DNA of 62,627 nucleotides, the filler included, from Gemmatimonadota bacterium (GTDB taxonomy: Bacteria > 4572-55 > J002), in assembly GCA_003697105.1 (NCBI GenBank). It is 4 parts of 4 records of this genome, joined end to end, with 100 filler letters (N's around TTAATTAATTAA, not from the genome) between each part and the next. Parts side by side here need not be neighbours in the genome. Positions count along the whole stretch, not along the records: positions 1 to 21,032 come from RFFQ01000106.1; 3 more parts are not named here. One strand, written 5' to 3'. The notes below the pieces were generated by a model, which did not search any database, was not told the DNA's origin, and saw only the letters and a program-made list of their open reading frames with translations. Position numbers and translations under genes: made by a program. Positions 1 to 62,627 of the stretch are shown here, one piece after another. Positions within the stretch are counted from its first letter, which is position 1. Each line of letters starts with the position of its first letter.

Positions 1-122
1 CAGGAATTGGCTCACCCAATTTTAATTCAACAAATCAAAAACCATCTCGCCGGAATTGGCGCTATTCATACAGCCTAAAAGGTCACTTTTGGCGAAGGTC
101 TTGTTATTACGAGGAGGTTATA

Positions 123-710
123 ATGGAATCCACAACGAAGGTATCCGAAAAAAACATCCCAGATACCGGCGTAGCTGATTCGGCTCGGGCGGTTTTGCCG
201 GAGCCGGCACCGTACCTGAATCCATATTTGGCGGGTGTCGGGATTGGCTTGGTACTGCTTGCCGCATTTGTGTTGGTGGGGCGGGGTTTGGGCGCTTCAG
301 GGGCGATGTCCTCTCTCGTGGCATATCTGGTTAGCCTTATTGCACCGGCTCATGCCCAAGCGAATGAATTTTATCAAGGATATTTAATGGGGGATGTCCA
401 TCCACTTAAAGCGTGGCTTGTGTTCGAGGTGTTGGGTGTGTTTGTGGGTGGATTGCTCTCCGGGGGATTGGCTCACCGCATCAAAAAAACCGTAGAGAAA
501 GGACCTCGCATAGGCAAGGGGGGTCGTTTTGGCTTAGCGTTTCTTGGCGGGGGAATGATGGGATTTGCGGCAAAACTTAGCCGCGGCTGTACCAGTGGGC
601 AAGCCCTAACAGGGGGAGCGCTTCTCAATTTAGGTAGTTGGGCATTCATGCTCGCGGTTTTTGCCGGCGCCTATGCCCTAGCTTACGTTGTTCGAAAGGA
701 GTGGATCTAA
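123..710 (+). CDS. YeeE/YedE family (thiosulfate/sulfur transport) membrane protein, first half-type subunit
   Basis: Hydrophobic 195 aa ORF with GLGASG and GFAAKLSRGCTSGQALTG motifs typical of YeeE/YedE; RBS GAGGAGG upstream. Confidence 0.85.
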   Translation: MESTTKVSEKNIPDTGVADSARAVLPEPAPYLNPYLAGVGIGLVLLAAFVLVGRGLGASGAMSSLVAYLVSLIAPAHAQANEFYQGYLMGDVHPLKAWLVFEVLGVFVGGLLSGGLAHRIKKTVEKGPRIGKGGRFGLAFLGGGMMGFAAKLSRGCTSGQALTGGALLNLGSWAFMLAVFAGAYALAYVVRKEWI

Positions 711-1300
711 TGGCACCGTTTTATAAATATGGTCTCTTTAATGATGAAGTGAGTTTGATCGTAGCCTTTATTATCGGTATTGGGTTTGGTTTCTTTTTAG
801 AACGTGCGGGTTTTGGCAGTGCCCGGAAATTAGTCGCTCAGTTTTATCTGACCGATATGGCGGTTTTCAAGGTCATGTTTTCCGCCATCGTAACCGCCAT
901 GCTGGGTGTGTTTTACCTCGGTTGGATGGGCATTTTAGATTTATCCCTAGTTTACTTGACGCCCACTTATCTGATTCCTCAGATTTTCGGTGGATTGTTG
1001 TTAGGTGCCGGGTTTGTCATTGGCGGGTACTGTCCCGGTACCTCTGTTGTGGCAATGGCAACCGGAAAATTAGATGGAATCGTATATATAATGGGAGTTA
1101 TTGCCGGTGTTTTTACCTTCGGTGAACTGTACCCGCTCATCCAAAATTTTGCCCAATCCACACCAATGGGTAAAATCACCCTACCGCAATATATGAATAT
1201 GGATTACGGGATCGTTGTTTTCATCGTCGTCGTTATCGCTATTGTTGGTTTTATCGCAGCAAGCTGGATCGAAAAGAGAGTGGGAGGGGCGACCTCATGA
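710..1300 (+). CDS. YeeE/YedE family membrane protein, second half-type subunit
   Basis: ATG overlaps the upstream TAA (TAATG); GFGFFLERAGF and GFVIGGYCPGT motifs. Confidence 0.85.
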   Translation: MAPFYKYGLFNDEVSLIVAFIIGIGFGFFLERAGFGSARKLVAQFYLTDMAVFKVMFSAIVTAMLGVFYLGWMGILDLSLVYLTPTYLIPQIFGGLLLGAGFVIGGYCPGTSVVAMATGKLDGIVYIMGVIAGVFTFGELYPLIQNFAQSTPMGKITLPQYMNMDYGIVVFIVVVIAIVGFIAASWIEKRVGGATS

Positions 1301-1935
1301 AAGATAATATCAATCTTAAATTAGCTATTATGGCGTTGGCATTGGGAGTTTTGGCGATTTTTGGCCAGCCGTATTCGGGAAATACGGTTGTGCTAAATAC
1401 CAAAGAACTGGCGGTCATTGTGGATAATGCCATAGACCACGTTACGGTAGAAGACCTTGCGGATTGGATTATTCAAGGTAAAAGAGATTTTCGTCTGCTG
1501 GACGTCCGCGATGACTCGCAATTTCAGGAATATCATATCCCCCTCGCGGAATGTGCCCCTCTCTCGATACTCCCAGATTACCCCATCGACCGGAATGAAA
1601 AAATTATCCTTTATTCAGATGGGGGTATTCATGCGGCACAGGCTTGGATGCTGCTGAAAGCGAAAGGCTACCGGCACACGTACATGCTGTTGGGTGGCTT
1701 GGATGAATGGAAGGATACGATTTTATTTCCGGTGATTCCGGCAAATATATCCCCGGAAGAGGAAGCAAAATATGCCAAGTTAAAAGCAGTCAGCAAATTC
1801 TTCGGGGGGTCACCTCAAACGGGTGAGGGCACAGTAGAAACGCCTGAAATGGCACCGACCCCGATGCCCCAAGTGGAAATGCCTTCCCAAACAACCCCCG
1901 TGCGGAAAAAAAAGGCGCGAAAAGAAGGCTGTTGA
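1297..1935 (+). CDS. Membrane-anchored/exported rhodanese-like domain protein with Ser at the active-site position and a C-terminal EGC tail
   Basis: N-terminal hydrophobic segment; LLDVR...YHIP...IILYSDGG...LLGGLDEW rhodanese fold motifs; ends KKKARKEGC. Confidence 0.8.
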   Translation: MKDNINLKLAIMALALGVLAIFGQPYSGNTVVLNTKELAVIVDNAIDHVTVEDLADWIIQGKRDFRLLDVRDDSQFQEYHIPLAECAPLSILPDYPIDRNEKIILYSDGGIHAAQAWMLLKAKGYRHTYMLLGGLDEWKDTILFPVIPANISPEEEAKYAKLKAVSKFFGGSPQTGEGTVETPEMAPTPMPQVEMPSQTTPVRKKKARKEGC

Positions 1936-1950
1936 CCCCTTTGGCGGTGA

Positions 1951-1981
1951 GGACTGCCTGTCTTTCAAGGACAGGCAGTCC
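1951..1981. terminator. GC-rich hairpin between convergent rhodanese and nfo genes
   Basis: GGACTGCCTGTC-tttcaag-GACAGGCAGTCC perfect 12-bp inverted repeat; no clear U-tract. Confidence 0.5.
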
Positions 1982-1994
1982 CCTGTCCACACCC

Positions 1995-2891
1995 CTACCG
2001 CTCTATCCGTAATCCCGGTGGGATTCGTGCGGGATCGTCCACCACAGCACACAGCCGCTTTAAGTTCATTACATCCTCTTTTAAGTCTTTTCCTTTGGGG
2101 GTTTCCAGCAACATGGGCACATCAACCCACCGGGGATCATTCAACACCCACCGGAAACCATCGATCCCAATATTTCCCTCCCCGATGTGAGCATGACGGT
2201 CTTTGCGGCTGCCCAATTCGCCTTTACTATCATTCAGATGCCAGCATTTAAGGCGTTCCATGCCCACTTCTCGCTCCAGATCATCGATCAGGCGCTGGTA
2301 TCCCTCTACCGAGCGAAGGTCATATCCGGCAGCGAACGCATGGCACGTATCTACACAAACTCCCAGTCGATCTGGCTCGGCAACCTGCTCCATAATTCGC
2401 CGTAAATGCGTGAACTCATATCCTAAATTGGTGCCTTGCCCGGCGGTCAGTTCTAATAATGTCAATACCTTCGTAGCGTGTGCCATTTCCTGATGAATGT
2501 GATCCAGTGCCACGGCGATCTGGCGCAGTCCCGTCTCTTCACCACTACCGGTATGGGAGCCGGGGTGTAGCACCACATACGGAATGCCATAGGCATGTGC
2601 CCGCGCTAACTCATCTTGATACGCTTGGATGCTTTTTTGCCGCGTTTCTGGCTTGGGGCTGGCAAGATTAATCAGATACGATGCATGGCTAACAGTGCTT
2701 TCAATATTGAATTCCCGAATTTTGGCTTGCCAGCGCGCCACATCTTCTGCATCGATGGGCGGTCCCGACCACTGCCGGTTGTTTTTGGTAAACACTTGCA
2801 CCGCATTACAACCAATTGACGCGGCACGATCCAGCGCCTGACTCACGCCCCCACTAATGGACATGTGGGCACCTAGTTTTAGCGTTGTCAT
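1995..2891 (-). CDS. nfo: Deoxyribonuclease IV (AP endonuclease)
   Basis: LGAHMS, HASYLINLAS, VLHPGS, LELTAGQG, DTCHAFAAGYD, HLNDSK, DRHAHIGEG, LETP motifs. Confidence 0.95.
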   Translation of the reverse strand: MTTLKLGAHMSISGGVSQALDRAASIGCNAVQVFTKNNRQWSGPPIDAEDVARWQAKIREFNIESTVSHASYLINLASPKPETRQKSIQAYQDELARAHAYGIPYVVLHPGSHTGSGEETGLRQIAVALDHIHQEMAHATKVLTLLELTAGQGTNLGYEFTHLRRIMEQVAEPDRLGVCVDTCHAFAAGYDLRSVEGYQRLIDDLEREVGMERLKCWHLNDSKGELGSRKDRHAHIGEGNIGIDGFRWVLNDPRWVDVPMLLETPKGKDLKEDVMNLKRLCAVVDDPARIPPGLRIER

Positions 2892-3068
2892 CTCAAAACC
2901 TCATAAGTAAACAAGTTGAGATACCATCCTTCAAATTCGGAATTCGACGAATTTTGTCTTGTTCGATCCAAACATTAGCGGTATATTCCCTCTTCCGCAA
3001 TTATAGCGTATATCTCAAATCAACGCAAGTTCTGGAATCGCCATCCTAAATCGGTGGGAGCATGTAGC

Positions 3069-4184
3069 ATGATACAATCGGATTTGTCCCGACCCGAAAT
3101 AGCCCGTTACAGCCGCCATTTACTGATCCCAGAAGTGGGGCTAGTAGGGCAACAACGGCTCAAAGCCGCGCGAGTACTGGTTGTCGGTGCCGGCGGACTT
3201 GGTTGCCCCGCCTTGCTCTATTTAGCCGCCGCCGGAGTGGGTACTTTGGGCATTGTTGATTTTGATGTTGTTGATGAAAGCAATCTGCAACGACAAGTAC
3301 TTTACACCGTAGCGGATGTGGGGCAACCCAAAGCAGAATGTGCGGCAAAACGGCTAACAGCATTGAATCCGTATGTCACCGTAGAGGTGCACCGGCTCTA
3401 TTTAACTTCTGAAAATGTACTTCCAATCCTGAAATCTTATGATCTGGTGGTTGATGGAACCGATAATTTCCCCACGCGCTATTTGCTGAATGATGCCGCC
3501 GTCCTGCTGGATAAACCACTTGTTTATGGTTCGATCTATCGCTTTGAAGGGCAAGTCTCTGTTTTTAATTATCAAAATTGCCCCAATTACCGGGATTTGT
3601 ACCCCGAACCACCACCACCGGAACTGGTTCCCAATTGCGCCGAAGGGGGTGTGCTGGGCGTCTTAGCCGGCATTATCGGCAGTATACAAGCCAACGAAGC
3701 AATAAAAATAATTACAGGAATTGGCGAACCGCTGGCAGGACGTCTCTTTTTATTCGATGCGCTCCGCTTTGAAAGCCAAATTATGCACTTACCCCGTCAT
3801 ACCCCACCCATCCACATTGAAACATTGATCGATTACAACCAGTTCTGCGGGGTGAAAAAAGAAGATGACATACCCGAGCTAACTGTTACGGAATTCAACC
3901 AGCTCCGCCACCGTAACACGGATTTTCAACTGATCGATGTTCGCCAGCCCTATGAACGGGAGATCGTTCATATTGGCGGTGAGTTGATCCCCCAAAATGA
4001 AATTTTTGACCGGCTTGAGGAACTTTCCCGCTCCAAAATGCTGATCATTTATTGTCGCAGTGGAAAACGAAGTGCAACCGTGGTTAAACAATTGCGATCA
4101 CTGGGGTTTGATAACGCGCGGAATTTGAAAGGGGGTGTTTTAGCCTACCGGGAAGAAATTGACCCAAGTTTAGCAAAATATTGA
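3069..4184 (+). CDS. moeB: Molybdopterin-synthase adenylyltransferase with C-terminal rhodanese domain (MoeB/MoeZ type)
   Basis: RYSRHLL, VGAGGLG, DESNLQRQ, DGTDNFPTRY, PNCAEGGVLG; rhodanese YCRSGKRS. Confidence 0.92.
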   Translation: MIQSDLSRPEIARYSRHLLIPEVGLVGQQRLKAARVLVVGAGGLGCPALLYLAAAGVGTLGIVDFDVVDESNLQRQVLYTVADVGQPKAECAAKRLTALNPYVTVEVHRLYLTSENVLPILKSYDLVVDGTDNFPTRYLLNDAAVLLDKPLVYGSIYRFEGQVSVFNYQNCPNYRDLYPEPPPPELVPNCAEGGVLGVLAGIIGSIQANEAIKIITGIGEPLAGRLFLFDALRFESQIMHLPRHTPPIHIETLIDYNQFCGVKKEDDIPELTVTEFNQLRHRNTDFQLIDVRQPYEREIVHIGGELIPQNEIFDRLEELSRSKMLIIYCRSGKRSATVVKQLRSLGFDNARNLKGGVLAYREEIDPSLAKY

Positions 4185-4235
4185 TTGAACACATTGATAT
4201 TTATACCGTTAGACTGGAAACGCATCAAGCACTTT

Positions 4236-4673
4236 TTAGGTCGGATTAGTATATTTCCAAGCCGCTTCCCCTTCGGCAAAATGTTCTTTTTTCCAGATCG
4301 GAACGTCTTTTTTAATCTCTTCTATGATAAAACGGCACGCTTCAAAGCTTTCCGCACGATGTGGGCTGGAGACGGCAATTACCACGCTGATGTCCGTGAG
4401 GTGGAGCAACCCCAACCGGTGGTGAATGGCAATTTTACCGAGATTCCACTGCTGAAATGCCCGTTCTGCCAAAGTTTGCAAGACCTTTTCCCCCATTTCG
4501 GCATAGCCGTGGTATTCCAACGCGGCAACCGCTTTACCCTCAAACTGATTGCGAACCGTGCCCACAAACAGGTCAACCGCCCCGCAGGTTTCATCGACCA
4601 CAAATTCATACGCCGCTGCTACACTAAGCGGTGCTTCCGTGATTTCAATCCATGTATTTTTTATCCTGATCAT
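4236..4673 (-). CDS. moaE: Molybdopterin synthase catalytic subunit
   Basis: GAVDLFVGTVR, LEYHGY, HRLGLL, SPHR, KKDVPIWKKE motifs. Confidence 0.95.
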   Translation of the reverse strand: MIRIKNTWIEITEAPLSVAAAYEFVVDETCGAVDLFVGTVRNQFEGKAVAALEYHGYAEMGEKVLQTLAERAFQQWNLGKIAIHHRLGLLHLTDISVVIAVSSPHRAESFEACRFIIEEIKKDVPIWKKEHFAEGEAAWKYTNPT

Positions 4674-4678
4674 CGATT

Positions 4679-4924
4679 TTAGCCTCCACTCACCGGCGGG
4701 ATAATGCAGATTTCATCCTGTTCATTCAACTCAATCGTATCTGTGATATAGTTCATATTTACCGCTAAGCGACTCATCGCTCGGTACGGTTCTAAACGCG
4801 GATATTTTTCGAGGATCACTTGCCAAAAATCTGTTGTTGTTGCCCCGTTTTTGAGTTCGATGACCTCTTCCGGCTGTCCGGTGATCTCGCGGCACATCGC
4901 AAAATATTTTACGTTGATCTTCAT
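4679..4924 (-). CDS. moaD: Molybdopterin synthase sulfur carrier
   Basis: 81 aa ubiquitin-like protein, VKYFA...AVN...IPPVSGG C-terminus. Confidence 0.95.
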   Translation of the reverse strand: MKINVKYFAMCREITGQPEEVIELKNGATTTDFWQVILEKYPRLEPYRAMSRLAVNMNYITDTIELNEQDEICIIPPVSGG

Positions 4925-6112
4925 TTATCGCTCCCATGGAAATCGTGTAATCTCAACAGTTTCGCCCGCTTCAAAACGAGTTTGTTCATCGACAAAGATA
5001 AAACCATCGGCTTCGGATAACGTGGTTAGCATATTGGAATTTTGCCGCCTTAACGGATAGACAAGACCATCCTTTAGTGCCACGCGGATAAATTCCGGTC
5101 TGCCTTTATTCTCAAGGGGGTGTGCCATTTTGGCGCGAAGAGCCGGCGGCGGGTTCTGTCCGGTTAAATGGGTGATGACCGGTTGAACGTACACTAAAAA
5201 GCAGATCAAGGCGGAAACCGGATTGCCCGGTAACCCAAAAAAGAGTTTACCCCCCTTTTTCGCCACAAAAAGCGGTTTGCCGGGCTTTTGTTTGACCTTC
5301 CAAAAGAGGGTTTCGTAACCACATTGTTGTGCGGCAGGCTTTACATGATCATGTTCCCCAACCGAAACCCCACCACAAAATAGAATGAGAGTAGCATCTT
5401 GTTCGGCTTGCTCAATGGTGTGGATTGTCTCCGTTAAGGTATCCGGGGCATGTCCGGTAAAGCAGACGGTTCCACCGGCGTTGGTCACTGCCGCTTTTAA
5501 TGTTAGCGAATTGGAATCGCGGATTTGCCCGGATGCTAACTCGATTGGCGCATCATAGGGAACAAGCTCTGTGCCGGTGGTGACAATGGCGATAGGTGGT
5601 AGTGAGAACACTGCTACCTGTGGAATGCCCAATGATGCTAACAACCCGATTCGCGCCGGATTGAGCCGTGAACCGCGTGAAATCAGGCGGTCGCCCGGCT
5701 GATATTCTTCCCCTTGAAATCGGATATTTTGGTACTGTTTTTTCACGGTATGGAGGGTCACCCGGTCTCCGGTCACCTGTGTATCTTCCACTGGTACAAC
5801 GCAATCCGCATCCGCTGGAACTTCTGCACCGGTATTGATGCGGATGGCTTGTTCCGGTTCAATCTTTCCCGTAAAAGGGCGTCCCGCCGCGCTTTCGCCA
5901 ATGATTTTTAGGGTAACGGGCACTTGTTGCACATCCGCCCAGCGGAGGGCGAATCCATCCATTGCGCTGTTGGTAAACCGGGGTGAAGGCTCGGTTGCCT
6001 CAATGTCCTCTGCCAAAATCCGGTTGAACGCATCCTCAAGTCGAATCTGTTCGATATTGGGTTTTGGTTGATGCTCTAAAATTATCTGTTTTGCCTCATT
6101 AACTGTGATCAT
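4925..6112 (-). CDS. moeA: Molybdopterin molybdotransferase
   Basis: SAMDGFA, RINTGA, TGTEL, IRDSN, GGVSVGEHD, QKPGKP, LPGNPVS motifs. Confidence 0.95.
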   Translation of the reverse strand: MITVNEAKQIILEHQPKPNIEQIRLEDAFNRILAEDIEATEPSPRFTNSAMDGFALRWADVQQVPVTLKIIGESAAGRPFTGKIEPEQAIRINTGAEVPADADCVVPVEDTQVTGDRVTLHTVKKQYQNIRFQGEEYQPGDRLISRGSRLNPARIGLLASLGIPQVAVFSLPPIAIVTTGTELVPYDAPIELASGQIRDSNSLTLKAAVTNAGGTVCFTGHAPDTLTETIHTIEQAEQDATLILFCGGVSVGEHDHVKPAAQQCGYETLFWKVKQKPGKPLFVAKKGGKLFFGLPGNPVSALICFLVYVQPVITHLTGQNPPPALRAKMAHPLENKGRPEFIRVALKDGLVYPLRRQNSNMLTTLSEADGFIFVDEQTRFEAGETVEITRFPWER

Positions 6113-6114
6113 TT

Positions 6115-6555
6115 TTCATCCCTCATCCTTCATTCCTCATCCTTCCGCCTTCATCCCTCATCCTTCATCCTTCCGCCTTCATCCCTCATCCTTCATCCTT
6201 CATCCCTCATCCTTCATCCTTCATCCCTCATCCCTCATCCTTCATCCCTCATCCTTCATTCCTCATCCTTCCGCCTTCATCCCTCATCCTTCATTCCTCA
6301 TCCTTCCGCCTTCATCCTTCCGCCTTCATCCTTCCGCCTTCATCCTTCCGCCTTCATCCTTCCGCCTTCATCCCTCATCCTTCATCCTTCATCCCTCATC
6401 CTTCATCCTTCATCCCTCATCCCTCATCCTTCATCCCTCATCCTTCCGCCTTCATCCTTCCGCCTTCATCCTTCCGCCTTCATCCCTCATCCTTCATCCT
6501 TCCGCCTTCATCCTTCCGCCTTCATCCTTCATCCTTCCGCCTTCATCCTTCATCC
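6115..6555. repeat. In-phase tandem array of 63 heptamers (TTCATCC/CTCATCC/TTCCGCC/TTCATTC)
   Basis: 441 bp = 63 x 7, read unit by unit; fills the moaC-mog/moeA intergenic space and contains the moaC-mog stop codon. Confidence 0.97.
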
Positions 6556-7467
6556 TTTCGAATGCCCTCCACCCCACATCATTGGGTAGGCATGTAACAA
6601 TCCCGGAAAAAGGGCGTGTAAACTTTCGGTTGCTCCGCGTGAGCTACCCGGCAGATTGATGATCAAACTTTGTCCCCGTAGCCCGCAAATTCCGCGGGAC
6701 AGCATGGCATAGGGGGTCCGGTCTGTACCGTGTTTGCGGATGGCTTCAGCAATGCCTGGCACTTCTTTATCGATCACGGGTTGCATCGCTTCTGGCGTGA
6801 CATCTTTGGGACCCAAACCGGTGCCCCCCGTGGTGAAAATCAATTGAATTTGTTCCTGATCGACCAGTTCGATCAGGCGTTGGCTGATTTTCGGGGCATC
6901 ATCGGGCAGGATTTCATAAAATTTGACCTCAACCGGCTGTTTTTCTAAAAATTCGCGGATAATCACCCCGGATTTATCCTGCCGTGTGCCGGCAAATGTG
7001 GAATCCGAAATGACCAGCACGGCGGCGCTGATTGGGGTATCAAACTGATCCGTGTACTGGCTTTTCCCCCCTTTTTTTTTCACGACCCGAATGTCACCAA
7101 AAGAGAGCTCGTCGGTGAGCGGTTTGAGCATATCAAACATATTAAGCAGAGCGGCGTTGATGGCGGTGATCGCCTCCATTTCCACGCCGGTTTTCCAGAC
7201 GGTTTCCACTTCAGCGGTGACGCGAATCTGGGTGTCATGGAGTTCGAACGTTAGGTCCACCCAATCGAGGGGGATAGGGTGGCAAAAGACAATCCAATCC
7301 GAGGTGCGTTTAGCCGCTTGAATCCCGGCGCTCCGGGCAGTGGCAAGGACATCTCCTTTGGGTACAGTGTTCGCCTTAACCCGCTCGATGACCGCGGCGG
7401 GGGCATTCAAGATGCCTTCTGCCCGCGCAAATCGGAGGGTGTTGAATTTATGACTGATGTTGATCAT
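6550..7467 (-). CDS. moaCB: Bifunctional MoaC / MogA-MoaB fusion
   Basis: Start reassigned to MINISHK (RBS GAAGGAG); MoaC motifs KGDVL, CHPIPL, TGVEMEA, KKKGGKS; Mog motifs QDKSG, TTGGTGLGPKDVTPEA, NLPGS. Confidence 0.92.
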   Translation of the reverse strand: MINISHKFNTLRFARAEGILNAPAAVIERVKANTVPKGDVLATARSAGIQAAKRTSDWIVFCHPIPLDWVDLTFELHDTQIRVTAEVETVWKTGVEMEAITAINAALLNMFDMLKPLTDELSFGDIRVVKKKGGKSQYTDQFDTPISAAVLVISDSTFAGTRQDKSGVIIREFLEKQPVEVKFYEILPDDAPKISQRLIELVDQEQIQLIFTTGGTGLGPKDVTPEAMQPVIDKEVPGIAEAIRKHGTDRTPYAMLSRGICGLRGQSLIINLPGSSRGATESLHALFPGLLHAYPMMWGGGHSKG

Positions 7468-7477
7468 CGGTGCTCCT

Positions 7478-8965
7478 TCACTTTGAATCATTTTGAATGA
7501 CGGTTTTGAGATATTCCAAATTTTGATTGAGTTGCCACCAGCCATTTTTGAACGTGGCATAATCTTGCCCGCACATCGCCGAGGCATACCGGATGGAATT
7601 GGCATAGAACAGCCAGAGTTCTACCCATTTTTTCTCTAAATGCTCATCAAACGGATTTTCCGGGTCGGCAAGTCCGGTGTCCCATGCCTGTTGCATGAGC
7701 TGAGTTGCCGCATAAACCATCTGGTCGGTTTCGGCGAGGGTGCTATCCATCTGGGCAAAATGACCGAGCGTCCAACTGGGACCATGGCAGGGCTGGCAAA
7801 CCCGTTTCATCGTATTTTTCCGTTCGGTCTGTTCTTCCGGCGTCAATAGGTATTCGGCGGCAATCTCGCCATCAAACGCGGTGGGGAGTGGCAGTCCGTC
7901 TTTATTGCGAATGTGGGTCGTATTGCCGGTTTTGGGTTGGGGATGGGAGTAAATCAATCCAAACAAGCGCACCCATAGCCGGGCACCAAAATCATGGGTA
8001 CGTTCGGCAATGACGGTTTCGCCGGAGGGGTCGGTCAGTAAACTATTATGGCAGGTGGCACACGTAGGAGATTGGAAGTCTTGCCCCACGCGCCACGGTA
8101 CATGGGTCCAGTTCCATTGATCCTGTTGGGAGAAAAAGATATTCCCATGTTTGCTCTCTTGATACACATCCCAAGCGGGGACATCCGGTTGAAGATGGCA
8201 CTCCGAGCAGGTGTAGGGCTTCCGGGCAATTTCAATAGAAAAACTGTGGCGGGGATGGCATGAGGTACATGCCCCCAAACTGCCGTCCGGATTTTTACGA
8301 CCCACACCCTGATTGGGCCAATTGGCTAAATGCGGTACGGTGATCTCGCCAAAATCGGTCTCAACATCCCGCATACCCAACACCATGACCTCCGAACCGT
8401 GGCAGGCAAAACAGGTTTCGTTTTCGGTGGTGCCAGAGGCGGCGGCATGTGTCCAACCGGTTTCATCGTAGCTCTGAACGCCAAGAGTGGTTTGTACCAA
8501 CGTATGGTACAGCGGATTTTCCCGAAGATTGGCAATCGCATGGGCCTTCTTGCTATTCGCATATTGGGTAGCTTCTTCCAGATGGCACGTTTGGCAATCT
8601 TTCGGTGAGACGATAATATTGATTTCGTAGCCAAAATGTTCAAAACTATCCGCATGATCGGCGGTATTTAAGCTGTGACATTCGTAACATCCGACGGCGG
8701 TTGACGCCAATTCCGGGGGAATGGCTTCATTGGAAATGCGCCGTTCTAATGCCGGTTTTTGGAGTGCCGCCGCCGGCGTGATTTGGGCATGACGGCTATT
8801 TTTCCAATCGTGAATGATACCGGAATTGATGGATTCATGGCACAGGATGCAGGCTTCGGTCTCTTCACTCAAGGGAACGTCTTCGGCGGCACTACTGATG
8901 ATGGGTAACCAGATCACACTCCATAACAGGATTCGGATAACAGAGGTGAGACAAAATGAACGCAT
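7478..8965 (-). CDS. Exported octaheme cytochrome c, hydroxylamine-oxidoreductase-like (epsilon-Hao/MCC family)
   Basis: Signal peptide; eight CxxCH motifs (CILCH, CYECH, CQTCH, CFACH, CTSCH, CSECH, CATCH, CQPCH); HAO-like segments PNQGVGR.NPDGSLGACTSCHPRHSFS and YQESKHG. Confidence 0.85.
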   Translation of the reverse strand: MRSFCLTSVIRILLWSVIWLPIISSAAEDVPLSEETEACILCHESINSGIIHDWKNSRHAQITPAAALQKPALERRISNEAIPPELASTAVGCYECHSLNTADHADSFEHFGYEINIIVSPKDCQTCHLEEATQYANSKKAHAIANLRENPLYHTLVQTTLGVQSYDETGWTHAAASGTTENETCFACHGSEVMVLGMRDVETDFGEITVPHLANWPNQGVGRKNPDGSLGACTSCHPRHSFSIEIARKPYTCSECHLQPDVPAWDVYQESKHGNIFFSQQDQWNWTHVPWRVGQDFQSPTCATCHNSLLTDPSGETVIAERTHDFGARLWVRLFGLIYSHPQPKTGNTTHIRNKDGLPLPTAFDGEIAAEYLLTPEEQTERKNTMKRVCQPCHGPSWTLGHFAQMDSTLAETDQMVYAATQLMQQAWDTGLADPENPFDEHLEKKWVELWLFYANSIRYASAMCGQDYATFKNGWWQLNQNLEYLKTVIQNDSK

Positions 8966-8995
8966 AACATTACCCTCCTAGAAATAAGCCTTAAA

Positions 8996-10171
8996 TTACA
9001 GTTCTGAAGAGGTTTGAAGATACCATTTTCCGTAAAGATACTGCCCCAATTGTAGCCCAAACCCTAGCAGTAGCGCAATGGTTAGATTTCGGGTGAAAAA
9101 TGACACCGACCCCACGAGAATCGCTACCAGCAGGTCATATTTCAGCTCTAATTTGTTAAGTAAGGTCATCAAGCGGTAACTATCGAGCAACAGCATTGCG
9201 CCTAAAACGGGGACAGGGATAAAAAACAAGAAGGTCGAAAATGGACTTAGGGCAACCAGCACAAAAAATGTCCCTAAGATGATGGTAGTTCCGCCGGTTT
9301 TGCCACCAAATTGAGCATGTGCCCCAATGCCGCCCGCTCCGTGGCAAATCGGGAATCCGCCCAGTAGTCCGATGAAAATATTGATGAGTCCAATGGAAAA
9401 GCCCAATTTAGTGGTCGTTACCCGCTGTGCTTGTTCTTTCCAGAATGCATGACAGGCATCACAGGCGGCAAACACCGCATTTCCTAAGGTCAGAGGCAAT
9501 TGGGGAATCATCAAAAAGATCAAGCTGTTTAAAAAGAAGTTCCATTGGGGGGTTTGGGGTTCCGTAAGCGACCCGTGGAGGGTACTCAAATCCAGATGAA
9601 CATTAAATAGGATCGCGATTAGAATACCGGTGGGAATAATCAAGAGAATAATCGGGAACCGCCGCCGAAATTGAACCCACCATAACAGGATGATCAATGT
9701 GGCGAAAATAATCGCATTGAGCATCAATGAAGACGTTAAAGACGATTTAAGAAAAAAACCATTTTCTACGGTCAGTTGAATCGCTTTTTGAGCGAGAATC
9801 AATCCCACACCGAGTTGAATTCCCCGCACAATTGCCGGGGTAAACCAGTTGCCTAACCAGCGAATCACACCGGTAGTGGATAATAGAATTAATAAAATAC
9901 CATAAAAAACAGCAGTGGTAGAGAGCGCACTGGCGGAATATCCGGTGGCGATAGCAATCACTGCCATGGCTTTTAAGGGTTGGATGGCAACCGGTACTTT
10001 ATAATACCAACCACTAAGGATGTAAGCGATACCCCACAAAAAAAAGATACGTTCCGGCGAAAACCCGTTGTACACAATTAAGGCAAACGCAAGGGGCAAT
10101 GTGGTGCCCAAGTCTCCTACAGCTCCTGACCATTCCGACAGTTTGAAGTGATTTTTAGGCGTCGGGTTCAT
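8996..10171 (-). CDS. MOT1-family putative molybdate/sulfate transporter
   Basis: SGAVGDLGTTLP, PVAIQPLKA, PQLPLTLGNA, PICHGAGGIGAHAQFGGKTG motifs of the MOT1 family; located within the Moco operon. Confidence 0.85.
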   Translation of the reverse strand: MNPTPKNHFKLSEWSGAVGDLGTTLPLAFALIVYNGFSPERIFFLWGIAYILSGWYYKVPVAIQPLKAMAVIAIATGYSASALSTTAVFYGILLILLSTTGVIRWLGNWFTPAIVRGIQLGVGLILAQKAIQLTVENGFFLKSSLTSSLMLNAIIFATLIILLWWVQFRRRFPIILLIIPTGILIAILFNVHLDLSTLHGSLTEPQTPQWNFFLNSLIFLMIPQLPLTLGNAVFAACDACHAFWKEQAQRVTTTKLGFSIGLINIFIGLLGGFPICHGAGGIGAHAQFGGKTGGTTIILGTFFVLVALSPFSTFLFFIPVPVLGAMLLLDSYRLMTLLNKLELKYDLLVAILVGSVSFFTRNLTIALLLGFGLQLGQYLYGKWYLQTSSEL

Positions 10172-10173
10172 GT

Positions 10174-11202
10174 TTATCCTCCAATGGCAGACATCGATTG
10201 AAATGTGCCGTTTTGCTTCAGTTTTTCGACCGTCTCAAACCCGTCTTTATTCCGTTGCCCGACACAGCGCCGGATGATGTGCTGGATGCCCGCGTCATCT
10301 GTCCCGTTGCGGAGTTCCTGCCGCAAATCGTACACACCCTGATCATACAGACACGTTTTGAGCATCCCTTTGGCGGTAATACGCAACCGGTTGCACGAGC
10401 CACAAAACAAGCGTGAAAAACCGGCAATAATGCCCACACACCCCTGATGCCCCTCAATTTTGTAATTGTGCGCCGTGGAATTGGGGTGATCGTCCACTTT
10501 TTTTAAAGATGGGTATTCCGTTTTCAGGAGGTTCAAAATGCGGTCACGGTTCCAAGGTGTCAAAGGCTTTGCGCCACCGTTGAAAGGCATTTCTTCGATG
10601 AATCGCACATCCACCGGATAATTTTTGGAGAGGTTGGCGACCGGAATAATATCCTCCGTGTTGACACCGTTCATTACGACCATGTTAATTTTGAGGGGGA
10701 TATTGTACGCCAAAATAGCATGAAAGGAAGCCATAACCCGTTCCAGCCCATCACGACGGGTTATGTGGCGAAATCGATCCCGATCGAGCGTATCAATGCT
10801 CAAATTGATGCCATTAATACCGATCCGGTGGAGCTCGGGTAAAAATTCCGCCGTAACCAAGCCATTTGTGGTCAGGTGGATTTGCTCAATGCCCGGAGTT
10901 TGGCGGATGTGCCACAGTAGATCGATCAATCCCTTGCGCACGAGCGGTTCGCCACCGGTAAGGCGCACTTTACGAATACCGAGCGGCGCCAACAGGCGAA
11001 TTAATCGCTTCATTTCGTCGATGGAAAGCATTTCATCCCGGTGGGATTTTGGAATGCCGCCGGCGGGCATACAATAAATACACCGCAGGTTGCACAATTC
11101 CGTAACTGCCAACCGGACATAGTCGATCCGGCGCTGGTAGTTATCGATCAAGGGGGGTGATGTTGGTGTGGCCGGTTTCTGAACCGGCATGGAGGCACTC
11201 AT
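10174..11202 (-). CDS. moaA: GTP 3',8-cyclase (radical SAM)
   Basis: CNLRCIYC, RLTGGEPL, FCGSCNRLR...C, terminal IGG; start at MSASMP after RBS AAAGGAG. Confidence 0.95.
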   Translation of the reverse strand: MSASMPVQKPATPTSPPLIDNYQRRIDYVRLAVTELCNLRCIYCMPAGGIPKSHRDEMLSIDEMKRLIRLLAPLGIRKVRLTGGEPLVRKGLIDLLWHIRQTPGIEQIHLTTNGLVTAEFLPELHRIGINGINLSIDTLDRDRFRHITRRDGLERVMASFHAILAYNIPLKINMVVMNGVNTEDIIPVANLSKNYPVDVRFIEEMPFNGGAKPLTPWNRDRILNLLKTEYPSLKKVDDHPNSTAHNYKIEGHQGCVGIIAGFSRLFCGSCNRLRITAKGMLKTCLYDQGVYDLRQELRNGTDDAGIQHIIRRCVGQRNKDGFETVEKLKQNGTFQSMSAIGG

Positions 11203-11206
11203 GGGG

Positions 11207-11313
11207 AACTCCTTTCCAAATTCGGGAGGCCATGCGGTTTCCCGCACAACCCTATCGGCAAAGCATCCTATCGCTTGAATATTCAACGACGTAGATGACG
11301 TTGCTCGGAGTGT
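11207..11313 (-). promoter_or_regulatory. Moco (molybdenum/tungsten cofactor) riboswitch upstream of moaA
   Basis: Minus strand reads ACTCCGAGC...GCCGATAGGGTTGTGCGG-GAAA-CCGCATGGCCTCCCGAATTTGGAAAGGAGT; matches recalled Moco RNA hallmarks (GNRA-capped P4, GCCTCCCGxATTTGGAAAGGxG 3' end, P1 ACTCC/GGAGT covering the RBS). Confidence 0.85.
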
Positions 11314-11900
11314 TTAATTGCCTGATATTCTTCCGGCGTATTGCAATTTAATAAGTGATGGTCCTCAGAAATTATTTTATGTATATCGTTATTTCCCAAC
11401 ACCTTACGGATTGAATATTGCTGATTTTTCCGTGCGTTTTCCAAAATGGGTTGCATCGTGGGTTCGTAAATGGTGCATAGCGGTTCAGGAAACCCCTTTT
11501 CTGGATTCACAAACGCGGTTGCTCTCTTATCTGGGTTTCGATTTCGGATAAGATAATCGATTGTTCTGGGATTGACAAGAGGTAAATCAATTGCCAATAC
11601 CAACCATGCCACCGCCGGCTGATGATCAAATGCCGCCAAAATACCGCTTAACGGTCCAATACCGGCATATTGGTCATGGATTTGCGGAAAATCAGCATAC
11701 TGTTGAGCCTGATCTGCCCGGCAGGAAACATATACATGCTCGCACTGGGCAGAAAGTAGCTCATAACAATAGCCCAATTGGTGCGTTCCATGATAGTTTA
11801 GCAGGGCTTTGTCATGTTTCATGCGGGTGCTGAACCCGCCACTAAGAATCAATCCCCACATCGGGGGTTGCGGCATGTTGGGGGTCATGGGTTTGGGCAT
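11283..11900 (-). CDS. mobA: Molybdenum cofactor guanylyltransferase
   Basis: LILSGGFSTRMKHDKA, GPLSGI, AIDLP, PEPLCTIY, NCNTPEEY; exact start uncertain because of overlap with the upstream gene. Confidence 0.9.
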   Translation of the reverse strand: MPKPMTPNMPQPPMWGLILSGGFSTRMKHDKALLNYHGTHQLGYCYELLSAQCEHVYVSCRADQAQQYADFPQIHDQYAGIGPLSGILAAFDHQPAVAWLVLAIDLPLVNPRTIDYLIRNRNPDKRATAFVNPEKGFPEPLCTIYEPTMQPILENARKNQQYSIRKVLGNNDIHKIISEDHHLLNCNTPEEYQAIKHSEQRHLRR

Positions 11901-12849
11901 ACCGGTTTATAGTGATCACATCTAACGGGCAAAATTCTTTGCACAGGTCGCATCCGGTGCAGAAATCTGGGTTGAATTGAAGTGTTTCTTGCGAGTCTTC
12001 ACCGGTTTCTGAAAATAAGGCTTCTGTGGGACAGATCGCCACGCAATCCCAACATAAATCGCATTCATCGCCAATGGTTACCTCATAATTATAGAACGTT
12101 TTGAACCGGCTTTGGAGGTTTTCGGGCAATTTAGCGCAGGCCTGGTTCAATAATTTTTTCTTGAACGGTAAAGTTTTGGCACTATACCGGACCGATTCCT
12201 CTTCAGGTTTGGGCTCCGATTCCATCATGGCGGCGATATTATGCTGGATTTTGGATCGGAAGGCAACAAAAAAATCGCGCCGGTCATAGGTTTCGGGCTG
12301 GTAATGCAATTGGGATGGGTCTTCCACCAACTGAATTTTTTCAGAAAGGTTTATCCCGAGGTTTTCCGCCACCGCCGCCAGATTGGCGTTGAGGTATTCC
12401 AGAATAAAATGGTTTTTACATGTCTGGCAGGGCGTTAAATTCAATTGAACGGTTGTTTTTAGTTCTGAAAAAAGCGCCAGTAAATGCGCTTCAGATAAAA
12501 TCCCTAAACAGGATATGGTTTGATCGGCTTCTGAACAGCGGTCACATCCCAAAACGGGTTGAGGACGTGTTTTGAGAGCTTGGATAGTTTTCTGGAAGTT
12601 TACATTGGTGCCCCAAAGCGCATCCGCCGGACAAACGGCGGTACATAGCATACATTCCGAACATCGCTGGTAATCAATTGCCAGTTCCGGTTCAAGGGTA
12701 ATGGCGTGGTGAGGGCAAATATCCACGCATTCGGTACACGGATGCGCGCTAAATCGCATCGGCAAACAGCGCGATTTTGTAACACCGACGGAAGGCGCGG
12801 TATCGGTGATTTTGCTGGCAATTTTAGTGGAGATAAACTGAGTCAGCAT
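11842..12849 (-). CDS. Multi-[4Fe-4S] ferredoxin-like protein (arr-cluster associated)
   Basis: Several CxxCxxCxxxCP motifs at both ends (CSECMLCTAVCP, CDLCWDCVAICP, CTGCDLCKEFCP); internal DRRDFF motif. Confidence 0.8.
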   Translation of the reverse strand: MLTQFISTKIASKITDTAPSVGVTKSRCLPMRFSAHPCTECVDICPHHAITLEPELAIDYQRCSECMLCTAVCPADALWGTNVNFQKTIQALKTRPQPVLGCDRCSEADQTISCLGILSEAHLLALFSELKTTVQLNLTPCQTCKNHFILEYLNANLAAVAENLGINLSEKIQLVEDPSQLHYQPETYDRRDFFVAFRSKIQHNIAAMMESEPKPEEESVRYSAKTLPFKKKLLNQACAKLPENLQSRFKTFYNYEVTIGDECDLCWDCVAICPTEALFSETGEDSQETLQFNPDFCTGCDLCKEFCPLDVITINRYAQTHDPQHAATPDVGIDS

Positions 12850-12858
12850 GAGCGTTGA

Positions 12859-13455
12859 TCACGAAAGTTGGAATCGAATAAATTGGCTAAGAGTTTCGGC
12901 TAATTGGCGGTAAAATTCATTGGTCGTATTTGTTTTTATTTGTTCGCAAAATGGGAATACAAACGGTGCCAGATACTGTTTTAAAAAGGTTCGCTGGGCT
13001 TGAATATAGGTTTCACGGTTTCCATTTACGGACGCTTGATAACCCAAATAGTACATGAATTCTAATTCTACGGCGATGTGATCCGGCAATTCCTTAAAAT
13101 CTTCGGCGATTTCTAAGCCATACTGGCGATACATGTTTTTTACCGCCATGGTGGTATCCCCCATGACTTTGCCCTCTGTTTCCAGATAGAGCGACCCGTA
13201 CGGCGGTGCTTCCAATTTAAATGGACCCACAAACAATCTGGCATATTCCACGGTAAGCTCTTCAATGGAATATTGCTGAAACGCCTGTTCCAGTTGCTCG
13301 ATATTTGGTACGATGGGCGGAAGACTCATCTTCAGGATATGTTTTAGTTGGGAAAATAGGTTTTCCGGTGCTAACCACTCCGCTTCCGGCTCATAAAAAC
13401 AGATGGCAAATGTGCGATAGGCGTCTGCTTGGGCTAATGTTTTTGTATGTTCCAT
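12859..13455 (-). CDS. arrD: TorD/DmsD-family molybdoenzyme chaperone
   Basis: EYARLFVGP, PPYGSLY, ELPDHIAVELEFM motifs; directly downstream of arrAB. Confidence 0.88.
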   Translation of the reverse strand: MEHTKTLAQADAYRTFAICFYEPEAEWLAPENLFSQLKHILKMSLPPIVPNIEQLEQAFQQYSIEELTVEYARLFVGPFKLEAPPYGSLYLETEGKVMGDTTMAVKNMYRQYGLEIAEDFKELPDHIAVELEFMYYLGYQASVNGNRETYIQAQRTFLKQYLAPFVFPFCEQIKTNTTNEFYRQLAETLSQFIRFQLS

Positions 13456-13493
13456 GATATATCCTCTTCAGAGGGTTAAAAGGTAATACAACT

Positions 13494-13541
13494 AAAAGAA
13501 AAGGAAGAATAAAGCAGAGCAGGCAACTTTATTCTTCCTTT
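13494..13541 (-). terminator. Intrinsic terminator-like hairpin after arrB
   Basis: 15-bp stem AAAGGAAGAATAAAG/CTTTATTCTTCCTTT followed by a T-rich tail on the minus strand. Confidence 0.65.
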
Positions 13542-13563
13542 ATTTTACATCATCGGGTTGCCT

Positions 13564-14328
13564 CTAACCCTTTTTGAAACTTCGAATGTAGTGGACATTC
13601 GGTTCAGTGCCGGCTTCTTCCTTCAACCGGAATGATTTGTGTTCTGCCAAGGCTTTGCTGGGAGCACTGTTCGGGTCGTCCAAATCTCCGAAAATTCGGG
13701 CGCCGGAGGGGCAGACTTCCACACACGCGGGCATCAGATTTTGGGCGACACGATGGGCGCAAAAGATACACTTTTCCACGACACCGGGCCGGCGAACGCT
13801 CTCATAATCGGGATGGGTGTACTTGGTTTCATACGGGGGCGTTGCGCCGGCCTTTTCGGCGATTTCCGCCCCGGATGCGGTACAGCCAGGGATCATCTCG
13901 GTCTTATCCCGATACTCGGCGTGGGTCTCAACTTTTCGTTTGTTGAAACTAATGACACTATAACCGGTGTCGCTCTTGACAATATCAATGGCGCTATACG
14001 GGCAGGCTCGCTGGCATTTACGGCAACCAATGCAACGTTCATCATTATGCATGGTAATGCCATTTTCCGTTTTATACATCGCCTTATCTTTCACCGGACA
14101 GGCGGCAACACACGCGGCGTTACTGCAATGATTGCATAAGACCGGGATGGCGGTATAGCTTACATTCGGGAAGGTGCCTTCGGTCTTAAACATAAAGTCT
14201 GCCCAGTTGAAGGTTTGACCGTTCTTCACGTCACGGTTTGGGGTGTTGTTCTCTGTCTTGCAACCTAATGCGCAGGCGCCACAGCCCACACATTTTTGCA
14301 GGTCAATGACCATTCCTAATCTTGCCAT
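13564..14328 (-). CDS. arrB: Respiratory arsenate reductase Fe-S subunit
   Basis: MARLGMVIDLQKCVGCGACALGCKTENN; four Fe-S motifs of DmsB/PsrB type; adjacent to arrA. Confidence 0.9.
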   Translation of the reverse strand: MARLGMVIDLQKCVGCGACALGCKTENNTPNRDVKNGQTFNWADFMFKTEGTFPNVSYTAIPVLCNHCSNAACVAACPVKDKAMYKTENGITMHNDERCIGCRKCQRACPYSAIDIVKSDTGYSVISFNKRKVETHAEYRDKTEMIPGCTASGAEIAEKAGATPPYETKYTHPDYESVRRPGVVEKCIFCAHRVAQNLMPACVEVCPSGARIFGDLDDPNSAPSKALAEHKSFRLKEEAGTEPNVHYIRSFKKG

Positions 14329-14351
14329 TTCTTATTCCTCCAATCTATGGG

Positions 14352-16889
14352 TTAGACTTTTTCAATTTTCACACCGGTGAAGCCGCCGTTGCGTACATTA
14401 CTACCGCTTAGGCGTTCGGTATCATACGGCATCAGGTAATTGTTATTACCACCGCGCGGTTCAAAGGTGGCATAGTTTTTCGCTGCCACCCGGCCATACG
14501 CCCAGTGACCTTGACCGTAACATTTGGCGACTGTGCCGGGTTGGATGCCTTCCCACAGTTTCGCTTTCACTGTGATGCTCGCCACAACAGAGGTAAGTTT
14601 AACCATATCCCCATCGGCGATGCCCAACTTTTTGGCATCTGCTGGATTGATTTTGACGACATCTTCCCAGCTTTCATCACCCGGATCCACCTTCTTAAAC
14701 TCTTGATACCAAGGCGCGTTCTGGCTACGTCCTTCGCGGTTGAGGCGCGATTTATAATCCACAAAATCAAAGGGATATTCATTGCGATCACCCCAACGAT
14801 ATGGCGCTTCGTAATGTGGCACGAAAGCGTGTTCACCGCGGGCTTCATATTTACAGGTTTCCAGAATATCATCGATGGTGGTTTTGTGCTTTTCCGCGTG
14901 TTTCGACAACGCTTCTTTCAAGGTTTCGCTATAGAACTCAAATTTCTCGGTCTTGGTATGAAAATGACCCCAACGCTTTTTAAACGGATAGGCATCGGAG
15001 TTCCACAGACCGCGTTTACGGAAGTCTGCCCAACCATTGATTTTATCACCACCAATGTCCTTTTTACCATCCCAAATGGGTGCGGTTTGGTTCTTCAAGT
15101 TGTATTCGGTGAATTCCAGACCGTTGGTGGGTGCTTTGCCGGTTTCGGGGTCTTTGAATTCGTTGGTGAAGTAATCCAACAAGTTGGGGAAACCGCGTTC
15201 TTTGAGCTTTTCAGCAATCAACCACGGGATTTCGGTTTCGTCCATTTTCAAATCCCACAACGGCTTGACCACCGGTTGCACCAACGTACAGGTGGCGTAC
15301 TTATTCGCTTTCGTTTTTACATAGCCTAGCTTTTCATACTTGGTGATACAGGCAGGCAATACAATATCCGCATATTGGGTGAATTCCGAAGCATGGGTGG
15401 TAATGTGGGCTAAAAACGGGATTTTTTCCAATGCTTTTTCCCAGCGTTCGGCACCGGTGCAGGAGAAGACAAAGTTGTTCATATACCCGATGACTACTTT
15501 AACCGGATAGGGCTTATCGGCGAGAATGTTATCGGCGACTGCATTGGTGACCACACCGCCCCCGGATTTGCCTTTTTTCAGAGCTGGAAATTCTTTAGAG
15601 CCGCGCAAGTCAATCTTTTTCATGTGCGAATGCTCTTTGGCTAATTCATCCTGGTAGGCATCAAATTTCGGAATCTTATTGACTGGGATTTTAGCAGTTG
15701 CCAAGGCGCCACCTTCGGCATCCACGGAGCCCAGTAACCCATTCAACGCATGAATTGCCATGGCAGTATAGGCGCCGCGTACATGCATGGCGGCACCGGG
15801 TCCCAACCAAACCGCAACATTGGGCGCGGCTTTCGCCATATTCCGTGTAACGCGCAGAATTTGTTCTTTCGGGATACCCGTAATCTTTTCCGCCCACTCA
15901 GGGGTACGGTCTTTCAGTTCAATATTCCACCATTTGACCACGCCGTTGGTGTAAGTTTCCGTAAAGGTGGCTTCATCGACTTCTTGCCCAGCTTTGAACA
16001 GGTTTTTGCCATCGGTAAAATCACCGACAAATTCTTTGTTCCACAACCCTTCGGTCAAAATGATGTGAGCCATCGCGGTTGCTAATGCGCCATCTTCACC
16101 AGGTTTAATGGGTAACCACTCTTGAGCCTTGGCGGCGGAGGTTGTCAATTTGGGGTCAACAACCGCAATGGCACCCCGATCCAGCAAATCCCCAAACGCT
16201 CTAATGGTTGCTGGAATCATCCGATTACTACTCACCGGATCACAACCCCAAATGAGCAAATATTTGGTATTATCCAGATCATAATCTCGATAACCCCAGT
16301 AACCGGCGGTATAGTAAGAACCAAATTTTTCCGCTTCGGCACAGATGGCACTATGCGAAATGCCATTCGGTGAGCCAAATACTTTGGGAAGGGCGGCATA
16401 GATGGTATCCCGCATATAGGTATAGCGCCCTCGTAGAACGGCAAATGCCTCTGGCGTACCGGCTTTGCGCAATTCCATCATTTTATCGGCGATGGTATTC
16501 AACGCTTCATCCCACGTGATGGGCACAAATTGGGGGTCAACGCCACGCCCCTTCTTGGGATTGGTGCGTTTCATCGGCACTTTGACCCGGTCTGGATCGT
16601 ATAACAGTTGAAGGGACAGATGGCCCTTGGGGCACAAAAACCCTTGATTTTGCTTGGAAAGCTGATTGCCACGGACGCGAACCGCGCGCCCATCTTGTAC
16701 TAAAACTTCTGCCGGGCACCAAGTGGTACATCCTTGACATGTGGTCTTTTTCCACTCACCAGCGGCACTGCTGACACCCTTGCTAGGGCGTGCACTTTCG
16801 GCAAAAGCGTTCAATTGGGGACCACTCAATGCCGCCACGGCGCCTACCGTTGCACTGGCTTTTAAGAACGTACGTCTTTTCATTTTCAT
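14352..16889 (-). CDS. arrA: Respiratory arsenate reductase catalytic molybdopterin subunit
   Basis: Tat signal KRRTFLK; CQGCTTWC...C Fe-S motif; ArrA-diagnostic RGRY (not ArxA GRGW); SHSAICAEAEK Mo-ligand segment; SRLNREGRS and GQGHWAYGR motifs. Confidence 0.93.
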   Translation of the reverse strand: MKMKRRTFLKASATVGAVAALSGPQLNAFAESARPSKGVSSAAGEWKKTTCQGCTTWCPAEVLVQDGRAVRVRGNQLSKQNQGFLCPKGHLSLQLLYDPDRVKVPMKRTNPKKGRGVDPQFVPITWDEALNTIADKMMELRKAGTPEAFAVLRGRYTYMRDTIYAALPKVFGSPNGISHSAICAEAEKFGSYYTAGYWGYRDYDLDNTKYLLIWGCDPVSSNRMIPATIRAFGDLLDRGAIAVVDPKLTTSAAKAQEWLPIKPGEDGALATAMAHIILTEGLWNKEFVGDFTDGKNLFKAGQEVDEATFTETYTNGVVKWWNIELKDRTPEWAEKITGIPKEQILRVTRNMAKAAPNVAVWLGPGAAMHVRGAYTAMAIHALNGLLGSVDAEGGALATAKIPVNKIPKFDAYQDELAKEHSHMKKIDLRGSKEFPALKKGKSGGGVVTNAVADNILADKPYPVKVVIGYMNNFVFSCTGAERWEKALEKIPFLAHITTHASEFTQYADIVLPACITKYEKLGYVKTKANKYATCTLVQPVVKPLWDLKMDETEIPWLIAEKLKERGFPNLLDYFTNEFKDPETGKAPTNGLEFTEYNLKNQTAPIWDGKKDIGGDKINGWADFRKRGLWNSDAYPFKKRWGHFHTKTEKFEFYSETLKEALSKHAEKHKTTIDDILETCKYEARGEHAFVPHYEAPYRWGDRNEYPFDFVDYKSRLNREGRSQNAPWYQEFKKVDPGDESWEDVVKINPADAKKLGIADGDMVKLTSVVASITVKAKLWEGIQPGTVAKCYGQGHWAYGRVAAKNYATFEPRGGNNNYLMPYDTERLSGSNVRNGGFTGVKIEKV

Positions 16890-16922
16890 GGGTAATACTC
16901 CTCATTTGAATTTGGGTTCACC

Positions 16923-16965
16923 CCGGGGAATAGGATGTCTATGCACGTAAACACCTATTCCCCGG
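16923..16965. other. Intergenic stem-loop between porin and arrA
   Basis: CCGGGGAATAGG-N19-CCTATTCCCCGG 12-bp inverted repeat, no U-tract. Confidence 0.55.
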
Positions 16966-16997
16966 CGATCAGAGGGAGAAACAAGAAAAAGGGGCAA

Positions 16998-18002
16998 CTA
17001 GAATTTCCATTCAAAGGTTAATTTACCAACGAGATCGGCATCCAGATCACCGGCATTCATGTAATACCAAATATTGGGGATCACATGGACTTTTTTATGA
17101 GGATGGTAATCAAAGGCGGCGATGATCAGGTTGGTTTCATTATCATCCGTATCGGCATCGGGTTCATACATATCAAACCGGAGGATTGCCGTACCGGTTT
17201 CGGTGACATCATAACGCCCAAAAACGGAGAGGGCGTTCATGGTTAGATCATCGGGATCACCTTCTTTCGTAAAGATGTAATATTCACCACCAACTGCCAA
17301 TTTATCTTGAGTGTAGCCGGCAAAGCCTTTCATGGTGATGTTTTTAAATTCGGAATCACGATTTTCGATATCGAAATAGCCTTCAATAATAAAGTTTGAA
17401 GGGTGTGCCGAGAGTGACAGTTGAAACTTTTTGTACATATTGCCCTCAGGATGGGAATAATGAGAGCCATTGGCGACCATAACATGATAGCCAATCATCT
17501 TTTCGGCAAAGGTGCCTTTTAAGGCAAGTCCGGCGTCCGCGGAGGTGGCACTGACAGATGCGCCAGTAACATCCTTAAAATTATCCCAAACGGTTTTGGC
17601 TAAACCCCGATAACCCCATACCTTTTCGGAATTTGCCCAGGTCGGGGTGCCGGAAATACCGATGTACAGTTTGGAATTCGGGATTAAGTTTTTCCACTGC
17701 AAAAATGCGTGCTTCACGAACGGGCGAAGTTTGTCATCGGCTTTCCGATCCGCATCCGTGCGAAAACGTACAGAGAACGTATCATCAATCTTCTTATTGA
17801 TCGTCAAATACGTGCGGCGGAATTTAAACGCATTTTCCTGACCATCTGCCCGAGGACCGGTGTTGGAAATATCATGGTAATAATCGAAATAGGCTTTCCC
17901 TTTGATTTCCAGACCATCCAACGATCCCGCATAACTAACGGTACTTGCCACAAATAAAACAGCAATGGATAAAACCAACATGAAAAAACGGGTGGACTTC
18001 AT
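16998..18002 (-). CDS. Outer-membrane beta-barrel porin, OprO/OprP-like (putative anion porin)
   Basis: Signal peptide; FKFRRTYLTI and FVKHAFLQW basic beta-strands; terminal aromatic FEWKF. Confidence 0.65.
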   Translation of the reverse strand: MKSTRFFMLVLSIAVLFVASTVSYAGSLDGLEIKGKAYFDYYHDISNTGPRADGQENAFKFRRTYLTINKKIDDTFSVRFRTDADRKADDKLRPFVKHAFLQWKNLIPNSKLYIGISGTPTWANSEKVWGYRGLAKTVWDNFKDVTGASVSATSADAGLALKGTFAEKMIGYHVMVANGSHYSHPEGNMYKKFQLSLSAHPSNFIIEGYFDIENRDSEFKNITMKGFAGYTQDKLAVGGEYYIFTKEGDPDDLTMNALSVFGRYDVTETGTAILRFDMYEPDADTDDNETNLIIAAFDYHPHKKVHVIPNIWYYMNAGDLDADLVGKLTFEWKF

Positions 18003-18047
18003 ACGTCACAACCTCCTTAAATTTAGAGTTAAAAAATAAGTTAGTGT

Positions 18048-18254
18048 TTATTGTTTGAGGTGCTTTGCCTCATTAACAGAATCCAAAACATCTTTAAGTT
18101 GCACGGCATCTTCAATCTCCCTCATTTCTTTTTTGAAGATGCGAACCCCTTTGCCCATCCCTCGTGCGAGTTCAGGAAGTTTTTTTCCACCAAAAAGCAA
18201 TAAAATAATGCCTGCAATTAACGAAATTTCACCAATGCCGAAACCACCAAACAT
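18048..18254 (-). CDS. tatA: Twin-arginine translocase TatA/E subunit
   Basis: GIGEI...LLLFGGKKLPELARGMGKGVRIFKK signature. Confidence 0.93.
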   Translation of the reverse strand: MFGGFGIGEISLIAGIILLLFGGKKLPELARGMGKGVRIFKKEMREIEDAVQLKDVLDSVNEAKHLKQ

Positions 18255-18315
18255 CAGATACCATCCTTTACAAAATCAGATTTAGCGAAATAAAGATTGA
18301 TTTATCTCTGTTTTT

Positions 18316-18332
18316 CGCAAAAGTGACGCCAA
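18316..18332 (-). promoter_or_regulatory. Sigma54 (-24/-12) promoter of the tatA-porin-arr operon
   Basis: Minus strand TTGGCGTCACTTTTGCG = GG-N10-GC with TGGC and TTGC; about 60 bp upstream of tatA, just downstream of a sigma54 activator gene. Confidence 0.75.
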
Positions 18333-18394
18333 AAGCATAACGGTCTTATAGGGCATAGAATAGGCATTCGGAAGTGGCGGGTGCGAACAATTTA

Positions 18395-18430
18395 GATGAA
18401 ATTTCACCCATCGAGCGATGAAATTTCATC
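18395..18430. promoter_or_regulatory. Tandem palindromic upstream activator sites (GATGAAATTTCATC)
   Basis: GATGAAATTTCACC at 18395-18408 and perfect palindrome GATGAAATTTCATC at 18417-18430, 22-bp period. Confidence 0.6.
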
Positions 18431-19769
18431 TAATATTGAATTTAGCGAGTTTACTTTTGAGGGTCGGTAAGGGGATACCGAGTAATTCCGCCATGCGGGT
18501 TTTACTACCGCCGGTACGGTGGCTGGCTTCGACTAAAATATCATGCTCGACTTGGTACAAATACTCCGGTAACGGTTGGTTGCCCCATTGGTATTGGGCT
18601 GATTTTTCGCTAAATTCGCGGATATTTGCCGGCAGATAACATTTGTCGATATACCCATCTTTACTGAGCAAGACCAGCCGTTCTATCACGTGTTCTAGCT
18701 CTCGAATATTGCCGTCCCAATCATAGGCTAAAAAGTAATCCATCACTTCCGGAGCTAATACCATAGAATGGTCGGGGTTGTATTTGTTCAGGAAGTAGTT
18801 TACTAACAGCGGAATATCTTCTTTTCGTTCTTTTAGGGAGGGTAAATAGATGGGCATGACATTAAGGCGATAAAACAGGTCTCGCCGGAAAGTACCGGCT
18901 TCTATTGCCGCTCGTAAGTCCTTTTTACTCGCCGCAATAATGCGAACATCCACTTTTAAGGTAGATTCACCGCCAACCCGCTCAAACATTCCGGTTTCAA
19001 TCACTTGCAGAAGTTTCACTTGTGTTTCCAAGGGAATGTCATCGACTTCATCCAAAAAGAGGGTACCCCCATCGGCAAGTTCAAATCGTCCCTTTTTCTG
19101 TTTAATCGCGCCGGTAAACGATCCCTTTTCGTGCCCGAATAGCTCAGATTCCAGTAATTCGCGGGAAAGGGCGGCACAACTGATGGTGACAAAGGGCTTG
19201 TTTGCGCGTGGGCTGTTATAATGAATTGTTTGGGCGATCAACCCTTTACCGGTGCCGGTATCTCCGGTAATCAACACGGAAATATCCGACTGGCTGACCA
19301 CGTGGAGCAGTTCAAAAACTTGGCGCATGGGCTTGGAGTCACCCACAATATTGTCAAATTGATACTGTTGGGAGAGTTGCTTTTTCAGGCTTTCATTTTC
19401 ACGGCGGAGGCGGATGGTTTCCGTGGTATTGTGGATGATGTGATGGAGATGCTCCATCGAGAAAGGCTTAATCAGGTAATCTAATGCGCCTTTTTTGAGG
19501 GTTTGAATGGCGGACTCTATGGTCGCATTGGCGGTGATCAGGATGAATTGAGTTGTGGGCTGTTCTTGTTGGATGAAATCGAGTACATCGGCGCCACTCA
19601 CATTGCCCATCACCAAATCACAAATGACCAGATCAATGGGACGTTTTTTTAGCAGCTCAATTGCCGCTTCGCCAGATGCCGCTGTTTGTACCTGATAACC
19701 CATTTCCTCCAGTTCATCGGCTAAGGCAAGCCGGACACTTTTTTCATCATCTACGACTAAGATATTCAT
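18426..19769 (-). CDS. Sigma54-dependent response regulator (NtrC/AtoC family; ArrR/AioR-like)
   Basis: Receiver domain ILVVDDE...DLVM; AAA+ motifs GDTGTGKG, ELFGHEKGSFTGA, GGTLFLDEV, FRRDLFYRLNV, GNIRELEH; C-terminal HTH. Confidence 0.92.
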   Translation of the reverse strand: MNILVVDDEKSVRLALADELEEMGYQVQTAASGEAAIELLKKRPIDLVICDLVMGNVSGADVLDFIQQEQPTTQFILITANATIESAIQTLKKGALDYLIKPFSMEHLHHIIHNTTETIRLRRENESLKKQLSQQYQFDNIVGDSKPMRQVFELLHVVSQSDISVLITGDTGTGKGLIAQTIHYNSPRANKPFVTISCAALSRELLESELFGHEKGSFTGAIKQKKGRFELADGGTLFLDEVDDIPLETQVKLLQVIETGMFERVGGESTLKVDVRIIAASKKDLRAAIEAGTFRRDLFYRLNVMPIYLPSLKERKEDIPLLVNYFLNKYNPDHSMVLAPEVMDYFLAYDWDGNIRELEHVIERLVLLSKDGYIDKCYLPANIREFSEKSAQYQWGNQPLPEYLYQVEHDILVEASHRTGGSKTRMAELLGIPLPTLKSKLAKFNIR

Positions 19770-21031
19770 GACCCACCCTCTAATGGCAATAAAATTGTGA
19801 CGGTTGTGCCTTTTTTTTCTAGGGAATCAACAAAAATTGTGCCACCGTGTGTCGTAATGATATTGTAGCTCACATACATCCCTAAACCGGTGCCTTTGTT
19901 CCCTTTAGTGGTGTAAAATGGGTCAAAAATATGGTTTAGGACCTCGCGACTCATGCCTTTTCCGTTATCCTGAAGTTGTAATTTTGCTTGTTGTGGGGTG
20001 TGATGTAACTCAATGCAGATTTCACCTGATTTGCCCATCGCATCAATGGAGTTCAGTATACAATTAACAATCACTTGCGCCAATTGACCTTTCGCACCCA
20101 TAAAATAGACCGGTGTTTCGGGTAACCGGGTGGTAAGTTGAATCTGATTTTTTTCCAGACGGTACTGAACCAACCGTAAGGCGAAGGTGATTGCCCCCCG
20201 CAGATCAAATCGTTCATGTTTAAAAGCGTTCTGGTGGGCGTAGTCTAACAAGTTGTTAACAATATCTTTGATGTGATTTGCCGATTCCGCAATCAAGTGG
20301 ACGTATTCGGTTACTTTTTCATCCAGTTGATCGGGGTGTTTTAACAACCGGTAGGCACACAATTCGATTCCAGCTACCGGATTATTGATCTCATGCGCGA
20401 CACCGGAGGCTAAAATACCGATACTGGCCAGTTTTTCGGTCTCCACGATTTTGGCTTGGGTGATTTTGTCGGCTTGATCTTGGGCGGTAATTCGTTCCAT
20501 CATTGCCAAAACACCCTCTTTAAGGAGCATCATTTCATCGTTAAAATAGATATTGATTTCGGGTAACGGTTTTCCTGGATCGAAGTTATTCACGCCTTCC
20601 AATATTTGGTAGACCGGTTGGGTGACGAAATACGCCGCGCCAATCGCACCTGCAATACCAAATATCAGGAAAAGAAAAATCATCCCACTTAAAATAAAAG
20701 TGATCTTTTTTTCTTTATTCAAAATAGCGGTATCATTTAGCCCTAAAGTGACATAGCCCAATTTACCACCAAACAACGGGTTGGTGTACTGTCGAATAAG
20801 GATGTGGCGGTCTTTATCGGTATATAATTGTGGATTTGGTGTGGTATTCGGGGACCTTAGAAGAGTGGGGATTCGGTTTTTCTCAAATGTGTGCCCAATA
20901 ATAGCGTTGTGTTTATCATAAACGACAATATGTAAGATGTCGGGATCGGCTTCTTTTAGTCTAGTGACAAAGCGGTTGATCGTGACATAATCTTCGGTAA
21001 TGACTGCATTTACCACATTTTCAGTTAAAAT
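19766..21031 (-). CDS. Sensor histidine kinase (ArrS/AioS-like), 5'-truncated at the contig end
   Basis: TM + HAMP; EKLASIGILASGVAHEINNP H-box; N, G1 (DNGKG), F (FDPFYTTK) and G2 boxes; frame stays open to the gap. Confidence 0.9.
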   Translation of the reverse strand: MLTENVVNAVITEDYVTINRFVTRLKEADPDILHIVVYDKHNAIIGHTFEKNRIPTLLRSPNTTPNPQLYTDKDRHILIRQYTNPLFGGKLGYVTLGLNDTAILNKEKKITFILSGMIFLFLIFGIAGAIGAAYFVTQPVYQILEGVNNFDPGKPLPEINIYFNDEMMLLKEGVLAMMERITAQDQADKITQAKIVETEKLASIGILASGVAHEINNPVAGIELCAYRLLKHPDQLDEKVTEYVHLIAESANHIKDIVNNLLDYAHQNAFKHERFDLRGAITFALRLVQYRLEKNQIQLTTRLPETPVYFMGAKGQLAQVIVNCILNSIDAMGKSGEICIELHHTPQQAKLQLQDNGKGMSREVLNHIFDPFYTTKGNKGTGLGMYVSYNIITTHGGTIFVDSLEKKGTTVTILLPLEGGS

Positions 21032-21032
21032 C

Positions 21033-21132
21033 NNNNNNNNNNNNNNNNNNNNNNNNNNNNNNNNNNNNNNNNNNNNTTAATTAATTAANNNNNNNNNNNN
21101 NNNNNNNNNNNNNNNNNNNNNNNNNNNNNNNN
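21033..21132. other. Artificial contig-joining spacer
   Basis: N-run, TTAATTAATTAA (stops in all six frames), N-run. Confidence 0.97.
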
Positions 21133-22911
21133 GACGGCTCGAATCTGATTTTCTCGATTCTCTCCAACAGCAACGCCACGCTCGTCACACCCACCATTGA
21201 CGCGGCGGATAGCACGCTGGATTTCAGTTTCGGGGCGAATGAGAACGGCACGGCGGAAATCGTGATTCAAGCGCAGGATTCGGGCGGGTTGACCGTCACC
21301 GATACGCTGGTGGTGACGGTCAATTCCGTAATCGATGCACCGGTCGTCAATACGCTGAGTGCCGATCTGGTGGGTATCAGCACTGCCCGGCTGAATGGTG
21401 AGGTGAATCCGGATAATGACCCGGCAACCGTCGTTTTTGAATATGGATTGACAGCCAGTTACGGCGATTCTGCTATTGCCGATCAAAGTCCGGTGAATGG
21501 TTCAAGCCTGCAACGTGTCAGCGTAAACCTGAGCACATTGATACCGGATACCACCTATCATTTCAGAGTAAAAGCGACGAACAGCGCCGGGACGAGTTTT
21601 GGAAACGATTCTACATTTACGACGCAAGCGGCAAATTGTGCGATCACGGTGACCAATACCAATGATAGTGGAATTGGCTCTTTACGGTGGGCATTGCAAA
21701 GTGTTTGTGATGGGGGCACCATCACGTTTAATATTGCAGGTACTGGTTCTCCTCACATAATAACCTTAACTAGCAGTTCATTAACGGTTGGTAATAATGT
21801 AACAATTTCCGGCGCAGATACAGATGGTGACAGCATCAAAATTAGCGGGAACAATGCTCGCCGGATATTTATTGTGAATCCGGGTGTAATGGCAACTTTG
21901 GAGAATCTGTCTCTTATCAATGGGAATGCTGGCGGATTTGCCAGTGGCGGAGCAATTCAAAATGCAGGTGATTTAACCGTCAACAACGTTATTTTCCATT
22001 CAAATACCGCGACGGCCGACGGCGGCGGAATTATAAACACGGGCGGTACATTGAATGTCAACAATTCCTCTTTTATAAACAACCATGCGGATTACGACGG
22101 TGGCGGTATCCGGGTCAATAATGGGACGGTTCGCATCAATGGGTCTCTGTTTACCGGTAATAGTAGCGGTTTTAGTGGCGCGGCACTCCGGCGGGTTGGT
22201 GGCACGCTAACCGTACGAAACAGCACCTTATCCAGTAATAATGCCGGTATGAACGGCGGCGGTGTCGAAGGAACGAGTACCTTCATCAACTGTACCATTT
22301 TTGGAAATTCTGCGGTAAGCAATGGCGGCGGTGTGTATTCGGGGATTACGCTGGGGAATTCGATTGTGTACAGTAATACGGCCGGTTCTTCCGGACCGAA
22401 TATTCAGGGTTCATTTACGAGTCTGGGCTACAACCTGATTGGGGATGTCAGCGGCGCGTCCGGTTTTACCGGTACGGACATCACGGGCAGTGATCCGCTT
22501 CTGGATCCACTGGCTGATAATGGTGGGTCAACGTTGACCCATGCCTTACAAGTGGGTAGCCCGGCAATTGATGCTGGGACCCGATCCGGTGCCTTGGGTC
22601 ACGATCAGCGCGGGTATTTGCGCATCGGTGCGGTGGACATCGGCGCATACGAAGTTTCCGGTGTACTACCGGATAAAGTTTGGACTGGTGAAGTGAATAA
22701 TTTGTGGAGCAACCCGGCAAATTGGTCACCACCCGGCGTGCCGTACCTTACGGATATTATTTATGTGCCCGGTGGGCATACGGTGCTTATTAATACCGGT
22801 ACGGTCACGGTGGATAAAGTTTACATTGATGTGGAAAATAGCGGTAAGATTCAGACCAATACGACTAATGGTGCCCAACTCCGAACTGGCGGATCGACGA
22901 TTCCGCAATAA
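21133..22911 (+). CDS. Secreted protein, 5'-truncated: cadherin/Ig-like, FN3-like, and beta-helix (choice-of-anchor-Q-like) domains
   Basis: Frame open from the contig edge; [16 protein letters not shown], repeated [37 protein letters not shown]...DQRG...DIGAYE. Confidence 0.75.
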
Positions 22912-22935
22912 TACGCTTCTCTTTTTCGTACTCCC

Positions 22936-22971
22936 AAAGATTCCATCTTGCCAATAGATGGAATCTTTTTT
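22936..22971 (+). terminator. Intrinsic terminator
   Basis: AAAGATTCCATCT-loop-AGATGGAATCTTT followed by a T-run. Confidence 0.75.
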
Positions 22972-23022
22972 ATGTTGGGGGCAAAGTGCATCGTGTTTGA
23001 CCCTAAATTTGTGGAGGATAGA

Positions 23023-23622
23023 ATGGATTGGTCGGATTATTTTTACACCGGTGAGTATATTGAAATCCCTCATCAATTTTATTCAGATTTGACCGAAAAG
23101 CCGTTTACACACTGTATCGAATGTGGGCAACCATTGGGTGAACCCGGTATTCAGTATATCATTGAAAAAGCCATCAAAAACTATCCCGGCCAGCAGATGA
23201 CGGATACCTTGTTTGAGTATGCCATGTGTCTGGATTGCTATTGGGAGATGGCGCAATCGCTCTCCCAACTTTCGCAGGAACGCATTGCCGCCTATTTTGA
23301 ACAACGGGTTGATTTAGTCCTGCGGCGGCAACAGTTGGCGCAACTGGGGTTTGAGCGGATTGAGCCGTGGATTTCCAACTGTGTGATTACCGGCAAACCG
23401 GCGTCTGAAACATCAGAATATCAAATTATTGGGCAGTTTGATGGTCCGCATCTGCTTTACACCTATCTGCCGTTCATGATTAGCGGAGACGTGATGGAAG
23501 ATGTCGCAAAATTGCTTTCCGCGGAGACTCGCCGTGAGTTGGATAATTTCGGCGAACGCCACTTTGGACCTCCGCCCGAAGTGAAAAAAATATTGAACCG
23601 CGGTCCGTTGGTGATGATTTGA
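23023..23622 (+). CDS. Hypothetical protein with two CxxC motifs
   Basis: RBS GGAGGA; CIEC and CLDC motifs; start reassigned to MDWSDY. Confidence 0.65.
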   Translation: MDWSDYFYTGEYIEIPHQFYSDLTEKPFTHCIECGQPLGEPGIQYIIEKAIKNYPGQQMTDTLFEYAMCLDCYWEMAQSLSQLSQERIAAYFEQRVDLVLRRQQLAQLGFERIEPWISNCVITGKPASETSEYQIIGQFDGPHLLYTYLPFMISGDVMEDVAKLLSAETRRELDNFGERHFGPPPEVKKILNRGPLVMI

Positions 23623-23823
23623 GCCGTTGGCAGTAAACTGGAGAACCTCACAGGGCTCATAAGACTCACAAAAATCTGGCGATTTTCAACGGTAGGGAGG
23701 TGCACTTGGGTGATCCATTGTAACGGTTTTGCTCAAACTTGATTGATATTTCTTCTGTATGATGCGATACTTACCGGTGCTGAGTATCGCTTTTTTTGTA
23801 TGTGTGGAATATGGGGAGTACGC

Positions 23824-26049
23824 ATGGCAGAACATTTACAAGAAATTTTCAAGAAAAAAATAGTTCCGGTGACGTTTGAGCGCTCTATCGGGTTATTTGG
23901 TGCGACCACCATCGGGGTAGGAGCGTTGATGGGCGCAGGTGTGTACGTGCTGATTGGGTTGGCGGCAGAACAAGCGGGACCCTCGGTCTGGCTGTCCTAC
24001 ACCGTTTGCGGAGCGTTGGCGTTTTTAACCACCCTAATGTTTGCTGAGTTTGCCCGGCGGATCCCCAAAGCCGGGGGGGGCTACGTGTATGCGTACGATG
24101 TACTCGGTAGTGTGGGAGGCTTCATCACCGGCTGGTTTTTGGCATTAGGTAGCGTGTTCGCTTGCGGGTTGTACGCTATTGGTTTTGCGAAGTATTCCAT
24201 CTCGGTTTTGGGCTATGATGTGCATGCGTTTGGGGTCAAACTGATTGCGATAGGGGCAGTGTTGGTTTCCATGCTGATAAACTCACGTGGCACCAAAGGA
24301 GCGGATAAAATTCAAAACTTCCTGACATGGGGAAATCTGGCGATTTTAGCCGTGTTAATTTTCGCCTCGTTGTTTCACTTGGATTTCCGGAATGCCACCC
24401 CGATGTTCCCACGAGGACTTGCCGGCACCGGCTCTGCAATTTCGATTATCTATATCTCCTTTTTCGGCTACCAGTTGATCGCCAACAATGCCGATGAGAT
24501 CATCGAACCGGCGAAAACCGTGCCCAAAGCCATGATGCTGGCGATGGGCATCAGTTTTACTTTTTATTTGCTGATTGCGGTGGTTGCGGTTTTGGTGGTG
24601 CCATGGCAGGAACTGGCGGCTTCCAATGCCCCGCTGGTGGTTGTGGCAAGTAAAAGTTTCGGTTCGGCGGGTTGGTTGCTGATCTCGTTCGGAGGGATAT
24701 TAGCCTCAGCGGGAGCCCTCAATAGTACGTTACTCTCCAAAGGGCGGCAAATTTACGCGATGGGCAACCATCACTTTTTGCCCCGTATCTTGGGACGAAT
24801 CCACGAGGCAAAAAAGACTCCGCAAGCCGCGCTCTATGCCGGCGGGTTGCTGATCATGCTGATGTTGCTCGTTTTTGATTTAGGATTTATTGCTAAATCC
24901 GCAAATTTTTGTTTGCTGGCATCGTTGTTACCCATCTCGCTGGCGTTGCGCAAACTTTACCGGGACTATCCAGAGCACCGTCCGGCGTCGTTTTTCCGGC
25001 GTCGCTTGCCAGAAGCGGCGCTAATCGCTAATGTCGGCTTGCTGTTCACTCTGGATTGGCTCTCGCTAATGTTTGGTGTTCAACTGGCGGGTATTGGCGC
25101 GGTGGTCTATTTTGTCTATTCGCGCAAGCGCGAGATTCGCACCCGCGACGGCATGAACATCGTATTAGCAGAGCCCGAAAAAAAACCGCTGCTCCGCCTC
25201 AGCACCGGCACCCGGATTTTAGTTCCGATGGCAAATCCCAAAACCCAACAGGCGATTTTCTCCGTCTCCGATGCGATGCTCGCCCACCAAGAAGGCGGGG
25301 AAATTATTGTGCTGTCAGTGGTCAATGCGCCGGAGCAGGTCAGCTTTTATGCGGCACTCTCCAATGCGGATTACGCGCTGGAGATTATCGAACGTAGTGC
25401 CGCACTGGCAAAGCTGACCAAAGTCCCCGTCAAACCCATTATCCGGGCGTCACGAAGTATCCCGCGCGGAATTGTTCATGCGGCAGAAGAGGAAAATTGT
25501 AATCTGATTGTAATGGGCTACGCTGGGACGAATCCGACCAAATCCGCCAGTTTGATGGAGGAGGTGTTACACCACACCCATACGGACACTATTTTTATTA
25601 AATTGAAAAGGCTAGATGATTATTTTGCACCTAAACGGATTGCCGTTTCGTTGGGCGGGCGGTTCAATCTCAATTTGCAGCTCATGGTGCAACTTGCCGG
25701 TAATTTAGCCGATTATTTCGGGGGGGAGATTACGTTCCTCAACATCTTACCGACCGATTTTACCCCCGATCAAAAAGCGCAGACCGATAAAGCGTTTATC
25801 GAAGCGTTACAGCAGGATCACTCGCGGGCACTATACAACATTCAGGTGCTTGCTTCGGACGAACCGCTGGAAACGCTGGTGGAAAAATCCACCGAATTCG
25901 ACCTGCTGATTGTCGGAACTACGAAAGTCGCTATGCTGGAACAGGCGGTCGTGGGAAGTTTTGCCACCCAAATTGCCGAACGTTCGCACTGTTCCGTCGC
26001 TATTGTGCGCGTTGTACCTACCCCGGAGAAGATCATCAAGAAGATTTAG
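23824..26049 (+). CDS. APC-family amino acid permease fused to universal stress protein domains
   Basis: GALMGAGVY, AGGGYVY, about 12 TMs; C-terminal RILVPMANP and GSFATQIAERSHCSVAIVR USP motifs. Confidence 0.88.
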   Translation: MAEHLQEIFKKKIVPVTFERSIGLFGATTIGVGALMGAGVYVLIGLAAEQAGPSVWLSYTVCGALAFLTTLMFAEFARRIPKAGGGYVYAYDVLGSVGGFITGWFLALGSVFACGLYAIGFAKYSISVLGYDVHAFGVKLIAIGAVLVSMLINSRGTKGADKIQNFLTWGNLAILAVLIFASLFHLDFRNATPMFPRGLAGTGSAISIIYISFFGYQLIANNADEIIEPAKTVPKAMMLAMGISFTFYLLIAVVAVLVVPWQELAASNAPLVVVASKSFGSAGWLLISFGGILASAGALNSTLLSKGRQIYAMGNHHFLPRILGRIHEAKKTPQAALYAGGLLIMLMLLVFDLGFIAKSANFCLLASLLPISLALRKLYRDYPEHRPASFFRRRLPEAALIANVGLLFTLDWLSLMFGVQLAGIGAVVYFVYSRKREIRTRDGMNIVLAEPEKKPLLRLSTGTRILVPMANPKTQQAIFSVSDAMLAHQEGGEIIVLSVVNAPEQVSFYAALSNADYALEIIERSAALAKLTKVPVKPIIRASRSIPRGIVHAAEEENCNLIVMGYAGTNPTKSASLMEEVLHHTHTDTIFIKLKRLDDYFAPKRIAVSLGGRFNLNLQLMVQLAGNLADYFGGEITFLNILPTDFTPDQKAQTDKAFIEALQQDHSRALYNIQVLASDEPLETLVEKSTEFDLLIVGTTKVAMLEQAVVGSFATQIAERSHCSVAIVRVVPTPEKIIKKI

Positions 26050-26321
26050 CGGGATTATTCCGTTGAAATTTTGCTGAAATCGGCTATATTTTAGATGGAG
26101 TCTGATTCTTTTTCCGGTTTCCTCACGAGAGTGCACCATGCCTATCCTATTGATTCTTCTTTTTTTATTATCTGCACCGTTCTTCACAAAAGAACTCCCT
26201 ACCGACAGCGCCTGTATCCCGCTGGAGATCGAGACCCAAAGGCTGTGACACTGCTATCTGATAGCGCTTTGCTGTCTCTGCTCCACGATACAGAAAACGA
26301 AAAGAGGGGTGGACTCCAACT

Positions 26322-27638
26322 TTGGGAGATATTGATTTTGGAGCATCTTCCATTGTAGCATTTACTGTACACGGGATGGATTGTCATTACAGCATTTCCT
26401 CGAATGAACTTTACTCCATGATTATCGTTTTTTTAGGGTTGCTCTATTTAGGGGTGTGGATTATGATTTTTAATCTGATCGTTCATCTCACCTTTCGTGG
26501 ATTCTGGATCGGCATTATTGGGTTGGGGTCGGTCTATCCGGATGGGATTCAATATGACCGGCTGAAATATAACGCCAAATTTACCCGCTATTTAAAGAAT
26601 AAAATTCCCAGTTTGGAATCTCTGGCACTAAATCTGGATAAAATTTCCAGCAGTATCTTCAGCTTCACGTTTTTGATCTTTTTTATGTTTATGTCCATCG
26701 GGGTGTTCATTGCTGTATTAGTGGCATTCAACCTAATCATTACCACCATCATCAACATATTTAGCTTGAAAGCGATTGTTTTTGCCGGTCTTTCTTTGGG
26801 ACGGATACTTGCTGCATTGGCGAATTTGGCGTTGATTCTGTTTATTGTGGGTGGTCTTTTGTCCGTAGTAGATTTTCTTTTTCAGGGAATATTTAAACGG
26901 ATTCCATGGCGGTGGTTCGCTGTTCCCTATTTTCATTTGTCCCGATTTTACCGCATCATTTCGTTGGCGTTTATCTACGAAGCTATTTACTATAGTTTGA
27001 TTAGCAATCTTTCTAAAAAAGTAGTTGGGGTTATTCTGATCGGTTATTTGCTGGTGATTTTCTCGGTCTTTAATTTCAGTTACAGCGAATTTATTTATTA
27101 CCCCAGTTTGGGTGATGAGACGACTCCGAGTGTTATGTCTAAGCGGCACTATCAAAACTTTTTACCGAATGATATTCCCTATCTGCTTATCCACCCGGTT
27201 ATCCAGTCCAATATTATTCGCGATGAACCCGTTCAACTGTTTATTCCGTATTTGGTAAGTGATAATGATAGCTTAAAGGCTCGTTGTCCGGATGCCCAAC
27301 CCTTTCGTGAACTGGGGTTCAACAGTAAAAGCAAGTTTAATATAGGGGGTAAAAAGGGTGAACAAACGGGTCTAACTATTTCGACGAATTTACCGAGTCA
27401 CGGGATAGAAAATACAGCGATGGTGCTGGATTGTCTGGCTAATTTCTACACCATCAGTGTGGATGATTCTATCTATACTAACCTCCCGTTTACTTTTTTC
27501 AAACACCCGAATCATAATGAACCCGGTATATTAACCTACATTCCCACCCATCAGATGCCGAAGGGTTATCATATCCTAGCAGTCAAAGCCAACCGTGCGG
27601 ATGCTACACCCAGTTACATCTCTTTTTGGTTGCAGTGA
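26322..27638 (+). CDS. Hypothetical membrane protein, N-terminus possibly frameshifted
   Basis: Multi-TM ORF with HLTFRGFWIGIIGL motif; no convincing start codon or RBS. Confidence 0.55.
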   Translation: MGDIDFGASSIVAFTVHGMDCHYSISSNELYSMIIVFLGLLYLGVWIMIFNLIVHLTFRGFWIGIIGLGSVYPDGIQYDRLKYNAKFTRYLKNKIPSLESLALNLDKISSSIFSFTFLIFFMFMSIGVFIAVLVAFNLIITTIINIFSLKAIVFAGLSLGRILAALANLALILFIVGGLLSVVDFLFQGIFKRIPWRWFAVPYFHLSRFYRIISLAFIYEAIYYSLISNLSKKVVGVILIGYLLVIFSVFNFSYSEFIYYPSLGDETTPSVMSKRHYQNFLPNDIPYLLIHPVIQSNIIRDEPVQLFIPYLVSDNDSLKARCPDAQPFRELGFNSKSKFNIGGKKGEQTGLTISTNLPSHGIENTAMVLDCLANFYTISVDDSIYTNLPFTFFKHPNHNEPGILTYIPTHQMPKGYHILAVKANRADATPSYISFWLQ

Positions 27639-28396
27639 TGCTAGAACTTACTTTTTTTACCTCTGTCCAGCAGTTTCTCATCATCGGTGGGATCATCTTC
27701 CTGAGTCAATTTGTTTATTCTGCTATTGGATTTGGGTCTGGGATGATTGCTATCTCCCTCCTAACGCTTCTCTACGGTCAAATTGATCTGTTTGTGCCCT
27801 TTTTTACCCTGCTGTGCCTACCGGCGGAAGCCTGGATTTCTATCAAAGACCGTCATCAAATCAATTATCAGCACACCTGGATTTTTTTGGTGTTTATCAT
27901 TCCGGCGCTGTTTCTGGGTTCGCTGTTGCTTAAACAGGAATCCAACCAACGTTTACTCCTGCTCTTGGGGGCGGTGATTGTCATTTTTGCGTTGTATTAC
28001 CTCTTTTTTGAAGATCGAATCCGGTTCAATTTGCAACATCGGGGGTGGCTTTTGTTTTTTGGTGTTCTGAGCGGAGTTTTAGGTGGTTTGTTTGCCATCG
28101 GAGGACCTCCCCTCATCTTCTACTTCAAAAGTATTCGGCTTAATAAAACGGAATTTCGGGTAGCGTTGATGAGTATTTTTTTGGCGATGACGATTGCCCG
28201 ATTTGTCATCTATGTGGGTTTGGGGTTTTACTCCGTGCCTATGCTTTGGAGCATGGGATTGACACTCCTGTTTGCGGTTGCCGGTCTGATTGCCGGTCTG
28301 AGATTTCATGATCTGCTCCCTGAAACCCTATTTAAGCGGTTGACGTCGTTTGTCTTATTTATCTCCGGTTTATTGCTTTTCCTCAAAAATTTTTAA
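27638..28396 (+). CDS. TauE/SafE (TSUP) family sulfite exporter-like protein
   Basis: IGFGSGMIA and GVLGGLFAIGGPPL repeat motifs; ATG overlaps the upstream TGA. Confidence 0.85.
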   Translation: MLELTFFTSVQQFLIIGGIIFLSQFVYSAIGFGSGMIAISLLTLLYGQIDLFVPFFTLLCLPAEAWISIKDRHQINYQHTWIFLVFIIPALFLGSLLLKQESNQRLLLLLGAVIVIFALYYLFFEDRIRFNLQHRGWLLFFGVLSGVLGGLFAIGGPPLIFYFKSIRLNKTEFRVALMSIFLAMTIARFVIYVGLGFYSVPMLWSMGLTLLFAVAGLIAGLRFHDLLPETLFKRLTSFVLFISGLLLFLKNF

Positions 28397-28508
28397 AAAT
28401 GTGCTAACCGCTGACTTCACAATTGATTTTCCCGCTGTTTTCAACTATTATCAGGGGGCAGTTAGCAACTCCCAAACTTGTAAAACTCGTAAAACTCATG
28501 GAGGATGT

Positions 28509-29492
28509 ATGTCTTACGGAAAAGAGCGTCAAATTGCTATTGAAGCGGTATTGAACGCTTGCCGGTTATGCCAACGAGTCCAAGCGGATCTAGTTACGGC
28601 GGATACGATCACCAAAAAAGATAAATCACCGGTGACGATTGCGGATTTTGGAGCGCAAGCGATTGTCAATTTGAGTTTGATGGCGGCGTTTCCTGATGAC
28701 CCGATTGTAGGGGAAGAAGATGCGACGACGTTGCGGGAACAAGCCGACCTGCGGCAAAAGGTGGTTCACCACGTCCAGCAGATTCGACCCAATACGACCG
28801 AAGACCACATTTTAGATGCTATTGATTATGGTACGTATGCCGGCGGCGCTAACGGGCGCTTCTGGACAATTGACCCGATTGATGGAACAAAAGGATTTCT
28901 TCGGAAAGATCAATATGCGGTAGCGCTGGGGCTGGTTGAAAATGGTGACGTGGTGTTGGGGGTACTCGGCTGCCCCAATCTGCCGTTTGACCTTGCATCT
29001 CCCCATCGGGGAAAAGGTTGCCTGTTTGTTGCCGTAAAGGGACAAGGCACCGTGATGCGCCACTTAAGCGATGATACCGAGAGACCGGTACATGTCTCTG
29101 ATATTGATGATTCGCGGCAAGCGGCATTTTGTGAATCGGTGGAGTCGGCGCATTCCGATCAACAGGATTCGGCAAAAATTGCCCAACTCCTGCATATTGA
29201 TGTACCCCCGGTGCGCATTGATAGCCAGTGCAAATATGGAATCGTTGCGCGAGGTGAGGCGTCAATCTACTTGCGCTTGCCCACCCGCGCCGACTACCAA
29301 GAGAAAATTTGGGATCATGCCGCCGGATACCGCGTGGTCACGGAAGCGGGCGGGCAGGTGAGTGATGTGGATGGCAAACCACTGGATTTTTCGCACGGGC
29401 GAAAACTAACCCAAAATACCGGCGTGATTGTCACCAACGGACGTTTACACGACCGGGTAATTGCCGCCGTGAAACAGGTGTTGAACCGGTAG
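28509..29492 (+). CDS. 3'(2'),5'-bisphosphate nucleotidase, HAL2/Met22-like
   Basis: KDKSPVTIADFGAQA, VGEEDA, WTIDPIDGTKGFLR, DSQCKY, EKIWDHAAG motifs. Confidence 0.9.
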   Translation: MSYGKERQIAIEAVLNACRLCQRVQADLVTADTITKKDKSPVTIADFGAQAIVNLSLMAAFPDDPIVGEEDATTLREQADLRQKVVHHVQQIRPNTTEDHILDAIDYGTYAGGANGRFWTIDPIDGTKGFLRKDQYAVALGLVENGDVVLGVLGCPNLPFDLASPHRGKGCLFVAVKGQGTVMRHLSDDTERPVHVSDIDDSRQAAFCESVESAHSDQQDSAKIAQLLHIDVPPVRIDSQCKYGIVARGEASIYLRLPTRADYQEKIWDHAAGYRVVTEAGGQVSDVDGKPLDFSHGRKLTQNTGVIVTNGRLHDRVIAAVKQVLNR

Positions 29493-29504
29493 CGGAGATT
29501 GCGC

Positions 29505-30938
29505 ATGCGTCCGAATATGCAATTGCCAGAACGTGCCCCATGGCAACAGAATCTGCATGCGTTTTTTCAGCGACCCGCCGTTGAAATCACTGTTGGTGGA
29601 CTGATCTTGCTATCCGTCTTGTTGACGCTGATCGAGCTGGCAATCGATCCCACCTCCGACTATTTGCCGCTGTTGGTCCACTTGAACGATGCCATTACGT
29701 GGTTGTTTGTTGTTGAATTAACTCTGCGTTTTATCGGTTTTCCAAAAAAACGACGGTTTTTCCGTGCCTATTGGATCGATATTTTAGCCGTTTTACCGGT
29801 TCTGCGCATGTTTCGGATTTTTCGGGCGTTCCGGTTCCTGCGGTTACTACGCCTTTTACGGTTGGTGGGGTTATTCCGCCGGTATGCGACGGTGTTTCCT
29901 TACATTTTCCGACGGGGTGCGCTGGAATACGTCATCATTTTGGGGTTGATCTTTTTGACAATTCTCTTTGGGAGCAGTGCCTTGCTCACCTTTGAGACCA
30001 GTGCCGGTGGGCGATTTAATACGTTTGGTGATGCCTTTTGGTTCAGTATTTATTCGTTATTTGCAGGAGAGCCGATCCCGGGTCCGCCGCAGTCCGTAGG
30101 TGGACGGATTGTCGCGGTGGTGATCATGTTTATGGGGTTGACAACCTTTGCGATGCTTACCGGCACCGTTTCGGCATTCATGGTGGAGCGGCTCCGCACG
30201 GAGGGTCAAGTTGTGGAATGGGATGAATTTCAAAATCATACAATTATCTGCGGCTGGAATCGCCGGGCAGAAATTATCGTGCGAGAATATCAAGCGGCTA
30301 AAAAATCCATGGACCAGCCGCTCATTGTCATTTGCGAGTCGGATGGCGAACCCCTCTTTCAGGATGAGTCCATCCGCTCCCGGGTGCGCTTTATTTTTGA
30401 TGATTTTACCAAAGTCAATGTGTTGGAAAAAGCCGGTGTGTACCGCGCTCAAACCTGTATTATCCTCTCTGATTTAGGGTCGAACCGCACCGCCCAGGAT
30501 GCCGATGCCCGCACCATTTTAGCCGCATTAACCGTTGAACGACTCAATCCCGATATTTACACCTGCGCAGAACTCAATAATCGTGAATATGGGGCGCATC
30601 TGGAGATGGGGCATGTTAATGATTATGTGGTCAGTGGGGAACACAGTGGCTTTTTGTTGGCACAAGCGGCGCTCAATCGCGGATTGACTGAAATCGTGAC
30701 GGAATTGCTGACCTATGAACGGGGCAACCAATTTTATCGATTGGAAATTAGCGCCGAATGGGAGGGCAAAACCTTTTTTGATCTCTTTGTTTACATGAAA
30801 CAAACACACGATGCCATTTTGGTCGCTGTACAAGACCAACAGGGTTCGCTTCGCGTCAATCCGGGAGATTACACGTTTCAGGCACACGATAATATCATTG
30901 TGATTGCATCACAAGAAATTGTGTTCCCAACGGTCTAA
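29505..30938 (+). CDS. 6TM voltage-sensor ion channel with C-terminal RCK/TrkA domain
   Basis: S4 RMFRIFRAFRFLRLLRLLRL; pore helix DAFWFSIYSL; RCK motifs HTIICGWN and DADARTILAAL. Confidence 0.85.
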   Translation: MRPNMQLPERAPWQQNLHAFFQRPAVEITVGGLILLSVLLTLIELAIDPTSDYLPLLVHLNDAITWLFVVELTLRFIGFPKKRRFFRAYWIDILAVLPVLRMFRIFRAFRFLRLLRLLRLVGLFRRYATVFPYIFRRGALEYVIILGLIFLTILFGSSALLTFETSAGGRFNTFGDAFWFSIYSLFAGEPIPGPPQSVGGRIVAVVIMFMGLTTFAMLTGTVSAFMVERLRTEGQVVEWDEFQNHTIICGWNRRAEIIVREYQAAKKSMDQPLIVICESDGEPLFQDESIRSRVRFIFDDFTKVNVLEKAGVYRAQTCIILSDLGSNRTAQDADARTILAALTVERLNPDIYTCAELNNREYGAHLEMGHVNDYVVSGEHSGFLLAQAALNRGLTEIVTELLTYERGNQFYRLEISAEWEGKTFFDLFVYMKQTHDAILVAVQDQQGSLRVNPGDYTFQAHDNIIVIASQEIVFPTV

Positions 30939-30993
30939 TCTGATGGTTTCAGGAAAATCATAAACTCTGCTATCCATAAAGGAGGTTTGCCGC

Positions 30994-31761
30994 GTGAAAG
31001 ATCGGTGGCGTTTGGAAGGTAAAAAAGCAGTGGTTACCGGCGCTACGAAAGGTATCGGTCGAGCCATTGCTGAGGAATTTCTGGCATTAGGCGCCGAAGT
31101 GTTAATTCTGTCGCGACATCGTTCTGAGATTGATGCTCTGGTGGAAGAATGGCGTCTGGAGGGACATCATGTCTATGGATTAACCGCGGATGTCAGTCTG
31201 CCGGAGGATCGGGAACACGTGATGAAAACAATCTGGGCGTTGTGGAATAAATTGGATATTCTGGTCAATAATGTGGGTACGAATATTCGTAAACCTACTG
31301 TAGATTACACCCCGGCGGTGGTGGATTCAATTCTACAGACCAATTTAATCTCGACGTTTGAGTTGTGCCGGTTGTGTTATCCGTTACTTCAAGCGGCTCA
31401 GGCAGCGTCAATTGTCAATATTTCTTCGGTGGCAGGGATGAAGCATGTGCGGAGTGGCCCGCCGTACGCCATGACCAAAGCCGCCATAAATCAACTGACC
31501 CAAAATTTAGCGGTGGAATGGGCACTGGCTGGAATTCGGGTCAATGCGGTTGCGCCGTGGTACATCCGTACCCCACTCGCGGAACAAGTTCTTAAAAATC
31601 AGGCATATTTAGACGCGGTGCTGGACCAAACGCCCCTCAAGCGTATTGGCGAACCGGAAGAAGTTGCCGCCCTAGTCGCGTTTTTATGTATGCCGGCAGC
31701 CTCGTATATCACCGGTCAAGTGATTGCGGTAGATGGAGGATTTACAGTTTATGGCTTCTGA
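30994..31761 (+). CDS. Short-chain dehydrogenase, tropinone-reductase-like
   Basis: [30 protein letters not shown] motifs. Confidence 0.88.
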
Positions 31762-32524
31762 TTTTAATTTTACAAAAGCAATTGTCCGGACCCCTGCCCC
31801 TACCTTTGCGGCTGGTTTGACAACGGTCTCTTTGGGTACACCGGATTATGATCAAATGCTCGACCAACACCGGGCATATGTCCAAGCATTGCGTGATTTT
31901 GGCTTGAACGTGACAGTGCTGGACCCCCTGCCGGCGTTCCCAGATGCGCATTTTGTGGAAGATGTCGCCGTGATTGTACCGGAAGTCGCCGTGATTACAC
32001 GTCCCGGGGCGGCATCCCGCTTGGGGGAAGTAGAATACATCGAGCCGGTACTGCGCCCATACCGGACGCTGGCTTATATCCAAGCGCCCGGCACCTTAGA
32101 TGGTGGAGATGTGCTGGTTGTTGCAGATCAGGTCTTCGTCGGTCTTTCCAAACGGACGAATCAAGCGGGCGCCCAACAATTACTGGATATTTTGCGCCCG
32201 TACGGCTATCGCGGGGAACTGATTCCGATTCCAACCGGGTTGCATCTCAAAGCAAATGTTAATTATGTAGGGCAAAACACGTTACTTTTAACCGCCTCTT
32301 TTGCGGAACAGCAGGCGTTTGCTGGCTTCCGGCATCTTATCTTACCGGAAGAAGAAGCTTATGCGGCAAACACCCTGTTGATCAATGGCTATTTGCTCAC
32401 TCCGGCGGGGTTTCCTCAAACCCGTGCCCTTTTGCAATCCCTCAACATGCCTCTGTTACCGTTAGCCATGAGTGAAGCTCATAAGATGGATGGTGGCTTG
32501 ACCTGTCTCTCTCTTCGTTTTTAA
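31751..32524 (+). CDS. Dimethylarginine dimethylaminohydrolase family protein
   Basis: [30 protein letters not shown] catalytic motifs. Confidence 0.9.
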
Positions 32525-32631
32525 TCCGCATGTGAGCCGATTATGTCATGGTAAACTGTGGTATGCTCGCTAGCCTTTAGCTTCTAACATCTCGCTTCTA
32601 TTCTCTAACTTTTAACTTGTGGAAGGGAACT

Positions 32632-33240
32632 ATGCTGAACGTAATTTGGTTGTTGCTCATTGTTTTGGCGGTCATTATGGGTGCGATCAATGGTACGACC
32701 ACTGAAGTGGTTACTGCCGTAACCGATTACGCTAAAATTGCTTTTGAACTGGCGTTAGGCTTAACCGGTGTGATGGCACTATGGCTCGGCTTGATGAAAG
32801 TAGCAGAAGAATCCGGTTTGGTAAATTTGCTCTCTCGTTTGATTCGTCCCATCATGAGCCGCCTTTTTCCCGATGTACCGGTAGATCATCCGGCGATGGG
32901 TTCGATGACACTCAATATTGCCGCCAACATGCTTGGCTTAAACAATGCCGCAACTCCGCTCGGATTGCGTGCCATGGATGACCTGGAAAAACTGAACCCG
33001 ACACCGGGTACCGCAACCAATGCCATGTGTACCTTTTTGGCGATCAATACATCGAGTGTCCAATTGATCCCGGCAACCGCCATTGCCTATTTGGCCGCCG
33101 GGGGTTCCACCCATCCGACCGAAATTATCACCACGACGTTAATCGCAACCTCCTTTTCTACGCTCGCCGGGATTGTTTCGGTGAAGTTTTTGGAGAAATT
33201 ACCACTGTTTCAGGTGCAACCCGTAGAGGAGGAGAACTGA
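32632..33240 (+). CDS. spmA: SpmA-like nucleoside-recognition (gate) membrane protein
   Basis: LWLGLMKVAE, ANMLGLNNAATPLG, FLAINTSSV motifs. Confidence 0.88.
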   Translation: MLNVIWLLLIVLAVIMGAINGTTTEVVTAVTDYAKIAFELALGLTGVMALWLGLMKVAEESGLVNLLSRLIRPIMSRLFPDVPVDHPAMGSMTLNIAANMLGLNNAATPLGLRAMDDLEKLNPTPGTATNAMCTFLAINTSSVQLIPATAIAYLAAGGSTHPTEIITTTLIATSFSTLAGIVSVKFLEKLPLFQVQPVEEEN

Positions 33241-33785
33241 TGGATTGGCAAGCATTAAGTAATGAGGTCTCCAATTGGCTGTTTTTAACGTTGGTTGCCG
33301 GAATACCCCTTTATAGGGCGATCCGTAAGGTGAAAGTGTATGAAACCTTTGTGGAAGGCGCCAAAGAGGGATTTCAGATTGCCGTGAAGATTATCCCGTA
33401 TCTCGTTGCCATTTTGGTGGCGATTGGCATGTTTCGCGCCTCGGGGGCAATTGACCAACTTTCGGCGCTGTTGGCTCCTGTGTTGGCGTGGATAGGTATG
33501 CCCCCGGAAACGCTTCCGCTGGCGATTATCCGTCCCTTGTCGGGGAGTGGGGCAAACGGCATTATGGCAGAACTCATCAATGAACACGGGGGCAATTCAT
33601 TTATTGCGCGGGTGGCGGCAACGATGGCGGGGAGTACGGAGACCACCTTTTACGTGTTAGCCGTTTATTTTGGGTCAGTCAATATTCGGAAAACGCGCCA
33701 TGCGGTGCCGGCAGGTCTGGTGGCGGATGCGGTTGGAATTTTAGCCGCGGTTTGGGTCTGTCGGATCATTTTCGGCGCTTCATAA
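33240..33785 (+). CDS. spmB: SpmB-like membrane protein
   Basis: VYETFVEGAKEG, RPLSGSGA, GSTETTFYVLAVYFGSV motifs; ATG overlaps the spmA stop. Confidence 0.88.
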   Translation: MDWQALSNEVSNWLFLTLVAGIPLYRAIRKVKVYETFVEGAKEGFQIAVKIIPYLVAILVAIGMFRASGAIDQLSALLAPVLAWIGMPPETLPLAIIRPLSGSGANGIMAELINEHGGNSFIARVAATMAGSTETTFYVLAVYFGSVNIRKTRHAVPAGLVADAVGILAAVWVCRIIFGAS

Positions 33786-33994
33786 TCTTATTTACATAAT
33801 TTTTAGTCGACATTCCGTACCTTTTGATAATGCTAATGTTACGAAATTTGGGGATCAAAAATTCAAAAAGCTAGCCTCAATATTATCAGCTACTTAAGTA
33901 TGGGGTGTGGAATGTCGGTTTTAACCCACCTTGAACAGGTCAGGCGTAAGTAACGGATAAAACGGAAGTTAATTTTTAGTTTTAAGACCCATAA

Positions 33995-34093
33995 CCTGAT
34001 TGACTGACAAAACTATTTCCGAATTTATTTGACAGTTAGGTGAAAAACGTAAGTGCGATGGTGATTTGTTTTCTTTTTCTACGTTTGACTTGC
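33995..34093. mobile_element. Putative IS terminus, copy 1 (99 bp, at contig end)
   Basis: Identical to 55226-55324; starts CCTGATTGACTGACAAAAC; flanks differ; the assembly breaks inside it. Confidence 0.65.
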
Positions 34094-34193
34094 NNNNNNN
34101 NNNNNNNNNNNNNNNNNNNNNNNNNNNNNNNNNNNNNTTAATTAATTAANNNNNNNNNNNNNNNNNNNNNNNNNNNNNNNNNNNNNNNNNNNN
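34094..34193. other. Artificial contig-joining spacer
   Basis: N-run, TTAATTAATTAA, N-run. Confidence 0.97.
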
Positions 34194-34194
34194 C

Positions 34195-37100
34195 TATGTT
34201 GATTTAGGTGGTGCTCCCGATCGTAATGGTTGTATCTATGCTGAGGCTCAGGGCCGGGAGGTTTGCATCAGTGATGGTGAAGGCGAAGGTACTATCACCA
34301 ATGACGATACGGCGCAGATCAGCATCAATGATACGACGGTGACGGAAGGTGACAGTGGTACCACGACGATGACCTTTACCGTGACGCTGAATGCGGCGGT
34401 AGATGTACCGGTGACGGTCTACTACGAAACGATGGACAGCACCGCCACTGCCGGTGCGGTTCGGTCTCCTGCTGGCGGTGATTACAATTATGCGACGGGC
34501 AGTGTCACCTTCCCAGCAAATTCGACGACGAACCAGACGATTAATGTGACGGTGGTTGGTGATGAAACGGTGGAAGATGATGAAGTCTTTCATCTCTGGC
34601 TGGCAACCGAGATGGCTGAGCGTTCCCTACGCGCCAGCAAGGGCAACGTCACAGCACGACGGGGCACGCTGCGGGATGTAGATGAATTCGCTCAGGGTCG
34701 GTCGGTAACTCTGGGAGACTCACTCGGACGAGGGGTGATTCTGAATGATGATACCATTTGGGTAACCATCAACGATGATACCAAGGACGAAGAAGATGCT
34801 GGTGATGAGACACTCGATTTTACCGTAACCCTAAGTGCCTCCCCACCAGAGGATGTGACCCTGTGGATCGCCACCGCCAACGGTACCAGTGCGGTCGGTA
34901 ACGCTACGGCAAATCTGGATTACGAGCCGATTGAAAGCCAGCAGATCACGTTCCCGGCAAATGGCGGCACCACGCAAACCTTCAACATCACTTTTATGAA
35001 CGATATTATTGTGGAATTGAACGAGTGGTTCAGCGTCAATTTGACCGGTATTCAGTACGGCGGAGAGACCGATTACAGCCGCGCGGCATTCCAAGACAGT
35101 GTCGGGATTGGGACGATTGTCGATAGCGATACCACCACCATCTGGATTGGGGATCGGGTGAGACCGGAAGGCAATCCGGGGGATGACAACTACATAGATT
35201 TTACGTTGCGCATCTCTCATCCGGTGGATGAAGACCTGACTATCGCCTTGACCACAAGCGACCTAGAGGCGCTGGATGGTATCGATTACGAAGGGGTGAC
35301 GGCGGCAGAACTGACCTTCCCCGGTACCGGTTTGGATGCCGACCGCTACCAGAGCTTTAACGTGGCGATCATCGAAGATGATTTGGTTGAAGATAACGAG
35401 CAGTTTCAAATCGATATCGGTAATGTTTTGTTTGCCGGACAGTCGCTAGGCTCGCGGTTGAAAGAAGAACGCACTTCCGCGCGGGGGACGATTCAGAATC
35501 AGGTGGAAGATGTGGCAACCGTGACGATCTCCGGTTTGACGCAGGCAGAAGGCAATAGCGATTCCACAGCGTTCAATCTGACCCTACGGATTGACCGTGA
35601 AATTGCAGATAGCGTTTCCGTGCCCGTCCTGACAGTCGATCAGAACTCGGCGACGCCGGGTGTAGATTATCGCCGGGTACAGCGGGAATATGTGACCTTT
35701 TATCCCCAAGGCAGTGATACCCAAACGATCACCGTCTATGTTTACGGCGATGAACTGGTGGAAACCGACGAGTATTTTGATGTGGCTTTAGGTAGTCCCG
35801 CGCTGTTTGGCGGTACACCAACCTACAATATTGTGGAATTGGATGAAACCCCCGCACGAGTGACGATCACCAATGATGATGTGGCGCAAGTTTCAATCAG
35901 TGATGCCGAAATCGCGGAAGGTAACAACGGTACGACGGCGCTAGTCTTCACGCTCACGCAGTCTGCAACGGTGGAATCAGACGTGACGGTTGTGGCGAAT
36001 ACCCAAGCAGGTACTGCCACACCAAACGTGGATTACACCCCTCTGACCGATCAGACGGTAAGGTTTACCCCGGGCAACCCGACCCAAACCCTGACCGTTC
36101 TGCTGGCTGGCGATATGACCGTTGAATTAGATGAGACCTTCACCGTAGAACTCAGTGATGTGCAAATTGGGGGTCAACCGAACGCCAATCAGGTTTCGAT
36201 TTTAGATGGTCAAGGCGTGGGTACCATTCTGAATGATGATGCCGCGACAGTGAGCATCAATAGTGTCAGCGGTGCAGAGGCATCGGGTTCATTGACGTTC
36301 ACGGTGACGTTAAGTCAGGCCGTGGATGTCCAGACACGCGTCGTGGCGAACACTGCGGATGGGACCGCAGAAGCCGGTACGGATTACACGGCGGTGACCT
36401 CCCGGAATGTGATTTTCACACCGGGCGGAGCCTTGAGCCAATCGGTCGCAGTGCCGCTGATTGATGATAATGTGGGTGAGGATAATGAGACCTTCACGGT
36501 AACATTAAGCGATCTGGAAGCGAGCAACCGGTCGGTGACAATTAGCGGGGCAACGGGTACCGGTACGATTGTGAATGATGATGCTCCAGATGCAGGACCG
36601 GAAGCGGAAAACGACGCCTACACCGCGGATGAAGATGTATTGTTGAGCGTAGCGGCACCGGGCGTCCTCTCTAATGATAGTGATGACAATGGCGATGTGC
36701 TAACCGCGCAACTCGTGAGTGATGTTTCGCACGGGACGTTGACCCTTAATGATGACGGATCGTTCACCTATCAGGGCGATACGAACTTCTTTGGAACAGA
36801 TAGTTTTACGTATCAGGCGTTTGATGGCACCCATCTTTCGGCGACGGCAACGGTGACCCTAACAGTGACGGCAGTGAATGATGTGCCGGAGTGGGCAATG
36901 ACCTTATCGGATACGACGTTTGAAGAAGATAGTTCCATCAGCTTTGATCTGAAGCCATATGTAACAGATGTAGAGTCTGATGTGGGTGATTTTAGTTGGA
37001 GCGTGATTGCCAGCGTAGCCTCTCGCACAGGAGGCGGTGGCGTTGTTGAGCTGAGCGCGGCGAAATCCGGCGGGTCGGCCCACCAAAAGGTGGAAGTCAT

Positions 37101-38967
37101 GGCGGAGAAGCGCCTCCAAGTGGCAGTTCAACCGGTGGCAGAACGGGAAGCGGTTCGCCGGGGTAACCTGCGGGTGGATGACTTTACTGCCTCAGTGAGT
37201 TCAGATGGTATTCTAACATTGACCGCCGCAAATGACTGGTTTGGTACCCGTCAAGTAACGGTAACGGCAACGGACGAAGGCGGCGCTTCAATTACGGATA
37301 GTTTTCTGGCGACCGTCACAAATGTGAATGATGCCCCAGTACTGGGAACGTTGCCGGCAGATGTTTCGCTGTTGCTGGAAAATAACCTAAACACCACGGT
37401 TCAGCTTTCCGCCTCTGACCCGGATCGAGAGACGCTGACCTTTAGCGCGGCGGTGGTATCAGGTACATTGGATGACCAACTGGTAAGTGTGAATGGTTCC
37501 ACGTTGACACTGAATCCGTACGCGGTAGGAGATGCGACGGTGGAAGTAACCGTGGAAGACCCACAGGGTAGCCGGGATAGCGGTACCTTTTTAGTCACTG
37601 TGGATTATGTGACGTTGCGAATTGCCAACCGTTACACCACCAGCCACAATGTAGATGAGGGCGTGGTAAATGTCTGTTTCACGGTTTCGGTAGAGGAAGC
37701 AGGCGCGACGCTATACAACGTGGACATCGCCGATAGCCCAATTTCGATGAGTTATGCCGTCAGTAGCTCCGAGACGGTCACCTTAGACGGCTATGCGACA
37801 CTGAGTGTACCGGCTGAATTTACCGGTTCCGCTGATTTGTGCGCCACATTTGATCTGGGAGACAGCCGTCTTCCAGACCCAGCGGTAGTGACTCTCAATG
37901 GGGATTTTACCCTGAGTGCAAGCAACATTGCGCCGGGGAGTGGTCAGTCTTCCTTGCGGATTCACGTGTTGGACAATGGCGCTCAGGAGATTTACGAAGT
38001 ACCCGATTTGAATGGGGATGGCTGTGTGGAAGCCATCGACCTCCAAATTCTGATTTATGCCTACGGTTCGGTACAAGGGGATGTCAATTACAATCCGTTG
38101 GCAGATATAGGGATCACCGGAGTGCCGGGGGCAATTGGTCAGGATGGTCGAGTGGATTTCTACGACTTAGCCCTGTTTGCCGAATATTACGGTACTTGTA
38201 ATGGCCAACCGATTGGGCGTCCGTCAGACCGGCATCTGGATGCGGTGGCTACTCGTGAGACGGCTCAATTGAGCTTAGTTGAGCAGTTGGATTCGGATCA
38301 CTTACGGGTGAAGGTATTGGCGTCTCCGTTGGCAGAAGTGTATGCGCATCATCTTGTTCTGAACTATCCGGCGGATGTGCTGGAAGTGGTTTCGGTAGAA
38401 GCTGGCGATTTTCTGAGTAGCGGCGGGATTGAGACATTCTTCTACCCGTTAGTTGACGCGGAAAACGGCAAACTTACCCTAGATGGTAGCTGTCTGGGTG
38501 CCGTGGACGGGATGACAGGTAGTGGTACGCTGGCGGAAATCGTCTTTGCTATCAAGCAGAGTGGGCATTATACTCTGGATTGGTCATCTGTGACCCTGTT
38601 GAACCGTGATTTTCAGGTGCAGGATGCCATTTCGCTGGCGTCTCTAAGCGGGGATGTGGTCAAAGCGGCACCGGAAATTTCTGTACCGGTCAATTACGCT
38701 TTACACCAGAACTATCCGAACCCATTCAATCCGAAGACGACACTCCGCTTTGATGTGCCGCAGACGGCTCGTGTGAGTTTGTCGATTTATGATGTGAGTG
38801 GGGCATTAGTCCGGACGTTGGTTGATGGTGAAGTCGAAGCCGGCTATCATCAAGTGGTCTGGGATGGTACGGATGCGAGCGGTCAGGCGGTGAAGAGCGG
38901 GGTTTATGTTTACCGTCTGGACGCGGGTTCGTTCTCACAAACCGAGTCGATGGTACTCTTGCGATAA
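34195..38967 (+). CDS. Giant secreted surface protein, 5'-truncated: Calx-beta repeats, cadherin/tandem-95 Ig, dockerin-like, cohesin-like and FlgD-Ig/T9SS-like CTD
   Basis: Repeated EG...FTVTL...DGTA..G.DY...E.DETF.V.L...GTI.NDD; DGSFTY...FFGTDSFTY; DLNGDGCVEAIDL/DGRVDFYDL; YALHQNYPNPFNPKT...VWDGTD..G..VKSGVYVYRL. Confidence 0.88.
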   Translation, partial: YVDLGGAPDRNGCIYAEAQGREVCISDGEGEGTITNDDTAQISINDTTVTEGDSGTTTMTFTVTLNAAVDVPVTVYYETMDSTATAGAVRSPAGGDYNYATGSVTFPANSTTNQTINVTVVGDETVEDDEVFHLWLATEMAERSLRASKGNVTARRGTLRDVDEFAQGRSVTLGDSLGRGVILNDDTIWVTINDDTKDEEDAGDETLDFTVTLSASPPEDVTLWIATANGTSAVGNATANLDYEPIESQQITFPANGGTTQTFNITFMNDIIVELNEWFSVNLTGIQYGGETDYSRAAFQDSVGIGTIVDSDTTTIWIGDRVRPEGNPGDDNYIDFTLRISHPVDEDLTIALTTSDLEALDGIDYEGVTAAELTFPGTGLDADRYQSFNVAIIEDDLVEDNEQFQIDIGNVLFAGQSLGSRLKEERTSARGTIQNQVEDVATVTISGLTQAEGNSDSTAFNLTLRIDREIADSVSVPVLTVDQNSATPGVDYRRVQREYVTFYPQGSDTQTITVYVYGDELVETDEYFDVALGSPALFGGTPTYNIVELDETPARVTITNDDVAQVSISDAEIAEGNNGTTALVFTLTQSATVESDVTVVANTQAGTATPNVDYTPLTDQTVRFTPGNPTQTLTVLLAGDMTVELDETFTVELSDVQIGGQPNANQVSILDGQGVGTILNDDAATVSINSVSGAEASGSLTFTVTLSQAVDVQTRVVANTADGTAEAGTDYTAVTSRNVIFTPGGALSQSVAVPLIDDNVGEDNETFTVTLSDLEASNRSVTISGATGTGTIVNDDAPDAGPEAENDAYTADEDVLLSVAAPGVLSNDSDDNGDVLTAQLVSDVSHGTLTLNDDGSFTYQGDTNFFGTDSFTYQAFDGTHLSATATVTLTVTAVNDVPEWAMTLSDTTFEEDSSISFDLKPYVTDVESDVGDFSWSVIASVASRTGGGGVVELSAAKSGGSAHQKVEVMAEKRLQVAVQPVAEREAVRRGNLRVDDFTASVSSDGILTLTAANDWFGTRQVTVTATDEGGASITDSFLATVTNVNDAPVLGTLPADVSLLLENNLNTTVQLSASDPDRETLTFSAAVVSGTLDDQLVSVNGSTLTLNPYAVGDATVEVTVEDPQGSRDSGTFLVTVDYVTLRIANRYTTSHNVDEGVVNVCFTVSVEEAGATLYNVDIADSPISMSYAVSSSETVTLDGYATLSVPAEFTGSADLCATFDLGDSRLPDPAVVTLNGDFTLSASNIAPGSGQSSLRIHVLDNGAQEIYEVPDLNGDGCVEAIDLQILIYAYGSVQGDVNYNPLADIGITGVPGAIGQDGRVDFYDLALFAEYYGTCNGQPIGRPSDRHLDAVATRETAQLSLVEQLDSDHLRVKVLASPLAEVYAHHLVLNYPADVLEVVSVEAGDFLSSGGIETFFYPLVDAENGKLTLDGSCLGAVDGMTGSGTLAEIVFAIKQSGHYTLDWSSVTLLNRDFQVQDAISLASLSGDVVKAAPEISVPVNYALHQNYPNPFNPKTTLRFDVPQTARVSLSIYDVSGALVRTLVDGEVEAGYHQVVWDGTDASGQAVKSGVYVYRLDAGSFSQTESMVLLR

Positions 38968-38995
38968 TCCACCACACGTACTGTTGTGGGATATG

Positions 38996-39034
38996 AAAAA
39001 AACGCCGGGTCGCTTAACAGCGGCTCGGCGTTTT
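38996..39034 (+). terminator. Intrinsic terminator of the Calx-beta gene
   Basis: AAAACGCCGGGTCGCT-taac-AGCGGCTCGGCGTTTT. Confidence 0.7.
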
Positions 39035-39047
39035 AGTTTGGGAGGGG

Positions 39048-39093
39048 AAAAAATAAAAGCGCCTTGATTCCGGTTGAGGGATCAAGGCGCTTT
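39048..39093 (-). terminator. Intrinsic terminator of acnA
   Basis: AAAGCGCCTTGATTCC-loop-GGGATCAAGGCGCTTT with an adjacent A-run (T-run on the minus strand). Confidence 0.7.
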
Positions 39094-39115
39094 CGGTTAT
39101 GCCGGTATTTTTGGT

Positions 39116-41803
39116 CTATTCGGCAAGCATCTCTCGCAAAACGGTCTGCAAAATACCACCATTACGGTAATATTTGATCTCCATCTCGCTGTTGAGTAAT
39201 ACTTTTGCCTTGAATGCCACAGTTGAGCCATCGTCCCGCGTTGCCGTAATCTCAAGCACTTCTTGGGGTTTCAAATTATCATGGATGGGGATGTGGTATG
39301 TTTCTTTACCGGTCAGACCGATCGATTCGGCATTGCCCTCGACAAATTGGAACGGTAAAACCCCCATACCAACTAAATTGCTCCGATGAATTCTCTCATA
39401 ACTTTCGGCAAAAACAGCCTTTACGCCCAACAAGACCGTACCTTTTGCCGCCCAATCGCGGGAACTTCCCATCCCGTAATCTTTCCCGCCTAACACGATC
39501 AAAGGCACATTTTCGGCTTTATACTTCATGGCGGCATCATACACCCACATTTGCTCACCACTCGGTAGGTGTACGGTAATTCCGCCTTCCGTACCCGGGG
39601 CTAATTTGTTCCGGATGCGTATATTCGCAAATGTTCCGCGTACCATCACCCGGTCATTGCCGCGTCGTGACCCAAAGGAGTTAAAGTCTTTTCGCTCTAC
39701 GCCGTTTTCGCGCAAATAATCGGCGGCGGGTCCTTCGGGAATCGCTCCAGCGGGGGAGATATGATCGGTCGTGACCGAATCACCCAACATCATGAGTACT
39801 CGTGCGTTTTCAATCGGGCGAATAGGGGGTATCTCTGGGGTCAATTCGGTGAAGAAGGGTGGCTCTTGAATATAAGTGGAATCTGCCCGCCAGTTGTATA
39901 GTTCGCTTGTTTCCATCGGGATTTTGTTCCATTCAGGGTTGAATTCGTCGAGGTTGCGGTACATCTTTTTGAACGTGTCGGGATTGGTGGCATTTTCCAG
40001 AAATTGATCGATTTCGGCGGTAGTGGGCCAAATGTCTTTCAGATAGACCGCTTCGCCGGCGTCATTGGTGCCGATGGGGTCCTTCATGAGGTCAATATCG
40101 ACAGTACCTGCGAGGGCATACGCCACAACCAATGGGGGGGAGGCGAGGAAGTTTGCCCGGGTTAACGGATTGACGCGACCTTCAAAATTGCGATTACCGC
40201 TCAGTACGGCGGCGGCAACAATATCGTTCTCCTGAATGGCATTGGCGACGGCTTCTGGTAACGGGCCACTGTTACCGATACAGGTGGTGCAGCCATAACC
40301 GACGGTGTGGAATCCCAGTTGGTTTAAGTAATCTGTCAAACCAGATTCGTTGAGATATTCGGTGACCACCCGCGAGCCGGGGGCAAGGCTGGTTTTGACA
40401 TAGGGCGGCACTTTTAAGCCTTTTTCCACTGCTTTTTTCGCCAAAATACCCGCCCCTAACATCACGGATGGATTGCTTGTGTTGGTGCAACTGGTGATGG
40501 CGGCAATTACGACCGAGCCATGGGTCATCGTAGCTTCACCTTGGCCATTCATTTGGACGCTGGTGGTTTTATGCACCTCTTCCGCCGGAATGTTGAATCC
40601 TTGATGTCCGGCGGGAGCGGTCAAAAATTGCTGGAAACGGCTTTTCAGATCGACCACCCGGATACGGTCTTGCGGGCGCTTGGGCCCTGCGACGCTGGGT
40701 TCCACATCACTTAAATCGAGTTCGAGGGTATCCGTGTATTCGGGATCCGGGGTTTCGTCGGTGCGGAATAAACCTTGTGCTTTGGTGTACTGTTCAACGA
40801 GCTGTACCTGTTCTTCGGAGCGACCGGTACGGCGCATATATTCTAACGAACCGGCATCCATCGGGAAGAAGCCCATGGTGGCGCCGTATTCTGGTGCCAT
40901 GTTGGCAACGGTTGCCCGGTCGGTTAAAGTGATGTGGCTCAAACCCGGTCCATAAAATTCAACAAATTTGCCGACGACACCTTTTTCGCGCAACATCTGG
41001 GTCACTACCAAGACCAAATCAGTTGCGGTCGCGCCTTCCGGCAGTTGGCCCGTCAGCTTGAAGCCGATGACCTCCGGCATCAACATGTAAATCGGTTGTC
41101 CGAGCATGACGGCTTCGGCTTCGATCCCGCCGACGCCCCAACCGACAATCCCCAATCCGTTGATCATGGTGGTGTGAGAGTCTGTTCCGACCAGACTATC
41201 TGGATAGGCAACACCTTTTTCCAGAAAAACGCCGCGGGCAAAGTATTCCAAATTAACCTGATGGACAATCCCGACGCCCGGGGGAACCACGGTGAATTTT
41301 TCAAAGGCGTTTTGACCCCATTTGAGGAACTCATACCGTTCCCGGTTGCGCTCAAACTCAATTTGCATATTGTAGAAAAGGGCATCTGGTTGGGCAAATC
41401 GATCCACTTGAACGGAGTGATCGACCACCAGTTCTGAGGGAATACGCGGTTCTATTTTTTTAGGATCGCCCCCTAACCGTTGCATGGCGGATCGCATGGC
41501 GGCGAGGTCCACTAGCGCTGGAACGCCGGTAAAATCCTGTAGGACCACCCGTGCCGGCATAAACGGGATTTCTGCATTGGCGACTGCTTTGGCGTTCCAA
41601 GTTGCCAAGCGAGCCACATCATCTTCTGTTATCATCTGGTTGTCACAATGGCGCAGGACAGATTCCAACAGGACTTTGATGCTCATGGGTAAGCTGGAAA
41701 TGTGCCCTACACCTTCTTTTTCCAATTGGGATAGCCGGTATAGTTCTGCCGTACCATTACCGGTCTCAAATTGCGTTCGTGAGCCGAATGGGTTATAACT
41801 CAT
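39116..41803 (-). CDS. acnA: Aconitate hydratase A
   Basis: [62 protein letters not shown] motifs. Confidence 0.97.
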
Positions 41804-41842
41804 CAGCCGGTCTCCTTATGTGAGATGAAGTTTATCAAATTT

Positions 41843-41875
41843 AAAAGACCCTCCCCACCATGTGGGGAAGGTCTT
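41843..41875 (-). terminator. Terminator-like hairpin after the CBM48 gene
   Basis: AAGACC-CTCCCCAC-cat-GTGGGGAA-GGTCTT imperfect stem. Confidence 0.5.
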
Positions 41876-41902
41876 CCGACTTAAAATGACATTTGGTTGA
41901 AT

Positions 41903-42205
41903 TTAGACATCATACGTTCTGACAACACAATTTTCGCCACCATGCTCGTTAGGAGTGGTTCCATCCGGTTTCGGATCGTTGAACCAATTGCCATCTTGAT
42001 CCACATAGCGGTATTCATATTCGGCATCTTTATCGAGGGTGATTGTTTTGCTGAACCCGCCACTTTTTAGGGCTTTCATTGGGTTTGCACTTGGATCCCA
42101 CTCATTGAATGTTCCCACGACCGATACGCTGGTGGCGTTGGTATCTTCGGGAGATAGCTTAAACGTGACTTTGCACTTGGTTTTTAAAAATTGCTTCTTT
42201 AACAT
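41903..42205 (-). CDS. Isoamylase early-set / CBM48 glycogen-binding domain protein
   Basis: CKVTFKL...VSVVGTFNEW...PMK...YEYRY...WFND; start reassigned to MLKKQF. Confidence 0.85.
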   Translation of the reverse strand: MLKKQFLKTKCKVTFKLSPEDTNATSVSVVGTFNEWDPSANPMKALKSGGFSKTITLDKDAEYEYRYVDQDGNWFNDPKPDGTTPNEHGGENCVVRTYDV

Positions 42206-42306
42206 AAAAACTCCTCTAATAAACTTAAAGTTAAAAATGTTCCGGTTTCGTGGACGACACACGAAATCGGACAAATGGAATTGAGATTGTACAATCTTGG
42301 AACGGG

Positions 42307-43218
42307 TTATCCGTCTTGATGAATTTGGTCGATAATCTCCTCAATGGCTTCATCTGCTTTATCGATAGGGATTTGGGCGGTGCCGGAACCGCGATGCCCG
42401 CCGCCGCCGTAGCGGGACATTAATTCTCCCACATCGGTATTGGAAGTACGGTTGAAAATACTGTGTCCGATGGCAACCACGATGAATTCACCTGCTTTAC
42501 CATCAAAAATGCGCATGGAAATATTCGCTTCAGGGAAGAGGGTGTAGATCAAAAAGCGGTTACCGGTCGCTAAATCACGCACCCCGCGAAGGTCTGTGAT
42601 AATCAGATTTTTTTCTTGGCGAGAATATGCTCTTAACTGCTCTTCAAACGCTTTGGTGTGCTCAAAATACCGTTCAACCCGGGCTTTGATGTCTGGCATT
42701 TCCAAAATTTCATCGGCGTTGTGCTCCCGGATGAGATCGATCAGGTTATGCATTAGTTGGCGGTTGCTAATATCATAATCGTGAAATTTGCCTAAGCCGG
42801 TGCGGGGGTCCATGATGTAGGAAAGTAAAATCCATCCGGTAGGGTGAGTTACTTCTTCTACGGTTAACTGCGCCGCATCAGAGCGATCCACCGCCTCAAT
42901 CAGCTCGGCATATTTATCAAACTTGTCACTTTTGTAATAGTCGTAAACCACACGGGCCGCACTGGGTGCAATGGCATAGTTACCCTTAAATTGAGCGCCG
43001 GTCTCTAACCGGTCGGCTTCACTGGAGTGGTGGTCGAACCACATCCCGCAACCGGGGACGTAGGGTAAATTGGTCAAAATGTCATTTGCTGTGATTTCCA
43101 ATTTGCCATCTTGCACATCTTTGGGGTGCGCAAATTCAATTGATTCAATGTCTTCTACTTCTTTAAGCAATACCGCACACACCAAACCATCAAAGTCTGA
43201 ACGAGTAATGAGACGCAT
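42307..43218 (-). CDS. DHH-family phosphoesterase (exopolyphosphatase/nanoRNase-like)
   Basis: RLITRSDFDG, FDHHSSE, GGGGHRGSG motifs. Confidence 0.88.
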   Translation of the reverse strand: MRLITRSDFDGLVCAVLLKEVEDIESIEFAHPKDVQDGKLEITANDILTNLPYVPGCGMWFDHHSSEADRLETGAQFKGNYAIAPSAARVVYDYYKSDKFDKYAELIEAVDRSDAAQLTVEEVTHPTGWILLSYIMDPRTGLGKFHDYDISNRQLMHNLIDLIREHNADEILEMPDIKARVERYFEHTKAFEEQLRAYSRQEKNLIITDLRGVRDLATGNRFLIYTLFPEANISMRIFDGKAGEFIVVAIGHSIFNRTSNTDVGELMSRYGGGGHRGSGTAQIPIDKADEAIEEIIDQIHQDG

Positions 43219-43393
43219 TCTCTTTTCTCCTTGCCCTGAAGGGTGAATAAAACGGTAACCGCTTGCCACTGTTGGGGTAAATTGCCCGTGGCTCGTGGTG
43301 TATTGGGCTGAAATTCGCTGTGAGTATATACAATATTTCACAGTTTGTCAAATGGATTTTCACATTTTTTACTTACTTGGGTCAATTCTCCTC

Positions 43394-43441
43394 TTGACAG
43401 GAGAATGGCGGGTGATTATATATCCGACCGACCAGTCGGTC
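43394..43441 (+). promoter_or_regulatory. Sigma70 promoter with palindromic TetR-type operator
   Basis: TTGACA (43394-43399)-N17-TATATA, followed by GACCGAC-CA-GTCGGTC (43426-43441). Confidence 0.7.
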
Positions 43442-43489
43442 AGTTTATTTGTAAGCGGTATTGCATTCTTAGCAGGAGTTGTGAAAGAC

Positions 43490-44119
43490 ATGGCAGAACT
43501 TTCTTCAAAAGAACAGAAGCGACTACATATTATCCGCACGGCGATGGCGTTATTTGCCCAAAATGGTATTCACAAAACCAAAGTCTCGGAAATTGCGAAA
43601 ATGGCGGGAATTGGCAAGGGAACGGTTTATGAATACTTCCGCAGTAAGGATGGTATTTTTTGGAACGCCGTTTCCCAGTGGCTTCATGAGTTTGATCGGG
43701 TCATTACAGAACGCATGTCGGGCACCGATGACCCTGAAGAACAACTGGCACTGCTTATCAGAACCGTGTTTGACTTCTACCAATCTACATTTGAGGGGCT
43801 TAATATTACCCTTGAATCTTGGCTAGAAATGGCACGATTGCATCACCAACTCAAATCCGGAAAAGGGGAATTACCCGAAGGGATACCGGATTTAAAATGT
43901 CATTTTAAGGAATACCGGCAACGCGTGAAGGATTTGCTCACAGCGGGCATCGAACAAGGTAAATTCCGGCCCATGAATGTTGAACTCACCGCGGCGCTTA
44001 TCTTTGCCATGTTTGATGGTTTTGAATTACACTATATCACCCAACGCTCTGATTTTGAAGATGTTACACAAGTCAGTACTGTTTTTGTTCAGATGATCCT
44101 CGACGGTATTCGGGCGTAA
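43490..44119 (+). CDS. TetR/AcrR family transcriptional regulator
   Basis: IIRTAMALFAQNG...VSEIAKMAGIGKGTVYEYFRSK HTH. Confidence 0.92.
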   Translation: MAELSSKEQKRLHIIRTAMALFAQNGIHKTKVSEIAKMAGIGKGTVYEYFRSKDGIFWNAVSQWLHEFDRVITERMSGTDDPEEQLALLIRTVFDFYQSTFEGLNITLESWLEMARLHHQLKSGKGELPEGIPDLKCHFKEYRQRVKDLLTAGIEQGKFRPMNVELTAALIFAMFDGFELHYITQRSDFEDVTQVSTVFVQMILDGIRA

Positions 44120-44152
44120 TCCAACGAATCATTTGTGCAGGAGGTTATAATA

Positions 44153-45469
44153 TTGAAACCGATCTCACTTTTTTATGTAATCCTATTCACTGCGCTGGTT
44201 GCCTTTTCTCCGGTACAAGCGCAACAAACATTGTCGCTGAATGAGGCGGTGCAGATCGCATTGGAACACAACCAAGCGATTCGCATTTCCCAAGAAGATT
44301 ATCGAAAAGCAGAAGCCCAAATTACGGAGTCTCGGGCGGGTACATTCCCGTTTTTGACGATGAATGGCACGTTTTCGTATGACATCAAACAACCCTTGAA
44401 TGGTTTTCCGGTGGGAGATTCCGTGTTTGCTTTTGGCAGTGGCGAAAAAGATAATTACGTGTTGAATGCAACATTAGTACAAAAACTATTTGATCCTTCT
44501 GTTTTTATTGCTCCCCAAGCCGCTAAAATTTTTGCCAAACTCTCCGGGGAAAATGTCAATGTCGTCCGGCAACAAACCATTTGGCAGACAAAAACGGCAT
44601 ATTTCGGGGTTTTATTAGCAGAAGCGTTTGCCGAAGTAAAGCAACAGGAATTGGAGCAAATTCAAGCGACGTTAGAACGTATTAAAATGTACCGGGAAAC
44701 GGGGCGGGCGGCTGATTTTGATGTTTTGAGAGCGCAAGTGGAAGTGGCAAATGTACGCCCTCAATTGATTCAGGCTCAAAATGGGGTGGAACTTGCTAAA
44801 GCCCAATTGCGCAATGTGCTCAACCTGCCTCCAGACCGGGATATTTCGCTCTCTGATACGTTAGCGTTTATTGAGATGAACTTGACCTTTGATGCCGCTC
44901 TGGCAATGGCAAAAGCCCATCGCCCGGATTTGAAGGCGTTGCAGTACCAAATTGAAGGGTATCATAAGTACCTCCGATCACAGCAGTATGACCGGATTCC
45001 CACCTTGACCGGTATGTTGCAATATCAAGCCGTTTACGATCATTATCAACTGGATGGTGACGATTGGAATCCCACTTTACAAGGCATTATTTCGGTAGAT
45101 TTCCCCTATGTGCCCTTTTTAGATGGCGGCTTGTCGCGGGGACGGATTAATCAGGCAAAAGCCAACTATCGTAAAGCGCAATTGCAGTACGAACAAGCGC
45201 TCAATGGGGTGATACTTGAAGTCAAACAAGCCGTGCTAAACCTCAATGAGGCGGCTCAACGGGTGGAAGCCTCCCAATTAAATATTGAACGGGCACAAGA
45301 AGCCCTTAAAATCTCAGAATTGCGGTATGCCAATGGCTTGGTTACCCAACTGGAAGTCCGGGATGCCCGGCTTGCCCTTACCGCTGCCCGAACCAACTAT
45401 ATTCAGGCGCTCCACGACCATAACGTGGCGCGTGTCACTCTGGAAAAAGTGATTGGAATGATTGATTAA
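44153..45469 (+). CDS. TolC-family outer-membrane efflux protein
   Basis: Signal peptide; LSLNEAVQIALEHN, FDVLRAQV, RYANGLVTQLEV motifs; TTG start after AGGAGG. Confidence 0.9.
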   Translation: MKPISLFYVILFTALVAFSPVQAQQTLSLNEAVQIALEHNQAIRISQEDYRKAEAQITESRAGTFPFLTMNGTFSYDIKQPLNGFPVGDSVFAFGSGEKDNYVLNATLVQKLFDPSVFIAPQAAKIFAKLSGENVNVVRQQTIWQTKTAYFGVLLAEAFAEVKQQELEQIQATLERIKMYRETGRAADFDVLRAQVEVANVRPQLIQAQNGVELAKAQLRNVLNLPPDRDISLSDTLAFIEMNLTFDAALAMAKAHRPDLKALQYQIEGYHKYLRSQQYDRIPTLTGMLQYQAVYDHYQLDGDDWNPTLQGIISVDFPYVPFLDGGLSRGRINQAKANYRKAQLQYEQALNGVILEVKQAVLNLNEAAQRVEASQLNIERAQEALKISELRYANGLVTQLEVRDARLALTAARTNYIQALHDHNVARVTLEKVIGMID

Positions 45470-45507
45470 GTCCTACTCGCCATGATGATGATTAAGGAGG
45501 ATGGTAC

Positions 45508-46584
45508 ATGAATATTTTCAAATCGAGTCTTATTTTAATCGCCCTCAGTTGTTTATCCCTGATTTTGGGAAGTTGCGATAAACCGAGCAATGCCCAAGAG
45601 CAAGGTAATGAGGCGGCCGATTCCCAACAAAACGGGCGGCGATTGACCAACGTCAAAGTGATCACTGTGGAAGCGAAGCCATTTACTAACTATATGAATT
45701 TTGTCGGAACCGTTAAGCCCAACAAGAGTGTGACCGTCAGTGCGGAAGAAGGGGGTCGTTTGTTAAAGCTCTATGTGGATAAAGGAGACCGGGTACGTGC
45801 CGGCGATACCTTAGCCCAAATTGAAGATGATATTCTGAAAGCAACTTATAACCTGAACCGGGCGCAATACGATCTGGCAATGGTCAACTACAACAGTGCC
45901 AAGCAGTTGTATGAGAATAACGGGGGCATCTCGGAAACGGAATACGTAACGGCTAAATTCAACGCGGAGATGGCAGAAGCCCAAAAAGATATTGCCAAAA
46001 AACGGCTGGAAAATACGACGATTCTCAGCCCGATGGCAGGTGTTATTACCCAGACGTTTGTAGAAGAAGGGGAATTGGTCGGTCCCGGTACCCCCATTGT
46101 CTCCTTGATGGATGTCTCCACGGTGAAAATTGAAGTGGGTATCCCCGAAACGGAAATCTTGTTCTTTAAAACCGGAACTTCTGCCACCATCACATTTGAT
46201 GCCATTCCCGGTGAAACCTTTACCGGAACGATTCGCTACATTAGCCCTACAGTTGACCCGAGAAACCGGACTTTTGAGGCGGAAGTTGTGGTCAAAAATC
46301 CGGGCAACCTGATTAAAGCAGAAATGGTGGCAAAACTCCGCATGGTTAAAAAGGTCTATGAAACCGCCGTGACCATCCCGCAAGATGCCCTGATCGAAAC
46401 TGAAACGGGTAAAGCCGTTTATATTCTGGAAAATGGAAATATTGCCCGGTTTCGCAACGTGGAAACCGGTCCCACCCATAACGGTGATATTATGATTCGG
46501 GAGGGTCTTCGTGCTGGTGAAAAACTGATTGTCGTCGGGCAACGGAGTGTGGCGGATGGGGAACCCGTCCGGGTTTTGGATTAA
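45508..46584 (+). CDS. RND efflux periplasmic adaptor (MFP), lipoprotein
   Basis: Lipobox LGSC; VDKGDRVRAG, ILSPMAG, TIPQDAL, GLRAGEKL motifs. Confidence 0.9.
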   Translation: MNIFKSSLILIALSCLSLILGSCDKPSNAQEQGNEAADSQQNGRRLTNVKVITVEAKPFTNYMNFVGTVKPNKSVTVSAEEGGRLLKLYVDKGDRVRAGDTLAQIEDDILKATYNLNRAQYDLAMVNYNSAKQLYENNGGISETEYVTAKFNAEMAEAQKDIAKKRLENTTILSPMAGVITQTFVEEGELVGPGTPIVSLMDVSTVKIEVGIPETEILFFKTGTSATITFDAIPGETFTGTIRYISPTVDPRNRTFEAEVVVKNPGNLIKAEMVAKLRMVKKVYETAVTIPQDALIETETGKAVYILENGNIARFRNVETGPTHNGDIMIREGLRAGEKLIVVGQRSVADGEPVRVLD

Positions 46585-46691
46585 CGGGTTAACGGTATCC
46601 ATATTGGTCCCCGAGACCGGTCGTAGGGCTTATTGGGGGTCATTTTTCTCTTTCGTCTTCTGAAATTGACTAGGGGAGATTTTATCGAATC

Positions 46692-49600
46692 ATGAAAATC
46701 ACAGAACTTTCTGTCAACAAACATGTGGCGATTTATATTCTGATCTTTATCATCTTTTCGATGGGCTGGGTAACGTATACCTCCTTACCGCGCGAAGCCG
46801 CCCCGGATATTACGATTCCGATTGTCTATATTGCGGTGCCCTATCCCGGCGTCTCGCCCACGGATATAGAAGCTCTGGTGACCCAACCCATCGAGAAAGA
46901 ACTCCAAGCGGTAAATGACGTTAAAGAAATCCGTAGTACCTCGTCGGAAGGGGTGGCGTCTATCCAAGTGGAATTTGAACCGGAAGTGGACATTGATTAC
47001 GCCCTACAAAAGGTACGGGAAAAGGTCGATTTGGCAAAGCCAGAAATGCCATCGGACATCGAAGAGCCGATCATTGCTGAATTTAACTTTTCGGAACAGC
47101 CCATCATGATCGTCAATGTCGCCGGGAGTGGCGGGTTAGTCCAACTCAAGGAAATTGCCGAGGATTTGGAAGATAAGATCGAGCAAATCCCCGGAATATT
47201 AAATGTGGATGTTGCCGGCGGTTTAGTGCGTGAGGTCAAAGTTAATGTGGACCCCGAACGCTTGCAATACTATAATCTATCCTTAAATGATGTGGTGCAT
47301 ACCATTCAAGACGAAAATATCACCATCCCCGGGGGTACGGTCGATATCGGTACTTATACCTATCTGGTACGGATTCCCGGTGAGTTCGAAGTGACGGACA
47401 TTATCGAAGATTTGGTGCTGTCAGCGAAAGATAACCATCCCATCTACATCCGGGATGTGGCTTCCGTGGAATATGCGTTTAAGGATCGGGAAACATACGC
47501 CCGTCAAAATGAGGTCGAGTGTGTTAGTATTTCCATTTCCAAGCGGTCGGGTGAAAATCTGCTGATTATCTCCGATAAAATTAAAGACCTGCTAAAAAAG
47601 GAATCCAAACGGTTTCCGGCGGGGGTAAGCTATACCGTCACCAATGATGCTTCTAAATTTGTACGCAACATGGTCGATGAACTGGACAACAATATCATTA
47701 CCGGGTTGTTGCTGGTGTTTATTGTGCTCTTTTTCTTTCTGAACACACGTATTTCGCTGATTGTTGCCACTGCGATTCCCCTCTCCATGCTGATCACCTT
47801 TTTGGTGGTGCAATCTATTGGGTGGACGCTCAATTTTGTGGTGCTGTTCGCTCTGATTTTAGCGCTGGGTATGCTGGTGGATGATGCGATTGTGGTCTGT
47901 GAGAATATCTTTCGGTTTCGTGAAGAGGGCTATTCCTTGAAGGATGCCGCCTTACTGGGCACAAAAGAAGTGGCTGTACCGGTGATTACCTCGACGGCAA
48001 CCATCATTGCTGCGTTCCTGCCGATGGCGTTTTGGCCCGGTATTGTCGGGGAATTTATGAAATACCTGCCTATCACGGTCATCATTGCGCTGTGTGCTTC
48101 CATGTTTGTGGCGTTGGCGATCAACCCCACGTTATCATCCCGCTTTTTGCATATTCGGGGGGGGCGGGTACGGAAAAGTTACCGGGAAATGGCGCCAGAA
48201 GAGATGCCTTCCATTATTCGGGTGTACCGCCGGTTGTTGATTTACACGTTGCAACATCCGGTCTTGACGCTCCTCACGACATTTGTGGTCTTGATCGGGG
48301 TGGTATTGTTGTTTGGTAAGTTCAATGCGGGTGTTGAATTTTTCCCCAAAACCGAACCCAGTACGGTGTTTATCGGTGTTGAAGCGCCGGTAGGGACCAA
48401 TGTCGAAACCACCGATACGCTGATCCAGCAGATTGAGCAGAAAATGGAAGGTTTACCGGATATGGACATTATGATTGCTCGAATCGGTGTCTCCATGAGT
48501 ATGGAAGGCTCATCATCCTCTGCCAATAAAGGCACGGTCTCCATTGATTTTATTGACCGAGAAGACCGGTCTCAATCCTCGTTTAAGACGGTCGATGAAA
48601 TTCGGGAGCGGTTGACCGACATTGCCGGTGCCATTATTGAAATTCAACAAAATGAATCGGGACCCCCCACGGGTCCACCGATCAACATCGAAATCAGTGG
48701 TGACGATTTTGAAGTGCTCGGTGACATTTCGGAAACGATCCGCCGTAAAATCCGCGACATCCCCGGTGTGGTTGATTTAAAAGATGATTATATTGCCGGG
48801 CGTCCCGAGATTCGGGTGGAAATTGACCGGGAAAAAGCGGCGCTTTACGGTTTGAGTACCCGACAAATTGCGGGCACCATTCGTACCGCGATCAATGGTG
48901 TCGAAGCCTCCAAATATCGTGTGGGGGAAGATGAATATGACATCACCGTCCGGTTAATTGAAGAACGCCGGAATACCATTGACGCCATTCGTGAAATTAC
49001 CATTGCCAGCGAAGGTAAACAAATTCCGTTAAGTGCCATTGCTTCCATCAAAACCGGCGGCGGTCTGGGTTCGATTAAACGAACCGATCTGAAACGCACC
49101 GTTACCATCAGTGGCGATGTACAAGGGCGAAACCCTAATGAAGTATTGCATGAGGTGATGGCGGCGACCGGGGAAGTCGATATCCCTCTCGGGTACACGA
49201 TCCGTTTTACCGGTGAAAATGAAGAACAAGCAGAAACCGCCGACTTTTTGAGCAAAGCTTTCTTTGCCACTATCTTGCTGATTGTATTTGTGCTGGTGGC
49301 GGAGTTCAATTCCTTAAAAGTTCCCATTTTGGTGATGTCGGGGGTGGTACTCTCGATCATTGGGGTCTTGATCGGTTTGATGATTACCCGTACCCCTTTT
49401 GGTATTGTGATGACCGGAATTGGGATCATTAGTTTAGCCGGGGTGGTGGTGCGGAATGGGATTGTGTTGCTGGATTATGTGCTGATCTTGCGGGAAAAGG
49501 GGGTCAGCCAGTTTGATTCGCTGGTCATTGGGGGGATTACCCGGTTACGCCCAGTCTTTTTGACGGCGATCACCACAATTATTGGCTTGATTCCCACAGC

Positions 49601-49880
49601 GTTGGGGATCAGTGTCAATTTTAAGCAGTTGGGCAGTATGATTCGGGGTGAAGGAGGGCGTTTTTTTGTGATTGGCGGCGAAAGTGCCCAATGGTGGGCA
49701 GGGCTTGCCATTAGTGTAATCTTTGGGCTGGCGTTTGCCACCATCTTAACCTTGGTGGTTCTACCCGTCATGTATTATACGTGGGAAAGAGCCGAAGCGA
49801 AAGTCGCGGCGATCTGGCACCGGTTTTTCCCAAAATCTAAAGAAGAGGACTCCCCAACCGTTGAAACGGCAGGTGCATAA
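46692..49880 (+). CDS. RND efflux permease (AcrB/MdtB family)
   Basis: 1062 aa; PYPGVSP, LGMLVDDAIVV, GVVVRNGIVL, RLRPVFLTA motifs. Confidence 0.93.
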   Translation: MKITELSVNKHVAIYILIFIIFSMGWVTYTSLPREAAPDITIPIVYIAVPYPGVSPTDIEALVTQPIEKELQAVNDVKEIRSTSSEGVASIQVEFEPEVDIDYALQKVREKVDLAKPEMPSDIEEPIIAEFNFSEQPIMIVNVAGSGGLVQLKEIAEDLEDKIEQIPGILNVDVAGGLVREVKVNVDPERLQYYNLSLNDVVHTIQDENITIPGGTVDIGTYTYLVRIPGEFEVTDIIEDLVLSAKDNHPIYIRDVASVEYAFKDRETYARQNEVECVSISISKRSGENLLIISDKIKDLLKKESKRFPAGVSYTVTNDASKFVRNMVDELDNNIITGLLLVFIVLFFFLNTRISLIVATAIPLSMLITFLVVQSIGWTLNFVVLFALILALGMLVDDAIVVCENIFRFREEGYSLKDAALLGTKEVAVPVITSTATIIAAFLPMAFWPGIVGEFMKYLPITVIIALCASMFVALAINPTLSSRFLHIRGGRVRKSYREMAPEEMPSIIRVYRRLLIYTLQHPVLTLLTTFVVLIGVVLLFGKFNAGVEFFPKTEPSTVFIGVEAPVGTNVETTDTLIQQIEQKMEGLPDMDIMIARIGVSMSMEGSSSSANKGTVSIDFIDREDRSQSSFKTVDEIRERLTDIAGAIIEIQQNESGPPTGPPINIEISGDDFEVLGDISETIRRKIRDIPGVVDLKDDYIAGRPEIRVEIDREKAALYGLSTRQIAGTIRTAINGVEASKYRVGEDEYDITVRLIEERRNTIDAIREITIASEGKQIPLSAIASIKTGGGLGSIKRTDLKRTVTISGDVQGRNPNEVLHEVMAATGEVDIPLGYTIRFTGENEEQAETADFLSKAFFATILLIVFVLVAEFNSLKVPILVMSGVVLSIIGVLIGLMITRTPFGIVMTGIGIISLAGVVVRNGIVLLDYVLILREKGVSQFDSLVIGGITRLRPVFLTAITTIIGLIPTALGISVNFKQLGSMIRGEGGRFFVIGGESAQWWAGLAISVIFGLAFATILTLVVLPVMYYTWERAEAKVAAIWHRFFPKSKEEDSPTVETAGA

Positions 49881-49892
49881 GATAACGAGGTC

Positions 49893-49921
49893 TTGACTTT
49901 TTAGCAGTCGGAATGTATAGT
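49893..49921 (+). promoter_or_regulatory. Putative sigma70 promoter of the gmk operon
   Basis: TTGACT-N17-TATAGT about 50 bp upstream of gmk. Confidence 0.5.
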
Positions 49922-49972
49922 ACGCCCAACCCGTTTATCTTTTACGTATTTTAATGCCGCGTAGATAGTATT

Positions 49973-50593
49973 TTGATTTCCAAAACTCACAAATCGTTTT
50001 TGATTGTCCTTTCTGCCCCGTCCGGTGCTGGTAAAACGACGATTTTTCGGGCAATCTTGGAAAAAGACCCGCAGATTTCGTATTCTGTTTCCGAAACCAC
50101 GCGACCCTGCCGCAATGGCGAGGTCAACGGGAAAGATTATTTTTTTGTGACTCCGGAACACTTCCAGCACCATATTGAAACCGGCTATTTCGCGGAGTGG
50201 GCTATTGTTCATCACCACTATTATGGAACACCGCGACAATACATTCAACAGCAATTGGATCAAGGCTTCGATGTGTTGTTGGATATTGATGTTCAAGGTG
50301 CTCGCCAGATTCGCCAAGTGTACCCGGAAGGGGTGTTTATCTTTATCGTTCCCCCTTCCATTCAGGTTTTAGAGGAACGGTTGCGTGCCCGGAAAACGGA
50401 TACCGAAGCAGCGATCCGGCACCGGATTGAAATGGCAACGGAAGAATTATCGCACATTGATGATTACCAATATCTTGTCATCAATGATCAGTTGCCGCAA
50501 GCCATTGCCGAAACTCATGCGATTATTCAGGCGGAACGGTGTCGCCGCACACGCTCCCTTTTTTCGATTCAAGATTTACTCCCGGTCTCGTGA
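49973..50593 (+). CDS. gmk: Guanylate kinase
   Basis: SAPSGAGKTT, TTRP.R.GEVNGKDYFF, YYGT, DIDVQGA motifs. Confidence 0.95.
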   Translation: MISKTHKSFLIVLSAPSGAGKTTIFRAILEKDPQISYSVSETTRPCRNGEVNGKDYFFVTPEHFQHHIETGYFAEWAIVHHHYYGTPRQYIQQQLDQGFDVLLDIDVQGARQIRQVYPEGVFIFIVPPSIQVLEERLRARKTDTEAAIRHRIEMATEELSHIDDYQYLVINDQLPQAIAETHAIIQAERCRRTRSLFSIQDLLPVS

Positions 50594-50665
50594 ACCGGAT
50601 TGAATTTGTAAGAGAGATAGACTCTCACTTTTCACTTTAAATCCTACTGATGATGGAGGTTGTCA

Positions 50666-50875
50666 ATGTCTTCATTTGTTCCCCCGGAAGAACTCGAACA
50701 GCTCAGCATACCTCGCTATTTGATGGTCGTCCTTGCGGCGAAAGAAACGCGTCGCTTAAACTCATTACCGGAAGAATTTCGGCGTGAATTTGGAAATCAG
50801 AAAGTCACCACCGTCGCGTTGAACCGGCTGGCAAAAGGTGAGATTGCCTACACGTTGAAAAAGAAGAAGGCATAA
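50666..50875 (+). CDS. rpoZ: RNA polymerase omega subunit
   Basis: RYLMVVLAAKETRRL...KVTTVAL; conserved gmk-rpoZ-coaBC order. Confidence 0.8.
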   Translation: MSSFVPPEELEQLSIPRYLMVVLAAKETRRLNSLPEEFRREFGNQKVTTVALNRLAKGEIAYTLKKKKA

Positions 50876-50879
50876 ACCG

Positions 50880-52115
50880 ATGGCGGTCCTTTCCGGGAAA
50901 AAGGTTCTTCTGGGTATTTCCGGCGGAATCGCCGCCTATAAAGCGGTTGAAGTGGCAAGCCGTTTGACACAACTGGGTGCAGAAGTTCGGACGGTCATGA
51001 CAAAAAATGCCACTGAATTTGTTACGCCTTTAACATTTGAAGCGGTCACAGGTCAATCCGTTGCCTGTGACCTTTTTCCGTTATATGGCTCTGCCGGCAC
51101 ACGCCACATCGATCTCGCCCGGTGGGCAGAGGTCATTGCGCTTGTCCCGGCGACGGCGAATCTGATGGGTAAAATCGTCAACGGTTTGGCGGATGACCTC
51201 CTGACTACATTAATTATGGCAAGCACAACCCCTATCTTTTTTGCCCCCGCGATGAACGTTCAGATGTGGCAAAACCCGATTGTTCAACGCAATCTGGATC
51301 AGCTAAAAGCGTACGGGTACCGGTTCATTGAGCCGGATTCCGGTTGGATGGCGTGCCGTGAGCAAGGTTCCGGGCGTTTAGCCGAACCGGCACGCATCAT
51401 TGGCACTTTGCGAGACCACCTGTTACAGCAGGATGACCTCCGCGGCAAAACGGTGTTAGTCACGGCGGGTCCAACGCAAGAACCGCTCGATCCGGTACGC
51501 TATCTAACGAATCACTCGTCAGGAAAAATGGGCTATGCGTTAGCACATGTTGCCGCTTTACGTGGCGCCGAGGTTATTCTGATTTCCGGACCGACCTCAC
51601 TTGAACCGCCTCGCGGGGTGAAGGTGGTGCGAGTACAAACGGCAGTAGAAATGAGTCAGGTTGTACTTGCGGAGCTTCCCCGCACGGATATTGTTCTCAT
51701 GGCGGCGGCGGTGGCGGATTACCGCCCGGTACGACCCAATGCCCAAAAGATCAAAAAAACAGACCAGCCTTTAACGGTGGAAATGGAACGAAACCCGGAT
51801 ATTCTCCGCCAAATTCAGGAACAACCCCCCACACGAGACCGGTTTGTGGTCGGTTTCGCTTTGGAAACCGAAAATGTGATGCCGAACGCCATTGATAAAC
51901 TGGATCGTAAAAATTTGGATATGATTGTCGCCAATGATGCTTCCCAACCCGGTGCCGGATTTCAGACGGATACGAATATTGTAACCCTGATTGACCGGTG
52001 GGGCAAAGTAGAGCATCTACCCCAAATGGATAAATTTGAAGTAGCCCAGCGGATTTTAGAACGTGTCGTCGAGCGTGTTGCTAAACCGGTACCCGCACAA
52101 GGAGAAATCTCATGA
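50880..52115 (+). CDS. coaBC: Bifunctional phosphopantothenoylcysteine decarboxylase/synthetase
   Basis: GISGGIAAYKA, HIDLA, PAMN, TAGPTQEPLDPVRY.TNHSSGKMG, AAVADY, GFALET motifs. Confidence 0.96.
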   Translation: MAVLSGKKVLLGISGGIAAYKAVEVASRLTQLGAEVRTVMTKNATEFVTPLTFEAVTGQSVACDLFPLYGSAGTRHIDLARWAEVIALVPATANLMGKIVNGLADDLLTTLIMASTTPIFFAPAMNVQMWQNPIVQRNLDQLKAYGYRFIEPDSGWMACREQGSGRLAEPARIIGTLRDHLLQQDDLRGKTVLVTAGPTQEPLDPVRYLTNHSSGKMGYALAHVAALRGAEVILISGPTSLEPPRGVKVVRVQTAVEMSQVVLAELPRTDIVLMAAAVADYRPVRPNAQKIKKTDQPLTVEMERNPDILRQIQEQPPTRDRFVVGFALETENVMPNAIDKLDRKNLDMIVANDASQPGAGFQTDTNIVTLIDRWGKVEHLPQMDKFEVAQRILERVVERVAKPVPAQGEIS

Positions 52116-52774
52116 CCTACGGACTGTTACTCGGATTGGTGATAGGAACATACCTTCTCGGAGCGATCCCGTTTGGATTTTTGATTGCCAAGGCGCATGG
52201 AGTCGATATTCGGGAGAAAGGTAGTAAAAATATTGGGATGACCAACGTGTGGCGTGTCCTCGGGTGGAAAGCAGGTGTACCGGTCTTTGTTCTCGATTTT
52301 GCCAAAGGATTTGTGCCTGTCTTCTTGACCCGCACCCTCGTCCCGCCGGAGGTCTTGCCGGTTTCGATGGACCTTGCCGTGGTTTTCATCGGGCTGGCGG
52401 CGGTTTGCGGGCATATTTGGACGGTGTTTCTCCACTTTAAAGGGGGTAAAGGCGTCGCCACAGCGACCGGCGTCTTTTTTGCCCTCGCGCCTCTTGCCAC
52501 CGGCATTGTGATGATTCTGTTTCTACTGGTTGTCTTTCCGACTCGTTATATTTCACTCGGATCGATTTCTGCCGCGATTAGCTTGCCGGTTATCATCGGT
52601 GTCCAAGTGTTTGTTTTACGGACGGCTGTTCCGGCAGTACCCACGTTTTATCTGGCACTGTGTATTGGGCTTTTTGTCATTTTTCGCCACCGGAGTAATA
52701 TTCAGCGCTTGTTGAATGGCACCGAAAATAAGTTTGGTACCTCCTCATCTTCGACTTCAACCAAATCCGCTTGA
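52112..52774 (+). CDS. plsY: Glycerol-3-phosphate acyltransferase
   Basis: YLLGAIPFG, DIREKGSKNIGMTN, FKGGKGVAT, RHRSNIQRL motifs. Confidence 0.95.
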   Translation: MTYGLLLGLVIGTYLLGAIPFGFLIAKAHGVDIREKGSKNIGMTNVWRVLGWKAGVPVFVLDFAKGFVPVFLTRTLVPPEVLPVSMDLAVVFIGLAAVCGHIWTVFLHFKGGKGVATATGVFFALAPLATGIVMILFLLVVFPTRYISLGSISAAISLPVIIGVQVFVLRTAVPAVPTFYLALCIGLFVIFRHRSNIQRLLNGTENKFGTSSSSTSTKSA

Positions 52775-52822
52775 TCCACGATAACCCAAAATGGCTTTGT
52801 TTTAGCGAGTAGGTGATCGCCA

Positions 52823-53971
52823 ATGGGACATAATCCGAATATTCCCCCAGAAATGCCGGAACGTTCGACATTGAATGTGGTGCGGGGGCTTAAAAGCCGG
52901 CATGATGGTATCGCCGGGGGGCATCTACCGGGGGCGACAACCCCCCCATTGCGCCGGAAACCCCTTACGGTGGAAGATTATGTTCAGGGGGTTCTTGCCG
53001 CCGACCGGACGATCCTCGCTCGTACCATTACCCTCATCGAGAGTAATTCGGACCAACACATGCAAACGGCACAAGATGTGCTCAAATCATTACTTCCCCA
53101 TACGGGAAACTCTATTCGGGTGGGCATTACCGGTGTGCCGGGGGTCGGGAAAAGCACGTTCATTGAAGGGTTAGGCACGTATCTATGTGAGCGCGGGCAT
53201 CGCGTCGCCGTGTTAGCGGTTGATCCGTCCAGTCGCCGCACCAAAGGTAGTATTTTGGGGGATAAAACCCGCATGGAACATCTCTCCCGCCATGAAAATG
53301 CCTTTATTCGCCCATCTCCTTCCGGAGGGACGTTGGGGGGGGTCACACGTAAAAGTCGTGAAACGATGTTGGTTTGTGAAGCGGCTGGGTTTGATGTGAT
53401 TTTAGTGGAAACCGTCGGGGTCGGGCAGAGTGAAATCACGGTGAGGTCTATGGTTGATTTTTTTCTGTTGCTGATGTTAACCGGCGCCGGCGATGAGTTG
53501 CAGGGTATCAAAAAAGGGGTGATCGAAACCGCGGATGCCTTAGTTATCAACAAAGCGGATGGGGAAAATCAGTTACCGGCACAACGGGCAAAAGTGGAAT
53601 ATAATCGCGCATTGCATTATCTTAGCCCTGCTACCGAAGGGTGGCAAACTCAGGCATATACCTGTTCCTCCCTGACGGGGGAGGGCCTTCCAGAGATATG
53701 GCAGGTTATTCAGCAATTTGTCAAGGTTACACAGGCGTCGGGTGTTTTCCAACAGCGCCGGAAAGAGCAGTTAATTGCATGGGTCTATGCCATGGTCGAA
53801 GACCATCTCAAACACCGCTTTTTTCACCATCCGGCAGTTAAAGCCGCTCTTCCCAACATCCAACAGTCCGTTGCGGAAGGACGGCTTCCCGCAACTACGG
53901 CGGCATCTATGCTACTCACACTTTTTGACCCGGATTCCTCCTCCCAAACGAAGCCGGTTCAGGCGGATTAA
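52823..53971 (+). CDS. meaB: Methylmalonyl-CoA mutase-associated GTPase
   Basis: GITGVPGVGKST, AVDPSS, LGDKTRM, ETVGVGQSE, GDELQGIKKG, NKAD motifs. Confidence 0.93.
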   Translation: MGHNPNIPPEMPERSTLNVVRGLKSRHDGIAGGHLPGATTPPLRRKPLTVEDYVQGVLAADRTILARTITLIESNSDQHMQTAQDVLKSLLPHTGNSIRVGITGVPGVGKSTFIEGLGTYLCERGHRVAVLAVDPSSRRTKGSILGDKTRMEHLSRHENAFIRPSPSGGTLGGVTRKSRETMLVCEAAGFDVILVETVGVGQSEITVRSMVDFFLLLMLTGAGDELQGIKKGVIETADALVINKADGENQLPAQRAKVEYNRALHYLSPATEGWQTQAYTCSSLTGEGLPEIWQVIQQFVKVTQASGVFQQRRKEQLIAWVYAMVEDHLKHRFFHHPAVKAALPNIQQSVAEGRLPATTAASMLLTLFDPDSSSQTKPVQAD

Positions 53972-54072
53972 CTCGCCCGGTATAGAGATCGGTATTGTTC
54001 TTTTGGGTAGATTGTATTATCTTAACTGCCAAATTCTCTTTTCATCTTAATAGCGTCTGGCAAGGAGCGATA

Positions 54073-55137
54073 ATGAGCGACATCGTTCGTCATACTCTTA
54101 AAACATTAATGGAAGCCGAAGGAGATAAAATTCTTCACTATCCTGAAAAATTGAAAGTTCAACTTTTACATAAACACCCGGATGAAAAGCGTGCCATTTA
54201 TGTGATAATTGCCTCGCTAGAAGAGCATTTGGTCGAAGCGTTGATGGCAAACACAGGTTTTGAAAGAGACTTTCGGACGCAGTTAAGCCGCCAGTTATAT
54301 AATACGCGCGGTATCGCCGAGGAGTTTGGGCTATGGGTCGTTGACCTTTGGGTGGATGTCTTGAATCTACAACCCAACCTTGTTGAGACAGCGTATGGCC
54401 TCGATCTGGTGCTGATGAAAGGAGGCTCGTTCCAGATGGGGAATTTGTGGGATGGCGAGCATGACTTTGAAAAGCCTGTACACCAAGTGACGCTAAATGA
54501 TTTTTATATCGGGAAATATTTAGTCACCAATACCGAATATGCTAAATTCCTGAATGAATATGGGACGATTTTTGTCAAAGAGGGTGAATTTGCCGGGCAA
54601 CTAATGGTGGATGCTCATGAATGGGGTATGAAAGAGGTAGATGGAACGTGGGTACCGCAAGAAGGGTTTGAAAAGCATCCGGCCATTTTTGTCACATGGT
54701 TTGGGGCAATGGAATTTTGCCGTTTTTACGGTTTTCGGTTACCCACCGAAGCCGAATGGGAGTATGCGGCACGCAGTGGCGGCTTGATGCAACGCTGGTC
54801 CGGTACAGATAATGAACTTGAATTGCCGGATTATGCTTGGTATAGCATCAATAGTAATGAACAACCCCAGCCTGTCGATGCCAAACGCCCCAATCAGGCC
54901 GGTATCCATGATATGAGTGGTAATGTGTGGGAATGGTGTTCGGATTGGTACGATGAAAATTATTACAGTGTGAGTCCCGAACATAACCCGAAAGGTCCTC
55001 CAGAAGGTCGGTTTAACGTGTTGCGCGGGGGCTCGTGGTTCTACGCGGCAGAATTCATCCGTACTGTAAGCCGAAACTGGAGTGACCCCACATATACCAA
55101 TGGTTCACGAGGATTTCGGGTTGTCAAAGATGTCTAA
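54073..55137 (+). CDS. Formylglycine-generating-enzyme (SUMF1/CLec-fold) domain protein with an N-terminal helical domain
   Basis: GGSFQMG, RLPTEAEWEYAAR, DMSGNVWEWCSDWY, RGGSW...GFR; start reassigned to MSDIVR after AGGAG. Confidence 0.88.
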   Translation: MSDIVRHTLKTLMEAEGDKILHYPEKLKVQLLHKHPDEKRAIYVIIASLEEHLVEALMANTGFERDFRTQLSRQLYNTRGIAEEFGLWVVDLWVDVLNLQPNLVETAYGLDLVLMKGGSFQMGNLWDGEHDFEKPVHQVTLNDFYIGKYLVTNTEYAKFLNEYGTIFVKEGEFAGQLMVDAHEWGMKEVDGTWVPQEGFEKHPAIFVTWFGAMEFCRFYGFRLPTEAEWEYAARSGGLMQRWSGTDNELELPDYAWYSINSNEQPQPVDAKRPNQAGIHDMSGNVWEWCSDWYDENYYSVSPEHNPKGPPEGRFNVLRGGSWFYAAEFIRTVSRNWSDPTYTNGSRGFRVVKDV

Positions 55138-55165
55138 CCGGCCGTTCGGGTTGGGGATAAAAGAT

Positions 55166-55207
55166 AAGGTCACTACAATATAAACGGTTGTAGCGACCTT
55201 TTTCTTT
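55166..55207 (+). terminator. Intrinsic terminator
   Basis: AAGGTCACTACAA-loop-TTGTAGCGACCTT followed by a T-rich tail. Confidence 0.65.
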
Positions 55208-55225
55208 AGGATTTAAGGGGCTCAG

Positions 55226-55324
55226 CCTGATTGACTGACAAAACTATTTCCGAATTTATTTGACAGTTAGGTGAAAAACGTAAGTGCGATGGTGATTTGT
55301 TTTCTTTTTCTACGTTTGACTTGC
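55226..55324. mobile_element. Putative IS terminus, copy 2 (99 bp, at contig end)
   Basis: Identical to 33995-34093. Confidence 0.65.
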
Positions 55325-55424
55325 NNNNNNNNNNNNNNNNNNNNNNNNNNNNNNNNNNNNNNNNNNNNTTAATTAATTAANNNNNNNNNNNNNNNNNNNN
55401 NNNNNNNNNNNNNNNNNNNNNNNN
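55325..55424. other. Artificial contig-joining spacer
   Basis: N-run, TTAATTAATTAA, N-run. Confidence 0.97.
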
Positions 55425-58400
55425 CATCTAAGCTACCTTCGACATAGGCGTACGTATAACTGGAGGGGTCATTTTCGTAACCACCTCGGAGGTCCATCCA
55501 GAAATTGAGGTACAAATGTTCAACTCCTGAAGCATCGGCGCTGGGAGAGATCAATGAGGCATGAACCCGGTCACCAAAGTTACCGTATTCAATTCCAGCA
55601 ACATTCATATGGAGGTCATTATAGTCATCAACAAACCAAATGTTATTGCTTTCTGCCCCTTCTTCTAAGACGGTCGTCCAGCCTTCGGGGAGTTCTTCAG
55701 AGGCATCAAAATCTTCGTACCAGAGGGCATCCCGTAATCCGGCGACGGTACGTTGGGCATTTGCTTCAAACGGGCGATGGATCGCTTCTCGAACGGCGCG
55801 TGCCGCGTCCACTTGAGAGCGGCGAATCTGTTCATCTTGCAAGCGTTGCAGATCGGAAATTTCATATTCAGCCATTAACATCCGCATTAACGCATCATCT
55901 TCCACGGTGAACGTCAATGGGGCTTCCCCTTCATTACCAATAGTGAGCACATCCATACCCGTCAGCCCTTGCTTGAGGACAAAGTCAAACGATTCTGGAG
56001 AATAGGTAACGGCGGGTGGGCTGGCATCGCCAACAACAGCGAGACCACCGGTAACGGTTACTTCCGGCGTCCCTTCATTATACACAAAATCAAGACCTAA
56101 ATCCGTGGTACCGGGAGCCACACCCGTCCACGTCAAGTCAAGTAAAGTACCTTCACCGACTAAGGGCGTCGTGCTAAACGCATTGATAAGCAACAGACCC
56201 GGTTGCGAATCGTTGGCTTGGACAACCCAACCTTCTAAAAGGTCGCCAACCATCATATCATCCGCCGTAATGGTGACGACGGCGGGGTCATAGCTGATGG
56301 AGGCATCAAACGAGACCACCCCATCTCCTTCGTAGGTCATGCCCGTAATTAGAGAGGTATTACCGGTTTGGAACGGTCCTAAGATGACGGTACTCCCTAA
56401 AACAATGTCAATGGGTTGGCGTTCCACAGATTGGAGATAGAGGGTGTATTCACCTGTGGTAGCTCGCAAGCCGCTGCTCATCTTGCGTTCTTTTGCCATA
56501 CGCAATTCAGGGTCATTGGTATAATGGGCTAAACGAATCCAATACATCCCATCTGCGGGTAAAACCAATTCAATTTCAGGTTGGAGGTCGCCATGACTAT
56601 CATCATCATTGGTGATATAGAGGGTGTAGTCATCGGGACCATAGAGATAGATTTCTGGGTCAAGCTGAGAATCACCAACCCGTTCCGTGAACATTAGGAC
56701 ACCTTCACCAGCATTACCCATAAAGCTGAACCAGTCCACATCTCCTTCTGGAATAATCCAACCACCGATTTCGCCATCAATTTCGATTGAAGTTGCTTCT
56801 TCGGCAGTATCGTTAGGTTCGTTGGGGTCTGGGTCCACAAAGGAATCAAACGTTAAACTGATATGATAGAAATAATCACAACCCCCACTATTAAAATAAT
56901 CCCGAACATAGGTGTAATACGTACCGGTATAAGGTAATTCAAATTCGATGTGCGAATCCCGCCCATCATAATCATCATTAGCGGCAAGAAGTTCACCTTG
57001 GTCATCCAACAAATAGAGATATGAATCGAGGGTAGATGCGGGGTCAAGGTTACGGGCATCAATATCAATAATAGCTAAATCGCCTTCTGTACCTTCAAAC
57101 GTAAACCAATCTTCGTCATTTTCCGGTTCGATGATACCTTCCGTGAGGGGTTCATCCGCCATAATCGAATATGCTTCATCCGCATTGTTATTAGGTTCAT
57201 ACGGATCGGGGCATTCTTGTGCGGTAGCACACTCGATGCTCAACGTATAAGAACCTTCGCCCCCGTTATAGCCATCGACCACAACATAGTATTGTTGGCC
57301 GGGTACTGGGGACTCCAGAGTGGCTTCAAAATTACCGGAAGCTAAACAATCGTTCGCATCGCAACTTCCGAGGATAAAGACATCCAGATCACCACCCTCC
57401 AAGTTGCTTAATGTGGCGGTAAAGCTGGTCACATTTTCATCAACCATCAGAGAATAAACGACTTCGGGACCGGTTTCCGGCCAGGAGGTACAGGAATAGG
57501 CGTCCCAATAGGAATTTCCTCCAACCGTGCTTCCTTCCACCACATCATCACAGGCAAGAACCATTGCATTATCGCACGGTGAGCCACCTTCGCCGACGAC
57601 AATCGTACCTCCGGAAACATCGACGGTGGGGTCGCCTTCATTATATTGAAAATCAACGGTCAAATCAGAGGTACCATCAATTAGCCCGGTCCAATTCATT
57701 GTAAAGAGCATTCCTTCACCCACAAGGGGTTGGGTGCTAAAGCCGTTTACAACTAAGACGCCCGGAACGTCCACATTGATTTCCGTGAACCAGCCGTCCA
57801 CTAAACCGCCATCAAAATCAATATCGTTACGAGTAATAGAGAGAACAGCCGAGTCATATTGGATGTTGGCTTCAAATGCGAAAACACCATCTTCACCGCA
57901 ATCCTCGGCAACCATACCAGTGTTTAAGGCGATCAGGGCAGTCCCTTCCACCGGAATTTCGACATAATCTGGATTGAGCGTAATCGCAATCGGTTCGATA
58001 CAACCCGGACCGGAACCCACGACAATCATACCTCCGGAAACATCGACGGCGGGGTCGCCTTCATTATAAGTAAACGAGACATCCAGATTTGAAAGTCCGT
58101 TGTCCAGACCTGTCCATGTCATGGTGAACATCAAACCTTCGCCGACGAGGGGTTGGGTACTAAAGCCGTTTACAACTAAAACGCCCGGAGTGCTTACATT
58201 GATTTCGGTGAACCAGCCATCGACCAAGCCACCATCAAAATCAATATCATTCCGGGCAATTGAAAGTACCGCAGGGTCATATACGATGTTTGCTTGAAAC
58301 GCAAAAACACCATCTTCACCACAATCTTCACTTACAGCACCTGTGATTAAGGAAATTGTGGTTGTTCCACCCAGCTCTGGGATTTCTGCTGAAGCTGGGT

Positions 58401-58503
58401 CTAGGCTAATGGGTATGGGTTCTTCACATTGGCCAAAAACGGAGCCAACAACCACAAATACCATCAGGAGCGCCACTGACGTGGCTAGAAAATATTTACT
58501 CAT
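55425..58503 (-). CDS. Large secreted protein, 3'-truncated: three cohesin-like domains, PPC (pre-peptidase C-terminal) domains and an Ig-like domain
   Basis: Signal peptide; GVFAF.ANI.YD.AVL...G.L.VNGFSTQPLVGEG.LF x2 plus a third divergent copy; DPYEPNN..., DEDWFTF, DVDWFSF PPC motifs. Confidence 0.8.
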
Positions 58504-58585
58504 ATTCTCCTCCTCGTAACGTTTATAGGTTAAGGAAGCCGAAAAATAAACACTAGTGATTTAAATACCAAACAAGGTTCATTAT

Positions 58586-58635
58586 AAAAAAATTTGGCTT
58601 TCCACTGACAATAGTTGTTAGTAGAAAGCCAAATT
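58586..58635 (-). terminator. Intrinsic terminator after the PorV-OmpA gene
   Basis: AATTTGGCTTTC...GAAAGCCAAATT stem with a T-run on the minus strand. Confidence 0.65.
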
Positions 58636-58654
58636 CCTTCAATGCATCACCTCA

Positions 58655-60277
58655 TTACTCAGAGATTGCTCGGAAAACGACTCGACGATTGACCTGATAA
58701 TTACATTCCGTAGTATTGGGCACAACCGGCTCACTTTCACCGGCACCCACGACAATGAGTTGGTCATCAGGAATACCAAAGTTAGAAACCATATACTGTT
58801 TCACGCTATTGGCTCGACGAAGTGAAAGGTCTTTATTATACTCATCAGAGCCTCGGTCATCGGCATGGCCCCGAACTTCGACCTTATTTCCATCCTTAAT
58901 ACATTGTTGGATGATTTCCGCAATTCGGGCTAAAGCATCGCGGGATTCGGGACGGATTTCATCCCGGTCCACATCAAACAGGATTGGCGGTACATAATCA
59001 TACCCCGCCAACAAGTAGTATAACCCTCGTTCATCATCGCATGGACCTTCGCCTCGTTCGACAAACTTGATAACGGTATCGACAACCGTCGTACCACCTT
59101 GCGACATCGCATCCGGACAGCCATCTTCATCATCATATCCATTGTAGTATTCTGGCTGATTCGGGCACTTATCATCGACATCAAAGATACCGTCATGGTC
59201 ATTATCTGGATCAGGAACACCATCTTGATCTTCGTAACCATCTTTGTCTTCCGCTTCATCGGGGGCTAAATCCCGGTCATCTGGGATTCCATCACCATCT
59301 CGATCCTGACGCGCCATACTTCCAAACGTCATTGTACCGGAAAAACGATGCGTGGCATCAATCTGGGAATAATCGACATACGCATAATCTAACCGGACAT
59401 CCCCAACGAAAACACCAAACCCGGCGCCAAATTCACCTTGCTCGGCGTTAACCCGGTAACCGGCACGGAGTGCTAAGAGGTCATAAAAGATGGTTTCCCC
59501 ACCCACATTAAAGCGAAGCCCATTACCGGCAAATGGCAAATAGGCTAGGGCATCCAAACCTAGGTTTAGGTCAAAGTTTTCACCATCAACAGCCGCCCAA
59601 CCCAAGCCGGCACGAAATTCCTCAGCTTCGTGCTTATCGGGGTTATCTTCATCACTTTCCAAATAATTCCCCGGATTAACATTACGAAAGGTTAGACCAA
59701 AAGCAAGTTTGTCTGATAGCGGTTTCAACAGCCCGACATCAAACATCGTATAGTTAAAATGTTCTTCTGCGAGGGTTTGCAACATCATTTTCCCGTTAAT
59801 CCCCAAGGTGGTTTTTCCCAACAGCGGGAGTTTGGCAGGATACGAATATCCGACAATGAGTGTCATATCAGAAGCATCGGCACGTCCTCCCGCCAAAATA
59901 CCATCCATGTCAGTGATAGGGATATTTCCTTGATCAAAATAGATCAATCCGAAAGCAACCGTCCCTTTACCCCATGGAACGGCGTATGCCGCAAAATTAT
60001 GTGAGGCATCCGTTAACCAATCGGCATAACTCACCGTCAGTGTCCGGTATTCCAACAATGCCAAACCGGCTGGGTTGCTTGCCAGCGCACTTACATCAGC
60101 ATCAACTCCGACTAGGCCCACTGAGACATCACCCATTGCCGCTTGACGGGCACTTGCCGTGATTTTCAGCGCATCAAGTCCGGCAGCTCCCGCATTATCA
60201 TATATCTCAGCGGAGCTTACCATCGGAATTGATAAGATCAACGCAAAAACAAATACAGAAAGTCGATAAGCCTTCAT
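58655..60277 (-). CDS. PorV/PorQ-family beta-barrel fused to TSP3-like repeats and an OmpA C-terminal domain
   Basis: LKITASARQAAMG...SNPAGL...LRAGY...RLDYAY...THRFS (PorV/UPF0164-like); DRDGDGIPD/DNDHDGIFDVDDKCP; FD...VRGHADDRGSDEYNKDLSLRRA...NRRV (OmpA_C); RBS AGGAGG. Confidence 0.82.
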   Translation of the reverse strand: MKAYRLSVFVFALILSIPMVSSAEIYDNAGAAGLDALKITASARQAAMGDVSVGLVGVDADVSALASNPAGLALLEYRTLTVSYADWLTDASHNFAAYAVPWGKGTVAFGLIYFDQGNIPITDMDGILAGGRADASDMTLIVGYSYPAKLPLLGKTTLGINGKMMLQTLAEEHFNYTMFDVGLLKPLSDKLAFGLTFRNVNPGNYLESDEDNPDKHEAEEFRAGLGWAAVDGENFDLNLGLDALAYLPFAGNGLRFNVGGETIFYDLLALRAGYRVNAEQGEFGAGFGVFVGDVRLDYAYVDYSQIDATHRFSGTMTFGSMARQDRDGDGIPDDRDLAPDEAEDKDGYEDQDGVPDPDNDHDGIFDVDDKCPNQPEYYNGYDDEDGCPDAMSQGGTTVVDTVIKFVERGEGPCDDERGLYYLLAGYDYVPPILFDVDRDEIRPESRDALARIAEIIQQCIKDGNKVEVRGHADDRGSDEYNKDLSLRRANSVKQYMVSNFGIPDDQLIVVGAGESEPVVPNTTECNYQVNRRVVFRAISE

Positions 60278-60440
60278 CAGATGATTCCTCCTTATTGTTG
60301 AGGTTGCAGAGTTTGCGTCTCTGCGAGTGTGAAAAACGGTAAAATAACTATTAGTGCTGATAATATAATTTAAGATGCCTCTCAACATTGAATCTACTCT
60401 CTCTTTTACGATGATATATTTGGAGAAAGACTGTGAAGGT

Positions 60441-60476
60441 TGAAGAGGGAATCCAGAGAGTCGGATTCCCTCTTCA
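60441..60476 (-). terminator. Hairpin immediately after the Ig/TSP3 protein stop
   Basis: TGAAGAGGGAATCC-agagagtc-GGATTCCCTCTTCA perfect 14-bp inverted repeat, weak U-tract. Confidence 0.55.
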
Positions 60477-60484
60477 TGTCACTA

Positions 60485-62626
60485 CTAACGACGGATAACC
60501 ATGATCTTACGAACATCCGTTTTGCCGTTAGTTTCAACGACCGCGATATAGACGCCAGAGACCACATCTACACCGCTTTCATTCTTCAACTCCCACTTCA
60601 CAACGCAGGTACCCAAGGCATCACCACGTTCAGCGGAGGTACCTTCAAGAACAGCTACTTCCTCACCGGACATGGTATAAATTGTGATGCTATAAGGCGC
60701 ATTGCTACAATCGGGGTTATAACCATTTGCCAGACTCGGGTCTTCCCCAACTTTAATAGCCACGTGAGGCGGGCCATCAAAGTCAGCATCGGTGTAAACT
60801 GGGTTCGGATACACGCCCGCAAAACCAGCATTACTGATGTCATCAATCGGGCTTGTACCTTGTTCAACTTCCAGCCAGTCATTCGTACCGTCATCATCCG
60901 AGTCATAATCGTTCGGGTCGGAATTGAAGCTATTTTCGTTGCCGCATTCCTCACCGTCCGACAAACCGTCATTATCACTATCAAAATTACCCGGATTGGT
61001 GGAGGCATAGCGCTCACCGCTGCCGTCTGGTTTCAGACAACCCAGTTTTTCTTCGCTATCCGTCAGATTATCCAAGTCATTATCGGAATCTGCCGTCGGG
61101 TCACTACCAAAAGCAACCTCTTCACCATCACACCAACCGTCACCATCAAAATCACCACGGAACGGATTTGTATTGTAGATGGTCATTTCATCTGCCGTCA
61201 ACAATCCGTCACCATCCGGGTCACCCATCACATCAACCGTAGCCGGGTCAACCAGATTACCTTGGCAATCGATAATCACAGAGTTGCCAGTACCATCATC
61301 GGCGTCATTGATACATGGATTGCTACCGATCTGAATTTCATAACCATCTTCTAAGAAGTCACCATCGCTATCTGGATTAAGCGGATCCAAACAGGTGTAA
61401 CCACCATCCACAGCATAGGTCATTTCTTCAAGGTCGGTCAGACCGTCGTTATCACTATCCACATCATTCACCGTGATTTGCAAGATAAAACTGGTGGTAC
61501 TACCGTCCGCACCCACCGTTACCGCGTATTGATAGTAATCTTCGCGGACTAATGGGAACGGAATCGTAACGGTTACAGCTACTTCACGGATAGCACCTGC
61601 CATCAGGTTGGTTACCACTTCAAAATCCGGCGCGAAGTCATAGTCACCTTGGAACAGCGCGACCGGGGTAAATGTGACACTCGATAAGTTCGTATTACCC
61701 GTGTTCTCAACCATAAAGCTGGTTGAAACCACGCTGTTCGGTATACCAACCACACTCACGACATCCGGCATCACATCAATTCCGGGTGTTGCATTCACCG
61801 ATACTTGCAACACCGTTTCCGCGGTTTCACCATTAGCGGTCGTCACAGAAATAGTACCGGTGTACAGACCCGCCAGTTGACCCGCCGGCACCGTCACTTG
61901 GACATTCACCGTCGGCGTTTCAGCAATACCAACCATCTGAATCATCTCCGGCGCAAATGTCACTTCACTTGCCGAGATGGTGGTTTGACCTGATTCATGA
62001 ACCAGACCCGTCACATCAAAATTGACATCGGTCAATGCGACCGGGCTATCACCGGTTACGGAGACCGTGAAGTTCGTCGTGGCTTCCGTACCCGGGTTAG
62101 CCGTTGCCGTTGCCGGTATAGACAACGCAACACCTGTTTCAACCGTCAAGGTCAACATCGTGCTGGTGGTGGCACGACCATCTGGGTCATTGATGTAAAT
62201 CATACCCTGATAGGCACCCGATGCCGTACCCGCGGGCGGACGAACCGTTACCGGCACATCCACGCTCTCATTCACCATCAAGGCTTCGATGACATTCACA
62301 CCAAACTCAACCGCACTACCCGGAATGAAACTGCTACGCAACGCACCCGCCTTGGTAACACCACCAAAACGTGCCGGCACATTGTTTAAGTCACTTGCCG
62401 AGAGGTCTAGGTTGAATACGTCACAATTACCGGAGTTTGTCACGGTTAATGTGCCCGTCCAGACACCCGCATCATCATCGGTAGTCGCGACGGCATCCGC
62501 CGTAAGGTCACACGTTAGGGCAATTTCAACGTTCAAGGTGAACTCATCGCTCACTCCTTCAGCCGTCGTCAACGTCACCGTACCCGTGTACGTACCCGCA
62601 TGGTACATGTCACCATCCGGGGCATC
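60485..62626 (-). CDS. Secreted protein, 5'-truncated by the window edge: Ig-like repeats, bacterial TSP3 (DSDxDGLxD) repeats and a T9SS-like CTD
   Basis: VxVTVPxG..AG.Y.G.I Ig repeats; DSDNDGLTDLEE, DSDGDFLED, DPDGDGLL; VYPNP...IYTMSGEEV...W.LKNESG..VVSGVYI...KIMVIRR. Confidence 0.8.
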   Translation of the reverse strand, partial: DAPDGDMYHAGTYTGTVTLTTAEGVSDEFTLNVEIALTCDLTADAVATTDDDAGVWTGTLTVTNSGNCDVFNLDLSASDLNNVPARFGGVTKAGALRSSFIPGSAVEFGVNVIEALMVNESVDVPVTVRPPAGTASGAYQGMIYINDPDGRATTSTMLTLTVETGVALSIPATATANPGTEATTNFTVSVTGDSPVALTDVNFDVTGLVHESGQTTISASEVTFAPEMIQMVGIAETPTVNVQVTVPAGQLAGLYTGTISVTTANGETAETVLQVSVNATPGIDVMPDVVSVVGIPNSVVSTSFMVENTGNTNLSSVTFTPVALFQGDYDFAPDFEVVTNLMAGAIREVAVTVTIPFPLVREDYYQYAVTVGADGSTTSFILQITVNDVDSDNDGLTDLEEMTYAVDGGYTCLDPLNPDSDGDFLEDGYEIQIGSNPCINDADDGTGNSVIIDCQGNLVDPATVDVMGDPDGDGLLTADEMTIYNTNPFRGDFDGDGWCDGEEVAFGSDPTADSDNDLDNLTDSEEKLGCLKPDGSGERYASTNPGNFDSDNDGLSDGEECGNENSFNSDPNDYDSDDDGTNDWLEVEQGTSPIDDISNAGFAGVYPNPVYTDADFDGPPHVAIKVGEDPSLANGYNPDCSNAPYSITIYTMSGEEVAVLEGTSAERGDALGTCVVKWELKNESGVDVVSGVYIAVVETNGKTDVRKIMVIRR

Positions 62627-62627
62627 C

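Follow-up and report, generated by a model that had tools for sequence, protein, structure and literature searches.

Counterparts with which parts of the locus analysed here were compared include the solved ArrA of Shewanella ANA-3 (PDB 6cz7), the canonical arxXSR-B2ABCD cluster, and MOT1 homologues, which occur in moaA-MOT1-moaC/B-moeA cassettes, some of them behind Moco riboswitches. The Moco riboswitch of E. coli is presented in the accessible part of its description as an OFF switch repressed by Moco (PMC2408646). The window is a stretch of 62,627 nucleotides in which contigs are strung together with runs of N between them. Its positions 1-21032 are one entire contig, C177, of a 4.18-Mb MAG, and the edges of the cluster are therefore assembly edges. 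All genes listed in a preliminary description were recovered at or near their expected positions by ORF, Pfam and NCBIfam analysis (Table 1); they lie on the minus strand, with moeB alone on the plus strand. We consider it very probable that the locus comprises two adjacent minus-strand units in the chromosome of an anaerobe, an arsenate-respiration operon and a riboswitch-led Moco unit, each under its own control.

Table 1. Features of contig C177, in window positions.
Feature	Position	Strand	Basis
Short dispersed repeat, about 105-125 nt	1..107		left end of C177
moeB/moeZ, MoaD adenylyltransferase with rhodanese domain	3054..4184	+	ThiF 3.1e-82, Rhodanese
moaE, molybdopterin synthase	4236-4673	-	MoaE 1.9e-39
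moaD, molybdopterin synthase	4679-4924	-	ThiS family 7.1e-15; TIGR01682
moeA, molybdopterin molybdotransferase	4925..6112	-	MoeA_N, MoCF_biosynth, MoeA_C
Heptamer tandem array, 443 nt	6115..6557		units TTCATCC, CTCATCC, TTCCGCC
moaC-moaB/mog fusion	6550..7605	-	NCBIfam bifunctional MoaC/MoaB
IhOCC-type octaheme cytochrome c (HAO clade), periplasmic	7478..8965	-	motifs, PDB 4qo5
MOT1/SulP-family permease	8996..10171	-	PF16983
moaA, GTP 3',8-cyclase	10174..11151	-	TIGR02666
Moco/Tuco riboswitch aptamer, P3-lacking type	11194..11322	-	RF01055
mobA, Moco guanylyltransferase making bis-MGD form	11283..11900	-	NTP_transf_3 3.8e-33
Polyferredoxin, cytoplasmic, ArxB2-like	11842..12849	-	motifs, neighbourhood
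arrD, TorD/NarJ-type maturation chaperone	12859..13455	-	Nitrate_red_del 7.1e-35
Hairpin, 16-bp, then U-rich tract, between arrB and arrD	13500..13541	-	fold
arrB, four-cluster iron-sulfur subunit	13564..14328	-	NF041715 best match
arrA, catalytic Mo-bisPGD subunit with Tat signal	14352..16889	-	NF041714, PDB 6cz7, motifs
Porin, outer-membrane, distantly Porin_O_P-like	16998..18002	-	signal peptide; Porin_O_P
tatA paralogue, 68 aa	18048..18254	-	TatA-like sequence
Candidate sigma54 -24/-12 promoter, TGGCGTCACTTTTGCG	18316..18331	-	in 171-nt arrR-tatA spacer
Two tandem palindromes, GATGAAATTTCATC and GGTGAAATTTCATC	18395..18430	-	sequence reading
arrR, AtoC/NtrC-type sigma54-dependent response regulator	18426..19769	-	domains (see text)
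arrS, sensor histidine kinase, 5' end cut by contig end	19766..21032	-	HisKA, HATPase_c

As judged by profile, structure match, motifs and tree, the enzyme encoded on C177 is a true ArrA arsenate respiratory reductase. It matched NF041714 over its full length with 1118 bits, below the equivalog cut-off of 1600 bits, while the next family reached 299 bits; the match to the ANA-3 ArrA was 982 bits (E 1.5e-294). The Tat signal (RRTFLK), RGRY and SHSAICAEAEK, on which the preliminary description had based its identification, were all confirmed. RGRY, H179, S180, C183, K188 and Y200 line up, at a constant offset, with residues 163-166, 189, 190, 193, 198 and 210 of the ANA-3 enzyme; the meaning of these residues follows the available part of PMC13685797. 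The presence of menA in the genome was also counted in favour of this identity. ArxA or PsrA was rejected as an alternative, given that ArrA was the best family model, that the ArxA of the canonical arx cluster is 34% identical and has YGRGWG in place of RGRY, and that the protein falls inside the ArrA clade. In FastTree trees with one ArxA and one outgroup, 83 of 83 ArrA-like rows formed this single clade (SH-like support 99) and ArxA remained outside, in agreement with the earlier assignment. The C177 protein stands apart from the Bacteroidota/Ignavibacteriota clade, a placement that counts towards a lateral origin.

The arr transcription unit opens with tatA and ends with mobA, and its neighbourhood was compared with that of 80 other arr loci. 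Most of these carry arrB (76) and arrD (73). ArrB scored 275.7 bits against NF041715, under the cut-off of 450, and MobA likewise stayed under the cut-offs of its NCBIfam models. The hairpin behind arrB has a z-score of -3.7, with 0 of 200 shuffles folding equally well, and is possibly a partial terminator or an RNA-stability element. The polyferredoxin, with four CxxCxxC motifs and 22 Cys, has neither a TM segment nor a signal peptide; a homologue lies immediately 3' of arrD in 31 of the 80 loci. It is colinear with, and 25% identical to, the 4Fe-4S protein encoded ahead of arxA in the arx cluster of Cereibacter ORIO (E 2e-14). The porin barely passes the Porin_O_P cut-off (21.3 against 20.9 bits), and this model is matched by 29 of 65 aligned members of the porin family. 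Porin homologues directly upstream of arrA were found at four loci, and the protein may act as an arsenate entry channel. A second tatA, 44% identical, lies on contig C69; adjacency of tatA to arr was seen at two loci.

The arr unit is probably controlled by an ArrX-ArrS-ArrR(sigma54) system. A complete set of sigma54 activator domains in ArrR (Response_reg, Sigma54_activat with 1.3e-69, AAA_lid_14 and HTH_8; best NCBIfam model AtoC), together with an rpoN gene elsewhere in the genome, bears out the sigma54 activator of the preliminary description. The arrS reading frame, listed as ORF 19766-21016, stays open right up to the edge of the contig; some 58 residues are missing from the N-terminus, and the alignment begins at residue 59 of the homologous kinase at locus L058. 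One end of contig C161 carries a kinase N-terminus with TM1 and the gene of a binding protein whose best match is the solved ArrX (3.2e-37), followed by AioX (1e-24). We infer that C161 adjoins C177 and that arrS is split across the break; the C161 kinase peptide is short and its automatic alignment poor, and a search for a bridging read or contig found none. Among the related arr loci, 35 have a binding protein, 41 a kinase and 36 a sigma54 regulator upstream of arrA. A search for the exact sigma54 consensus gave no match. The minus strand of the 21-kb contig has five GG-N10-GC sites with ≤3 mismatches; the candidate promoter, with three, is one of them and has a chance expectation of about 0.04 within the spacer, and -24/-12 sites were present in 19 of 73 upstream regions of related loci versus 3.0 expected. 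This points to a sigma54 promoter ahead of tatA. The -24 element is preceded, at a distance of about 65-115 nt, by the tandem palindromes, a candidate ArrR binding site.

A separate operon, moaA-MOT1-octaheme-moaC/B, starts with the riboswitch immediately upstream of moaA. The aptamer aligned to RF01055 over model positions 1-135 (69.9 bits, gathering score 36, E 2.7e-15) with the P3 stem deleted; the meaning of the P3-less class is that given in the accessible part of PMC2408646. Both this riboswitch and the heptamer array had been missed by the earlier reading. MoaA (328 bits, cut-off 284) is the sole match of the genome to TIGR02666 over the cut-off, moeA its sole MoeA_N match, and the convergent moeB/moeZ is single copy as well, with 481 and 463 bits for the MoeZ and MoeB models, under their cut-offs. 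The MoaC-MoaB fusion scored 372 bits against the bifunctional model (cut-off 285) and MoaD 73.6 bits against TIGR01682 (cut-off 66.15). Family models begin at residues 46-47 of the listed moaA and moaC-moaB ORFs: the ORF span 10174-11286 of moaA starts too far 5', model position 1 being at 11151, and moaC-moaB, matched from residue 47, probably starts near 7479. The Moco genes on C177 are the only ones in the genome and cover all steps, so that the full pathway with a MOT1-type permease was described correctly.

The single-copy permease gave two matches to PF16983 (4.6e-45, 153 bits together), and ModA, WtpA or TupA were not recognised in the genome; we infer an importer of molybdate or tungstate. 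Moco genes were present at 18 of the 21 closest MOT1 loci, and a riboswitch upstream at 6 of 37 scanned MOT1 loci, plus L066. A bacterial MOT1-type Mo/W importer within a Moco-riboswitch regulon, in a genome without recognised ModA, is a lead. The octaheme cytochrome has eight CxxCH motifs and a signal-like N-terminal segment, and matches 4qo5 (E 1e-138), the octaheme nitrite reductase IhOCC according to the available part of PMC9250108. With a homologue near arrA in just one of the 80 loci, it is probably a nitrite/hydroxylamine reductase and no known Arr subunit; a dedicated role as Arr donor would fit poorly with its position behind an OFF-type riboswitch.

In our working model, unit 1 would consist of tatA-porin-arrA-arrB-(hairpin)-arrD-polyferredoxin-mobA. 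Periplasmic arsenate would be sensed by ArrX and signalled to ArrS, which would phosphorylate ArrR, and ArrR on the two palindromes would open the promoter before tatA. ArrD, and perhaps also the ArxB2-like polyferredoxin, would aid loading of the bis-MGD cofactor into ArrA before ArrA and ArrB are exported jointly by Tat, with the extra TatA from C177 and TatC from elsewhere. As(V) would enter through the phosphate-porin-like channel and be reduced by periplasmic ArrAB, and arsenite would leave via Acr3. ArrC and any other quinol dehydrogenase were absent from the arr cluster, so menaquinol would have to supply the electrons by way of a quinol dehydrogenase from another contig, possibly the NapC/NirT-type cytochromes of C114 or C118, and this path is therefore a guess. 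In unit 2, the riboswitch would lead moaA, permease, IhOCC-like octaheme and moaC/B, followed beyond the heptamer array by moeA-moaD-moaE and the convergent moeB. Since it holds the only Moco pathway and the only candidate Mo/W importer, unit 2 would also serve NapA and the Psr-like enzyme.

The locus had been regarded as a self-contained island supplying a host that lacks molybdoenzymes. Against self-containment, tatC (contig C10), acr3 (C34), menA, rpoN, the ArrX gene and all quinol dehydrogenases of the NrfD or NapC/NirT type are encoded off C177. The host also encodes NapA (1008 bits, cut-off 904) and a Psr/Phs-like enzyme, with its only Moco genes on C177. An island in the mobile sense finds no support either, as the scanned ORFs included no integrase or transposase, the composition is ordinary and housekeeping genes occupy both flanks. 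The assumed membership of C177 in the bin held: tetranucleotide correlation with the bin was 0.97 (rank 42/50 by distance), a likeness that is partly circular because bins are themselves built on composition, and two kinds of repeat are common to C177 and other contigs of the bin. Copies of the left-end repeat with 94-99% identity are present on 11 further MAG contigs, at the extreme ends of eight of these. The repeat does not run on into an IS element; it is an assembly-break marker outside the arr system. The heptamer array (period 14/21, score 550 in Tandem Repeats Finder), of a family also present on five other contigs, fills the entire spacer between moaC-moaB and moeA. It coincides with a depth spike, and the two halves of C177 are joined only via this simple repeat, at which independent Logan contigs from two runs both break.

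A novel distribution and gene order were not upheld. Relatives of ArrA are encoded by 411 species genomes of many phyla, FCB members and Bacteroidota, Ignavibacteriota and Kapabacteria MAGs among them, and ArrXSR, sigma54 regulators, polyferredoxin, porin, tatA and MOT1/Moco neighbours each recur in other arr loci. Foreign proteins share 78-80% identity with ArrA, compared with at most 65-67% for RpoB, and MoaA, MoeA and MoaC are 36, 31 and 41% identical to those of the phylum relative G001 versus 55, 50 and 68% to those of the metagenomic cassette L101. ArrA and the Moco cassette therefore look laterally acquired. The idea of a joint package stands in this respect and in that arr and the moaA-MOT1-moaC/B-moeA cassette also occur together in 5 of the 80 other loci; its self-contained and mobile aspects do not.

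The little-studied FCB-type host that had been suspected was supported. The nearest RpoB sequences (65-67% identity) belong to the FCB-group phyla Eisenbacteria, Gemmatimonadota and Krumholzibacteriota, and the host phylum has three species genomes in the collection compared; on these sequence comparisons, the host is a sparsely sampled, FCB-affiliated lineage. Rather than a self-sufficient island, the locus is a known kind of arsenate-respiration system in a new host lineage.

On sequence grounds, the molybdoenzyme encoded on contig C177 is an Arr-type arsenate reductase. The ArrA model NF041714 matched the C177 protein over its full length with 1118 bits, the next families being PhsA (299 bits) and DmsA (218 bits), and the solved ArrA of Shewanella sp. 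ANA-3 (PDB 6CZ7) was matched over residues 41-845 with 982 bits (E 1.5e-294). The scores of ArrA and ArrB (276 bits) lie below the NCBIfam equivalog cut-offs of 1600 and 450 bits, both matches being full-length and those of by far the best family; this cut-off is an annotation threshold rather than a biochemical criterion and was reached by 0 of the 41 genomes examined. The protein carries a twin-arginine motif (RRTFLK, residues 5-10), and TAT_signal and Molybdop_Fe4S4 both match (1.1e-12). Canonical ArrA is reported to have RGRY at ANA-3 positions 163-166 and further active-site residues at 189, 193, 198 and 210, and ArxA to have XGRGWG (PMC13685797). In C177 ArrA, RGRY occupies positions 153-156, and H179, C183, K188 and Y200 are likewise all shifted by 10 relative to the ANA-3 numbering. 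The catalytic subunit of the Arx comparator from Cereibacter azotoformans ORIO is 34% identical and has YGRGWG where C177 ArrA has LRGRY. In a FastTree phylogeny of 85 rows, modest in strength with its single ArxA and single outgroup, the 83 ArrA-like rows including C177 grouped together (SH-like support 99) to the exclusion of ArxA and a Psr-like paralogue, which bears out the naming of this protein as ArrA in the preliminary description. A four-cluster ferredoxin subunit (arrB) and a TorD-type arrD follow directly 3' of arrA. Arr has been reported to go with menaquinone (PMC13685797), and in line with this link menA was found in the genome under study (G000), on a contig other than C177.

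An ArrA relative is encoded in 411 of 466 candidate stretches of the species-genome collection, with 5141 proteins at E <= 1e-10 among the candidates examined, and the best 80 of the 411 relatives span at least 13 phylum labels. Around these 80 arr loci we counted arrB 76 times, arrD 73 times, a sigma54 regulator 36 times and a polyferredoxin right 3' of arrD 31 times; the corresponding counts were 12 for moaA, 8 for moeA, 6 for mobA, 5 for MOT1, 4 for the porin, 2 each for tatA and moaC/B, and 1 for the octaheme cytochrome. ArrC was present in 9 of the 80 loci when searched with one NrfD query. The gene order set out in the preliminary description thus recurs in part in other MAGs: arr genes are accompanied by a Moco cassette elsewhere, with nearly identical order in locus L028, but none of the loci compared with C177 carries all elements. 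The C177 arr cluster is a richly equipped representative of an already known type rather than a new type. In L028, the most syntenic foreign arr locus, a sensor kinase (L028:3408-5471) is C-terminally fused to a MobA-like NTP-transferase domain, a fusion that puts arsenate sensing and Moco guanylylation on a single protein chain. A small CMD/AhpD-like gene is located 3' of arrD in two unrelated arr loci (L066:14441-14758 and L075:7135-7503), in L066 between riboswitch and MOT1.

Pfam and NCBIfam searches of the open reading frames confirmed on C177 every gene that had been named from the sequence alone; the Moco riboswitch had been overlooked.

Features of contig C177 with positions in the window and the supporting evidence
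Feature	Position	Strand	Evidence or remark
Histidine kinase	19766-21016		ORF, Pfam/NCBIfam
Sigma54 activator	18426-19769		Receiver, sigma54-interaction, AAA-lid and HTH_8 domains
tatA	18048-18254		ORF
Porin	16998-18002		Porin_O_P, marginal (21.3 bits, cut-off 20.9)
arrA			Pfam/NCBIfam
arrB			Pfam/NCBIfam
Hairpin between arrB and arrD			Strong; fold z -3.7
arrD			Pfam/NCBIfam
Soluble polyferredoxin			Pfam/NCBIfam
mobA			Pfam/NCBIfam
Moco riboswitch	11194-11322	minus	Rfam RF01055
moaA			Pfam/NCBIfam
MOT1-family permease			PF16983, 4.6e-45
Octaheme cytochrome			8 CxxCH motifs
moaC-moaB fusion			Pfam/NCBIfam
Heptamer array, 443 nt	6115-6557		Fills the moaC/B-moeA spacer exactly
moeA			Pfam/NCBIfam
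moaD			Pfam/NCBIfam
moaE			Pfam/NCBIfam
moeB with rhodanese domain, convergent			Pfam/NCBIfam

The domains of the regulator are those of a sigma54 activator, as had been proposed, and rpoN is located on contig C10. In the arr loci L028, L058 and L066, a PhnD-like binding protein, a kinase and a sigma54 regulator are encoded 5' of arrA, and among the 80 arr loci a binding protein was counted in 35 and a kinase in 41; because many contigs are short, these and the regulator count are lower bounds. The sole close homologue of the arr-locus binding protein in G000 is found at the very end of contig C161 (Phosphonate-bd, 6.3e-49), its best solved relative being ArrX (3.2e-37), followed by AioX (1e-24). 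After this ArrX gene, an open reading frame with a transmembrane helix, corresponding to a kinase N-terminus, runs off the contig end, while the kinase frame of C177 is open at its contig end and its alignment starts at residue 59 of the L058 kinase. These overhanging frames lead us to infer that the right end of C177 continues into C161, with probably ~15-25 codons missing. No read or contig bridging the two was found when Logan contigs were compared with C177; these end at 20944 at the latest and carry no information on the join. ArrXSR, and an AtoC-type ArrR in Epsilonproteobacteria, have already been described, as have AtoC-type regulators with RpoN promoters for Aio, Arx and the epsilonproteobacterial ArrR (PMC5908839).

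The exact sigma54 consensus TGGCAC-N5-TTGCW had 0 matches in the window, and with 2 mismatches 61 matches were obtained versus 62 by chance. When GG and GC were kept invariant and no more than 3 mismatches allowed, only 5 sites were obtained on the 21-kb minus strand of C177, one of which (18331-18316, 3 mismatches) lies in the 171-nt arrR-tatA spacer, where the chance expectation is ~0.04. Two palindromes (18395-18430) are situated 65-115 nt upstream of this candidate -24/-12 site. Among the 73 related loci with enough upstream sequence, 19 have a site that departs from the consensus at 2 positions or fewer and is no farther than 390 nt from arrA, compared with 3.0 expected. Together, these counts amount to moderate evidence for a predicted sigma54 promoter before tatA.

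The riboswitch match scored 69.9 bits (gathering score 36), and its 3' end at 11194 is ~40 nt before moaA model position 1 (11151). Given this position directly before moaA, C177 comprises two units, the arr unit tatA-porin-arrA-arrB-arrD-polyferredoxin-mobA and a riboswitch-moaA-MOT1-octaheme-moaC/B unit. The riboswitch aligns without the P3 stem; P3-less aptamers have been linked to molybdopterin (MPT)-synthesis genes and to the tungsten cofactor (Tuco) (PMC2408646), so that the cofactor metal on C177 could be Mo or W. Each Moco gene of G000 was found only on C177 by tblastn of all island proteins against the genome, and MoeA_N, MoaA and MOT1 were also single-copy in family searches. Next to nfo and moeB, window 123-1935 contains two half-genes of the YeeE/YedE 'sulphur transport' type together with a rhodanese-like gene; these could supply sulfur for molybdopterin synthesis.

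The permease of the second unit matches PF16983 with 153 bits (cut-off 30) in two repeats. At the core of Pfam MFS_MOT1 are high-affinity molybdate transporters of plants and algae. A survey from 2018 gives MOT1 under eukaryotes alone and counts 278 Mo-using bacteria without a known molybdate transporter (PMC6147048). Bacterial PF16983 proteins were assigned to molybdate by homology in one paper, homology being the only basis so far for the bacterial members (PMC5840216), and a limited literature search did not retrieve experimental work on a bacterial MOT1 protein. Sequence searches yielded no solved relative of the permease. No ModA above cut-off was present in G000; the SBP_bac_11 and PBP_like_2 matches were rejected as ModA, the former being PhnS2-like and the latter PstS. 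With the C177 permease as query, no MOT1 homologue was found in G001 or G002, the two other species genomes of the phylum. Of 80 metagenomic loci with a MOT1 homologue, 32 carry a Moco gene, and this holds for 18 of the 21 closest ones, mostly in the order moaA-MOT1-moaC/B-moeA. In scans of 20 and 17 loci, a same-strand Moco riboswitch upstream of MOT1 was detected 5 times and once, respectively, and one is also present in the arr locus L066. The riboswitch, the moa cassette and the lack of ModA form a context that supports MOT1 as a candidate for molybdate transport. In L103 and L107, two metagenomic moaA-MOT1-moaC/B-moeA loci, a distant octaheme homologue (24% identity) is encoded just 5' of the riboswitch, ~2.8 kb upstream of MOT1, suggesting that multihaem cytochromes may recur near the Moco-MOT1 cassette.

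The octaheme cytochrome of C177 matched PDB 4qo5 (E 1e-138), which is the octaheme nitrite reductase IhOCC (PMC9250108). On contig C118 (L099:1559-2935 and ~10410-10670 of the contig), its paralogue (31% identity) adjoins a NapC/NirT-type cytochrome, and the pair resembles a quinol-linked module for the reduction of nitrite or hydroxylamine. C93 encodes NapA and its partners, and C28 encodes a Psr/Phs-like enzyme accompanied by NrfC/NrfD-like proteins. The IhOCC match, the presence of NapA in G000 and the paralogue beside NapC/NirT make a role of the octaheme protein in nitrite reduction more likely than one in Arr. We also considered it as the dedicated electron donor of Arr, which is unlikely for an IhOCC-like protein encoded behind a riboswitch and near arr in 1 of 80 loci. 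As C177 encodes no ArrC, the quinol dehydrogenase has to be supplied from another locus, the part played by CymA in Shewanella (PMC2500031), and the NapC/NirT cytochromes of C118 and C114 are candidates for this function.

The porin belongs to a family of 1210 representatives at E <= 0.001, 29 of 65 aligned members of which match Porin_O_P (PF07396). Its sequence search gave no solved relative and its profile search of the PDB only a weak match to OmpT (E 0.007); it is a reasonable candidate for the arsenate entry channel. A tatA next to arrA has also been reported for Methanoperedenaceae (PMC13685797). The polyferredoxin is 25% identical to an ArxB2-like protein (E 2e-14, colinear). Neither a name nor a role for an arr-linked polyferredoxin was found in the literature, and the cluster database returned generic polyferredoxins only; a part in maturation or redox poising is our guess.

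G000 comprises 4.18 Mb in 199 contigs, with an estimated completeness of 96.85% and contamination of 0.66%. The window of 62,627 bases consists of contigs set apart by runs of N, and C177 takes up its positions 1-21032. Since the finding spans one complete contig, its borders are assembly borders. C177 has a GC content of 48.0% (genome 48.5%), a tetranucleotide correlation with the genome of 0.97 and a distance rank of 42 among 50 similar-sized contigs, values that place it within the range of the bin, composition being partly circular as evidence for binning. Independent of composition, the first ~105 nt of C177 have copies of 94-99% identity on 11 other G000 contigs. Members of this repeat family (window 1-107; ~105-125 nt) are terminal on 8 contigs and internal on 3 others. 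An IS element at the left end of C177 was rejected, as the repeat, dispersed and only 105-125 nt in length, does not belong to any longer IS; probably it is of the MITE or REP type and causes breaks in the assembly. On C170, a copy adjoins a helicase-like gene, putatively a type I restriction subunit.

The heptamer array also belongs to a family that recurs in the genome, on C61 (20959-21235), C38 (45667-45927), C39 (1-88), C3 (14258-14339) and C199 (3407-3488). Its units are TTCATCC, CTCATCC and TTCCGCC, the coding strand being purine-rich (GGATGAA). Logan contigs from two runs of one study tile C177, with breaks at the array and near tatA; no RNA data set appeared among the public runs listed. 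At the array, the summed Logan contig depth rises from ~25 to 500-1100, and because these independent assemblies break there, the join of the C177 halves rests on the original assembly. Around tatA (window 18046-18258), contigs of both runs end on either side with a dip in depth that may be due to strain variation or a filter.

Among the 3 species genomes of the phylum, ArrA occurs in G000 only. The proposed FCB-group host agrees with RpoB, whose best named relatives belong to Eisenbacteria, Gemmatimonadota and Krumholzibacteriota (65-67% over two thirds of the protein). This RpoB (L091:1486-5634, on C166) has 1382 aa and contains the CarboxypepD_reg-like domains PF13715 and PF13620, which most relatives lack; these have ~1250-1290 aa and cover 66% only, and one protein of 1408 aa (65% identity) shares PF13620. 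An insertion of this sort is unusual for an RNA polymerase beta subunit. ArrA is 78-80% identical to metagenomic proteins, one of them labelled Calditrichia, and groups with them in the tree next to Spirochaetota, Nitrospirota, SAR324 and Desulfobulbia, not in the Bacteroidota/Kapabacteria/Ignavibacteriota clade. MoaA, MoeA and MoaC are 36, 31 and 41% identical to those of G001 versus 55, 50 and 68% to those of the metagenomic cassette L101; in G001 the three genes are on separate contigs, and in G002 (93% complete) neither moaA nor moaC was found. The foreign-like ArrA and Moco genes suggest that both parts were likely acquired laterally.

The preliminary description had interpreted the cluster as a self-contained island packaged for a host lacking molybdoenzymes. 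A self-sufficient, transferable arsenate-respiration island of this type would explain why Moco steps, a candidate Mo importer, TatA, the porin and the regulators are encoded within 18 kb, mostly on one strand, why arr is combined with a moaA-MOT1-moaC/B-moeA cassette in 5 of 80 arr loci of unrelated labels, L028 in nearly the same order, and why ArrA and the Moco cassette are nearer to foreign sequences than to the phylum relative; the failure to find moaA or moaC in G002 fits as well. We nevertheless regard it as very unlikely. The host is not free of molybdoenzymes, given that NapA (1008 bits, cut-off 904) and the Psr/Phs-like enzyme on other contigs share, and depend on, the single Moco set of C177, which itself forms a separate riboswitch-controlled unit. 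Nor is the cluster self-contained, as tatC, rpoN, menA, acr3, ArrX, all five NrfD genes and both NapC/NirT-type genes are located elsewhere. An island in the mobile sense is not supported, GC content and tetranucleotide usage being ordinary and both flanks consisting of housekeeping genes; no integrase or transposase was seen among the scanned ORFs of C177 or of the last 20 kb of C161, and an Rfam scan gave no tRNA match on C177. One set of Moco genes that feeds nitrate and sulfur-compound reductases indicates that the cluster is now part of core metabolism, and the shared supply corrects the idea of a plug-and-play island. Less probable still is a mis-binning of C177 from another organism of the sample, for example from Nitrospirota, Desulfobacterota or Calditrichia, in which case the host of this rare phylum would not respire arsenate. 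The labels of the nearest ArrA proteins and the lack of ArrA and MOT1 in G001 and G002 would be compatible with it, and the circularity of the composition argument leaves room for it. However, the terminal repeat and the heptamer family tie C177 to 11 and 5 other contigs of the bin, respectively, and at the end of C161, otherwise a housekeeping contig, are encoded ArrX and the N-terminal part of the kinase, both absent from C177. Moreover, a bin without C177 would have NapA and Psr yet no Moco pathway, and GC content, tetranucleotide correlation and the low contamination estimate all speak for membership.

The least probable alternative concerns the enzyme itself, which might not be a dedicated arsenate reductase but an Arx-like arsenite oxidase or a reducer of selenate, thiosulfate or polysulfide. 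Arr and Arx are reported to be bidirectional in vitro (PMC13685797), the ArrA score is under the equivalog cut-off, and the porin weakly matches ExtI, the porin of a selenite/tellurite operon (E 2.5e-4), which would suit another oxyanion. An Arx-like enzyme is, however, hard to reconcile with RGRY in place of GRGWG and with 34% identity to ArxA compared with 982 bits to the solved ArrA. Arsenite oxidation is further opposed by the linked sensor, which is nearest to the arsenate-binding ArrX and not to the arsenite-binding AioX (binding data in PMC5908839), and by the menaquinone gene in view of the reported Arr-menaquinone link. The PhsA and DmsA scores, far below that of ArrA, argue against other substrates.

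In a broader reading, the SulP/MOT1 permease would be the real importer of molybdate (or tungstate) in bacteria without ModABC, WtpABC and TupABC. A conserved moaA-MOT1-moaC/B-moeA cassette, often under Moco/Tuco riboswitch control, would have joined arr operons several times, creating a laterally exchangeable combination of arsenate respiration and cofactor supply in which a phosphate-porin-like channel admits arsenate. Taken jointly, these propositions have in our judgement an even chance of being correct. The riboswitch-linked, moa-embedded permease of a ModA-less genome is a concrete and testable candidate for molybdate uptake, and the ArxB2-like polyferredoxin and the porin are recurrent accessories of Arr. 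With this cluster, arsenate respiration joins the metabolism inferred for a phylum with three species genomes only; the capacity was probably gained when arr, and likely the cofactor cassette as well, were transferred laterally.

Compared with named systems, C177 shares with ArrAB of Shewanella ANA-3 the Tat-exported Mo-bisPGD subunit and the four-cluster ArrB, with active sites in register, and both lack ArrC, for which Shewanella uses CymA (PMC2500031). In contrast to ANA-3, the C177 operon adds TatA, porin, ArrD, polyferredoxin and MobA and is probably controlled by ArrXSR with a sigma54 activator. As in ArrXSR/ArrAB of Chrysiogenes arsenatis, AioXSR and ArxXSR, a PhnD-like periplasmic protein, a kinase and a regulator are encoded 5' of the oxidoreductase, but ArrR of Chrysiogenes and Firmicutes is CitB-like without an AAA+ domain (PMC5908839), whereas that of C177 is AtoC-type. 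A further difference is that arrX and the 5' portion of arrS are located on C161, beyond a presumed join. Plasmid pORIO3 of Cereibacter azotoformans ORIO has the order PhnD-like protein, kinase, regulator, 4Fe-4S protein, molybdoenzyme, 4Fe-4S protein, NrfD, TorD, a locus that we take to be arxXSR-arxB2ABCD. It shares with C177 the XSR module, the TorD-type chaperone and a homologous polyferredoxin of ~340 aa, but differs in its NrfD anchor, in the position of the polyferredoxin before the A gene instead of 3' of the D gene, and in an ArxA that has GRGWG and falls outside the ArrA clade. The aioBA islands of Herminiimonas, Thiomonas and Rhizobium sp. NT-26 likewise combine an arsenic oxidoreductase with Moco and oxyanion-transport genes, but encode arsenite oxidase, some on plasmids or with flanking mobility functions (PMC3673622), whereas C177 encodes Arr and showed no mobility gene.

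The aptamer of C177 lies directly 5' of moaA like the riboswitch of E. coli moaABCDE (RF01055), from which it differs by the lack of P3, and the permease belongs to the same Pfam family as the eukaryotic MOT1 molybdate transporters. Parallels also come from arr loci of MAGs and uncultured bacteria (L028, L035, L039, L044, L058, L066 and L075), none of which combines all C177 elements. L028 has the order ArrX-kinase-sigma54 regulator-porin-arrABD-moaA-MOT1-moaC/B-moeA, its ArrA being 58% identical and a member of another ArrA subclade; L058 reads ArrX-kinase-regulator-tatA-porin-arrC-arrABD, and in L066 arrABD is followed by a Moco riboswitch and MOT1-moaA. The octaheme cytochrome between MOT1 and moaC/B is specific to C177 among the compared loci.
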